Part shown: piece by piece, positions 1 to 32,000 of the stretch | Numbering within the stretch: position 1 is the stretch's first letter | How the letters are laid out: every line of letters starts with the position of its first letter | Source of the DNA: Candidatus Saganbacteria bacterium | Lineage (GTDB): Bacteria; Margulisbacteria; WOR-1; JAKLHX01 | Direction of reading: 5' to 3' | Assembly (NCBI GenBank): GCA_026387835.1 | Contig: JAPLKZ010000005.1 | Coordinates: 150,001-182,000, forward strand | Length of the DNA: 32,000 nucleotides | Notes under the pieces: model-generated | What the model was told of the DNA's origin: nothing | Seen by the model: only the letters and a program-made list of their open reading frames with translations | Database searches by the model: none | Position numbers and translations under genes: made by a program

Positions 1-703
1 CCGCGGCCAAAACAACCTCTTTATCTTTCTTTAAAGAGTCATCAGCAAAATATAATGCCCACCCGTTTTGTTTAACAGCGGCCAAAACAATATTTTTATC
101 TTTCTTTAAAGATTCGTCGGCATATACTAATGCAAGCCCGTTTTCTTTGACCGCGGCCAAAACGATCTCCCTGTCTTTTTTGAAGAGTTCGCCGGCATAT
201 TGCAATCCATTCCCGTATTGTTTAACCGCGGCTAAAACGCTCGCTCTATCTTTCTTTGAAGCCGTATCCGCAGATGGTTTTGCCGCCCGCTCATCTTTTT
301 TGACCGCAGCCGGAACGGCCTCTTTGTCTTTCTTTGGAGCTTCTTCCTTTTTTCCGGTAAGATCAGAAGCTTCTAATTCTAATTGCAGGCTGAACTTGCG
401 CTGTTGTTCAGGGGTCAAAGGAAAGTTGAGGCGGAACCTTAGATCTTTGATATTGCCGTCCAGTTTGCCATCCTCTTTGTCCATAGTCTGAAGTTTCAAA
501 TAGAGTTTTTGAATAACCTCAAAAGACGTAGTTTTGCTTTCATTGAATTGCACGGACGTATCGACTTGTTTCTTTGCAGCCAGGTCCAGTTCCTCCCGGG
601 TTATATTGCCGTCTATTTTCCCGTCCTTTATCGAATCTATCTTCCTCAGCCTCGCATAAACGCTCTCGATATTTACGGTCCCGGTCAATGTTACTTTTTC
701 CAT
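1..703 (-). CDS. DUF4116-repeat protein, 5' portion only (3' end runs off the left edge); paralog of the next gene
   Basis: My minus-strand translation from the ATG at 703 reads MEKVTLTGTVNIESVYARLRKIDSIKDGKIDGNITREEL and ends in the window as ..ALYFADDSLKKDKEVVLAA. It is not in the ORF track because it has no stop in the window. The RBS AAGAAAGGAAGG lies 5 nt upstream, the same as for the paralog. The N-terminus is closely similar to the 755..1903 protein. Confidence 0.75.
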   Translation of the reverse strand, partial: MEKVTLTGTVNIESVYARLRKIDSIKDGKIDGNITREELDLAAKKQVDTSVQFNESKTTSFEVIQKLYLKLQTMDKEDGKLDGNIKDLRFRLNFPLTPEQQRKFSLQLELEASDLTGKKEEAPKKDKEAVPAAVKKDERAAKPSADTASKKDRASVLAAVKQYGNGLQYAGELFKKDREIVLAAVKENGLALVYADESLKKDKNIVLAAVKQNGWALYFADDSLKKDKEVVLAA

Positions 704-754
704 GTTATCCTTCCTTTCTTTTTAAGATAAATATAAATCCTTCATATACTTAGT

Positions 755-1903
755 TCAATGCCTGCCTATTTGTTCGGCTGCAGCAGAAATAACATCTTTA
801 TCATTTTTCAAAGACTCGTCCGCAAATTCTAATGCCCGCCCATTTTGCTTAACCACGGCCAAGATAAACGCTTTATCTTTCTTTAAAGATTCATGGGCAA
901 AATTTAACGCCCACACATCCTGTTTGATCGCCGCCAGAACAATTTCCTTGTCTTCTTTTAAAGACCCATCTGCATATGCCAATGACCGCCCGTTATGTTT
1001 GACCGCTGCCAGAACAACATCCCTGTCTTTTTTTAAAGAGTTGTCAGCAAAGTCTAATGCCCACACATCTTGTCCGATCACAGCCAGAACAAACTCCTTA
1101 TCTTTCTTTAAAGACTTGTCCGCAAACTCTAATGCCCGCCAGTCTAGTTTAGCCGCAGCCAGAACAAACGCTTTATCTTTTTTCAAAGACCCGTCCGCAA
1201 ACTCTAATGCCCGCCCATTTTGCTTAACCACAACCAAGACAAACGCTTTATCTTTTTTCAAAGACCCGTCCGCAAACTCTAATGTCCGCCCATTTTGCTT
1301 AACCGCAGCCAAGACAAACGCTTTATCTTTTTTTAAAGATTCGTCTGCAAATTCCAGTGTCTGGACATCTTGATTAGCCGCAGCCAAAACAACCTTTTTA
1401 TCTTTCTTTAAAGACTCGTCTGCATACATAAATGTCCGCCAATTTTGCTTGACCGCCGCCAAAACAATCTCTTTATCTTTATTTAAAGATCTATCAGTTA
1501 TCAGGAAAGATGTTGAGCCATTCTTAATTGCCGCTAATGCGAGCTCTCTTTGTTTTGTGGAAACAAAAGCTCCCACTTCTAACTGTAGGCTGACTTTACT
1601 TTGTTGTTCAGGAGTTAATGCGGTAACCATGTTAGGTCTCAGCACGTTTATATTGCCATCCAAGTCACCATCCGCTTTATCTAATGCCTGAAGTTTCAAA
1701 TATAGTTTTTGAATAACATCAAAAGACGAAGTTTTGCCCTCGTTGAATTGCACTGACGTATCGATCTGTTTATCTGTGGCCTCGTCCAGCTCCTCGCGTT
1801 CTATATTTCCGTCAATTATTCCGTCCCTTATCGAATCGATCTTTCTCAACCTTTCATAAATATGCTGGATATTATCGGCGCCGGTCAATGTCGCTTTTTC
1901 CAT
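755..1903 (-). CDS. DUF4116-repeat protein with an N-terminal pair of EF-hand/dockerin-like DxDG loops
   Basis: The ORF is 755..1939. I place the start at Met13 (MEKATLTG, ATG at 1903) because the paralog starts there and AAGAAAGGAAGG precedes it. It has about 10.5 tandem 25-aa units of the form xxVLAAVKQNGRALEFADESLKKDK, which is typical of DUF4116. N-terminal loops: RDGIIDGNIEREEL and DGDLDGNINVLR. Confidence 0.8.
   Translation of the reverse strand: MEKATLTGADNIQHIYERLRKIDSIRDGIIDGNIEREELDEATDKQIDTSVQFNEGKTSSFDVIQKLYLKLQALDKADGDLDGNINVLRPNMVTALTPEQQSKVSLQLEVGAFVSTKQRELALAAIKNGSTSFLITDRSLNKDKEIVLAAVKQNWRTFMYADESLKKDKKVVLAAANQDVQTLEFADESLKKDKAFVLAAVKQNGRTLEFADGSLKKDKAFVLVVVKQNGRALEFADGSLKKDKAFVLAAAKLDWRALEFADKSLKKDKEFVLAVIGQDVWALDFADNSLKKDRDVVLAAVKHNGRSLAYADGSLKEDKEIVLAAIKQDVWALNFAHESLKKDKAFILAVVKQNGRALEFADESLKNDKDVISAAAEQIGRH
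758..1545 (-). repeat. In-frame tandem coding repeats, 75-bp period, about 10.5 units
   Basis: The 25-aa periodicity is visible in the translation. Neighbouring units are nearly identical at DNA level, for example around 1190-1265 versus 1265-1340. The repeats create long antisense shadow ORFs on the plus strand. Confidence 0.8.
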
Positions 1904-1960
1904 ATTAGCCTTCCTTTCTTTATAGAGAACTTTGATCATTTAGCCTCTTTTGGCCTCAAC

Positions 1961-1991
1961 TATGTATCGACAGAATATTTGAAAAATTTCA
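1961..1991 (-). promoter_or_regulatory. Alternative-sigma-type promoter, copy C: TGAAAT-N16-CGATACATA, reading toward the DUF4116 genes
   Basis: The minus strand reads gTGAAATttttcaaatattctgtCGATACATAg. TGAAAT is at plus 1986-1991 and CGATACATA at plus 1961-1969. It has the same spacing as the five other copies. Confidence 0.65.
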
Positions 1992-2018
1992 CACTTTATT
2001 AAGGACCCCCAAAAACAC

Positions 2019-2049
2019 TGAAATTTCAGGAAATACCGATCGATACATA
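2019..2049 (+). promoter_or_regulatory. Alternative-sigma-type promoter, copy A: TGAAAT-N16-CGATACATA, upstream of the HIT-like gene
   Basis: Sequence acTGAAATttcaggaaataccgatCGATACATAcaag. It is followed by the RBS AAGAGGAG (2051-2058) and the ATG at 2065. The -35 part lies inside the perfect 12-bp palindrome CTGAAATTTCAG (2018-2029). Confidence 0.65.
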
Positions 2050-2064
2050 CAAGAGGAGATAAAC

Positions 2065-2991
2065 ATGTTAAAAACATCTTTGACATATAGACAAATCGGA
2101 AATAGGCTGATCGGACAAACAGTCCTGCCGCGTGCGGGATTCACAACCGTCACGGCAGAGTCGGTCAAGCGTCTCCGGGAAGAGCTTATCTCGGAGTTCA
2201 TAAAAGCCGCGGGAGTTCAGGACCTTACAAAGAACGGTTTCAGGTTTGTCGTGGATTTTCGTCCGCGCATCAGCGATGCAAAAGTGTATCTGTTCGCCGG
2301 GAAAGACACCCCCAATATAAATCCCCAGGACTGGATGATATCCAAGCCGGAAAAATGGGAACCCGCGCCGAAAGGGTCTTTTTACTTCCTTTGTGCTGAG
2401 GCTGCAGCGGAAAGGTCACCGAGGATGAAATACGGCAACAGCTTGCTTTACCCTTCCGAGGGTAGCGAGGTGTTCGGTGTAATGGACGGCGATCCGAAAT
2501 CGGATATCCATTTTCTTATGATGACCCGGAAAAACTTTTCATCCATGCTTGATCCGGGTTTTACCACGGCACACTGGAATACGTATTTTTGGGGGGCGGC
2601 GGAAATCCTGAACAGTATGAAGGCGGGCGAGATGTACCAGAGGATATCGGCAAATTTCGGTCTTGGTTTCCAGACTGCGGCAAGGGTTCACATGCATGTG
2701 CAAGCCTATCCCGGAGAGCCTACTACAGTATTTGTTCCGCCCCTCTTTCCGGAAGATATAGGGCTTGAAGTGAAACCGGGAGGGATCATAGCTGCTCCTG
2801 CAACTTTACCTGGAAACATCCGTTTATATGGCAATCTTATGAAACAGGCATTGCTCAAGTTGATAGATGACCGAAGCAAGGTCAAAGGCTCAGACAGCGG
2901 AAGTAAGGCAGAAAGATCAAGATTAGACCGGAATATCTTTGAGCTGTTAAGAGAGCTTGAAAAGATATCTGTAAAACCAGACGCTAAATAA
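2065..2991 (+). CDS. Hypothetical protein with a HIT-superfamily-like core (H-x-H-x-Q variant, GalT/nucleotide-sugar phosphorylase branch)
   Basis: 308-aa ORF with a strong RBS. Residues about 135-215 follow the HIT layout: FGVMDGDPKSDIHFLMMTRKNFSSMLD ... ISANFGLGFQTAARVHMHVQAY. HMHVQ is encoded at 2689-2703. The approximately 100-aa N-terminal extension is unrecognised. Confidence 0.6.
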   Translation: MLKTSLTYRQIGNRLIGQTVLPRAGFTTVTAESVKRLREELISEFIKAAGVQDLTKNGFRFVVDFRPRISDAKVYLFAGKDTPNINPQDWMISKPEKWEPAPKGSFYFLCAEAAAERSPRMKYGNSLLYPSEGSEVFGVMDGDPKSDIHFLMMTRKNFSSMLDPGFTTAHWNTYFWGAAEILNSMKAGEMYQRISANFGLGFQTAARVHMHVQAYPGEPTTVFVPPLFPEDIGLEVKPGGIIAAPATLPGNIRLYGNLMKQALLKLIDDRSKVKGSDSGSKAERSRLDRNIFELLRELEKISVKPDAK

Positions 2992-3031
2992 GCGTAATCA
3001 GGCAGTTAGCAAATATAATTGCAGGACTGAT

Positions 3032-3949
3032 TCAAATCGACCGTTTTACGCCTGTCAAGTACCAGTAATATCCGGCAAGACCCACAAGAAAACCAAGAAG
3101 TCTGTTCTTTTTTCGCTTTTCAAGGTCTTTCAGGTACGCGATTATCTTTTCTTTCCCTATCCTTTTTACTATGAACGATAATAGTCCCCTGAAGCCCATA
3201 GGCAGCCAGAAACACTGCGTCGAGATCTTCACGTCCAGTTTGGGGTGCTTCCTGTAATAGATCATTGCGTTCCTGCCCATATTGACCGATTTTATCTTTA
3301 CCCATTCAAGGTCTTTAAGGTCAAAATCCTTCTTGTAATGATATCCGAAAGCTTTCTTGTTGTATTTCTGCTTGACCCCGATCTTTCTTAAGCGGTATCC
3401 GAGCTCCACGTCTTCCCAGCAGAGATCGATAAAATCTTCGTCAAAAAGCCCAGCTTTAAGGAGCAGCGTGGTCTTTATAGAACAGTTCCAAGTTGTAAAA
3501 TATCCGAAAGAAAGATCGCTGTAGCCGCCGGAGTAGCCGTCGTGTTTCTTTCCCAGGTCCTCTAGGCTGGAAGTATTTATCACTCTTCCCTGGACTATAA
3601 TATCGGGATGTTTGATGTGTAAAGACATATGTTCTTCAATAAGGTTCGGATCAGCGATAACATCGTCGTTCAGAAAAAGAATATATTCTCCGAGGGCGCT
3701 TCTTATTCCAAGGTTGTTAGCGGATGCAGGACCTTTTTTGCCGGCGATCTGGCGGATGTACCTGACGGAATGTGCCTTTCCCGTAAAGCTTTCAATGGTG
3801 TCTTTTGTCCCGTCAGTCGAGCCGTCATCAACCACTATGATCTCGAACTTATCCTTCGGGTAGGTCTGTCCCGTCAGGGCTTCCAGGGTCTTTTGAAGTA
3901 TCTTTTCCCTGTTGACCGTGGGGATAACGACCGAGATATCTATTGCCAT
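3032..3949 (-). CDS. Family 2 glycosyltransferase (GT-A)
   Basis: VVIPTVNREKILQKTLEALTGQTYPKDKFEIIVVDDGSTDGT, and the DxD-type segment ILFLNDDV. Confidence 0.9.
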   Translation of the reverse strand: MAIDISVVIPTVNREKILQKTLEALTGQTYPKDKFEIIVVDDGSTDGTKDTIESFTGKAHSVRYIRQIAGKKGPASANNLGIRSALGEYILFLNDDVIADPNLIEEHMSLHIKHPDIIVQGRVINTSSLEDLGKKHDGYSGGYSDLSFGYFTTWNCSIKTTLLLKAGLFDEDFIDLCWEDVELGYRLRKIGVKQKYNKKAFGYHYKKDFDLKDLEWVKIKSVNMGRNAMIYYRKHPKLDVKISTQCFWLPMGFRGLLSFIVKRIGKEKIIAYLKDLEKRKKNRLLGFLVGLAGYYWYLTGVKRSI

Positions 3950-3958
3950 GGCAAAACA

Positions 3959-3967
3959 ATTATAACA
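3959..3967 (-). promoter_or_regulatory. Extended -10 box TGtTATAAT, 9 nt before the ATG at 3949
   Basis: The minus strand reads cgcgTGTTATAATtgttttgccATG. There is no Shine-Dalgarno sequence between the box and the start. Confidence 0.55.
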
Positions 3968-3981
3968 CGCGGCTGTTTTAC

Positions 3982-3990
3982 TGCTAAAAT
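3982..3990 (+). promoter_or_regulatory. Extended -10 box TGcTAAAAT, 11 nt before the ATG at 4002
   Basis: Sequence acTGCTAAAATatagttaaaccATG. There is no Shine-Dalgarno sequence. Confidence 0.5.
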
Positions 3991-4001
3991 ATAGTTAAAC
4001 C

Positions 4002-4727
4002 ATGCCGAAGATCACTGTAATACTGACTTCATACAATAAACCGGGTCTGGTCAGCCAGGCCATCAGGTCCGTTCTGGACCAGACCTGCAGGGACTTCGAG
4101 CTCATAGTTTGCGACGACAATTCAAATGAACAGACAAAAGCTGACATAAAACCGTTCTTTGCCGATCCCCGCGTGGTCTACCTGCAGTCGGATGTCAAAG
4201 AGGAAGAAAGACGGGAAAAGTGCAGGTACGCGCACATGATAAACAAAGCCCTTGAGATAGCGAAAGGGGAGTACATTTCGTACCTTTGCGACGATGATAT
4301 CTATTATCCCGAGAGGCTTGAGGTCATGGCAAAAGCACTTGATGAAGATCCAAAAAAGAACATCGTTTACGGGAAACAGAAGGTCGTGAGATTGTCCGGC
4401 AGGATCCTGGGTGTCACGACAGGCATCAGGGAGACGGTTGGCGTTACGTTCGAGGCAGGAGGGAATGTTGATCATAACTCGATAATGCACAGGAAATCAT
4501 GTTCGGACAAGGTCGGCGGCTGGGATGAAGGCAGGCAGTGCTGGGACAACGCGGACGAATATTTTTTCAAAAAACTCAACAAGCACTGGCCTTTCTACCC
4601 TATAGAGGAGGTCCTGGACGAGCACCGGTTGCACAAGAACAGCATGCAGTCGATCGTGGCTTATGAAAAGAGACTCAGTTCGAGGTTGTTGAAATGGTTT
4701 ACAGGACTGTTCAGCCAAATACCCTGA
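4002..4727 (+). CDS. Family 2 glycosyltransferase (GT-A)
   Basis: ITVILTSYNKPGLVSQAIRSVLDQTCRDFELIVCDDNSNEQT, and the DxD-type segment YLCDDDIYYP. Confidence 0.88.
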   Translation: MPKITVILTSYNKPGLVSQAIRSVLDQTCRDFELIVCDDNSNEQTKADIKPFFADPRVVYLQSDVKEEERREKCRYAHMINKALEIAKGEYISYLCDDDIYYPERLEVMAKALDEDPKKNIVYGKQKVVRLSGRILGVTTGIRETVGVTFEAGGNVDHNSIMHRKSCSDKVGGWDEGRQCWDNADEYFFKKLNKHWPFYPIEEVLDEHRLHKNSMQSIVAYEKRLSSRLLKWFTGLFSQIP

Positions 4728-5469
4728 TATATTCAGGAATGCTTTTTATCAGAGCGTCTATAATGCCCGCCTTTGCCTTGCGCTGCCTGAACCTTTTATT
4801 GAACACATAAAGTCTTGTGATGATCATCGCCTTTACCCTGATCTTTCCGGTGTTCATATTCCTGTCATGCATGCAGTAATCCGTCAGGGTCTCGTTCAGA
4901 TGGGCGATCTTTAATTTGTCTTTGAACCTTAACCACAGATCCCAGTCCTCTCCGCCGAAACGGATGATCTTATGGTCATCCCACATCCCTGTCTTTTCAA
5001 GAGCCTCTTTCCGGTGCATCATTGTGGATGGCATGGGCACGAAATAAAGGTCTTTTTCGGGCGGTTTTTTCGGGTTTGAAAAATCGGTAATACTCCGGAA
5101 TTTTCCGAACGACATGAATCTCGCATTGCTGTAAACGACATCAACGCAGCTGTTATTGTCAAGAAAATTTGCCAGTGTCTTGACATGGTCCTTGTGAAAA
5201 ATATCGTCGTGGTCGCAATAGGCGATATATCTTCCCTTTGAGGTCTTTATGCCGAGATTCCTGGCACTTGCCTGTCCGCCGTTTTGCTTTTTCAGATAGA
5301 CTATCCTGGGGTCTTTATAATCCAGGATAAAATTTTCGGTGTCATCTGTCGACCCGTCATTAATAATGATCAATTCAAAGTCCCTGTCACTTTGAGACAA
5401 TATCGCATCTATGGAAGGGCGGATATCTTTGCCGCGGTTATATGCGGCCATTATGATCGAAGTTCTCAT
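4711..5469 (-). CDS. Family 2 glycosyltransferase (GT-A)
   Basis: SIIMAAYNRGKDIRPSIDAILSQSDRDFELIIINDGSTDDT, and YCDHDDIF. Confidence 0.88.
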   Translation of the reverse strand: MRTSIIMAAYNRGKDIRPSIDAILSQSDRDFELIIINDGSTDDTENFILDYKDPRIVYLKKQNGGQASARNLGIKTSKGRYIAYCDHDDIFHKDHVKTLANFLDNNSCVDVVYSNARFMSFGKFRSITDFSNPKKPPEKDLYFVPMPSTMMHRKEALEKTGMWDDHKIIRFGGEDWDLWLRFKDKLKIAHLNETLTDYCMHDRNMNTGKIRVKAMIITRLYVFNKRFRQRKAKAGIIDALIKSIPEYIRVFG

Positions 5470-5478
5470 TGTTTTAGC

Positions 5479-6396
5479 TTAGCTGTCCCTGAATATTTCC
5501 TCAAAGATCTCCGGTAATCCCGGATATTTATTCTTTAATCCGAAATCCGACGGTGTAACGGTCTTATATTCCTGGTGGTATGCCTTAAGGCAGTATTTGT
5601 CCCATTCCCCGAGTTTTTTATCAAAGACCCTCGCGATAAGGTCGGCAGTCCCTTTTGAAAGACTCATTTGGAAACGGACAGGTATCTTGAAATACAGGCA
5701 AAGCGATCTTATCAGGTCACCGGCGGTTATTGCAATGTTACCGACAGTGAACTCTTTACTTCCGGTATCGTTCTTTAACAGATAAGCGGTTATCAGGGCG
5801 ATGTCCGCAGCATGGATGTAGTGGAACCTCAGGTCAGACGAGAAAAACCTTATAAGCCACAGCCATTTTTTTGCCTGCCTTAATGCAGTTGCAGCATGCG
5901 AATACGGATGGTCCTTGTCGCCGCCAAGTACCCAGGTGAGAAAAAGAGTATCGGTGCGGCCGGCTAAGGGTGAAGCTTTCAGGTGCTCATATAGTTTATA
6001 TTTTCCTTTTATGTACTCCGTTCCGCATGATAATACTTGCGGATCAGGCCTGTTGTTCTTATCGAGTATGCTGGCCGTGGAAAAATAGATGACCTTTTTA
6101 CAACGCGACGGATCAAGGTTCTCGAAAAGATCTATTGTAGATTCAAAATTGCCTGTTTGCGTACCCCAGTCCGCAAGAAGATGTATGCACGCATCCATTT
6201 CTTTCAGAAGGGATGAATATTTTTTGATATTCTTAAAATCATCATGTATGAGCTCAATGTTTGAAAGGTCAAACTTCGCTTTTTTAGGGTCCCTGATCAT
6301 CAGGTGGAGTCTGTAGCCGTCATCTTTTCTCAGTTCATCTATCAGATAATGTCCGACGCTTCCTGCCGCACCGGTGATGAAAACATTTTTTTTCAC
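5479..6396 (-). CDS. NAD-dependent sugar epimerase/dehydratase (extended SDR)
   Basis: N-terminal Rossmann motif VFITGAAGSVGHYL. It is 305 aa and embedded among glycosyltransferase genes. Confidence 0.8.
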   Translation of the reverse strand: MKKNVFITGAAGSVGHYLIDELRKDDGYRLHLMIRDPKKAKFDLSNIELIHDDFKNIKKYSSLLKEMDACIHLLADWGTQTGNFESTIDLFENLDPSRCKKVIYFSTASILDKNNRPDPQVLSCGTEYIKGKYKLYEHLKASPLAGRTDTLFLTWVLGGDKDHPYSHAATALRQAKKWLWLIRFFSSDLRFHYIHAADIALITAYLLKNDTGSKEFTVGNIAITAGDLIRSLCLYFKIPVRFQMSLSKGTADLIARVFDKKLGEWDKYCLKAYHQEYKTVTPSDFGLKNKYPGLPEIFEEIFRDS

Positions 6397-7535
6397 TTAA
6401 GCATTTCCTTGAATTTTGCCGTCCATTCTTTTGCGATCAGCGACCATGAATAATTCTCCCTGATGAATCTGACTGCCGCACAGCTCATTTTATTATATCT
6501 TCCCGGGTCTTTGAGAAGGGCTATAGTATCTGCAGCAAATCTTTCTTTGTACTCTTTGCTGAACGGGTCTCCGTCTATAAGGATGCCGGTTTCCCCGTTC
6601 CTGATGCTTTCCGGCATCGCACCCCGGTTCGACGTGATAACCGGACATCCGGCAGCCTGCGCTTCAAGCGCGGCTATGCAGCTGGTCTCGGCATAAAAGG
6701 CCGCGTGCGGCACTGCATGGCTGGGATACAAAAACAATCCCGACTTTTGAAGTTCCCCTGCAAGGTCGGAGTGTTTTCTTGTGCCTTCAAGATAGACCCT
6801 GTCCTGTTTTGTCTTTTCATATATTGTCTCTGCGACTATCCGGTCTTTTTCCTTCAGAACGCCAAGATCAAACCCGCAATAGATGTGAAGCGCCGCCTGT
6901 GGAACTTCACGTCTGATGAGCGGGAAGATATCGAGCAGCACGTCCAGTCCTCTCGCGGGCACGCTGGTGTAGACTAAACGATAAGGATTTTTCCTTGTGT
7001 CATTACCGTCAAAATACGGAAGATACGCGCCGTTCTTCGTGACGAATATCTTTTCTTTCCTGATGCCGAGCTTTTCCCCGCAGATCTTGCCGAGCCAGCC
7101 GCTGACAACAAAGAGACAATCACAGTACCTGTTCACAAGGGCCCCCGCTAACTTCAAAAACCCGGCCCCTAAATATTTTTTAAAACCCTTATAATTCCAG
7201 ACATTTGAAAAATCATCATGCCCCCACCAGATCCTTTTCTTTGCTTTAACGGGGAAGATAAAAGCGGGGAGGTCCCTGAAAGAAATGAAGATGTCGAAAT
7301 CCTTCTGTCTTGATATCTTTACGATCTCTGAAAGAGAATTGAACTGCCTGTAGTCCACGCCCTCATATATGCCTGCTTCTTTTCCGCAATTGTTAAAGAT
7401 GATTATTTCGTGGCCGAGACGGGCGAGTTCCCTTGTAAGGTAAAAGAGAGCTGATTCGCTGCCGCCGACAGGCCGTTCGAACACAGTATTCCCCGAGAAC
7501 GAGGTCGTCATCCTGGCCAGGATAAGGATCTTCAT
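6393..7535 (-). CDS. GT-B glycosyltransferase (GT4-like)
   Basis: C-terminal donor-binding region ETSCIAALEAQAAGCPVITSNRGAMPESIRNGETGILID. The N-terminus MKILILA is typical of GT4. Confidence 0.85.
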   Translation of the reverse strand: MKILILARMTTSFSGNTVFERPVGGSESALFYLTRELARLGHEIIIFNNCGKEAGIYEGVDYRQFNSLSEIVKISRQKDFDIFISFRDLPAFIFPVKAKKRIWWGHDDFSNVWNYKGFKKYLGAGFLKLAGALVNRYCDCLFVVSGWLGKICGEKLGIRKEKIFVTKNGAYLPYFDGNDTRKNPYRLVYTSVPARGLDVLLDIFPLIRREVPQAALHIYCGFDLGVLKEKDRIVAETIYEKTKQDRVYLEGTRKHSDLAGELQKSGLFLYPSHAVPHAAFYAETSCIAALEAQAAGCPVITSNRGAMPESIRNGETGILIDGDPFSKEYKERFAADTIALLKDPGRYNKMSCAAVRFIRENYSWSLIAKEWTAKFKEMLK

Positions 7536-8653
7536 CGCATCGCGGCCTTTCTGTAGAGTTCAAGCGTGTCGGACGCCATCTTCTTCGCGGAGAACAGTTT
7601 TGCCCTTGCAAGTCCTTTTTGTGACAACGCAAGCCTCCGTTCTTTGTTTGAAAGCAGGCCCCTGATCGCGTCCGCTATCCCGTCTATATTATACGGGTTA
7701 ACGAGGACCGCCGCATCACCGGCGACCTCAGGCATCGAAGAAGCATCCGATGTTATTACCGGTGTTCCGCAGGACATGGCTTCAAGGACCGGAAGTCCGA
7801 AACCTTCATAGAGAGAAGGCCAGACAAGCAGCTGCGCGCCGCTGTATAGCGCGGGGAGCTCTTTTTTCGGGACGTACCCGAGATATTTTACGGTGCCGGA
7901 CAGTTCAAGCCTTTTTATTTTATCGTTCAGGTCCTCTTTGAGCCATCTCTTGTCTCCCGCGATCACCAAGTCAGGAGGCGATTCATATTTAAGCTGGGAA
8001 TAAGCTTCAAGCACTCCCGAGATGTTCTTCCTTTCCTCTACCGGCCCCACAAAAAGGATGTAAGGCCTTTTTAAGCCGTATCTTGCCTTGACTAAACCGG
8101 TACGGTAGACCGTCTGCGGTACAAATTCATCGCCGATACCTTCATATATCACATTTATCTTCCCGGCATCCAGGGTAAAAAACTTAAGGACCTCTCTCTT
8201 CACAAAATCCGAAGGTACGATGACGGTGCCGGTGTTTTTCAGGACCTTTGCAAGGCGGTCTCTAAAAAAAACAGACCTGTCTTCGGGGTATAGTTCAGGC
8301 CTGGCTATCGAAGAGATATCGTGGACAGTGACGATATGGCTGCGGTCAGGTTCAGGCGTCGTAAGGGCAAAGCAGGCATCGTGGTAGACATCGATCCTCT
8401 GTCTTGCCGCGGACGAAAAAATACCGGGATTGACCAGGTTATGCTGTTTGAAATCGATACGGTTCTTCTTGAACAGGGGGACGGCAGAGCTCAGGACCAG
8501 GAATCTGTCTTTTTTTTCGACGACGCAAAGATATTTGATGAGATTGTAAGTATACGCCGATATGCCGTCGGCGTGCCCGAAAAGGCAGTTCCCCTCGATA
8601 CCGATGTTGAGCCGCTTATTACTTTGCATCCGGATAATATTTTTCCCTGTCAA
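7532..8653 (-). CDS. GT-B glycosyltransferase (GT4)
   Basis: YEGFGLPVLEAMSCGTPVITSDASSMPEVAGDAAVLVNP. The start is uncertain (8653 or Met9 at 8629). Confidence 0.88.
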   Translation of the reverse strand: MTGKNIIRMQSNKRLNIGIEGNCLFGHADGISAYTYNLIKYLCVVEKKDRFLVLSSAVPLFKKNRIDFKQHNLVNPGIFSSAARQRIDVYHDACFALTTPEPDRSHIVTVHDISSIARPELYPEDRSVFFRDRLAKVLKNTGTVIVPSDFVKREVLKFFTLDAGKINVIYEGIGDEFVPQTVYRTGLVKARYGLKRPYILFVGPVEERKNISGVLEAYSQLKYESPPDLVIAGDKRWLKEDLNDKIKRLELSGTVKYLGYVPKKELPALYSGAQLLVWPSLYEGFGLPVLEAMSCGTPVITSDASSMPEVAGDAAVLVNPYNIDGIADAIRGLLSNKERRLALSQKGLARAKLFSAKKMASDTLELYRKAAMR

Positions 8654-9737
8654 TATCTTTAAAAGACTTAAGGAGAGCTTCCGAGGTTTTGTCCAGAGTG
8701 AACGATCTTGCCCTCTGTATTCCCAGCGCCCGTAATTTGAGCCTGAGGTTCTGGTTGTCCTTTGCGTCGCACATAGCTTTTACGAACGACTGCTTGTCCC
8801 CGTTCTTTATCAGGATGCAGGCGTCGCCGAGTATCTCGGAAAATGACGAGTTGTCATAGCAGATCACGGGCACGCCGCACGCGGCCGCCTGCTGGGCGCG
8901 CACGGGAAACGGTTCGAACAAAGAAGCGGAAATGAACGCCGCCGCGCCGTTGAATAAAAGGGTGAGCTCCTCGTCGTCCGTTCCTTCAATGAAGACGATC
9001 CTGTTCCTCAGCACGTTGTTCTCTTTCATTTGTTCCAGGCTCCCTACTCCCCGGCCCGCCAGGACAAGAGTGGCATTGCTTTTATGCATCAGCAGGCCGA
9101 TAAAGATCTCTATCAATTCCTTAATGTTGTTCTTATTGAAAAAATCTCCGCAGTAGAAATAATAGGGACTGCCGATATTGTGTTTATTCAAAATTTTTTG
9201 TATGCGCTCAGTGTCAAATACAGGCCTGAAGATATCTAAAACAGGGCGGGGCAGGATATCGATCCTAGCGGGGTCGATCTTCAGCGCTTTGGCTATCACT
9301 TTTTTGTTGAACGAGGAGAAAACAAATATCCTGTTGGCCTTTTTCGCGGCGGAGACCCTGAAAAAGTATTTGATCTTGTCATCAAGGCCGCAAAACTTTT
9401 CATCCCGGAATATTATAGGGCCAGGATCTTCAATAAGAACGGCTGTCTTGCAGGGCTGCCTCAGAGGCAGGTTCATCGCTGGGCAGAAAAGGATGTCTAT
9501 ATTGTTCCTGACGATCGCGAACGGCAGGGAGATCTGCTGGCGTATCCAGGACATCTGTCCCTCGGGCTTTTGGGGCAGGAACATCGGAGAGCAGGGAAGG
9601 GTTTCGATCCCCTGACGCCGTTTTTTGTTAAAGCTGAATATCAGGTTAGCGTTGCCGCTGTCCGTGCCGCAGTGATATTTTATAGTCTCTTCGAGGATGG
9701 GATCGACCGGTTCGAGGAGATTGTAGCCTATCCGCAT
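8619..9737 (-). CDS. GT-B glycosyltransferase (GT4-like, divergent)
   Basis: FEPFPVRAQQAAACGVPVICYDNSSFSEILGDACILIKNGD. Confidence 0.75.
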   Translation of the reverse strand: MRIGYNLLEPVDPILEETIKYHCGTDSGNANLIFSFNKKRRQGIETLPCSPMFLPQKPEGQMSWIRQQISLPFAIVRNNIDILFCPAMNLPLRQPCKTAVLIEDPGPIIFRDEKFCGLDDKIKYFFRVSAAKKANRIFVFSSFNKKVIAKALKIDPARIDILPRPVLDIFRPVFDTERIQKILNKHNIGSPYYFYCGDFFNKNNIKELIEIFIGLLMHKSNATLVLAGRGVGSLEQMKENNVLRNRIVFIEGTDDEELTLLFNGAAAFISASLFEPFPVRAQQAAACGVPVICYDNSSFSEILGDACILIKNGDKQSFVKAMCDAKDNQNLRLKLRALGIQRARSFTLDKTSEALLKSFKDIDREKYYPDAK

Positions 9738-10807
9738 TTTTTTATGATCCCTGCGATCTTGAGCGATGCTCCGGGGACTCCCATCCTTTCTTTCCCTGCC
9801 GAAGACATCTTTTTCAACATGCCCTTGTCGTTCAAAATGAGGCTGATATCGGCTGCCGCGGCTGCGGCATTTCTTTTGGTCACAAAAAGAGACCCGCTAA
9901 GAAGCTCTTTCTGTCTTTTTGCAAAAGCCGCGGTGTACTGGACCCCTCTTCCGGGAAAGGAAACGACCGGTTTTCCGATGCCGGCTGCCTGTTCATTGCC
10001 GGTTCCCGAAAGACCTATCACGATATCCGATCTGTTTATTATGTCGCCGAAAAGGTCCTTGTGGAGCCGCATGTTCTCAAGGCATTTATAGGCCGTTGTG
10101 TCCGAGCTCGGGGCTGCGGCGACGAGAAAAACAATATTTTTATTTTCTTTTGCGGCGGTCTTATTGAGTTCTTCGGAAACCCGGCAAATATCTTCCATGT
10201 TCAAGTTAGCATCATCACGCGTGCCGGGCAATATCCCGATCACCGAAGTCCCCTGGGGTATGCCGAAATCAAAATCTTTGGTCTCTATACAGTCCATCAT
10301 GGGATTTCCTACATATTCGGCTTTGACGCCTTGCTTCACAAGATCATCGGTCGTCTTTTTATCTCTAGGAAGCGACAGAGAGCAGTATTTTCTTAACAGG
10401 AACTTTTCCCAAGGGGTGTAGCTGTAGGAATAGTAGTCTGATTTCGCGCAGCCGACGAAGATGAACTTCGTCTTTGTAAGCAATGCCCCTATGATCGGGA
10501 CGATGTCGCCGACACTTACCACAAGGTCGAATTTGCCTTTCAGCCGCCTGAGATCTCCGATCTCTTTGATCACTGTCGAAAACAGACCTGAAGACAGGTC
10601 CTTGATGATGTTGCCTATGCTCTGGTAGATGAAACCTCCCGAAGGCATTCCGCGCCTCGGGCCGAGTATCTTCACACCGCTGTTTTCAAAAGCGCTGCCC
10701 GTGCCGACAATGGGATATACGCTGATGTCCTCGCCGGGAAGTTCTTTTATTATCCTTGTTGCTATCGTGTCCTCGCCGTGTCCGTTGGTGATGAATAATA
10801 TTTTCAT
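9728..10807 (-). CDS. Lipid-A-disaccharide-synthase-related protein (SNGHGED-type, LpxB-like GT-B)
   Basis: The N-terminus MKILFITNGHGEDTIATRIIKEL, then MPSGGFIYQS, VGDIVPI and CAKSDYYSY, match my memory of the LpxB-related family common in cyanobacteria-like lineages. This was not verified by search. Confidence 0.55.
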   Translation of the reverse strand: MKILFITNGHGEDTIATRIIKELPGEDISVYPIVGTGSAFENSGVKILGPRRGMPSGGFIYQSIGNIIKDLSSGLFSTVIKEIGDLRRLKGKFDLVVSVGDIVPIIGALLTKTKFIFVGCAKSDYYSYSYTPWEKFLLRKYCSLSLPRDKKTTDDLVKQGVKAEYVGNPMMDCIETKDFDFGIPQGTSVIGILPGTRDDANLNMEDICRVSEELNKTAAKENKNIVFLVAAAPSSDTTAYKCLENMRLHKDLFGDIINRSDIVIGLSGTGNEQAAGIGKPVVSFPGRGVQYTAAFAKRQKELLSGSLFVTKRNAAAAAADISLILNDKGMLKKMSSAGKERMGVPGASLKIAGIIKKCG

Positions 10808-12525
10808 GTGTCCCTGAACTGCAGATCATGCAATCTCTTGTAAAACCCGTCCTTTTCGATGAGCTTATGGTGCGTGCCTTCTTCGATGATCCTGCCGTCC
10901 TTCAGGACGATTATCCTGTCGGCGTCCTGGACCGTTGACAGCCTGTGGGCGATTATGAACGATGTCCTTCCTTTCATCAGTATCCTGAGCGATTCCTGGA
11001 TGAGCTTCTCTGATTCACTGTCCAGAGATGAGGTCGCTTCGTCAAGTATCAATATCCCGGGATCGCGCAGGACCGTTCTTGCTATAGCTATGCGCTGCCT
11101 TTCACCGCCGGAAAGGGTCATCCCTCTTTCTCCGACGACAGTGTCGTATTTATCCGGAAGTTCCATGATAAAACCGTGCGCGTTGGCGGTCTTTGCGGCT
11201 TCCCTGATCTGTTCATCCGTTGCCAGGATATTGCCGTACTTTATGTTCTCTTTTATTGTCCCGCTGAAGAGAAGCGTTTCCTGCGGCACGATCCCGATCT
11301 GCTTTCTTAAGCTCTGAAGTTTTACGTTCTTAATATCATGACCGTCTACAAGAACGGTCCCTTCAGTCGGATCGTAGAACCTCGGGATCAGGTTGATGAT
11401 GCTTGTCTTGCCGGAGCCGGAAGGCCCGACTATCGCAAGTTTCTCCCCGCTCTTTACTTTCAGATTTATATTGCTGAGCACCTCCTCATCTTTTTCATAC
11501 GCGAAAGAGATATTTTTGAACTCCACTTCACCTGACAGGCGCGCCATCTCGATCGCGCCCGGCACTTCCTTAATAGACGGCGTTATGTTGATAACCTCGA
11601 AAACTCTTTCGGCCGAGGCAAGCGTCCTCTGTATCGTCGTGTTTATTCTGGAAATATTTATGACAGGATCGATCAAAAGCACGGCTCCCGTGAAGAACGC
11701 GATCAGGTCGGCAGGGGAGAGCCTTCCGCTGACGACTTCGAGACAGCCGTACCAGATGACCAGGACGACCGCCAGTATCTGCAAAAAGCCGACAAGCGGC
11801 CTCTGCGTCGCGTCGACCTGAGCTTCTTTCATGAACCAGTCGAAACTGTGCTCTGTCACTGTCTTGAAACGTTCAACTTCATGTTTTTCCATGCCGAAGG
11901 ATTTTACGACCCTGGCGCCGACAATTGTTTCCTGAAGGATGGACGCGATATCAGCTATCTTTTTCTGGACATTACGTCCGATCTCTCTCATCTGCTCCCC
12001 GAACTTTGAGATGGTGAAGATAAAAACGGGAGTGGTCAGAAGGGCCATCAGGGTCAGTCTCCAGTTGAGATAAAAAAGATACCCCAAAACGCCGAACAAA
12101 GTAAGGACCTGGGGAAATATTTCGGCGGCGATCGTCACGATAGCGATCTGTATGGTCGCTATGTCATTGATGATGCGGCTCATCACTTCGCCGGTCTTCC
12201 ACTTAGAATAGAAACTGAGCGGCAGGTCCTGGATATGGGTAAATACCTCGACCCTTAGGTCTGTGACCACCCTCTGGCTAACGAACTGCGCGAAATAGAT
12301 CTGTCCGTACTGGAATATCCCTTTTACAAAGAACACCAGCACCGTGGCGCCGATGAGCGCGTTAAGGAAATAAAAGTTCTTTTCCGCGACGGCTTTTGAG
12401 ATCTGGCTGACCAAAGGGATGATGATGATATTGGACAGGGAGAACACGAACATGCATATGACCGCCAAAGCAAGCTGTCCGGTGTAGGGCTTGATATATT
12501 TAAGAAGGCGGGAAAACAATCTCAT
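10804..12525 (-). CDS. msbA: ABC exporter, fused permease/ATPase, MsbA-like (lipid/LPS-precursor flippase type)
   Basis: Six-TM N-terminal half, Walker A GPSGSGKTS, signature LSGGERQRIAIAR, Walker B ILILDEATS. It is flanked by LpxB-like genes. Confidence 0.85.
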   Translation of the reverse strand: MRLFSRLLKYIKPYTGQLALAVICMFVFSLSNIIIIPLVSQISKAVAEKNFYFLNALIGATVLVFFVKGIFQYGQIYFAQFVSQRVVTDLRVEVFTHIQDLPLSFYSKWKTGEVMSRIINDIATIQIAIVTIAAEIFPQVLTLFGVLGYLFYLNWRLTLMALLTTPVFIFTISKFGEQMREIGRNVQKKIADIASILQETIVGARVVKSFGMEKHEVERFKTVTEHSFDWFMKEAQVDATQRPLVGFLQILAVVLVIWYGCLEVVSGRLSPADLIAFFTGAVLLIDPVINISRINTTIQRTLASAERVFEVINITPSIKEVPGAIEMARLSGEVEFKNISFAYEKDEEVLSNINLKVKSGEKLAIVGPSGSGKTSIINLIPRFYDPTEGTVLVDGHDIKNVKLQSLRKQIGIVPQETLLFSGTIKENIKYGNILATDEQIREAAKTANAHGFIMELPDKYDTVVGERGMTLSGGERQRIAIARTVLRDPGILILDEATSSLDSESEKLIQESLRILMKGRTSFIIAHRLSTVQDADRIIVLKDGRIIEEGTHHKLIEKDGFYKRLHDLQFRDT

Positions 12526-12532
12526 AAGCTCT

Positions 12533-12541
12533 ATTATATCA
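12533..12541 (-). promoter_or_regulatory. Extended -10 box TGaTATAAT, 7 nt before the msbA-like ATG at 12525
   Basis: The minus strand reads caaTGATATAATagagcttATG. There is no Shine-Dalgarno sequence, and the geometry fits a leaderless transcript. Confidence 0.6.
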
Positions 12542-12547
12542 TTGCTA

Positions 12548-13792
12548 TTACATAAGGATATGCGACAACTCTTCAGCGATCTTTCCGGCGGCTCCGGCCG
12601 GCCCCATGACGGCTTTTAATTCTTTTTCCATTGCTTCAAGCGCTTCTTTGTCCCGAAGCATCAGGCAGGCTTTTTCCGCTATCTCTTCAGCCGTCAGGAC
12701 CCCTCTGAGTTCCGGGACGATCATCTTTCCCGCTTTTCTGTTGGGAAGCGCCGCGAACTTGACAGTCTTGTTCAGGATGTGTATCGCGGCCTGTTTGATC
12801 AGTTTTCCGAGTAACGGAACGCTCCCGATCATCCCGAGCAATCCCTCGAATAAAAGCACTTCCGGCTTGTTGAACGGTATCGCTACCAGCATCGGTTTCC
12901 CCAAAGCAGCCGCTTCCGCGGTGTTCGTGCCTGGTATTGTGACAATAAGGTCGGCTATGTTCATCGCGTCAAAAGGCGCCTTTTCTATAAGAAGGATTTT
13001 TATCCCGTCCCCGGCCGCAAGATATTTCCTGTTGTCCTCGATCACAAGATCCCCGAAAAGTCCGTACTTTTTTGCCGCTTTGTCGGCTTTTTCTTTTGCG
13101 ACAGCCTCCGCGACCTTCAGGGCGTTCGTGAAAGGGGACAGCCCGAATATGAACTGGGCATCGGGCATCTTTGACCTGAGTTCTTTCGCGGTTTTCAGGA
13201 ACAGAGGCGCGAGGAATTTGATATGAGCTGTCCTGCTGCCCGGCAGAAATGTGATTATAGGCTTGCCAGTATCAAGTCCGAAATCTTCCGGTCTTTGCGA
13301 GGCCAAAACACTGTCGACCATAAGGTCCCCGGTGACTTTCACTTTATGTTTCGGGATGCCTTTTCTTAAGGCTTTTTTAGCCATGGCTTCATCAGGCACG
13401 AAGAAAGCGAGGAAATTCTTTTTCCATCCCACGTGGTCCATCGTGTAGGCGGCCGCTTTATACCCGAGCCTTTTAGAAAGCATAACGGCATGGAGCAGGT
13501 CTCCGCCCAGGAAAAGGACGATGCCTTTCTTTGAAAAAACTATCCCCCTTGGCGGCTTGTTCTTGAATATCCAGGCGTTGAACTCTTCGGGAAAGATTAT
13601 TTCGTAAAGTTCCTTGAACGACCTGGCTACCTCTATCTCCCGTCCGCTGGCGAACTGGCAGGGTGTGATCACAAGTATCAGCCTGGCGTCCGGCATCTTT
13701 TCCGCTATGGCTTTCACGGCCGGCCGCACGAAGGAATAAAGTTCCCCCGGGCTGTTTGAAGTGATGATTATATCGGTCTTTTCGCTTGTCAT
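12548..13792 (-). CDS. LpxB-like GT-B glycosyltransferase (SNSPGE-type lipid-A-disaccharide synthase homolog)
   Basis: The N-terminus DIIITSNSPGELYSFVRPAVKAI and the C-terminal segment IVTIPGTNTAEAAALGKPMLV (GT-B donor-site-like). The family assignment is from memory only. Confidence 0.5.
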   Translation of the reverse strand: MTSEKTDIIITSNSPGELYSFVRPAVKAIAEKMPDARLILVITPCQFASGREIEVARSFKELYEIIFPEEFNAWIFKNKPPRGIVFSKKGIVLFLGGDLLHAVMLSKRLGYKAAAYTMDHVGWKKNFLAFFVPDEAMAKKALRKGIPKHKVKVTGDLMVDSVLASQRPEDFGLDTGKPIITFLPGSRTAHIKFLAPLFLKTAKELRSKMPDAQFIFGLSPFTNALKVAEAVAKEKADKAAKKYGLFGDLVIEDNRKYLAAGDGIKILLIEKAPFDAMNIADLIVTIPGTNTAEAAALGKPMLVAIPFNKPEVLLFEGLLGMIGSVPLLGKLIKQAAIHILNKTVKFAALPNRKAGKMIVPELRGVLTAEEIAEKACLMLRDKEALEAMEKELKAVMGPAGAAGKIAEELSHILM

Positions 13793-13802
13793 TTTGTGAA
13801 CT

Positions 13803-14846
13803 TCAGTAACCGAGGTGTTTGACTATTTCTTCGATCTTTGACGGGACTTCGATAACTTTTGTTCCGGACCTGACGGCGGTATCCGGATCTTTCAGCCCGT
13901 GCCCGGTCAGGACGCAGACGACTGTCGAGCCTTTCGGGATCTCGCCCCCGTATTTCAGGAGCCCGGCGATAGAAGCGGCGGAGGCAGGCTCGCAGAAAAC
14001 TCCCTCATTTGAGGCGACATATTTATACGCGCTGATTATTTCGTCATCGGTAACAGCCCGGATCGATCCGTTAGATTCTTCTGCTGCCGCGACAGCACTT
14101 TTCCAGCTCGCGGGATTCCCGATCCTTATCGCGGTCGCGATCGTCTCAGGCTTTTCGATCGGATGGCCCTTGACTATCGGAGCTGACCCTTCCGCCTGAA
14201 AGCCGAGCATCTTTGGAAGTTTTGCGGACTTCTTATTGTCATAATACTGCCTGAAACCTTTCCAGTACGCTGTGATGTTTCCCGCGTTCCCGACAGGGAT
14301 GCAAAGATGATCAGGAGCATCTCCCATTAGATCCACTATTTCGAACGCCGCGGTCTTTTGGCCTTCGATCCTGAAAGGATTTATCGAATTGACGAGCTCG
14401 ATGGGATATTTTTCGCAGAGCTCTTTGATGATCTCCAGTGCCTTGTCGAAATTCCCGTCTATCGCGAATACTTTGGCGCCGTGCATTATCGCCTGAGCGA
14501 GTTTTCCGAGGGCTATCTTGCCTCCGGGTATCACGACCACGCAATCCATTCCCGCTCTTGCCGAATAGGCGGCTGCTGACGCTGAAGTGTTCCCCGTAGA
14601 AGCGCAGGCGACTGCCTTGAAACCTTTTTCTTTTGCCTTGCTGATAGCCATCGTCATCCCGCGGTCCTTGAAAGATCCCGTTGGATTAGCGCCTTCATAT
14701 TTAAGGAATACTTTAAGCCCCAGTTTCTTGCTGAGGTTCTCTGCGGGCAGCAGGGGAGTGTTGCCTTCAAAAAATGTGATGACCGGAGTTTTGCCGGTCA
14801 CCGGCAGATATTGCCTGTAACGGTCGATGAGGCCTTTGTATTTCAT
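13803..14846 (-). CDS. thrC: Threonine synthase
   Basis: PLP-lysine motif [18 protein letters not shown], and [11 protein letters not shown] place the start at Met19 of the ORF ([13 protein letters not shown] at 14846). Confidence 0.92.
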
Positions 14847-14852
14847 GAAAAA

Positions 14853-14861
14853 ATAATAGCA
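14853..14861 (-). promoter_or_regulatory. Extended -10 box TGcTATTAT, 6 nt before the thrC ATG
   Basis: The minus strand reads TGCTATTATtttttcATG. There is no Shine-Dalgarno sequence. Confidence 0.5.
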
Positions 14862-14862
14862 T

Positions 14863-15794
14863 TTACGGGGTAGCTTGGCAAGGAATGACGGACTTTTCAA
14901 AGATTTTCAGGTCCGGACAGCTGCTTTCAAGTTCTATCTGTTTGGGGGTTATGAAGAAAGATCCGACGCCCTTATTTCCGCTGAGGTTGAGAAAGAAATA
15001 TTTATCATCAACATTGAATACCCGTACAAGGGGATCATGGCCCATCACTATCCTTTCGACGCCCATCCTTTTAAGGTCGCCGGGGTCATAACTGAAACTG
15101 CCCCCGGGTTCTATGTTCCGGCTATAAAGAAATCCTTCTTTGCCGAGCATCCGCCAGAAGATATTTGCGCAGCCGGTGGTATCCGAGGCAAGTGCAGTTC
15201 TGAGCTCGGATTCCAGTTCTTTGAGTACCTGGATGCCTGATGCGGTCCCGTTCCTGACCTTCTCGGACGCGAGCAGATATTTGAGGCCGGAATGCATATA
15301 AAGCGTACCGAGATCGTCGATATAATACAGGCGCATATTATCGGCCATCCATTTTGCGGTCTCGATCAACTTCCTGTTGCTTAAAATGTTGTTCAAAACA
15401 GTTTGGAAAAGACTTTTGCACAGAGCCGGGCGATTTCTTGTCCATGGCCTGAGGATATAATCCCCTTCTGACACTTCAGAGAACAATGCCAAAAAAATAT
15501 CGGCCCTTATCACGTCCGCGCGTTTTGACAGGGAAAATTCATCGGCCAGGCTTGTCCCGCCGTTAGTGAGCCAGTTAAGCGCCCATTCCATATTACCCCT
15601 CATCGCCAGAGTGAACATGATCTGTCTATCAGGTCTCCCAAAGGAACGGTTCGTGCCGCTCTTAATGAAAAATATACGGCCCTGTCACACCAATGGTCTA
15701 AGCCGTGCGCGTCGCCGAGAGCGGCAGTCCCGATGCGGCGCAATATAACAGCAGGTGCCTGCTGTCTTACTATTTTATGTTGGATAGGATCCAT
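14863..15794 (-). pseudogene. PPP-family (lambda-phosphatase/PrpA/ApaH-like) metallophosphoesterase, split across two frames with an internal deletion
   Basis: ORF 15600..15797 carries motif I (LGDAHG) and motif II (GDLIDR), then stops. ORF 14863..15618, in a different frame, continues with MRGNMEWALNWLTNGG (GNHE with His replaced by Met) and VMGHDP. The DR-to-RGN spacer is about 7 aa, against about 18 aa in lambda PP and PrpA. The ATG at 15794 is preceded by the RBS GGGAGGG. Confidence 0.65.
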
Positions 15795-15811
15795 CAAGCC
15801 CTCCCTATAAC

Positions 15812-15842
15812 TATTTATCGATAAAATTTGGGAGATATTTCA
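15812..15842 (-). promoter_or_regulatory. Alternative-sigma-type promoter, copy F: TGAAAT-N16-CGATAAATA, upstream of the split phosphatase gene
   Basis: The minus strand reads aTGAAATatctcccaaattttatCGATAAATAgttatagGGAGGGcttgATG. Confidence 0.65.
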
Positions 15843-15881
15843 TTGATTTTACTGAATATACGGTTATCTAAAAAAATTAAA

Positions 15882-15890
15882 TGGTATAAT
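15882..15890 (+). promoter_or_regulatory. Extended -10 box TGgTATAAT, 9 nt before the purN ATG
   Basis: Sequence aaaTGGTATAATttcaatgtaATG. There is no Shine-Dalgarno sequence. Confidence 0.6.
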
Positions 15891-15899
15891 TTCAATGTA

Positions 15900-16508
15900 A
15901 TGGGAAAGATAAACATTGTCGTGCTCATTTCCGGCAGGGGTTCGAACCTACAGGCAATAATAAATGGCATCGAGACCGGCAAAGTAGATGCCAGGATCTC
16001 ATGCGTCATATCAAATAAACCCGATGCTTTCGGTCTGGAAAGGGCTAAACAGCACAATATACCCTCTGCGGTCGTGAATAGTAAGGAATTCAAAGATAAG
16101 GGGGGTTACGAAAAAGAACTTTTAAGGGTCATAGATGATTACAAGCCAGACCTTATCTGTCTTGCGGGGTATATGCGGATAGTAGGCGCGGACATTATTA
16201 AAAAGTATAAAGGAAAGATAATGAACATCCATCCGGCCCTTCTGCCTTCGTTCCCGGGACTTCACGGCCAGAAACAGGCGATCGACTACGGGGCCAAGGT
16301 CTCAGGCTGCAGTGTCCACTTCGTCGATGAGGGATGCGATACCGGCCCGATAATACTCCAGGCCGCTGTTCCCGTGACGGATGATGATACCGAAGAGACT
16401 CTTTCGGAGCGTATCTTAGCCGAAGAGCACAAAGCGTATCCGAAAGCGATACAGTTGTTCGCAAAGAGAAAATTAAAGATAGAAGGGAGAAAAGTCAGGA
16501 TACAATGA
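15900..16508 (+). CDS. purN: Phosphoribosylglycinamide formyltransferase
   Basis: MGKINIVVLISGRGSNLQAII, and NIHPALLPSFPG. I place the start at Met25 of the ORF. Its stop overlaps the purH start (ATGA). Confidence 0.92.
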   Translation: MGKINIVVLISGRGSNLQAIINGIETGKVDARISCVISNKPDAFGLERAKQHNIPSAVVNSKEFKDKGGYEKELLRVIDDYKPDLICLAGYMRIVGADIIKKYKGKIMNIHPALLPSFPGLHGQKQAIDYGAKVSGCSVHFVDEGCDTGPIILQAAVPVTDDDTEETLSERILAEEHKAYPKAIQLFAKRKLKIEGRKVRIQ

Positions 16509-18049
16509 AACAGCAAAGATATGCGGTAATAAGCGTTTTTGAAAAAAGAGGGATCAAGCAGTTCGCAAAAGGATTGGTCAGGCACGGTTTTAAGATCATC
16601 GCCAGCGGCGGTACGGCAAAAGAATTAAAAAAAGCCGGAATAAAGGTTGTCGAGGTGTCAAAGATAACAAAGTTCCCCGAGATGCTTGACGGCCGGGTCA
16701 AGACGCTTCATCCCAAGATCCACGGGGGCCTTCTTTTCAGGCGTGATATCCCGGAGCACGTGAAGACGGCGAAAAAATACGGGATCCCGCAGATAGATAT
16801 CGTTGTAATAAATCTTTATCCTTTTGAAAAGGTCATCTCAAAAAAGAACTTCACTCATGAAGAAGCGATCGAGAATATCGATATCGGCGGGCCCGCGATG
16901 GTGAGAGCGGCTTCGAAAAATTATGAACACGTCGCGGTAGTTACCGATCCCGACATGTACAGCGATATCCTCAGGGAGCTGAAAGAGAACAAGGGGCAGA
17001 TCAGCTCGCAGACAAAAGAAAGGCTGTTGAGGGCCGCGTTCGCGCTCACGTCAAGGTACGATGCGGCGATACTTTCGTATCTCAACCCCGCGAAAGACAC
17101 GGAACTTTTCCCGAAAAAACTTTCCATACATCTTGAAAAGATACAGGACCTGCGGTACGGCGAGAATCCCCACCAGGCGGCGGCGTTCTACAGGCAGGAG
17201 GGCGGAGGGATAACGGACGCGGTCCAGCTCCACGGCAAAGAGCTTTCATATAATAATATCCTGGACATCGAAGCCGCTTATTCAATTGCATCATATTTTG
17301 TCAATCCGACTATTGCAATAGTAAAACATAATAATCCATGCGGGGTCGCGACTTCATCTTCCGTGTGCGATGCTTATCTTAAAGCCTATAAATGCGATAA
17401 AATATCGGCTTATGGCGGAATAGTGGCTTCGAACAGGCCGATAGACGAAAAAACGTCAAAAGAGATCTCAAAACTCTTTGTCGAGGTAGTCATAGCGCCC
17501 GATTATTCCGGAGGGGCTGTCGATATTTTAAAAGAAAAAAAGAACCTCAGGATATTAAAATGTCCCGTGCTTTCTTCCGCGAAAAGAAGGGGTTCCGCGG
17601 ATTACAAGAGGGTCTCCGGAGGCGTGCTTGTGCAGGAGACTGACCTCGCGGAACTCACGATGTCGGATATCAGCGTTGTCACAAAAAGGCAGCCGTCGCT
17701 CAACGAGATGGAAGACCTGTTCTTTGCGTGGGGCGTCTGCAAGTTCGTAAAATCGAACGCGATAGTTGTCGTGAAGAACGGCGCGACGATCGGGATCGGC
17801 GCGGGCCAGATGAACAGGGTAGGCTCGGCGGCGATAGCTCTTAAACAGGCCGGTACAGCCGCGAAGAAAGCGGTCCTGGCGTCAGACGGGTTCTTCCCGT
17901 TCGCTGATTCGATCGAAGCCGGCCACAAGAGCGGTATTTCCGCGGTGATCCAGCCGGGCGGTTCGGTCAGGGACGAAGAAGTTATAAAGGCCGCGGATAA
18001 ATATAAGATCACGATGATGTTCACGGGAAGAAGGCATTTCAGGCACTGA
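16505..18049 (+). CDS. purH: Bifunctional AICAR transformylase / IMP cyclohydrolase
   Basis: AVISVFEKRGI, GRVKTLHPKIHGG, LRYGENPHQ, and ASDGFFPFADS. It is 514 aa. Confidence 0.95.
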   Translation: MKQQRYAVISVFEKRGIKQFAKGLVRHGFKIIASGGTAKELKKAGIKVVEVSKITKFPEMLDGRVKTLHPKIHGGLLFRRDIPEHVKTAKKYGIPQIDIVVINLYPFEKVISKKNFTHEEAIENIDIGGPAMVRAASKNYEHVAVVTDPDMYSDILRELKENKGQISSQTKERLLRAAFALTSRYDAAILSYLNPAKDTELFPKKLSIHLEKIQDLRYGENPHQAAAFYRQEGGGITDAVQLHGKELSYNNILDIEAAYSIASYFVNPTIAIVKHNNPCGVATSSSVCDAYLKAYKCDKISAYGGIVASNRPIDEKTSKEISKLFVEVVIAPDYSGGAVDILKEKKNLRILKCPVLSSAKRRGSADYKRVSGGVLVQETDLAELTMSDISVVTKRQPSLNEMEDLFFAWGVCKFVKSNAIVVVKNGATIGIGAGQMNRVGSAAIALKQAGTAAKKAVLASDGFFPFADSIEAGHKSGISAVIQPGGSVRDEEVIKAADKYKITMMFTGRRHFRH

Positions 18050-18050
18050 G

Positions 18051-18131
18051 CCTCACCCCCGGCTCGCAAGCTCGCCGACCCCTCTCCACGAAGTGGAGAG
18101 GGGTGCTGAGCGTTAGCGAAGCGGGGTGAGG
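18051..18131. repeat. GC-rich nested palindromic element (REP-like; possible purH terminator)
   Basis: The outer arms are CCTCACCCC (18051-18059) and GGGGTGAGG (18123-18131). The inner hairpin is aCCCCTCTCCAC-gaa-GTGGAGAGGGGt (18078-18104, 12-bp stem). No T-run follows. Confidence 0.5.
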
Positions 18132-18150
18132 ATTAAAAAGGAGACAGACG

Positions 18151-19338
18151 ATGAAAAAACTATCTGTTTTGTTGATGATCCTGATGATCGTTTCCTGTTC
18201 CTATGCCGCCGAATTTTCGGTGACAAGCGATACTTTCGGACAATCATTATTAAAAACAAAAATATCCAACAATGCCAGTTTTGGATTTCTGAACTCCAAC
18301 GGCACGGGAGCCCCAGTTTTTTCATGGAATCCGGATTTTCATAATTTCGGTGTGGGTGTAGGATTATCAGTGAACATACCTATAACACCGCAGGGCCAGC
18401 CTATAGGCGTCGACAATGTAGTTGTAAGATATGCGGAGTACTCGGGATCAAAGTGGGGGCTCAGATACGGGATACTGAACAATGTGACCCTTGCGAACGG
18501 CCTGCTGGTCAGTAATTATTCAACTTCCACAAAAGGCGGAATAATCCAGACTGACGGGCAGACAGGTGTGCGCGCATATTACAACTGGGATTATGCCGCG
18601 GTAGAATGTTTCGGCACATGGACCGGTGTTTACGGGGTGAGATTGACGGAAAATGTCCTGCCATTCCTGACTTTGGGGCAGTATATGGCGGGTGACACGG
18701 ACGGGATCAAACAGGTAAAGCCAGACGGAACGACAAAACAGTTCCCGTCGCAGTCGGGCTGGGGTCTTGATGCATCAGTGCCGCTGTTTCCCGGAGCCAG
18801 CCTGTTTGCGGAGTACGCGAAGCTCAACAATTACGGCGGGGGTTTTACCGGAGGACTTAATGCCGGATATAGTTTTCTTATTGGGAAGATCGGCTTGAAA
18901 GCAGAACGAAGGATATTAGACTATAATTTTGTCCCGGGTTATTACAACGACGAATATGAAGTAAATCCGATCGACATTGTCTCGTACGAGGCGACTTCCA
19001 CTAATAAGAACGGTTATGCATTGTCGGTCTACGGGGATATCCTTTCAAGAGCGAAGTTCATCGCGATCCTCGAACAATATAATGACAGCAACGCTTCGCT
19101 AAGAGCCGAAGCGCTTGCAGATCTGACCGACGCATATTTTTTGGGCGTTTCTTATGTCCAGCCGAATTTCAGGGATTTCAGGACCCTGGATGCCAGCGAC
19201 GGGGCAATAATCACTACGAAGCTCGGATATAAGATCAATCCTTTTACACAGGTCATTGCCAACTATAAAAAAGCGTATGATCCGGTCCAGGGCAAAGTCG
19301 TCGAGACGCAGTGGTATGAGGTGAGCCTGAGTTTTTAG
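18151..19338 (+). CDS. Outer-membrane beta-barrel protein (porin-like), secreted
   Basis: Signal peptide MKKLSVLLMILMIVSCSYA/AE, alternating beta-strand-like composition, and a C-terminal YEVSLSF ending in Phe (the OMP signature). The RBS is AAAAGGAG. Confidence 0.7.
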   Translation: MKKLSVLLMILMIVSCSYAAEFSVTSDTFGQSLLKTKISNNASFGFLNSNGTGAPVFSWNPDFHNFGVGVGLSVNIPITPQGQPIGVDNVVVRYAEYSGSKWGLRYGILNNVTLANGLLVSNYSTSTKGGIIQTDGQTGVRAYYNWDYAAVECFGTWTGVYGVRLTENVLPFLTLGQYMAGDTDGIKQVKPDGTTKQFPSQSGWGLDASVPLFPGASLFAEYAKLNNYGGGFTGGLNAGYSFLIGKIGLKAERRILDYNFVPGYYNDEYEVNPIDIVSYEATSTNKNGYALSVYGDILSRAKFIAILEQYNDSNASLRAEALADLTDAYFLGVSYVQPNFRDFRTLDASDGAIITTKLGYKINPFTQVIANYKKAYDPVQGKVVETQWYEVSLSF

Positions 19339-19340
19339 GG

Positions 19341-19922
19341 TTATTTCCTTAAGACGTTTACTTTTCCGCCGAGGACTTCAATGACCTTTGAAGCTTTGCC
19401 GGTCTTTGCCTTGCCGCCGTCAATTATGAGGTCGATCCCGCTTTTAAAATACTTTGCTGCCTCTTTTGCCGTTCTTGCCGGTTTTTCACCTGAAATATTA
19501 GCGGATGTCGCTGCTATAGGATGACCTAATGCTTTGATCAGTTTTAATACAAACGCATGGTCCGGCATTCTGACACCGACAGTATTCAGGCCGCAGGTCA
19601 GATAGCAGGGGACTTTACCGCTCTTTTCAGCGACGATCGTGAGCGGTCCGGGGAATCCGTCCTTTATCAGATCCTTAATTTCCCTTGAAAGCGTTTTAAA
19701 CAGGCCTTTTGCCTGTTTTTTTGAACCGGCAAGTAACTGGAGCGGTTTCTTGTCCCTTTTCTTTGATCTGAATATTTTATTGACGGCCTTCCTGCTGCGA
19801 TAGTCCGCTGCGATCCCGTATACAGTTTCTGTCGGGATCACGATAAGACCGCCGGACCGCAGTATCCTGACAGCTTCTCTGATGATCCCATCCTGATTTT
19901 TCTTTGTAAGTTTTATTATCAT
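19341..19922 (-). CDS. tsaC: L-threonylcarbamoyladenylate synthase (YrdC/TsaC type)
   Basis: GGLIVIPTETVYGIAAD, and ATSANISGEKPA. It is 193 aa. Confidence 0.88.
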   Translation of the reverse strand: MIIKLTKKNQDGIIREAVRILRSGGLIVIPTETVYGIAADYRSRKAVNKIFRSKKRDKKPLQLLAGSKKQAKGLFKTLSREIKDLIKDGFPGPLTIVAEKSGKVPCYLTCGLNTVGVRMPDHAFVLKLIKALGHPIAATSANISGEKPARTAKEAAKYFKSGIDLIIDGGKAKTGKASKVIEVLGGKVNVLRK

Positions 19923-19932
19923 GGCTGATGAT

Positions 19933-19938
19933 ATTATA
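19933..19938 (-). promoter_or_regulatory. -10 box TATAAT, 10 nt before the tsaC ATG
   Basis: The minus strand reads tataTATAATatcatcagccATG. There is no Shine-Dalgarno sequence. Confidence 0.5.
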
Positions 19939-19940
19939 TA

Positions 19941-19949
19941 TGGTATAAT
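19941..19949 (+). promoter_or_regulatory. Extended -10 box TGgTATAAT, upstream of the TPR gene
   Basis: Sequence taTGGTATAATttggaattaaaagttaaaaATG. There are 19 nt between the box and the ATG at 19969. Confidence 0.55.
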
Positions 19950-19968
19950 TTGGAATTAAAAGTTAAAA

Positions 19969-20583
19969 ATGCAAATCAAAAGATATATTGCGGTCGCAGT
20001 ATTGATATTTTCGATGGCCACGGCGGCATTCTGCTGGACGATGACCGCAGAATTCGCGAAGGAGACCGCGGAAAAAGAAGCGGCGGTCAAAGCAAGCCCC
20101 CGTTCACCGGACGCGCTCTTTGATCTGGCTATAACATACGCTTACACGAACAAAGTGCAGGAAGGGCTTGACACGCTGAAAAATGTGTCAAAACTGGTCT
20201 CTGACACAAAAACTTATTCAAGGCAACTTATCGAAAGATATTATGTTGAAGTTCAGCAAAATCCTAAGGACTGGAGGGTGAGATTCAGGCTCGCGTTCGC
20301 TTATTATTTCGGCGGATACAAAAAATATGCCGTGACGGAACTTCAGAACGTTGCCGCGACAGACCCTAAAAACCCCTGGCCTTACGCCTATATTGCCGTC
20401 ATTTACGGAGAGGACGACAGGTGGAATGAAGCCGTGGCTTCCATGAGAAGGGCTATATCGATGGATTCAAACGTGGCGGCATTCCACCTGGCGCTTGCGC
20501 TCGGATATTCAAAGACCGGCAATCCGTTAGGAGCGATGTTCGAGGGCGGCGAAGCGATGAGGCTTAAGGCAATGGGGTATTAA
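19969..20583 (+). CDS. TPR-repeat protein with N-terminal signal/anchor
   Basis: Hydrophobic N-terminus YIAVAVLIFSMATAAFC. TPR-like helical pairs include ALFDLAITYAYTNKVQEG, RFRLAFAYYFGGYKKYA and PYAYIAVIYGE. Confidence 0.7.
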   Translation: MQIKRYIAVAVLIFSMATAAFCWTMTAEFAKETAEKEAAVKASPRSPDALFDLAITYAYTNKVQEGLDTLKNVSKLVSDTKTYSRQLIERYYVEVQQNPKDWRVRFRLAFAYYFGGYKKYAVTELQNVAATDPKNPWPYAYIAVIYGEDDRWNEAVASMRRAISMDSNVAAFHLALALGYSKTGNPLGAMFEGGEAMRLKAMGY

Positions 20584-20593
20584 TAACCGCACA

Positions 20594-21526
20594 ATGAATA
20601 ATAAATTCAGCTTATTTATTTTGTTCATTCTATTGCTGGGGCTTATCTCTGTCTGGACTGTCTTAATACCTAAAGAGACCGTTTCGGAAAAGATCTCAAA
20701 GACCCTCGTTGAGCAGAAAAAAAAAGCGGATATGTTCATGAAAGGCGTGACCTTCGCGGAGATCGTGGACGGCGTGAAATACTGGGAGATAAAATCCATC
20801 ACCTCGCAGATAAACAAGACCACGGGCGTCGCGGTGTTGAGCGATATCAAAGGTTCCTTCTTTAAGAACGGCATCCCTTCGGTGAAGTTCGTTTCCCCGA
20901 CCGTGAAATGGGACATGAACAGGAAAGAGATCAGGATAGAATCGCCTCTGGGATACGATAACAAGTTTAAGTTCGAGACCCCGTACCTTGACTGGTCCCT
21001 CAGTTCGAAGAAACTGTTCACCGACCAGGATGTCGTCTTTGAGGGCGACGGGATGACCGTGAAAGGAAAAGGCCTCTCGGCGGACGCCGGCCTTGAAACA
21101 ATGGTCCTCAAAGGCGGTCCTAAAGCGGATATCAGCCAGGACGGCGAGACCATGGAGATAGAAGCAAGGACATTCGAGGTGAACGGTCAGACCGGTTCGA
21201 TACTTGCGAGCGGCGAGGCAAAAGCCGAAAGAGGGGACCTTTCTATCAGGGCAGAAAGCCTGTTCTATGATAAGGAAAAGAACAAAGCCTCTGCGGCCGG
21301 CTCGGTCCGTATCTCATACAAGGATATCAGGGCCAGCTCTGATCATGCGGTCTATGACGTCAAAAATAACGCCATCTTTCTTTCGGGCTCCGCAAAAGCG
21401 ACGAGAGAAGATAATGAGCTTACCGGCGACAAGTTGATAATAGACATCAAAAATAATAAAATAATGATCAGGGGCAGGACAAAAGTGATCGTCGACGAGA
21501 GCCTCCTTACAAAAGAAGCAAAATAA
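20594..21526 (+). CDS. LptC-like plus OstA/LptA-like fused LPS-transport protein
   Basis: N-terminal membrane anchor FSLFILFILLLGLISVW, an LptC-type beta-jellyroll segment, and a C-terminal OstA-like segment ADHAVYDVKNNAIFLSGSAKATREDNELTGDKLIIDIKNNKIMIRG. Confidence 0.6.
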   Translation: MNNKFSLFILFILLLGLISVWTVLIPKETVSEKISKTLVEQKKKADMFMKGVTFAEIVDGVKYWEIKSITSQINKTTGVAVLSDIKGSFFKNGIPSVKFVSPTVKWDMNRKEIRIESPLGYDNKFKFETPYLDWSLSSKKLFTDQDVVFEGDGMTVKGKGLSADAGLETMVLKGGPKADISQDGETMEIEARTFEVNGQTGSILASGEAKAERGDLSIRAESLFYDKEKNKASAAGSVRISYKDIRASSDHAVYDVKNNAIFLSGSAKATREDNELTGDKLIIDIKNNKIMIRGRTKVIVDESLLTKEAK

Positions 21527-21531
21527 AAAAT

Positions 21532-22503
21532 ATGGAAGAAGTCCAGTCAATACAGCAATTAGAAGAGATCCTTGAGCGAAAAGGCCCTTCTTTCGACGTT
21601 ATCATAATCGGCGGCGGGCCGGCCGGGCTCACTGCCGCGATATATTCCTCGCGTTCAGGCCTTAAGACGCTTTTAATAGAAAAAGCCCTCCTGGGCGGCC
21701 AGGCATCTCTTTGTCCGGCCATCGAAAATTATCCGGGTTTTCCTTCGGGGATATCCGGAGCGGAGCTCTCGTCAAGGCTCGAGGACCAGGCCAGGAAATT
21801 CGGGACTGAGATAATCTGGGGCGACGTGAACGGCATTTCGCTGGAGGGCGACCAAAAAAAAGTCGGTCTGAACGATAAGATATTTTCGGCAAAGGCCCTG
21901 ATATTGGCATCGGGCGCAGAACCAAAAAAACTGAAGATCCCCGGTGAGGACGAGTTCAGGGGAAGGGGAGTATCATATTGCGCGACCTGCGACGGCGCTT
22001 TTTACAGGGACAAAGAACTTGTCGTGATAGGGGGAGGCAATTCGGCCGTGTCGGAAGCGATATTCCTGACAAAATTCGCGTCAAAGGTGGGGATCATCCA
22101 CAGGAGAAGCGTATTAAGGGCCGATAAGGTGCTTGGGGACCGCGCTTCTTTTGAGCCGAGGATCTATTTTGTGTGGGACAGCGTGCCCGAAAAGATCAAC
22201 GGAAAAGATACGGTCACTTCTATAGAAATAAAGAACGTGATAACGGGAAAAACCTCGAGGATAGAGACCGACGGAGTGTTCATCTATATCGGAGAACATC
22301 CCAATTCATCTCTTGTCAGGGGCCTTGTTGATATTTCGGAAGACGGATCCGTAATTGTCGATGACAGGATGATGACGTCATGCAAAGGCATATTTGCCGC
22401 CGGGGATGTCTGCCGGAAACATCTGAGGCAGATAGCGACAGCGGTCGGCGACGGTGCACTCGCGGCCGACTCGGCTCGAAAATATATCGAAAACATGATA
22501 TAA
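21532..22503 (+). CDS. trxB: Thioredoxin-disulfide reductase
   Basis: FAD site DVIIIGGGPAGLTAAIY, redox motif CATCDG, and NADPH site VIGGGNSA. Confidence 0.93.
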   Translation: MEEVQSIQQLEEILERKGPSFDVIIIGGGPAGLTAAIYSSRSGLKTLLIEKALLGGQASLCPAIENYPGFPSGISGAELSSRLEDQARKFGTEIIWGDVNGISLEGDQKKVGLNDKIFSAKALILASGAEPKKLKIPGEDEFRGRGVSYCATCDGAFYRDKELVVIGGGNSAVSEAIFLTKFASKVGIIHRRSVLRADKVLGDRASFEPRIYFVWDSVPEKINGKDTVTSIEIKNVITGKTSRIETDGVFIYIGEHPNSSLVRGLVDISEDGSVIVDDRMMTSCKGIFAAGDVCRKHLRQIATAVGDGALAADSARKYIENMI

Positions 22504-22525
22504 TTTTTTCTAGGAGGCTAAATAA

Positions 22526-23350
22526 TTGGCAGTAATAACGATGAGACAATTGCTTGAAGCGGGCGTCCACTTCGGGCACCAGCGAAGGTTCTGGAACCCG
22601 AAGATGAAGACATACATTTTTTCGTCAAGGAACGATATCCATGTGATCGATCTCCATAAATCCATACCGCTGATAGAAAAAGCATACCAGTTCATCAAGA
22701 AGACCGTCGAGGATAAAGGGACCGTGCTTTTCGTCGGCACAAAAAAACAGGCCCAGGAAGCGATCGAGACGGAAGCAAAAAGGTGCGGCATGTTCTTCGT
22801 CAGCCAGAGATGGCTGGGCGGGACGCTCACTAATTTCAAGACGCTCAGAAAAAATATCGCGCGCCTTAAAGACATCGAAAAGATGGAAACGACCGGCATG
22901 TTCGAAAAACTCCCGAAAAAAGAGGTCGCAAAGCTCCAGAAGGAAAAAGCAAAACTGGACAGGATGCTGGGGGGAATAAGGGACATGTCATCCCTGCCGT
23001 CAGTGGTCTTCATCGTTGACACAAAAAAAGAGGTCATCGCCGTGAAGGAGGCCAGGAAACTGGGCATCCCGATAGTAGGGATAGTCGATACCGACAGCGA
23101 CCCGGAAGAAGTGGACCACGCCATACCGGCCAACGACGACGCAATAAGATCGGTAAAACTCCTCACATCGATAATCGCGGATGCGGTGCTTGACGGAAGG
23201 CAGCTAACGGAACCCGGGCAGGAGTTCGGCATATCGATAGAGGACACGCCCGAAGAGCTCGCTGCGGCCATAGAGATCGAAAAGGAAGAACAGCTGCAGG
23301 ACGTCAGCATCGAAAGCTTCATCAAAATACCCGACAAAGAAACCGAATAG
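22526..23350 (+). CDS. rpsB: 30S ribosomal protein S2
   Basis: [27 protein letters not shown]. It has a TTG start, with AGGAGG 7 nt upstream. Confidence 0.95.
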
Positions 23351-23364
23351 AAAGGCCTTTGGAA

Positions 23365-23964
23365 ATGGCTGTAACACCCGAGATGGTGAAAGAACTGCGT
23401 GAAAAAACGGGCTGTGGGATGATGGACTGCAAAAAAGCCCTTGAAGAGTCCGGGGGCGATATGGCAAAAGCGGCGGAGCATCTCAGAAAAAAAGGCCTTG
23501 CCTCAGCGGCTCAAAAAGCGGAAAGAGCGGCCTGCCAGGGCATTATCGAATCTTATATACATCTCAATTCTAATATCGGTGTGATGATCGAGCTGAACTG
23601 CGAAACAGATTTTGTCGCTAGGAACCCTGAATTCAAAGAGCTTGCAAGGGATATCGCGATGCAGGTGTGCGCGGCCTCGCCGATGTATGTCTCAAGAGAG
23701 TCCGTGCCGCAGGCGCATCTGGACCATGAAAAAGAAATAATAAAGGCCCAGTCAAAGACAGAAGGAAAGCCTGAGCATATCATAGAAAAGATGATGAAAG
23801 GCAGGATCGAAAAGTTCTACAGCGAGGTCTGCCTGGTAGATCAGCTTTTCATAAAGGACCAGGATAAAAAGATAAGCGACCTCATAAAAGAAAAGATAGC
23901 CAAGTTCGGCGAGAATATAGTAATAAAGCGCTTCACAAGATATCAAGTTGGAGAAAAGATCTAA
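23365..23964 (+). CDS. tsf: Elongation factor Ts (short form)
   Basis: [27 protein letters not shown] prefer the ATG at 23365 over the TTG at 23359 given in the track. Confidence 0.92.
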
Positions 23965-26677
23965 TACGCCCGTAATCTACCTCATAGATGGGAACTCTCT
24001 GGTCTACAGGGCTTTCTACGCCCTTCCCGACACGATGAAGACCGCTTCAGGCATCACAACAAACGCAATTTACGGTTTTACTAACATGCTTTTAAGGCTT
24101 CTCGATGACAAGCCGGATTACATCGCGATAGCTTTTGACAGGCCGGAACCCACTTTCAGGCACAAAGAATACTCTGAGTACAAAGCCCAGAGGCAGAAAG
24201 CTCCCGATACGTTAAGGCAGCAGTTCCCTTACATCAAGGAGTTGATCTCGATGTTTTCGATCCCGGTATTCGAGATGGCCGGTTTTGAAGCTGACGACAT
24301 CGTGGCCACGATCGCAAAAAAGGCCGAGAAAGACGGGATGAAAGCGGTGATAGTCACGGGAGACAAAGACACTTTTCAGCTCATCAATGACAGTATAAAT
24401 GTTCTTACCGCGGTAAAAGGCATAACCGAGACCATGCTTTACGACAGCACTAAGGTCAAAGAAAGGTTCGGGATAGAACCCAAATTCCTTCTTGATTATA
24501 AATCCCTTGCCGGTGACCCGTCGGATAACATACCCGGAATCCCGGGGGTGGGGGAAAAGACGGCGGTATCCCTGATATCAAAATTCGGTGACCTTGAGTC
24601 GATAATAAAGAACGCCGATACTCTTGAAGGTAAACTTAAAGACAAGATAAAAAACAATGTCGGGATCGCCCGTCTTTCAAGAAGGCTGGCCGAACTGGTG
24701 ACGGACATGCCGCTGGACATAGATTTCAAGAAACTTGAAAGGAAAGAAATAGACTGGCCTTCAGTGTTTCCGCTCCTTGAAAAGTTCGAGTTCAAAAGCC
24801 TTCTGAAAAAATACGGCAAGGACCAGACAATCGGTTTGTTCGCACAGGAAAGCAGGGAAAAAGTCAGGCAGGCCGACGAGAATACGGATTATAAGTTGAT
24901 AGAGAACGGCAAAGACCTCGATTCTCTTATCGGAGAGATCAGATCAGCAGGCGCATTTGCTTTTGATACGGAGACTACATCACTTGATACAATGACTGCC
25001 AAGCTTATAGGCATTTCAATATCCTGCAAATTATGCAAGGCTTCTTTTATCCCTGAAGGTATTATTTCAAAGTTTGGAAATGCAGAAAAACTGAAGGATA
25101 TATTTGCGGACTCAGAAATAAAAAAATACGGCCATAATCTTAAATATGACATAGAGATCCTTAACGGTCACGGCATAGAAGTCCACGGTATAGATTTTGA
25201 CACTATGGTAGCCGCATATATTCTGGACCCGACTGCAGGGAAATTCGGCTTAAAGTTCCTCGGAGCAAAGTATTTCGGAAAGATCATGACCAGCTATGAA
25301 GAGCTCATGCTTGCTGACAATGCAAAGGATATCAAGAACACGGATATTGAAGATCTCAAAAATTATGCCTGTGCCGATGCGGATATCACATTCCGGCTCC
25401 AGGAAGTGCTGCGTAAAGAACTGACGGAAAAAGGGCTTCTCAGCATATTTTCAAATATCGAAGTGCCCCTGATCGAGGTCCTTGTGAAGATGGAGGAGGA
25501 CGGCGTCTCGATCGACGAGGCAAAGCTTTCTTTCCTGTCAAAGGACGTTTCCAAAAGGATCGAACGCCTTGAGATAGAGATATATGCCATCTGCGGCGAG
25601 AAGTTCAATATCAACTCTCCAAAACAGCTTGCCGAGATACTTTTTAATAAGCTGAAGCTCCCGAAAGGCAGAAAGACAAAGACGGGACAGTCAACTGACG
25701 CGTCAGTCCTTGAATCCCTGGCCGGCAATTTCGAGATTGCGCAAAAACTTCTCGAGTACAGGCAGCTCGCAAAGCTGCAGAGCACTTATATCGACGCGCT
25801 TCCCCAGATGGTCAACAAGAGGACGGGAAGGATACACACGTCATTTAACCAGATCATCACGGCGACAGGCCGCCTTTCAAGCAGCGATCCAAACCTGCAG
25901 AACATACCGATAAGATCGGACCTCGGCAAGATGATAAGGGATGCTTTTGTTCCTGCAAATGACGGGGACATGATCCTGTCCGCCGATTATTCTCAGATAG
26001 AGCTACGCATACTCGCGCACCTCAGTAAAGATCCGGAACTGATAAAGGATTTTATCGAAGACAAGGATATTCACTCCGCTACCGCGGCTGACATATTTGG
26101 TGTCAAATTCGAAGAAGTAACAAAGGAGATGAGGACCTTCTCGAAAACGATAAACTTCGGCATTGTTTACGGTATGAGTTCCTACGGTCTCGCGAAAACA
26201 CTCAACATCAAACCCAGAGAGGCTGAAGAATACATCTCTAAATATTTCAACAAATATAAAGGTGTAAAGGCGTTCATGGACAACACGATTCTTTTTGCAA
26301 GAAAGAACGGCTATGTCGAGACCCTTCTCGGCAGGAGAAGGTATTTAAGGAATATCGACAGCTACAACCAGAACGAGAGGCAGGCTGAAGAGAGGATAGC
26401 TGTCAACACACCGGTGCAGGGAACAGCCGCCGATATAATCAAAGCGGCTATGATAAAGATCTATAATAGACTGAATGTAAGGGCGGGTTTAAAACCCGCC
26501 CCTCTCAGATCAAAAATGATACTTCAGATCCACGATGAGCTTGTGTTCGAATGCCCGAAGGAAGAAGTCGAACAAGTTAAGACGCTTGTCAGGGATCTCA
26601 TGTCAACGGCCGTTCCTCTTGATGTCCCCGTCAAAGTCGATATCGGTGTTGGGAAAAGCTGGGGCCAGGCGAAGTAA
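23948..26677 (+). CDS. polA: DNA polymerase I (5'-nuclease, 3'-5' exonuclease and polymerase domains)
   Basis: [15 protein letters not shown]. Exo motifs [17 protein letters not shown] and YACADAD. Pol motif A DYSQIELR and motif [10 protein letters not shown]. The TTG start at 23948 overlaps the tsf end, and the start is uncertain. Confidence 0.93.
26654..26677 (+). repeat. Direct repeat copy 1 (the authentic polA 3' end, AAAAGCTGGGGCCAGGCGAAGTAA)
   Basis: A 24-bp exact match to 28652-28675. Confidence 0.9.
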
Positions 26678-26753
26678 AAATACCATTGTCCTTCGTACTC
26701 AGATTCTTAATAAATACTTTTAATTAGCGCCTTACCGAAATAATGTGGACAGG

Positions 26754-26784
26754 TGAAATTCTTGGCGGAAAAACACGATGATTA
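26754..26784 (+). promoter_or_regulatory. Alternative-sigma-type promoter, copy D: TGAAAT-N16-CGATGATTA, upstream of the 615-aa gene
   Basis: Sequence ggTGAAATtcttggcggaaaaacaCGATGATTAtattgataacatATG. The -10 tail is more divergent than in the other copies. Confidence 0.55.
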
Positions 26785-26796
26785 TATTGATAACAT

Positions 26797-28644
26797 ATGA
26801 ATATTCAGGGATTTACAATGAGAAATATTTCCGCTTCCATGAGGAGCGGGTGTATCCCGGCGAGGGCACTGACTGAATTTGACAGGCAAAGATTTCGTAT
26901 CGTTAAAGGTCTTCAGGATCCGTACGGCCGGTTTGTTTATGCCCCGGAATCTGCGAGCATTTCCATGACACGAAAGTGCAATTCAACCTTTTGCCCTCAA
27001 TGTGCCCCTGATTCTACAGCAGGTTCAAACCTTTCTCTAAGCAGAGAACAAGTCAAAAAAATTATGGGCGATCTCGCAGAGATTCCCATCAATATGCTAT
27101 ATATCGAGGGTGGCGAACCGACACTTGAACTTGATAATACATTACTGGCGTCCCGTCTTGGAGCGCATATTTTAAACATGTACGGATTTAGTCTCGAGAG
27201 CAATCTCTCGTGGGCATCTACAGAGGATAGCACAACTGAAATGCTGTCAAGGCTGGCAACCCAGGGGATCGAGCGAAATAGAAAAATCTTTGTGACAGGA
27301 GGGAACCTCGACTCTTTTCATGATTTTGTCCCATTGCAAAATCACATCAATCTTGTGCGTCAATTCTGGCGATATTTCCCAAGCGGGGAAATGGTATTCT
27401 CCCGTTTGGAAGACCCTAACGACGACTCGGTAACAAGATTTATCCAACTTCTTAAGGAACAAGGCTGGCGTTGCGATTATAAGGAGATCCCGACAGACCC
27501 AGAATTATATCAAACTCCGGCAGTTGAAGAGATAAATATTGATATGGGGTCCCATGCGGGAGGTAAAAGAAAGATCTGCATACAGCATAAATTCCCTGTC
27601 CTTGTAGGCAGGGGAAAACAGCTGAGGCAAACCCCTTACTTGGACTGGCTAAACGCAGCAAGAGGAAAGCAGGTCGACATGCGAGAAGATAAAAGCACTA
27701 TATTTCCTGAAGCTGTCGAAAGCGAAGGGCAAATCGTGAGCATAGGATGGGACGGTCTCGTTTATCTTAATCCTATGTTCATGCATACGCAGACGTATCC
27801 GCTGGGCTCGATCGACGAGGAAGACCTGTATTCGATAATCAAGAGGGCAAATAAAGATCCGCTAGTGAGACGGCTGGTGGCAAGAGGATTCGGAAGTATT
27901 TTTAGGGTCGCTGCAAAGATATTTCCGCAGCTTGCGCATTTTGACCCAAGGCTGGGCATAAATGAAATCTGCATAGATACTCTTCAAAATCCTGAGCAGA
28001 ATCTTGCAATACTTGAAGGGATATTGAGAGAAGAAGGAGAGTTAACTACTGCAGCGGCAAGGTTGAAATCCGCCCCGGATAGTATTGACATAAAAGCTGC
28101 ATTACAGGACTATGCGAGCCGGGACTGGACAGGAATCGAGAATACTTTTGTATGGTGCGCAACAGATAAGGTCGCGGAGCTTACGGTAGAAAAGCAGATT
28201 GAGACGATCAGCGCAACGGACCTCAAAGGATTTGAGACGCAGATCCTGTTCTCTCTTGTAATGAGAGCAGAAGAAAAAAGGAAAAAAGAGCTGCTGTGCA
28301 TGGCGGTGGCGGATAAAGCACTTTTATTAAAACTTTTTGGCCCGCCGATGTATTCGGATTATATTGACGGGCAAAAAGAGTTTGCCTGTAAAGTATTTGC
28401 GGGCATAATTGCGGAAAAGGGGAGTATCCCTCTTCCTGCAGACGAAAAAGAAGAAAAACCGTTTTTAGACGTGCTTGTGGCATTATTAAACATCGGCGCG
28501 ATAGATATTTTCTTTAAAAAATATGAAGTATTGCCTGGCACTGATCAAGCAAAGATGAATAAAATCATTTTAAAAGACGCCGATCTTTTCTCTGTAATTG
28601 TTGACAGATTAGGGGACGCATGGATGAAGAAAGGCCCGAAATGA
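26797..28644 (+). CDS. Radical-SAM-like protein with non-canonical CX4CX2C and a long helical C-terminal extension
   Basis: SMTRKCNSTFCPQCA (Cys61/66/69, nt 26977-27003) is followed by the SAM-binding-like LYIEGGEPTL, then SLESNLSW, VTGGNLDSFHD, and a Cys-less SPASM-like stretch VSIGWDGLVYLNPMF...PLGSIDEEDLYSII. The last 230 aa or so are unrecognised. Confidence 0.5.
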   Translation: MNIQGFTMRNISASMRSGCIPARALTEFDRQRFRIVKGLQDPYGRFVYAPESASISMTRKCNSTFCPQCAPDSTAGSNLSLSREQVKKIMGDLAEIPINMLYIEGGEPTLELDNTLLASRLGAHILNMYGFSLESNLSWASTEDSTTEMLSRLATQGIERNRKIFVTGGNLDSFHDFVPLQNHINLVRQFWRYFPSGEMVFSRLEDPNDDSVTRFIQLLKEQGWRCDYKEIPTDPELYQTPAVEEINIDMGSHAGGKRKICIQHKFPVLVGRGKQLRQTPYLDWLNAARGKQVDMREDKSTIFPEAVESEGQIVSIGWDGLVYLNPMFMHTQTYPLGSIDEEDLYSIIKRANKDPLVRRLVARGFGSIFRVAAKIFPQLAHFDPRLGINEICIDTLQNPEQNLAILEGILREEGELTTAAARLKSAPDSIDIKAALQDYASRDWTGIENTFVWCATDKVAELTVEKQIETISATDLKGFETQILFSLVMRAEEKRKKELLCMAVADKALLLKLFGPPMYSDYIDGQKEFACKVFAGIIAEKGSIPLPADEKEEKPFLDVLVALLNIGAIDIFFKKYEVLPGTDQAKMNKIILKDADLFSVIVDRLGDAWMKKGPK

Positions 28645-28651
28645 TATCTGT

Positions 28652-28675
28652 AAAAGCTGGGGCCAGGCGAAGTAA
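28652..28675 (+). repeat. Direct repeat copy 2 (displaced remnant of the polA 3' end)
   Basis: Identical over 24 bp to 26654-26677. With upstream GATATCtGT it reads D-I-C-K-S-W-G-Q-A-K-stop in the polA frame, against the authentic [12 protein letters not shown]-stop. Confidence 0.9.
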
Positions 28676-28702
28676 TCGCCCCATTATTCCGCTCAAAATG
28701 GA

Positions 28703-28733
28703 TGAAATAATTTAAATAAATAATCGATATATT
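28703..28733 (+). promoter_or_regulatory. Alternative-sigma-type promoter, copy E: TGAAAT-N16-CGATATATT; the ATG lies 6 nt after CGATAT
   Basis: Sequence gaTGAAATaatttaaataaataatCGATATATTtatATG. There is no room for a leader or a Shine-Dalgarno sequence. Confidence 0.6.
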
Positions 28734-28736
28734 TAT

Positions 28737-30185
28737 ATGCAATTCAAATGGATACATGAAGGGCCGATATATCAGGCGATGGTTAAAGACCATGGAGGTT
28801 TTACCGCTATAAAAAGAAGATTGCCTTATCTTGCGGAAAGGAATATAAAGACTATTTGGTTATGCGGCGTCCAAGAGAACCATAACGGGGTCTCGCCCTT
28901 CGCCTTAACGGACCCGCTGGCAGTCGAAAAAAAATATGGTACCGAGGACGATCTAAGGGATCTGATCAATACCGGGCATGAAAAGCACGGGTTCAGGTTC
29001 ATCGGTGATTCCATATTGAACCACGTTTCAAGAAGCAGTGCATTACTAAGGAGCCATTCTGACTGGTTCTTAAGATACCCGAGCGGTTGGATAAGATATG
29101 GCACTGACCTTAACAATGAAAGCGTAGATAAGCCTTTTGTGCCGGGAAAAGATTGTTGGAGGTTCGAGGATACGGCGCAATTTGATTTCCTGGCCCCGGG
29201 ATTAAAACAGTATTTGATAGACTCCGGATATTTCATGCTTAACCTAGGCTTTGACGGGCTGAGGATGGATGCGCCAATGGCGCTCCTAAAAAATAGAATG
29301 AAATATAATTGGTACCGGGGCAGAGAACATGAAGTGGATAAAGTGTTCCGGGATGAACTCCTCAGAGAGTTCATATATCTTATGAGGGAAAGAAGAAATG
29401 ATGCCTGTTTTGTGGCGGAATCTTTTCAGATGCATAAAGAGATGATCTCTTGCGGGATCGATGTGGCCTATGATCCGGGATGCGTATATAAGGCATACGA
29501 TGTTTTTAAACGTCTTGCAGATGTGGAGACATTCGATAGATATCTCAGCGACATCTGTTCGAATGGAGGTGAAAGTTCGTTCTGCATGGCCCATTTCAAG
29601 GACGGACATGATATAAGGGATACCCGCTGCAATGACGAAGGAATGAAAAAACCAAGGAACCTTGACCCTGCCGAGCTCAAGGTGGTGGCGACGCTTATTG
29701 CGACCATGCCCGGGGTGCCGATGTTATTCAACGGGGAGCTTGAGGCGGTCAGAGGATACGGCTATGACAGGGAAGGCACTTCTTTTATAGATTTCGGCAA
29801 CATCGACGGTGACCTTGCCTCTTTCAATTATGCCCTTTCCAAATTGTGGCGCATGCCGCTGTTCAGACAAGGCGGAACCGATTATCTTCCTACAAGGGAC
29901 GGATGGACATCCGGCGGTATAAGGGCATTTGCGAGGCAGTTCAACGGCGAAAAGGCTGTCGTCGCGGTAAATATGCATTCAGATTACGCGTGGACAGCTT
30001 ACAGGTCATTTGGTGTCGATCCTCTTCTCTGGGGTCTTGGGGACGGCCGTAAGATCATGGTGCGTGACATGATGACCGGCCAGCTGTTCCATGAGACGTC
30101 AGCCGGTGATCTGAGGACGAACGGACTTAAAGTCGGGCTTTGGCCCAAGGGTTCTCAGGTCCTGCAGCTGATACCGAAAGATTGA
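28737..30185 (+). CDS. Alpha-amylase-family (GH13) catalytic-domain protein, cytoplasmic
   Basis: All four GH13 regions are present: GDSILNHVS (I), GFDGLRMDAPM (II, nucleophile Asp), FVAESF (III, Glu), and AHFKDGHD (IV). There is no signal peptide. Confidence 0.8.
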   Translation: MQFKWIHEGPIYQAMVKDHGGFTAIKRRLPYLAERNIKTIWLCGVQENHNGVSPFALTDPLAVEKKYGTEDDLRDLINTGHEKHGFRFIGDSILNHVSRSSALLRSHSDWFLRYPSGWIRYGTDLNNESVDKPFVPGKDCWRFEDTAQFDFLAPGLKQYLIDSGYFMLNLGFDGLRMDAPMALLKNRMKYNWYRGREHEVDKVFRDELLREFIYLMRERRNDACFVAESFQMHKEMISCGIDVAYDPGCVYKAYDVFKRLADVETFDRYLSDICSNGGESSFCMAHFKDGHDIRDTRCNDEGMKKPRNLDPAELKVVATLIATMPGVPMLFNGELEAVRGYGYDREGTSFIDFGNIDGDLASFNYALSKLWRMPLFRQGGTDYLPTRDGWTSGGIRAFARQFNGEKAVVAVNMHSDYAWTAYRSFGVDPLLWGLGDGRKIMVRDMMTGQLFHETSAGDLRTNGLKVGLWPKGSQVLQLIPKD

Positions 30186-30222
30186 TCCTTCCGGCGCATT
30201 TCTTAGAGCACCTAAAAAATAC

Positions 30223-30253
30223 TGAAATTTCAGATATTTCCCGACGATAGATA
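30223..30253 (+). promoter_or_regulatory. Alternative-sigma-type promoter, copy B: TGAAAT-N16-CGATAGATA, upstream of the 256-aa orphan
   Basis: Sequence acTGAAATttcagatatttcccgaCGATAGATAtatg. It has the same CTGAAATTTCAG palindrome (30222-30233) as copy A. Confidence 0.65.
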
Positions 30254-30304
30254 TATGAGTTCAAAAAGAGCTCAATTAATAAGTTCCAATAAAGGAGAAA
30301 TGCG

Positions 30305-31075
30305 ATGAGTATATATGCTTTTCAAGCTGGATCAAAAAGAATAGATATTGGCGGACGTCTGGCAATGGACGTGCTTCCCGCGGCTCATCTTAAGAGGTTC
30401 CTGGCTAACGGGATCCTTCCGAGAACCCGGCTTTACGGAGATTTACGCACAGTCGATCTCAGAAATCCTAATATGCCGGTCGAAGTGGAGGAGGCGGCAC
30501 GCCTTCAGAAATTCCTCGGCAAGGAAGCATATGCCAAAATGGCCGCCCGCGAGCCTATTCAACTTGCTGTCAGGACTTCGGTAAACACGCCAAAATATGC
30601 TATGAATGAATATCCTTATAAATATATATCGCTTGCATTTTCCCTTTTTGGCAGCCCCGGCGAAGGACGGGCATATAATATGGTCATAACTCCGTATGCC
30701 GGGCTAAGTCATCCGGTCATGGAATTTAACTGGGCGGATATATTTTCGCACGGCACAGACTGTTTACCGTATTTCAATCTGACAAGACTTGAGATCATCA
30801 AGAACCCAGACACTAACTCGACTTCAAAATTCCTTGTCAGGAGAATGCAGCTGGTTGACAGGCATGACCAGGGACTGGCAGCTGTTTTTTTCAAGAACAC
30901 TCCGTTATCCGCCTGGACGGGACTTGTCGATCCTCCCGGAACGAAAGGGAAGGATAACAGATATATGGGAATGTATTTTTTGGGCAATTTAGCCTGCGCG
31001 CTTGACCGTATCGAGAAAATGTTCCCTGTGCATCAAGCTCTTGATCGCGATTTGAGAAAGAAAGAAGAGGCTTAG
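30305..31075 (+). CDS. Hypothetical protein, no recognisable domain
   Basis: 256-aa ORF with the RBS AAAGGAG 7 nt upstream of the ATG. No overlapping ORF on either strand is longer (longest 92 aa), and the composition is non-repetitive. Confidence 0.7.
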   Translation: MSIYAFQAGSKRIDIGGRLAMDVLPAAHLKRFLANGILPRTRLYGDLRTVDLRNPNMPVEVEEAARLQKFLGKEAYAKMAAREPIQLAVRTSVNTPKYAMNEYPYKYISLAFSLFGSPGEGRAYNMVITPYAGLSHPVMEFNWADIFSHGTDCLPYFNLTRLEIIKNPDTNSTSKFLVRRMQLVDRHDQGLAAVFFKNTPLSAWTGLVDPPGTKGKDNRYMGMYFLGNLACALDRIEKMFPVHQALDRDLRKKEEA

Positions 31076-31117
31076 GATTAAGCAATATCTGTTTATTTGT
31101 TAAAACCTGTTTAACGG

Positions 31118-31594
31118 CTAAAAAGTTGTAGTTCGCCCCTTTTTATCAGATCTTAACGTTCTGAAGAAATCTTTTAATATATCCATGCAATCTTCTTTGC
31201 AAACGTCCTTGATAATTTTTACCTTGTGATTTAACCGCTTGCTCTTTAAGATGTTCATGATGCTTCCCGCAGCCCCGGCTTTCGGGTCAGCAGTGCCATA
31301 GATCAAAGTCCTTATCCTTGAAAGGACCATGGCTCCGGCGCACATGGGGCAGGGCTCGAGCGTTGTGTACAGATCGACCTTGTTAAGTCTCCATGTTTTC
31401 ATCTTTTTTACTGCTTTTTGCAGGCACAGAAGCTCGGCATGGGCGGTCGGGTCATTCCTTTTTTCTTTCTCGTTGTGAGCCCTTGCGATGACCTTGCCGT
31501 CGAGGACCGCCACTGCGCCGATGGGAACGTCGCCGGTCTTAAGTGCTTTGTTGGCCTCTTTGATGGCAGACCGCATAAAATGTTCATGTTTCAT
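31118..31594 (-). CDS. tadA: tRNA adenosine(34) deaminase
   Basis: Zinc motifs HAELLCL and PCPMCAGA. It is 158 aa. Confidence 0.92.
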   Translation of the reverse strand: MKHEHFMRSAIKEANKALKTGDVPIGAVAVLDGKVIARAHNEKEKRNDPTAHAELLCLQKAVKKMKTWRLNKVDLYTTLEPCPMCAGAMVLSRIRTLIYGTADPKAGAAGSIMNILKSKRLNHKVKIIKDVCKEDCMDILKDFFRTLRSDKKGRTTTF

Positions 31595-31600
31595 TCTTCA

Positions 31601-31606
31601 ATTTTA
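31601..31606 (-). promoter_or_regulatory. -10 box TAAAAT, 6 nt before the tadA ATG
   Basis: The minus strand reads aaggTAAAATtgaagaATG. Confidence 0.45.
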
Positions 31607-31616
31607 CCTTTCTCTA

Positions 31617-31625
31617 TGCTAAAAT
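31617..31625 (+). promoter_or_regulatory. Extended -10 box TGcTAAAAT, 11 nt before the pyrR ATG
   Basis: Sequence taTGCTAAAATgaaaggcacaaATG. Confidence 0.5.
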
Positions 31626-31636
31626 GAAAGGCACAA

Positions 31637-32000
31637 ATGGCAAAAGAAAAGATAATAATGGACGGCCCGGATATAGCAAGAGCCGTCAAAAAAATAGCGC
31701 ATGAGATAATCGAAAAGAACAAAGGCGCCAAGAACATCGTTTTCGTGGGGATTCTTGAAGGCGGCTACCCGCTTGCGAAGAGGATTGCCAATATCATTAA
31801 AAGTGCAGCGGGTGAAAACATCGACGTTGGCGGGATCGACGTGTCTTTTTACAGGGACGATCTCATGGTAAAAGGGAAGAATATAACACCGAAAAAATCA
31901 GATATCCTATTCTCTGTGGACAAGAAGACCGTTATCCTCGTCGATGATGTGCTTTTCCACGGGAGGACCGTGCGTGCCGCCCTCGACAACCTGAACGATT
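31637..32000 (+). CDS. pyrR: Bifunctional pyrimidine regulatory protein / uracil phosphoribosyltransferase, partial (runs off the right edge)
   Basis: My translation reads MAKEKIIMDGPDIARAVKKIAHEIIEKNKG...VFVGILEGGYPLAKRI...VILVDDVLFHGRTVRAAL, which includes the PRPP-binding loop. Confidence 0.85.
   Translation, partial: MAKEKIIMDGPDIARAVKKIAHEIIEKNKGAKNIVFVGILEGGYPLAKRIANIIKSAAGENIDVGGIDVSFYRDDLMVKGKNITPKKSDILFSVDKKTVILVDDVLFHGRTVRAALDNLND

Follow-up and report, generated by a model that had tools for sequence, protein, structure and literature searches.

The window analysed here, a 32,000-nt stretch from a 'Candidatus Saganbacteria' MAG, carries six exact copies of the bipartite motif TGAAAT-N16-CGAT, at 2019+, 30223+, 1991-, 26754+, 28703+ and 15842- (promoters A to F, respectively). 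Promoter C (1966..1991, minus strand; TGAAAT-N16-CGAT(ACATA)) is followed after 26 nt by the ATG at 1939 of the tandem DUF4116 repeat genes (1..1939, minus strand), which contain 75-nt repeats; one spans 755-1939, and the second begins at ~703 and runs off the left end. Since no motif separates the two genes, they probably constitute a single transcription unit starting at C. On the plus strand, promoter A (2019..2044; CGAT(ACATA)) lies 20 nt ahead of the ATG at 2065 of a HIT-like gene of 308 aa (NTZ10_01635, 2065..2991), whose own match to PF01230 is weak and whose homologues carry this domain. Promoter F (15817..15842, minus strand; CGAT(AAATA)) is separated by ~20 nt, including a AGGGAGGG Shine-Dalgarno sequence, from the start of a 65-aa N-terminal ORF with a GDAHG motif (15600-15797), which together with a 251-aa ORF (14863-15618) makes up a frameshift-split phosphoesterase (14863..15797, minus strand). 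Downstream, the thrC/LPS operon is preceded by a separate promoter, TTGCCA-N17-TATTAT with TG (14881-14853), and therefore F probably serves the split phosphoesterase only.

The other three copies lie on the plus strand towards the right end. Promoter D (26754..26779; CGAT(GATTA)) precedes a radical-SAM-like gene of 615 aa with a variant Cx4Cx2C motif (26797..28644), at 17 nt from the ATG at 26797 and 38 nt from an alternative ATG at 26818; a 24-nt sequence of the polA 3' end is directly repeated, without mismatch, on either side of this promoter-gene unit. Between promoter E (28703..28728; CGAT(ATATT)) and the ATG at 28737 of a GH13 (alpha-amylase family) gene (28737..30185) there are only 8 nt, so that the GH13 mRNA would probably be leaderless or nearly so. 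Promoter B (30223..30248; CGAT(AGATA)), which is 70% identical to A over 61 nt, lies 56 nt from the ATG at 30305 of an orphan gene of 256 aa (30305..31075), for which no Pfam match was found.

The six copies compare with 0.18 expected, and none of 100 dinucleotide shuffles of the window reached this number. Given the 33 TGAAAT sites of the window and a CGAT frequency of 0.0056 per position, the probability of six or more pairs at this spacing is ~3e-8, while every other spacing from N12 to N21 occurs once or not at all. Only one single-mismatch site is present in the window, inside a coding region and antisense to it. Intergenic DNA makes up 3.2% of the window, yet all six exact sites are intergenic (P ~1e-9) and point toward a start codon, with 8-56 nt between the T of CGAT and the start. 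The -10 side reads CGATA at five sites and CGATG at D, and apart from A and B the N16 spacers and flanks are unrelated. The positions, the intergenic location, the orientation and the gene assignments (DUF4116, HIT-like, split phosphatase, radical-SAM-like, GH13 and 256-aa orphan) given in an earlier note on this DNA were thus all recovered. The same note held that the regulon covers all the uncharacterised genes, which is an overstatement, because a 395-aa gene (18151-19338), whose protein has no Pfam hit, has no motif before it.

The housekeeping units of the window carry TGnTAnnAT extended -10 boxes, as had been claimed, and TTTACA-N17-TATAAT promoters were seen in relatives. Canonical sigma-70 promoters therefore coexist with the motif, which argues that the latter is not the housekeeping consensus of the lineage.

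The motif is kept before orthologues of only 31-46% amino-acid identity, in differing gene contexts. All six GH13 orthologues of the lineage that were examined are behind it, four with the exact motif (in relatives at L006 698, L007 4459 and L069 5138, all plus strand), one with TGAT for CGAT (L004 9933, plus strand) and one by way of a motif before an upstream phosphoesterase gene of the same operon (L070 1578, plus strand). It was likewise found at four of four HIT-like orthologues, Margulisiibacteriota included (exact at L019 525+, TGAT at L016 9942+, spacing N15 in L017), and at two of two radical-SAM-like genes, the second being the only non-self homologue found (31% identity), with TGAAAT-N16-CGAA upstream (L008 2943, plus strand). 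Across 101 kb of relatives' loci there were 15 matches at N16 against 0-2 at each other spacing, a density that is biased upward since these loci were reached via motif-linked genes. Motifs also occur in runs before consecutive genes, as in L008 (4815, 5928 and 6870) and in the 2.2-kb L019, which has three. Taken together, 39 distinct sites give the consensus TGAAATtt-...-CGATAa, and some sites carry CGAC or CGAA variants.

No sigma domain was detected in any window protein scanned, in agreement with the earlier claim that the regulator is encoded elsewhere. A candidate was found on the Margulisiibacteriota contig with the HIT-like orthologue (L016), where a 196-aa sigma is encoded shortly downstream of flhA in the order fliM...flhB-flhA, 89-aa ORF, 45-aa ORF, sigma, with an exact motif directly after flhA. 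In a sigma-centred sample of 49 metagenome loci (376 kb; sigma identity 61-83%), 19 exact motifs were counted at N16, compared with 0-4 for any other spacing. Of these 19, 17 are found right after the flhA stop, 470-690 nt ahead of the sigma gene, and four further loci have a site with one -10 mismatch in the same place; few motifs occur outside the sigma promoter. In about half of 41 loci the motif precedes the operon of the sigma itself, an arrangement that would also fit a cascade with the sigma gene transcribed by a different sigma. One or two small ORFs separate flhA from the sigma gene, and the one nearest the sigma gene overlaps its start codon. The family occurs in a WOR-1 genome placed in Saganbacteria by NCBI; at L042 (WOR-1 RIFOXYA12_FULL_52_29), the only named Saganbacteria locus, a sigma-70-type promoter precedes the sigma operon and no motif was found in 20 kb.

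Among families and PDB entries alike, this sigma matches FliA/WhiG best; its profile matches FliA, WhiG, SigF and RpoS in PDB, and its region 4.2 helix reads GLSESQVSRI, compared with GVSESRVSQL in FliA. Regions 2 and 4 are present and most of region 3 is absent; the score against the FliA/WhiG NCBIfam model is 74 bits, below the cut-off of 189.6, and only the generic sigma-70/ECF superfamily model TIGR02937 is passed. The earlier note had left open whether the geometry is of the sigma-28 or the ECF kind. The evidence leans toward sigma-28, with a sigma that is below the FliA/WhiG cut-off and lacks region 3.

An ECF-type (group 4) promoter of the SigW/SigX kind, read by the flhA-linked protein or by an ECF sigma encoded elsewhere, is in our view unlikely. 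SigW/SigX-kind promoters read TGAAAC-N16-CGTA and TGTAAC-N17-CGAC, and by textbook comparison the N16 spacing is that of SigW promoters and the TGAAAx...CGxx outline, with its TGAAA start and CG-led -10, is alike; the CGAC and CGAA variants, the ECF-like size of the two-domain candidate (~195 aa), its passing of TIGR02937 and its apparently autoregulated operon with a translationally coupled small ORF would also fit. However, the hallmarks 'AAC' (-35) and 'CGT' (-10) are replaced by AAT and CGA, which by construction are invariant in all 39 of the distinct exact sites, and neither hallmark is restored in the variants with one mismatch. Moreover, the sigma sequence is FliA-like rather than ECF-like, with no ECF sigma among the PDB matches of its profile at E<=1e-3 and Pfam Sigma70_ECF reaching only E=0.066; no membrane anti-sigma was found adjoining the sigma gene, which occupies the canonical fliA position after flhA.

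It is less probable still that the motif is read by another factor, as an activator half-site TGAAAT with a weak sigma-70 -10 or as an unusual housekeeping consensus. The TAnAT/A after CGA loosely resembles a -10 hexamer and half of the ~twelve promoter-bearing gaps of the window contain the motif, but TGAAAT would then be 19 nt from the TAnATA hexamer and the invariant CG would be unexplained, next to canonical promoters in the same window and lineage; the motif is also non-palindromic and its spacing rigid, which is typical of sigma -35/-10 pairs. Descent of the copies from a repeated or mobile sequence, as duplicated promoter cassettes without common regulation, could be suspected from the similarity of A and B and the polA repeat around D, yet it is hardly tenable, being largely refuted by the conservation pattern: the remaining spacers and flanks are unrelated, it is the motif and not the spacer that is conserved before the diverged orthologues and the sigma operons, and no Rfam family matched.

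The motif is a genuine alternative-sigma promoter class, as the earlier note had proposed, supported by its conservation, by the coexisting sigma-70 promoters and by its presence before the operon of a FliA-like sigma of the same phylum, which also strengthens the placement of the regulator outside the window. Judged on sequence, the class is most likely a sigma-28 variant controlling mainly non-flagellar, lineage-specific genes, and we give a probability of about 0.68 to the six sites being promoters of one alternative-sigma regulon whose likeliest reader is a compact FliA-like sigma. This gene switch is real, yet of a kind with precedent. FliA class 3 promoters of E. coli/Salmonella (TAAAGTTT-N11-GCCGATAA) have the same geometry when the 8-mers are aligned (GAAATTTT-N11-nnCGATAA here) and share the CGATAA -10 core, the T-rich tail after the -35, the very stringent sequence and a sigma gene that lies in the flagellar cluster and is served by a separate promoter of this class. 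They differ in that here the first -35 base is G and not T, with an invariant T before it (TGAAAT), there is no conserved 'GC' extension ahead of CGATAA, none of the targets seen is flagellar, and the candidate departs from FliA in region 3 and family score.

Bacillus subtilis SigD promoters (TAAA-N15-GCCGATAT) share the CGATAT/A -10 and the spacing, and sigD, terminal in the fla/che operon, likewise comes after flhA within a long flagellar operon, has an extra sigma-dependent promoter and has non-flagellar genes in its regulon; here, however, two small lineage-specific ORFs and no flhF, flhG or che stand between flhA and the sigma, which has ~195 aa versus 254 aa. Chlamydia sigma-28 and Streptomyces WhiG, the latter among the best PDB matches of the candidate, are sigma-28 family members with non-flagellar regulons, thus also FliA-family sigmas acting on flagella-unrelated genes from TAAA...CGATA-type promoters, but in hosts without flagella or as a sigma for development, whereas here the sigma is still in the flagellar cluster.

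In the proposed mechanism, TGAAAT(tt) would be the -35 and CGATA(a) the -10 element at a fixed 16-nt spacing. We infer that the reader is most likely a compact sigma of the ~195-aa FliA-like type, with region 3 largely missing, that this genome encodes it, and that transcription would start ~7-10 nt past CGATA, giving short leaders. In Margulisiibacteriota and Saganbacteria such a sigma is encoded directly after flhA and one or two small ORFs, of which the one overlapping the start codon may be a partner or anti-sigma. Where the sigma operon carries the same motif, as in roughly half of the lineage, positive autoregulation would result, and read-through from the flhA operon would couple the regulon to flagellar gene expression. 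The predicted regulon of the window (DUF4116, HIT-like, split phosphoesterase, radical-SAM-like, GH13 and orphan) would be non-flagellar and mostly lineage-specific, each with its own promoter; the housekeeping genes use sigma-70 extended -10 promoters. No flagellin or other late flagellar genes were found in any of the relatives' loci examined. The motif-associated genes of relatives include GGDEF and HD/HD_5 proteins, which echo the c-di-GMP enzymes included in known sigma-28 regulons.

A pattern scan of the 32-kb window recovered TGAAAT-N16-CGAT at the six positions from which an earlier note had proposed a candidate alternative-sigma promoter, namely 2019 (site A, forward strand), 30223 (B, forward), 1991 (C, reverse), 26754 (D, forward), 28703 (E, forward) and 15842 (F, reverse). 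Dinucleotide-preserving shuffles gave a mean of 0.18 motifs and reached six in 0 of 100 cases. The window holds 33 TGAAAT and 359 CGAT on its two strands, and the probability of finding at least six TGAAAT with CGAT at one fixed offset is approximately 3e-8. When the spacer was varied from N12 to N21, six sites were found at N16 and at most one at every other spacing, while allowing one mismatch added a single site, antisense and inside the TPR gene. Intergenic DNA makes up 3.2% of the window and holds all six exact sites; each of them faces a start codon, as had been claimed, which lies 8–56 nt past the T of CGAT. The -10 element reads CGAT at all six sites and CGATA at five. Among 39 distinct sites from the window and its relatives, the base after CGAT is A in 33, the two bases before it are not conserved (information about 0.3–0.5 bit), and the consensus consists of an A-rich stretch, TGAAATtt and CGATAa. 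We consider that the motif represents a genuine alternative-sigma promoter class, with a probability of about 0.9. In the 9 kb to the right of the window, covered by Logan contigs of the same organism, no further motif was present.

The genes behind the six sites are diverse. Site C precedes two tandem DUF4116 repeat genes (window 1–1939, reverse strand), made of tandem 75-nt (25-aa) units, of which the complete gene has at least nine; these repeats interrupt the Logan assemblies of this organism. Site A precedes a 308-aa HIT-like gene, whose own PF01230 match is weak but whose homologues carry PF01230, and site B a 256-aa orphan. Promoters A and B (1995–2055 and 30199–30259) have 61 nt in common at 70% identity, well past the ten motif bases, and the two proteins behind them show no mutual similarity. 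Site F lies before a phosphoesterase gene split by a frameshift into a 65-aa ORF with GDAHG and a 251-aa ORF in another frame (14863–15797, reverse strand), the halves overlapping at 15600–15618; a pseudogene, a sequencing error and a programmed frameshift are all possible explanations. Behind site D is a radical-SAM-like gene of 615 aa, and behind site E the GH13 gene. The GH13, radical-SAM-like and HIT-like proteins match proteins of a 'Candidatus Saganbacteria bacterium' MAG (locus tags NTZ10_01635 and NTZ10_01755) at 100% identity. The 24-nt sequence AAAAGCTGGGGCCAGGCGAAGTAA is perfectly repeated in direct orientation, at 26654–26677, where it forms the 3′ end of polA including the stop codon, and at 28652–28675, just past the radical-SAM-like gene; the 1998 bp between the copies, with promoter D and the radical-SAM-like gene, resemble a cassette whose insertion duplicated its target. 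The earlier claim of coverage of all the uncharacterised genes went too far, because the motif is missing from the 395-aa gene at 18151, which has no Pfam match.

Several other explanations of the sites were weighed. The reading of the motif as the housekeeping promoter of this lineage was rejected because canonical sigma-70 promoters are present. As had been noted from the sequence, extended -10 boxes lie near the housekeeping start codons: TGgTATAAT for purN and for the TPR-lptCA-trxB unit, TGtTATAAT and TGcTAAAAT for two divergent GT2 genes, TGcTAAAAT for the pyrR-like gene, TCGAAA-N17-TATAAT with TG for rpsB and TTGCCA-N17-TATTAT with TG for thrC. Elements of the TTGACA-N17-TATAAT or TGnTATAAT type are absent from all six motif sites, and the window thus contains two separate classes of promoter, about equally numerous. 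The possibility that site F drives the long thrC/LPS operon was likewise rejected, since thrC has its own promoter; F therefore probably serves the split phosphoesterase only and not the LPS and glycosyltransferase operon behind it. The sites do not belong to known RNA elements, since an Rfam scan of the whole window gave no match. Across the window and the relatives, the ten specified bases are conserved and the spacer sequence is not, a pattern which indicates a functional -35/-10 pair rather than a repeated element.

Few proteins belong to the GH13 subfamily (eight at E<=1e-20), and the orthologues of the lineage lie behind the motif in six of six cases. Exact copies stand 12–45 nt before the GH13 start in three fetched loci of relatives (L006, L007 and L069), the L004 copy reads TGAAAT-N16-TGAT, and in L070 the gene lies downstream of a phosphoesterase gene that carries the exact motif. 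GH13 relatives at 38–46% identity have a different gene context, adjoining purQ, purS and purB, and the motif is missing before a GH13 gene of 35% identity on an Omnitrophota-labelled contig. A scan of genome contigs with a single GH13 protein as query gave no match; with the GH13 alignment, the contig scan returned only one chromosome already included and the Omnitrophota-labelled contig without the motif. HIT-like orthologues (34–38% identity) have the exact motif in L019, a TGAT variant in L016 and an N15 spacer in L017, and for the radical-SAM-like protein the search yielded one homologue other than itself (31% identity, in L008), preceded by TGAAAT-N16-CGAA. Further motifs precede neighbouring genes, mostly without a Pfam match, as with another three genes in a row in L008, a divergent pair in L007, and three sites each in L017 and the 2.2-kb L019. 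Over the 101 kb of relatives' loci there are 15 exact sites at N16 and 0–2 at each of the other spacings from 10 to 22, a density that is inflated because the loci were reached through motif-linked genes. Among the targets seen in relatives are a GGDEF protein, an HD/HD_5 protein, a HAD hydrolase, a HEAT-repeat protein, phosphoesterases and many orphans. A tblastn search with an approximate B. subtilis flagellin query found no flagellin gene in any fetched locus.

Two side observations come from these loci. The motif drives both the GH13 gene and the gene of a lineage-specific phosphoesterase (about 295 aa, beginning MxKIAYVTDLHL), which form one operon in L070 (1578–3981) and separate units with their own motifs in L007 (4459–9086); this suggests that the two are functionally linked. 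The exact motif at 11606 on the forward strand of L017 is not followed by any called gene in its own direction; 80 nt further on begins the first ORF of 50 aa or more, which overlaps a gene called on the opposite strand. This motif may serve an unannotated small gene or a small RNA.

A candidate regulator was found in L016, a locus assigned to 'Candidatus Margulisiibacteriota bacterium' that also has the HIT-like orthologue. Its export cluster fliM-fliN-fliP-fliQ-fliR-flhB-flhA is followed by two ORFs, of 89 and then 45 aa, and by the gene of a 196-aa protein that has Sigma70_r2 and Sigma70_r4 domains; the gap between flhA and the first of the two ORFs contains an exact TGAAAT-N16-CGAT. The same order of flhA, small ORFs and sigma gene occurs on a second contig with a HIT-like orthologue, and flhB-flhA-sigma also in L054 and L042; the FlhA C-terminus VPQVKVQSIGMIS precedes the sigma operon in 13 loci. 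By scanning JGI metagenome contigs with the L016 sigma, we obtained 49 sigma loci (61–83% identity, 376 kb in total), which contain 19 exact motifs at N16 and 0–4 at any other spacing. Seventeen of the 19 share the strand of the sigma gene and precede it by 470–690 nt, in the gap between the flhA stop codon, which they directly follow, and the first small ORF. At this position another four loci carry a copy with a single -10 mismatch (CGAA, CGAG or AGAT). The motif stands in front of the sigma operon in 21 of 41 loci. Of the other sigma loci, some have flhA abutting the small ORF with no promoter, and others a sigma-70-type promoter (TGtTATAAT in L034, TTTACA-N17-TATAAT in the WOR-1-type loci L040–L043). 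L042, a named Saganbacteria locus, has no motif in 20 kb. Exact look-ups placed the sigma in Candidatus Margulisiibacteriota and in candidate division WOR-1 bacterium RIFOXYA12_FULL_52_29, which the NCBI taxonomy puts inside Candidatus Saganbacteria.

The small ORFs between flhA and the sigma gene are conserved (L016 11954–12389, L054 9475–9992 and equivalent positions in L021–L063). ORF1 (80–135 aa, motif ...IVTNPELRRQAL...) is absent from the WOR-1-type loci. The sequence ...P(V/I)LR..W.F... is found in ORF2 (48–74 aa), whose stop in every case coincides with the sigma start codon or falls a few bases from it, suggesting translational coupling; ORF2 is a candidate anti-sigma factor or partner of the sigma. 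Neither ORF matched a family, and searches of Pfam, NCBIfam and the PDB gave nothing usable for the small ORFs, the orphans, the split phosphoesterase or the radical-SAM-like protein.

The best specific NCBIfam model for the sigma is FliA_WhiG (TIGR02479), with 74.4 bits against a cut-off of 189.6, while the generic sigma-70/ECF superfamily model TIGR02937 is passed. A profile of 15 family members matched FliA, WhiG, SigF and RpoS chains in the PDB, the top matches all being FliA or WhiG and none of the matches an ECF sigma, and Pfam Sigma70_ECF gave E=0.066. The proteins measure 192–210 aa, compared with about 240–255 aa for the FliA/WhiG family, and regions 2, 3 and 4 are not all present. 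In the alignment to FliA, regions 2 and 4 of the sigma correspond to residues 25–101 and 191–248, and approximately 32 residues separate them compared with approximately 89 in FliA, so that most of region 3 is lacking. In the region 4.2 helix the sigma has GLSESQVSRI where FliA has GVSESRVSQL. On these grounds we describe the protein as FliA-like rather than as a certified family member.

E. coli sigma-28 promoters have the form TAAAGTTT-N11-GCCGATAA, the -35 and -10 elements being also written TAAA-N15-GCCGATAA, and B. subtilis SigD promoters TAAA-N15-GCCGATAT; they serve late flagellar genes (flagellin, motAB, flgM, che), with transcription starting about 7–9 nt after the -10 element. In the same format our consensus is GAAATTTT-N11-nnCGATAA. 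It shares with sigma-28 promoters the CGATAA core, a tail rich in T and the spacing, in line with the geometry proposed in the earlier note, and GAAA-N17-CGAT is found in every exact site with no other spacing enriched; however, where the sigma-28 -35 element starts with T (TAAA), all exact-pattern sites have G (TGAAAT), and the GC extension before CGATAA has no counterpart. A possible lead is that the absent GC extension might go with the absent region 3. The second likeness put forward, to SigW-type ECF promoters (TGAAAC-N16-CGTA), stands for the N16 spacing; the hallmarks of that class are AAC in the -35 and CGT in the -10 element, but all exact-pattern sites have AAT and CGA.

The genes of FliA family sigmas sit in or after the flagellar export operon (flhA), and so does that of the candidate sigma. 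We regard it as likely that the motif is read by this flhA-linked mini-FliA. The fliA and sigD design combines positive autoregulation with read-through from the flagellar operon; the motif before the sigma gene could also reflect a cascade. On a wider and much more tentative reading, a FliA-derived sigma without region 3 (a 'mini sigma-28') might act in Margulisiibacteriota and Saganbacteria as a broad regulator of accessory and lineage-specific genes, recognising TGAAAT-N16-CGATA without a GC extension, with targets that would travel as promoter-plus-gene cassettes such as the radical-SAM unit inserted at the polA 3′ end with its 24-nt duplication.

Neither Saganbacteria nor Margulisiibacteriota, both sister lineages of Cyanobacteria, has been cultivated. 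The motif provides a precise and highly stringent promoter signature, so that MAG-wide scans could define the regulon, and the candidate regulator could be synthesised and tried on E. coli core polymerase. A sigma-28-like factor with regions 2 and 4 only would bear on the relationship between group 3 and ECF-type sigma factors. Furthermore, the orphan genes are marked as co-regulated, possibly with motility, which gives a first functional handle on them. Our search of the literature on Saganbacteria or Margulisbacteria with sigma, FliA or motility found no account of this motif, nor of any promoter or regulon in these lineages; the only relevant report found describes FlgV homologues in Margulisbacteria.

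A G+C-rich hairpin, cccctctccacgaagtggagagggg, lies between purH and the 395-aa signal-peptide gene (18050–18150) and is likely a terminator; between it and the 395-aa gene there is no recognisable promoter of either class. TGnTAnnAT boxes lie 6–22 nt before housekeeping ATGs, often without a Shine-Dalgarno sequence (extended -10 box regions 3950–4001, 14846–14881, 15880–15905, 19923–19968, 22476–22526 and 31595–31640), suggesting that many mRNAs of this organism are leaderless or nearly so.

Follow-up and report, generated by a model that had tools for sequence, protein, structure and literature searches.

Three consecutive genes lie between polA and tadA in a genome of Candidatus Saganbacteria bacterium, and the locus raises the question of whether they work together in one pathway or were brought together separately. 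We analyzed a stretch of 32,000 nucleotides (contig JAPLKZ010000005.1, positions 150,001 to 182,000), hereafter called the window. A first-pass annotation of the window had combined the three genes with a HIT-like gene into a carbohydrate-handling module. We suggest that the polA-tadA interval probably represents the piecemeal accretion of three independent single-gene units, not a pathway operon, with a probability of roughly 0.6.

Results

Layout of the polA-tadA interval

The interval and its borders comprise the following genes.

23948..26677, + strand: polA, DNA polymerase I, 909 aa (Pfam DNA_pol_A at 4.5e-166, plus exonuclease domains)
26797..28644, + strand: radical-SAM-like gene, 615 aa (PF04055, sub-threshold)
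28737..30185, + strand: GH13 alpha-amylase-family glycosidase, 482 aa (PF00128 at 4.7e-17)
30305..31075, + strand: 256-aa ORFan (ORF with an in-frame coding signal)
31118..31594, - strand: tadA, tRNA adenosine deaminase (MafB19-deam and dCMP_cyt_deam_1)

The coordinates of the three ORFs and their common orientation on the + strand agreed with the first-pass annotation. The block lies downstream of polA, and the convergent tadA forms its right-hand boundary. Gene order and arrangement were the same in at least four independent Logan assemblies, and the assemblies of this organism were 100% identical to one another, that is, clonal. A coding signal was present in all three ORFs, with GC3 and codon adaptation below those of core genes. 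No recognizable intrinsic terminators were found between the three genes, and read-through from polA into the block may therefore occur.

A conserved motif precedes each gene

An exact copy of the motif TGAAAT-N16-CGAT precedes each of the three genes, as had been claimed. The window contains six exact copies, compared with 0.18 expected, and this number was reached in 0 of 100 shuffles; a search with one mismatch allowed added just one further site. In 1.14 Mb of unrelated loci analyzed as a control, the motif occurred at the chance rate (0.14 per 32 kb).

1966..1991, - strand: motif copy upstream of the DUF4116-repeat gene (755-1939, - strand)
2019..2044, + strand: motif copy upstream of the HIT-like gene (2065-2991)
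15817..15842, - strand: motif copy 22 nt upstream of a 64-codon ORF
26754..26786 (exact core 26754-26779), + strand: copy D, TGAAAT-N16-CGATgatta, 17 nt before the radical-SAM-like start codon
28703..28735 (exact core 28703-28728), + strand: copy E, TGAAAT-N16-CGATatatt, 8 nt before the GH13 ATG
30223..30255 (exact core 30223-30248), + strand: copy B, TGAAAT-N16-CGATagata, 56 nt before the 256-aa start

All six copies are intergenic, though intergenic DNA makes up 3.4% of the window, and each points at the adjoining gene. The 64-codon ORF leads into a 251-aa ORF and a run of LPS/glycosyltransferase genes. The spacer was 16 nt at all sites, and in the 17 gene-proximal sites tabulated the ATG was 8-56 nt away. 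Around the second block, 12 sites gave the consensus CGATAnATA, and the two positions before CGAT were nearly uninformative (about 0.1 and 0.4 bits).

The motif is conserved across related Margulisbacteria/Saganbacteria contigs, where many of its carriers are family-less genes. It is found upstream of GH13 orthologues in five contigs (exact in L002, L005, L028, and L031; a TGAT variant in L003), and in L029 it heads a two-gene unit containing GH13, before the first gene. In contig L001, a one-mismatch copy (CGAA) precedes the homologue of the radical-SAM-like gene, and three hypothetical genes farther downstream have their own copy each. The motif also precedes genes for a DUF4116 protein, a HEAT-repeat protein, a pair of family-less proteins of ~296 aa (L005 and L029), and several family-less ORFs. 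As these genes are unrelated, a motif in common does not imply one pathway. The first-pass annotation had described co-regulated but separate units: the separateness was borne out, each gene having its own conserved promoter-like element, and co-regulation is thus plausible.

The GH13 protein

The GH13 label proved solid, with a PF00128 score of 62.8 bits against a cut-off of 22. As in GH13 alpha-amylases, conserved regions I-IV and the Asp/Glu/Asp catalytic triad (D178/E228/D292) are present; D91/N95/H96, G171-FDGLRxD178, E228, and H291-D292 were invariant among 8 orthologue sequences. The best PDB matches were 4E2O (alpha-amylase; 1.1e-12) and 5OT1 (type II pullulanase), but the protein is remote from these nearest structures (E about 1e-12) and of minimal length (482 aa). 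No signal peptide was detected. From its sequence, the enzyme is probably active in the cytoplasm as an alpha-glucan hydrolase or transferase. The clade is small and lineage-restricted, with 8 matches in a word-index search of 5.8 billion proteins. In six other distinct contigs, the orthologues always lie between mlaD and purQ, and the gene studied here would be a relocated orthologue of a conserved regulon member.

The radical-SAM-like protein

The radical-SAM-like label was fair but weak: the protein (615 aa, or 608 aa with a Met8 start) scored 25.4 bits for PF04055, below the cut-off of 29.5. Its cluster motif, identical in independent assemblies, is C-NSTF-C-PQ-C (Cx4Cx2C), in place of the radical-SAM CxxxCxxC, and the window copy may be inactive. 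The sole homologue, P0002, is distant (31% identical) and has the canonical C-NLN-C-SH-C; it passes the Pfam threshold for PF04055 (43.1), and Fer4_12 passed too. The segment LYIEGGEPTL, which contains the GGE motif, is invariant between the two proteins. The AF2 model of the 615-aa protein (pLDDT 39) has, at low confidence, an alternating beta/alpha pattern in residues 52-230; the C-terminal half is all-helical and matches no family.

A two-sequence profile of these proteins was compared with solved structures, and the best matches, over the N-terminal 130 residues, were the epimerase YydG (5.6e-10) and the thioether synthase SkfB (1.2e-3). The family shares with them the cluster loop, the GGE motif, and an SN..W..S strand. 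The alignment is limited to the N-terminal core. The family differs from YydG and SkfB in that a SPASM or twitch Cys-rich domain is missing, the helical C-terminus of roughly 300 residues belongs to no family, and the window copy has the wider cysteine spacing. No precursor-peptide gene was evident for the radical-SAM protein. The gene for P0002 sits between purL and pnp in L001, with no GH13 gene nearby.

The 256-aa protein

The 256-aa ORF has a strong AAAGGAG ribosome-binding site ahead of it and a codon frame score of 0.134, compared with -0.24 and -0.42 in the other frames. Among 5.8 billion proteins it matched only itself. No homologue was found among 1.84 billion exhaustively scored representatives, in which two other matches were repeat-inflated, and there was no match in Pfam, NCBIfam, PHROG, PADLOC, or PDB. 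The AF2 model had a pLDDT of 34. The gene, described earlier as an orphan, is indeed a true ORFan and would be restricted to its species.

Relatives do not keep the genes together

The carbohydrate-handling module would be a condition-specific pathway in which an alpha-glucan enzyme, a radical enzyme, and a nucleotide-sugar enzyme are joined with the 256-aa protein. All four genes carry the motif, the GH13 protein is a real alpha-glucan-type enzyme, and the window holds a large glycosyltransferase/LPS cluster. The HIT-like protein (308 aa), compared with the GalT-like branch of the HIT superfamily, does contain HMHVQ, the claimed HxHxQ signature, but its PF01230 score of 18.9 is below the Pfam cut-off of 21.5, it had no match in NCBIfam or PDB, and its gene is 24 kb distant. 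Co-occurrence in relatives had been set beforehand as the check on the module, and the claim failed there: homologues of the members were never neighbors, co-occurring in 0 of the relatives examined, and a conserved sugar-pathway cluster is not supported. In none of the six contigs with a GH13 orthologue did a homologue of the radical-SAM, 256-aa, or HIT-like protein lie beside it. Further points against the pathway are the lack of any homologue of the 256-aa protein, the probable separate insertion of the radical-SAM gene (see below), and the fact that the closest solved relatives of its core, YydG and SkfB, modify peptides, not sugars. The motif is moreover carried by unrelated genes. We consider such a pathway highly improbable.

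A repeat of the polA 3' end flanks the radical-SAM-like gene

The following elements were found around the radical-SAM-like gene.

26654..26677, + strand: direct-repeat copy 1, AAAAGCTGGGGCCAGGCGAAGTAA, the last 24 nt of polA, through the TAA stop
26678..28651, + strand: putative inserted cassette, 1,974 bp, bounded by the two repeat copies
28652..28675, + strand: direct-repeat copy 2, a pseudo polA 3' end, identical at 24/24 nt

The repeat is perfect, its copies are spaced 1998 nt apart, and a search allowing up to 3 mismatches gave no further match (0.00 expected). It was found in every Logan assembly spanning it. The cassette consists of a 76-nt spacer, the promoter-like motif, the radical-SAM-like gene, and a 7-nt tail. 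Copy 2 is probably the original polA terminus, still attached to the downstream hairpin GGCGA-AGTAA-TCGCC. The cassette would have inserted directly past the polA stop, with the last 24 nt of polA as the target, and the polA 3'-end segment would thereby have been duplicated on either side, as after a Campbell-type insertion; an integrase acting in trans or short homology could have mediated this step.

In the DNA examined, there was no empty site, no circular form, and no recombinase. The 24-mer did not occur in JGI metagenome contigs, and a polA scan for an empty site returned matches from unrelated phyla only. Because the assemblies are clonal and none of these forms was found, it is from the repeat alone that we infer the arrival of the radical-SAM gene by insertion. 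The term accessory block, used in the first-pass annotation, fits the locus: the duplicated polA 3' end flanks one gene, and GH13 orthologues sit elsewhere in relatives. The GH13 and 256-aa genes have no flanking repeats, and their cassette status is therefore based on lost synteny and ORFan status, respectively. In summary, the three genes are mutually unrelated and very rare, and at least one of them was probably acquired as an inserted cassette.

An array of the same architecture in L001

The same repeat-bounded architecture was found at pnp in L001. The pnp 3' end is present there in four copies, which have a common boundary at the pnp stop codon and separate three mutually unrelated motif-bearing genes; the repeat length varies by event (87, 62, and 42 nt). 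The repeat-flanked radical-SAM cassette and this array are the reason for reading the block as an accretion of self-promoted single-gene cassettes.

Alternatively, the 24-nt repeat may be the att scar of a decayed, CIME-like integrative element that once had an integrase, and not the trace of an intrinsically single-gene mobile unit. Integrative elements often target the 3' ends of housekeeping genes, leave the gene end within attL/attR direct repeats, and decay to integrase-less CIMEs that pile up by accretion (PMC5704250). Partial tRNA copies mark the same push-in pattern in Tycheposon islands. However, all four repeat-bounded units (one here and three in L001) are just 0.9-2.0 kb, and each consists of exactly one promoter and one ORF. 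Neither an integrase nor a fragment of one was present in the roughly 40 kb examined here or the roughly 15 kb examined in L001, and the L001 repeats are of unequal length between events. We regard a decayed element as possible but rather unlikely.

The motif as a probable promoter

Judging by its conservation, placement, and geometry, the motif most likely serves as a promoter that is read by an alternative sigma factor of the Saganbacteria/Margulisbacteria lineage. Each unit would open with its own promoter, TGAAAT-N16-CGATAnA(T), and transcription would be expected to start ~10 nt past the T of CGAT. The predicted start sites would give short leaders on two of the genes and a leaderless GH13 mRNA, which is probable because its ATG is only 8 nt past CGAT. 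With the promoter of one alternative-sigma regulon common to the units, the three genes would probably be switched on together, along with a larger regulon whose proteins are mostly lineage-specific and family-less.

The motif could instead be an operator of a DNA-binding regulator or belong to a recombination site marking the edges of cassettes. It does lie at the 5' edge of each cassette-like unit, and one L001 copy begins 10 nt past the end of a repeat copy. It is, however, asymmetric and strictly gene-oriented with an invariant spacer, and it stays 8-56 nt from the ATG but anywhere between 10 and about 300 nt from the repeat junctions. At several genes the ATG comes 8-12 nt past CGAT, as a leaderless start would, and the motif is also found at GH13 loci that have stable synteny and no repeats. 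An operator or recombination site is therefore improbable, and we return to the promoter and the sigma factor that would read it.

The promoters of sigma-28 factors (FliA/SigD/WhiG, group 3) have the consensus TAAA-N15-GCCGATAA. The P. aeruginosa fliC promoter has TCTAAAG at -36 to -30 and GCCGATAA at -15 to -8 as its sigma-28 elements (PMC12784957). The spacing AAA-N17-CGATA is the same in the motif as in this promoter. Like sigma-28 promoters, the motif is two-block and asymmetric, has a -10 core of CGATA(A/T), and would serve a discrete regulon, apart from the housekeeping units of the window, which carry a different element, the extended -10 TGnTAtAAT. It differs in its -35 block, TGAAAT (GAAA) versus (C)TAAA(G), and in lacking the conserved GC (extended -10) ahead of CGAT. 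Unlike sigma-28 regulons, its genes encode GH13, radical-SAM, DUF4116, HEAT-repeat, and family-less proteins, and flagellar, chemotaxis, or developmental/sporulation domains were found in 0 of 17 genes downstream of the motif. No sigma gene was found in the ~41 kb of this genome examined or in the DNA examined from relatives.

FlgV homologues occur in Margulisbacteria, the only hint, and an indirect one, toward a sigma-28-family factor.

The GAAA-type -35, the missing GC, the absence of flagellar genes, and the absence of a sigma gene make an ECF-type or other alternative sigma, outside the sigma-28 family, a real alternative; in that case the genes would be co-regulated as part of an envelope or stress response or of a lineage-specific programme. 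ECF promoters of Bacillus such as those of sigma-W read TGAAAC-N16-CGTA. The motif resembles them in its TGAAA-type -35, 16-nt spacer, and CG-initial -10, that is, in a TGAAAx-N16-CGxx layout, and one copy heads the LPS/glycosyltransferase run. It has, however, AAT for the hallmark AAC at the end of the -35 and CGAT for CGT(A/C), its -10 block CGATA(n)A being that of sigma-28 (GCCGATAA) and not the ECF CGT core, and its AAA-to-CGATA distance of 17 nt is exactly the sigma-28 one. No ECF sigma/anti-sigma gene pair adjoined any motif copy. We regard this alternative as possible, though on the doubtful side.

Discussion

The accretion of single-gene units raises a broader possibility, which we put forward tentatively and at less than even odds by a wide measure: Saganbacteria/Margulisbacteria may build accessory regions by an undescribed route, with self-promoted single-gene cassettes that have no recombinase of their own. 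If so, cassettes would land exactly past the stop codons of essential genes (polA and pnp), duplicate the last 24-87 nt, and stack into arrays, forming a mobile, self-promoted cassette regulon of largely ORFan proteins.

Several known systems share parts of this pattern. Like CIMEs and ICESt1-type accretion (PMC5704250), the loci described here consist of integrase-less DNA bounded by direct repeats that take in a conserved gene's 3' end, and the L001 units are stacked, with older repeat copies displaced from the gene, as in tandem accretion. They differ from CIMEs in that the units are single genes of 0.9-2 kb with their own promoter, whereas CIMEs are decayed multi-gene islands; the repeats here range in length from 24 to 87 nt, and no recombinase was seen. 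In Prochlorococcus, repeated single-site integration of Tycheposons scatters partial target copies through a cargo-gene island (bioRxiv 10.1101/2020.12.28.424599). Partial target copies are likewise left among the genes here, but Tycheposons target tRNA genes and have their own tyrosine recombinase and replication genes. Integron cassette arrays also consist of unrelated single-ORF units in one orientation with repeated boundary elements. No intI/attI or integrase domain was found in the loci examined, and folding of the repeat copies into attC-like structures gave z-scores no better than those of shuffled sequence. Unlike in integrons, the boundaries here are copies of the neighboring gene's 3' end, not attC hairpins, and each cassette has its own promoter.

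Three accessory genes between polA and tadA

In the window, which belongs to a Candidatus Saganbacteria MAG, the gene order rpsB-tsf-polA is followed by three ORFs on the plus strand and then by the convergent tadA gene (window positions):

23948-26677, plus strand: polA
26797-28644, plus strand: radical-SAM-like gene (615 aa)
28737-30185, plus strand: GH13 gene (482 aa)
30305-31075, plus strand: ORFan gene (256 aa)
31118-31594, minus strand: tadA, convergent

The 615-aa and 256-aa proteins match the NCBI entries NTZ10_01755 and NTZ10_01765, respectively, at 100%. The 256-aa gene was found in ten independent Logan assemblies, whose overlap with the window was 100% identical; four of the ten reach from polA to tadA and show that the arrangement is no assembly artefact. 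Because all these assemblies of the same organism are identical, they hold no variation for tests of selection or polymorphism. Their contigs end at the DUF4116 repeats and thus gave no extension leftward. The DUF4116-repeat genes (window 1-1939, minus strand) are tandem paralogues whose DNA repeats itself internally over long stretches; 1688-1921 and 488-721, for instance, are 82% identical. The accessory status of the GH13 and 256-aa genes is based on lost synteny, ORFan status, and the lower third-position GC and codon adaptation common to the motif-driven genes of the window. We conclude that the block of three genes is real and accessory. A phage or defence-system reading was unsupported, since the PHROGs and PADLOC scans gave no meaningful matches. 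An Rfam scan of the window gave none. Between purH and the gene of a 395-aa signal-peptide protein lies a long, nested, GC-rich inverted repeat (18050-18135; outer arms CCTCACCCCCG...CGGGGTGAGG, inner arms CCCCTCTCCAC-GAAG-TGGAGAGGGG), a possible terminator or REP-like element.

A fixed-spacer motif precedes each gene of the block

The motif TGAAAT-N16-CGAT occurs in six exact copies in the window against 0.18 expected, a count reached by no shuffle, and 1.14 Mb of unrelated DNA contained it at the chance rate (0.14 motifs per 32 kb). Allowing one mismatch added one further site, probably by chance. All six copies lie within the intergenic 3.4% of the window and point toward the adjacent gene, which upholds the first-pass annotation in assigning each of the three block genes its own copy. 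The block copies start at 26754, 28703 and 30223 and end 17, 8 and 56 nt before the respective start codons; of the remaining copies, one each lies ahead of a DUF4116-repeat gene, the HIT-like gene (2065-2991) and a small ORF heading a run of LPS/glycosyltransferase genes. The extended consensus is AA....TGAAATT-N15-CGATAnATA. The 16-nt spacer of the motif is invariant, and the element is asymmetric, strand-specific and placed 8-56 nt from the ATG.

The motif is conserved in relatives. It precedes the GH13 orthologues (38-46% identical) in contigs L002, L003, L005, L028 and L031, either exact or with the first or the last base of CGAT as the sole difference, and in L029 it stands before the first gene of a two-gene unit containing GH13. 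One member of the GH13 cluster is annotated as Candidatus Margulisiibacteriota. In L001, the contig with the sole homologue of the radical-SAM-like gene, a CGAA variant precedes that homologue and each of the next three hypothetical genes has its own copy. Leaderless mRNAs are predicted for four genes, because their ATG lies 8-12 nt past CGAT: the GH13 genes of the window (28737) and L005 (4497), and the radical-SAM (2977) and 372-aa (6904) genes of L001. The remaining motif-driven genes have 17-56 nt leaders, and AGGAG-type ribosome-binding sites are present in most of them.

An exact antisense copy inside a conserved 548-aa gene downstream of mlaD (L003:3307-3332; L028:1641-1666, minus strand) is itself conserved between two species; it may act as an antisense promoter or simply follow from conservation of the coding sequence. 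In the minus-strand region 15597-15842 of the window, the motif copy (15817-15842) is followed after 22 nt by a 64-codon ORF with a strong AGGGAGGG ribosome-binding site, and this ORF overlaps the start of a 251-aa ORF (14863-15618) in another frame. The two ORFs jointly carry GDxHG, GDxxDR, GNxE and GH motifs and may represent a metallophosphoesterase gene that is split or frameshifted.

Third-position GC was 0.41-0.52 in four of the five motif-driven genes (755-1939, 2065-2991, 26797-28644 and 30305-31075), below every other gene of the window (0.49-0.66), and 0.53 in the GH13 gene, near the bottom of that range. Codon adaptation was lower in all five, with some overlap (0.66-0.75 versus 0.74-0.83). 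This composition would fit weak expression or more recent arrival. Resemblance between N-termini (MSIYAFQAGSKRI and MMIRAAQSISKRI) raised the idea of a shared targeting peptide; pairwise N-terminal scores among motif-driven proteins were no higher than those of control proteins, and the idea was dropped. A search for hidden paralogy among these proteins found none.

The motif as a candidate alternative-sigma promoter

Housekeeping units of the window carry another element, an extended -10 of the form TGnTAtAAT, found at purN, the TPR-lptC unit, rpsB, two glycosyltransferase genes and a phosphoribosyltransferase gene; TGGTATAAT, found ahead of both purN and the TPR-lptC unit, is an example.

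3960-3975, 3985-3995, 15880-15892, 19938-19950, 22497-22510 and 31617-31627: extended -10 TGnTA(t/a)AAT sites of housekeeping and LPS units

These promoters and TGAAAT-N16-CGAT are clearly different classes. Its conservation, fixed spacer and strand-specific place near the ATG, together with the distinct housekeeping elements, suggest that the motif is an alternative-sigma promoter (probability about 0.75). Transcription would then be expected to begin some 10 nt past the T of each CGAT, close to 26789, 28737 and 30258 for the block genes. Which factor reads it is harder to say. The sigma-28 elements of the Pseudomonas aeruginosa fliC promoter are TCTAAAG (-36 to -30) and GCCGATAA (-15 to -8) (PMC12784957); the distance from AAA to CGATA is 17 nt there as in the motif, and the CGATA core matches. 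In contrast, the -35 core of the motif begins with G rather than T, the upstream GC has no match, and none of the downstream genes is flagellar. A sigma-28 family reader is a tentative candidate, and an ECF-type factor is the main alternative; no sigma gene was seen in the DNA read.

The block genes are probably co-regulated via a conserved alternative-sigma promoter. The first-pass annotation had suggested tightly co-regulated but independently dosed units: each gene does have its own conserved promoter-like motif, but we found no convincing intrinsic terminators between the three, so read-through from polA is possible.

The encoded proteins do not form a carbohydrate module

The GH13 protein scored above the PF00128 cut-off and has solved alpha-amylases and pullulanases as distant relatives (4E2O, 1.1e-12). 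Conserved regions I-IV and the catalytic residues D178/E228/D292 showed no change among eight orthologues, and no signal peptide was read in the sequence; the protein is probably an active cytoplasmic alpha-glucan enzyme. Its orthologues lie on six distinct contigs, in five of them between mla genes and purQ-purS-purB and convergent with purQ; the sixth, L002, starts just upstream of GH13 and shows the purQ side alone. A GH13 profile search of metagenome contigs yielded one further true orthologue locus, L031, which shares its species with L005; 79 more loci, all generic GH13 genes, were kept solely as negative controls. The mlaD-purQ interval of relatives is variable, and L005:5957-9086, L031:11440-14569 and L029:1578-2525 hold more motif-driven genes. 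These encode a 704-aa HEAT-repeat protein and a family-less protein of ~296 aa with the N-terminus M(S/A)KIAYVTDLHLT (orthologues in L005, L031 and L029), with divergent motif copies 7 nt apart.

Among 5.8 billion proteins, the 615-aa protein had, besides itself, one homologue, P0002 (31% identity over about 530 residues). P0002 has CNLNCSHC and exceeds the cut-offs of the Radical_SAM and Fer4_12 Pfam models; the window protein has CNSTFCPQC, with a one-residue insertion, falls below the Pfam cut-off and keeps the GGE motif. A two-sequence profile matched YydG (peptide epimerase, 5.6e-10), GDGT-MAS (archaeal tetraether-lipid synthase, 2.3e-6) and SkfB (1.2e-3), limited to the N-terminal 130 residues; no Pfam family was found for the C-terminal 300. 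Because homology to L001 reaches residues 25-36, the long form is the correct one, with its start at Met1 or Met8; the true start of the L001 homologue is probably the ATG at 2977, not 3049. The NCBI version (516 aa) lacks the first 99 residues (window 26797-27093), the cysteine motif among them.

The 256-aa protein matched itself alone, both in a word-index search and in an exhaustive phmmer search of 1.84 billion representatives; two weak extra phmmer matches were rejected as homologues, as their scores stem from internal repeats. Its gene is preceded by a strong ribosome-binding site, and the codon signal is clearly in frame. Structure prediction, which had been proposed as a check on both proteins, was too poor to serve: AlphaFold2 gave unusable models for the 615-aa protein (2-sequence alignment, pLDDT 39) and for the 256-aa protein alone (pLDDT 34).

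The first-pass annotation had tentatively combined the block and the HIT-like gene into a condition-specific carbohydrate-handling module, to be abandoned if homologues never co-occurred or co-varied in other genomes. No radical-SAM, 256-aa or HIT homologue was near the GH13 orthologues in the six contigs. In L001 the radical-SAM homologue has purL on one side and pnp on the other, and that 14.7-kb locus has no GH13 homologue anywhere. The outcome named beforehand as refuting the module was thus the one observed in these contigs. As for the HIT-like protein, the HMHVQ signature is present, but the HIT match is sub-threshold, there is no NCBIfam or PDB relative, and the gene is 24 kb from the block.

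Probable cassettes bounded by copies of a gene's 3' end

The last 24 nt of polA, AAAAGCTGGGGCCAGGCGAAGTAA, ending on the stop codon, recur with all 24 nt identical at 28652-28675, 7 nt past the radical-SAM stop codon. No further copy with up to three mismatches exists in the window (expectation zero), and this is its sole short repeat apart from the DUF4116 paralogues. Between the copies lie 1,974 bp with a single gene and a single promoter motif. A small hairpin, GGCGA-AGTAA-TCGCC, remains attached to the second copy and would originally have stood behind polA. The GH13 and 256-aa genes have no flanking repeat; neither a tadA 3'-end duplicate nor a degenerate polA repeat was found beside them.

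L001 (2900-8200) repeats this design in enlarged form. The pnp gene is on the minus strand and its genuine 3' end occupies 8108-8194; further copies of this end lie downstream of the radical-SAM homologue, at 4678-4764 (94% over a length of 87 nt), 5585-5626 and 6798-6859. All four copies have the pnp stop codon as their common boundary. They separate three motif-bearing genes, whose proteins (234, 272 and 372 aa) have no kinship to one another or to any Pfam family. Since these genes are unrelated and motif-driven proteins show no paralogy, the array is not a tandem duplication; it is a cassette array resembling the one unit at polA.

Such a repeat pattern is what one would expect after a Campbell-type insertion into a short stretch that matches the 3' end of the gene exactly, and either a recombinase acting in trans or short-homology recombination could drive it. 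No integrase was found at the polA locus or in L001, and attC-like folding of the repeat copies was unsupported by a folding test. An exact 24-mer search of metagenome contigs gave no match, a polA scan of genome contigs returned polA genes from other phyla alone (40-44% identical) and no Saganbacteria polA-tadA interval, and no empty site or circular form of the cassette was found in the assemblies and contigs searched.

Discussion

We read the block as unrelated cassettes that accreted one by one rather than as a pathway, on the strength of two cassette loci (polA and L001). A wrong functional annotation is thereby avoided, as the proposed sugar pathway is absent. Perhaps of more use, the motif defines a sharply delimited class of probable promoters in a sister lineage of Cyanobacteria that is uncultured. 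Its sequence alone sets a regulon of lineage-specific, mostly family-less proteins apart from housekeeping genes, which offers a handle for sorting 'dark matter' genes by their regulation.

At two independent loci, single promoter-plus-gene units have copies of the 3' end of an essential gene at their borders. Were this general, it would be a way for small, streamlined genomes without obvious mobile elements to gain and shuffle accessory genes while leaving the target gene undisrupted. It would also supply precise junction sequences for searching reads as a check on cassette mobility: the predicted empty site is ...GGTGTTGGGAAAAGCTGGGGCCAGGCGAAGTAA/TCGCCCCATTATTCC (slash, junction) and the predicted cassette circle junction GAAATGATATCTGT-AAAAGCTGGGGCCAGGCGAAGTAA-AAATACCATTGTCC.

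Among described processes, the closest match is one in which integrative elements and CIMEs accrete through their att sites at housekeeping-gene 3' ends (PMC5704250). The partial-tRNA trails of tycheposon islands are also comparable. Unlike CIMEs and tycheposon islands, the cassettes consist throughout of one self-promoted gene per unit.

Follow-up and report, generated by a model that had tools for sequence, protein, structure and literature searches.

The locus raises the question of how the final codons of a DNA polymerase I gene (polA) come to be present twice in a 32-kb stretch of DNA (the window, i.e. the whole stretch that was analysed), once in place and once behind a neighbouring gene, so that the two copies bracket that gene. 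The balance of our evidence tips, modestly, towards the view that a conservative recombination event inserted ~2 kb of foreign DNA at the extreme 3' end of polA and left the 24-bp pair as its scar; the unit would then be a real yet fairly ordinary insertion scar, of a known kind of system. The features concerned are:

23948..26677, + strand: polA (DNA polymerase I, 909 aa), the target gene, intact
26654..26677, + strand: repeat copy 1 (attL-like), exact 24-mer, in frame, the last 7 codons and TAA of polA
26678..28651, + strand: bracketed segment of 1,974 bp between the copies, presumably the inserted DNA
26678..26817, + strand: non-coding leader of the segment
26818..28644, + strand: cargo radical SAM gene, 608 aa (615 aa if the start is 26797)
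28642..28650, + strand: GATATCTGT, possible decayed polA Asp-Ile-Gly codons, overlapping the cargo stop codon
28652..28675, + strand: repeat copy 2 (attR-like), exact 24-mer, a displaced, non-coding polA end
28676..28736, + strand: flank after copy 2, leading into a GH13 gene

As the sequence-only reading had stated, the 24-mer AAAAGCTGGGGCCAGGCGAAGTAA occurs exactly twice in the window (26654-26677 and 28652-28675), and a search for the further copies it had asked about, at up to three mismatches, returned none in the window. One hundred dinucleotide-preserving shuffles failed to reproduce the match and, by analytic calculation, ~2e-6 perfect 24-nt pairs would be expected in 32 kb. Both edges of the repeat are sharp, the right edge being the last base of the polA stop codon. 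Copy 1, which encodes KSWGQAK-stop, is the true end of polA, as had been claimed: the open reading frame contains the Pfam DNA_pol_A domain (4.5e-166) together with 5'-3' (5_3_exonuc included) and 3'-5' exonuclease domains, its product is identical to P0003, the DNA polymerase I of Candidatus Saganbacteria, and the KSWGQAK C-terminal tail is native-like, being kept in the PolA of Saganbacteria and Margulisbacteria. With these last eight codons (seven plus stop) on the polA side, polA stays intact. Copy 2 begins 7 nt past the TGA (28642-28644) of the open reading frame 26797-28644, and no start codon is present upstream in its frame.

Local alignment of the upstream flanks pairs GATATCgGT with GATATCtGT (p ~0.015-0.07, depending on flank length), so that the degenerate upstream extension of the repeat proposed earlier is alignable but statistically borderline; GATATCTGT matches polA positions 26639-26647 at 8 of 9 bases, and its sequence is only suggestive of a decayed remnant of the polA codons Asp-Ile-Gly. 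The proposed downstream resemblance (CCATTgtCC and CCATTattCC) did not hold up, lying at chance level (p ~0.17-0.38).

That the duplication is an assembly artefact might be suspected because the source is a metagenome-assembled genome, and the sequence-only reading had asked for this to be checked. However, four Logan assemblies made independently from four different runs (L082, L083, L085 and L086) contain both copies base for base, with identical flanks, which excludes mis-assembly; two more contigs (L084 and L087) contain copy 1 with an identical right-hand flank, five contigs match the window at 100% identity, and the assemblers' k-mers are longer than the 24-nt repeat. The chance of an artefact is accordingly negligible, and the duplication is confirmed as real. 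The filled state is seen in each of the six contigs of this species, and the unit appears to be fixed in the sampled population.

It is also highly improbable that copy 2 is no scar and is instead functional, i.e. a terminator, operator or RNA element that the polA and radical SAM genes have in common at their ends. Whilst both copies do stand at gene ends, and a 5-bp hairpin (GGCGA-AGTAA-TCGCC) can form from copy 2 and its flank, the right arm of that hairpin is missing at copy 1 and the hairpin, which spans the edge of copy 2, is not significant. RNA structure at copy 2 is no better than in shuffles, the folding energies of both contexts equalling shuffled values (z = -0.34 and -0.09); neither copy coincided with a called terminator-like site, and there was no Rfam match.

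The bracketed segment contains a single gene. The open reading frame described earlier, encoding 615 aa, exists (26797-28644), but the start of the gene is more likely at 26818, as called in the Logan contigs and suggested by homologue alignment, giving 608 aa. The product is a radical SAM enzyme of EpeE/YydG-like type, extended at its C-terminus by an additional helical domain. Its Pfam Radical_SAM score (25.4 bits) falls below the 29.5 cut-off, and its place in the superfamily is indicated by the three-cysteine motif and an EpeE-like predicted fold: C54, C59 and C62 (residues counted from the 26818 start), in CX4CX2C spacing, are invariant in five family members, a PDB profile search matches YydG at 4e-10, and the AF2 model (pLDDT 80.5) has EpeE as its best Foldseek match, with further radical SAM enzymes also matching in fold. 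The N-terminal ~380 residues superpose on the EpeE/YydG peptide epimerase (PDB 8ai1-8ai6) with a TM score of 0.78-0.80 at 13-15% identity; the cargo protein differs in its CX4CX2C cluster motif, in the added helical C-terminal domain of ~230 residues, and in that no precursor peptide gene was identified beside it. The family alignment contains no conserved cysteine past the first motif that could serve an auxiliary cluster (SPASM/twitch) and, with no precursor gene identified either, assignment as a RiPP-type radical SAM maturase was not supported. The sole small open reading frame near the cargo (32 aa) overlaps the gene start and is an unsupported call.

The promoter with which the gene had been credited could not be verified: the leader contains no convincing promoter, and the sole sigma-70-like match near the gene start (26790-26819, 9/12) is no better than shuffled expectation.

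Horizontal acquisition of the cargo is supported. A search of 1.84 billion representatives gave only four proteins below 1e-30, and this tiny, patchy family is scattered across unrelated housekeeping contexts. The codon fit of the gene (-1.188) is the second-worst in the window and its GC3 (0.446) the second-lowest, neighbouring genes lying at ~0.55-0.65; the proposed composition check thus finds codon usage atypical, although the overall GC of the segment resembles that of its flanks. The cargo is moreover absent from the syntenic polA-tadA slot of the four nearest relatives (L088-L091), which have other genes after polA. That slot is variable as a whole, in that the entire interval 26678-31117, and not the bracketed gene alone, is lineage-specific. 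Its remainder and right border comprise:

28737..31075, + strand: rest of the lineage-specific slot (GH13 gene and 256-aa gene)
28737-30185, + strand: GH13 alpha-amylase-family gene (Pfam Alpha-amylase, 4.7e-17)
30305-31075, + strand: gene encoding 256 aa, function unknown
31118..31594, - strand: tadA-like deaminase gene (Pfam MafB19-deam and dCMP_cyt_deam_1), the conserved right border of the slot

The tadA-like gene is 62-72% identical to the syntenic gene of L088-L091; the slots of these relatives contain no homologue of the GH13 gene or of the 256-aa gene, and no further copies of the polA or tadA end occur within 28737..31075. As to the empty site that had been predicted for related genomes, the relatives do lack the cargo, but no exact empty site is present in the available data because the next-closest polA is merely 64% identical.

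These observations bear on a reading in which there was no insertion at all, the radical SAM gene being an old resident and copy 2 a secondary templated patch or partial duplication, arising e.g. by template switching. Such a history would fit the lack of an empty site, the identical arrangement in every sampled population, the flank-like overall GC, and a polA-tadA slot that varies between lineages anyway. We nevertheless judge it distinctly unlikely: if the gene were resident, at least some relatives should carry it, a perfect 24/24 match in non-coding sequence points to something recent, and a patch ending exactly at the stop codon is left unexplained, as are, for so rare a family, the bracketed topology and gene-end neighbours of the two homologues described below (L099 and L001).

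Under the favoured reading, integration at the polA 3' end, the incoming ~2-kb DNA would have brought its own copy of the last eight polA codons (seven plus stop), and crossover would have taken place within this common sequence, as in attB x attP recombination. One product would be the attL-like junction, at which polA still ends in KSWGQAK-stop, and the other the attR-like junction, with the second, now non-coding copy behind the cargo. The empty junction would then have read GGTGTTGGG + 24-mer + TCGCCCCATTATTCC and the circle junction GATATCTGT + 24-mer + AAATACCATTGTCC; from this topology, the flank 28676..28736 is presumed to have directly followed polA before insertion. The right edge of the repeat would coincide exactly with the stop codon because incoming DNA brings a replacement gene end only, which is the expected pattern. 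The attL/attR-like footprint recognised from the sequence is therefore sound as regards a bracketed, acquired single gene, an intact polA and a stop-codon edge, but we infer, rather than demonstrate, site-specific recombination by an integrase that formerly existed. The cargo protein stops 7-25 residues short of its homologues, with the stop codon of its gene overlapping the junction, which could also be compatible with an untidy, illegitimate junction.

No gene for a tyrosine or serine recombinase, excisionase or transfer function was found among the listed window open reading frames that were scanned, nor did the precomputed annotation available for the L082 flanks show one, and no transposase domain was found in the window; a repeat scan of the region gave no terminal inverted repeats at the segment ends, and no tRNA was found. 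The earlier statement that no integrase, transposase or terminal inverted repeats are seen agrees with these results. The segment itself has no space for a recombinase gene, nearly all of it being filled by the radical SAM open reading frame. Neither the cargo nor the 24-mer was found in phage, plasmid or IMG/VR sequences, and no related integrase-bearing element occurred among these or the metagenome loci.

Several known classes were considered and rejected. A transposon or insertion sequence is not indicated, there being no transposase, no inverted ends, and a duplication of 24 bp. The repeat is polA coding sequence with a fold z of ~0 and no integrase was found in the window, unlike an integron cassette. 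A dif-like site comprises 28 bp, in which two inverted recombinase arms flank a 6-bp centre (consensus ATAA-N6-TTAT); the 24-mer lies in coding sequence, lacks this core, and contains only a 4-bp inverted pair (CTGG..CCAG), so that an Xer-dependent element (IMEX / dif) was likewise discarded.

The closest correspondence is to integrative elements whose target is the 3' end of a housekeeping protein gene, where one flanking repeat contains the gene end (PMC5704250). IMEs and genomic islands with tyrosine integrases enter tRNA or housekeeping protein genes at the 3' end, whilst dusA-specific islands use the gene 5' end (PMC5704250, PMC4482086). Similar to these, the polA unit has a direct repeat (the 24-bp pair including the polA end), an identity block that stops at the gene end, an element-supplied replacement end, and cargo marked as foreign by its rarity, codon fit, GC3 and absence from the relatives' slot. 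However, in IMEs and islands the integrase adjoins the attachment site, whereas the polA unit has no integrase of its own. The unit would hence be either a decayed remnant or reliant on an enzyme encoded elsewhere, as are CIMEs, i.e. decayed ICE/IME units in which attL and attR persist without integration or transfer genes (PMC5704250). If the repeats are taken as att sites, the polA unit has the same composition as CIMEs: direct repeats around cargo, one of them holding the 3' end of an undisrupted housekeeping gene, with no recombinase inside. Unlike CIMEs, it is only 2 kb long with a single gene and has no known integrase-bearing relative; polA as target and Saganbacteria as host have not previously been described for this kind. 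None of 80 other polA loci has its gene end repeated downstream, so that polA is no known recurrent target.

Further evidence comes from homologues of the cargo elsewhere. In L099/L100, a 28-nt direct repeat (24/28 identical) stands on either side of the homologue; it occurs at only these two places in 15 kb, and three of its four mismatches are adjacent, in the centre. The L099 and window units have no common end sequences, their repeats are unrelated, and the window leader (26678..26817) has no similarity to that of the L099 homologue. In L001, the homologue lies next to three single-gene units in an array, between which stand copies of the pnp 3' end (87, 62 and 42 nt). These copies all have the stop codon as one edge and still read as the PNPase C-terminal peptide with conservative changes; the stop-codon-edged gene-end pattern is found four times at the pnp 3' end, beside a cargo homologue. 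The unequal lengths and common edge fit successive integrations, each bringing in a gene end, and not target-site duplications. The homologue sits beyond the last pnp copy and may be a resident neighbour of the array, not a cassette. No convincing flanking repeat was found at four other homologue contexts.

A target-site duplication at polA, in which a transposition-like or break-repair event cut the strands 24 bp apart, inserted the segment and filled the overhangs, would account for a perfect, sharply bounded repeat without significant downstream similarity, and for a cargo open reading frame that reaches the junction; a sequence-independent mechanism would also explain the different targets of the L099 and window units. 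We consider it quite improbable. Usual target-site duplications measure 2-14 bp, far less than 24-28 bp, a right edge at the stop codon would be coincidence, the pnp copies cannot arise in this way, and neither a transposase, nor terminal inverted repeats, nor ends common to the window and L099 units were seen.

A RecA-type Campbell insertion, by a single crossover within the 24-bp identity between polA and a circular DNA with a polA end, and with no dedicated integrase, is unlikely. Its topology equals that of the favoured integration and it accords with the lack of an integrase nearby; units could also exit and re-enter via recombination between repeats, and the long, unequal pnp copies (42-87 nt) are as portable homology would be. 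About 24 bp is roughly the minimal length reported for efficient RecA-dependent recombination in E. coli, yet marginal for homologous exchange; it is hard to see how foreign DNA would gain a polA end without prior site-specific or imprecise excision, and the adjacent central mismatches of the L099 repeat would hinder homologous exchange.

Finally, the window, L099 and L001 might together represent an undescribed cassette system in which single genes move without a recombinase of their own, a proposal that we regard as rather unlikely. Such a system would insert at the 3' ends of essential genes (polA, pnp), each time regenerating a stop-codon-terminated end, and would form integron-like arrays with the gene end itself as attachment site, driven by a trans-acting recombinase or short-homology recombination. 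The L001 units resemble integron cassettes in being single-gene, tightly packed, in one orientation and separated by a repeated site; in contrast to the structured attC of integrons, that site is the coding 3' end of a housekeeping gene, and the window copies have no significant fold, with no intI-like gene or attI in the window. The L001 pnp array is also similar to the Tycheposons of Prochlorococcus, whose repeat integrations produce arrays of partial target-gene copies, successive integrations displacing older units outward (bioRxiv 10.1101/2020.12.28.424599); Tycheposons are reported at tRNA-linked islands and have tyrosine recombinases and replication modules, whereas here no recombinase was seen and the ends of protein genes are involved.

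The duplication of the polA end that the sequence-only reading had placed around a single gene is real: the 24-mer AAAAGCTGGGGCCAGGCGAAGTAA occurs at two positions, with no third site in the window at up to three mismatches, and no match to the pair was obtained in shuffled sequence. The features concerned are:

23948-26677, polA ORF (909 aa, closed by copy 1), encoding all DNA polymerase I domains
26654-26677, copy 1 of the 24-nt repeat, the end of polA
26678-28651, bracketed segment (1,974 bp) holding one gene, the cargo
26797-28644, ORF of the cargo gene
28652-28675, copy 2 of the 24-nt repeat, non-coding
28737-30185, GH13 gene
30305-31075, gene for a 256-aa protein

Seven Logan contigs, separate assemblies of different runs, encode an identical PolA protein. 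Six of them were examined: four span both copies with identical flanks, and the other two stop short of copy 2 but match in copy 1 and its right flank. The duplication is thus not an assembly artefact, a concern that the sequence-only reading had raised, and none of the six same-species contigs contains an empty site. Five are 100% identical to the window, whilst the sixth (L082, ERR15302166) differs solely by an 85-nt indel 11 kb away: with the extra bases, at window 15620/15621, the minus-strand ORF 14863-15618 grows from 251 to 338 aa, and they represent either an indel in the population or a mistake in one of the assemblies.

The product of the 909-aa ORF has the same sequence as a Candidatus Saganbacteria protein named DNA polymerase I, and the tail encoded up to the stop at copy 1 is typical for PolA of this group, so the 24-mer is native polA sequence. 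The Lys codon with which the repeat begins was considered as a sign of foreign origin and rejected, GVGKSW being common across the wider PolA family. The repeat is exactly 24 nt long, its left edge falling on a codon boundary and its right edge on the final base of the polA stop codon, and copy 2 begins 7 nt past the stop of the cargo ORF. Likeness between the flanks, reported earlier on both sides, is borderline upstream (GATATCgGT vs GATATCtGT, p 0.015-0.07) and at chance level downstream (p 0.17-0.38). The best candidates for a degenerate third copy in 28676-31700 reach 14/24 on the plus strand, within the window background, and 16/24 on the reverse strand. The sequence GAAAAGATATCTGTAAAA at the 3' end of ORF 2065-2991 (2959-2976) matches 28638-28655, running into copy 2, at 17/18 positions; we treat this as chance, the expectation for the window being about 0.4 such pairs.

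A perfect core, flanks without significant likeness and an edge exactly at the stop codon fit recombination at a gene end, in which incoming DNA with a matching gene-end copy would recombine with the end of polA. Recombination of this kind is how integrative elements usually get into the 3' ends of tRNA or housekeeping protein genes while leaving the genes intact, and cis-mobilizable elements (CIMEs) are units that keep attL and attR after later loss of the integrase (PMC5704250). That an insertion duplicated the polA end, by whatever mechanism, we regard as probable; the narrower proposal of the sequence-only reading, that an insertion left its footprint at the 3' end of a gene and preserved that gene, stands as the best-supported explanation, at slightly better than even chances, and for its mechanism we infer site-specific recombination at the polA end. 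Before integration, polA would have been followed directly by TCGCCCCATTATTCC and then the GH13 gene; the junction of an excised or empty state would read GATATCGGTGTTGGGAAAAGCTGGGGCCAGGCGAAGTAATCGCCCCATTATTCC, and that of an excised circle CCGAAATGATATCTGTAAAAGCTGGGGCCAGGCGAAGTAAAAATACCATTGTCC. As reported earlier, the bracketed gene is single, and neither integrase, transposase nor inverted terminal repeat was found with it, nor were a tRNA, an Rfam element or a third 24-mer copy. A RecA-type single crossover on a short shared stretch, here the 24 nt, is rather unlikely in our estimation, as is a secondary patch duplication of the polA end as the origin of copy 2. It is very improbable that copy 2 is a functional RNA or terminator, a role without support: nothing above background came of the readings as a structured RNA, terminator, promoter, Rfam element or tRNA.

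The nearest other PolA proteins are 58-64% identical. A genome-collection scan with the C-terminal half of PolA returned only distant phyla (at most 57% identity), missing the source genome itself, and was therefore useless for locating an empty site. Four relatives' loci (L088-L091) share the order rpsB-tsf-polA-[slot]-tadA(-)-PRTase-addA-addB, the slot being the polA-tadA interval (26678-31117 in the window). It holds one gene of unknown function (~340 aa) in three of these loci and three such genes in the fourth; the radical SAM, GH13 and 256-aa genes of the window slot are homologous to none of them. Because the slots are filled by non-homologous genes, the cargo, and likewise the whole of 26678-31117, is lineage-specific. 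The comparison with relatives proposed by the sequence-only reading yields no exact empty site in the available data. Neither polA-end nor tadA-end copies occur in the relatives' slots, and in the window slot there are no copies of the tadA 3' end and no likeness among the four intergenic spacers. The polA end is repeated downstream in 0 of 80 diverse polA loci. In this Saganbacteria group the slot is variable: lineages differ in the genes they carry there, most of them without a known function, and the ~340-aa occupant is fast-evolving (L089 vs L090/L091, 30% identity).

The cargo gene probably starts at 26818, as homologue alignment suggests, giving a product of 608 aa; the NCBI record (NTZ10_01755, a 516-aa hypothetical protein) starts at Met100 of the ORF, which removes the radical SAM cysteine motif. 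Judged by sequence and structural model, the product is a radical SAM enzyme. Three cluster cysteines are invariant across the family, in the PDB the family profile matched the YydG/EpeE peptide epimerase (4e-10), and a confident model (pLDDT 80.5) can be superposed on EpeE across the first ~380 residues with TM 0.78-0.80; a C-terminal helical domain of ~230 residues has no structural match, and the Pfam match lies under the curated cut-off. Neither auxiliary-cluster cysteines nor a precursor peptide was found. The family is tiny: a word-based search gave one homologue among 5.8 billion proteins, HMMER four proteins below 1e-30 among 1.84 billion representatives, and a JGI metagenome scan with the family profile one true relative (L092). 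IMG/VR scans with the profile and the 24-mer returned nothing, a degenerate polA-end pattern gave one chance match there, within an unrelated ORF (L106), and tblastn of the cargo against phage and plasmid collections gave no match. In composition, codon usage is the second-worst fit in the window to pooled usage and GC3 is 0.446 against ~0.55-0.65 in neighbouring genes, although overall GC is unremarkable. The promoter previously assigned to the cargo is not borne out, there being no promoter signal above background; a putative lineage promoter motif, CGATAATTATAT, has 6 matches vs 3.2 expected, which is not significant. PADLOC defence models gave the radical SAM protein only a marginal pVip match (E 0.002), the GH13 protein a GlgB-type model (C3a214, 7.6e-13), in keeping with its amylase-family domain, and the 256-aa protein none.

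Seven other contexts of cargo homologues were recovered (L001, L092, L099/L100, L101, L102-L104, L105), all of them housekeeping neighbourhoods without recombinases. In L001 (Logan SRR29660421) the last 29 pnp codons are present four times, as the real end and copies of ~87, 62 and 42 nt, in an array at 4678-8194:

8108-8194, minus, real pnp end
6798-6884, pnp-end copy
5585-5671, pnp-end copy
4678-4764, pnp-end copy

All copies end at the stop codon, their common edge, and when translated still yield the C-terminal peptide of PNPase with conservative substitutions; each comes after one gene, either the radical SAM homologue or a gene without a known function. Three units are bracketed, each made up of one uncharacterised gene (372, 272 and 234 aa), and no integrase occurs in the 14.7-kb locus. 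Successive integrations are known to produce arrays of displaced target-gene ends (bioRxiv 10.1101/2020.12.28.424599); the unequal copies and common edge fit this model and argue against target-site duplication, and a staggered-break duplication of the polA end we consider improbable. The radical SAM homologue P0002 abuts the array with its stop codon; it lies just outside the last copy and so may be the oldest unit or a resident neighbour.

In L099/L100, homologue P0185 lies between GCCTGAAATTGCGCCGCAATTCTGACGA and GCCTGAAATCCGGCCGCAATTCTGCCGA, a 28-nt direct repeat with 24/28 identities (L099 7962-7989 and 10158-10185; L100 7720-7747 and 9916-9943), both copies intergenic between mnmG and rpe. 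These are the sole two copies in 15 kb, scoring above all 1,000 shuffles; of the four mismatches, three lie side by side. The palindrome AATTGCG-C-CGCAATT is found within copy A. This unit and that of the window have no common non-coding ends and their repeats are unrelated; the remaining four contexts have no convincing flanking repeat. Given the parallels in L099 and L001, there is a modest chance of a recombinase-less single-gene cassette system aimed at housekeeping gene ends. In L102 (5193-7797, JGI 3300044996) the homologue P0124 lies beside a VapBC-like toxin-antitoxin pair (PIN and RHH), a gene for an SMC-like ATPase and another, of 910 aa, that is rich in internal repeats, surroundings that may be a defence-type neighbourhood.

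Base by base, the locus shows an uncultured Saganbacteria lineage acquiring the gene for a rare enzyme with its essential polymerase gene unharmed, and polA, together with pnp in a second organism, joins the protein-gene ends able to accept foreign DNA. New here are the target (polA), the cargo (a single EpeE-like radical SAM gene) and the host (Saganbacteria). If a single mechanism lies behind the parallels, small single-gene units that lack an integrase and rebuild gene ends would give little-known bacterial lineages a cheap means of gene flow, one that existing island finders miss because they seek integrases and tRNA genes; if the unit is merely a decayed island, it is a tidy, ordinary example.

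Elsewhere in the window, a 61-nt stretch recurs with 70% identity at 1995-2055 and 30199-30259, upstream of two unrelated genes of unknown function (2065-2991 and 30305-31075); within the near-exact core AAAAAYACTGAAATTTCAG lies the perfect palindrome CTGAAATTTCAG, and the stretch may be a shared operator or promoter. Positions 1-1939, comprising a DUF4116 repeat protein gene (755-1939, minus) and adjacent sequence, consist of 75-nt periodic repeats, with 79% identity between 438-724 and 1638-1924.
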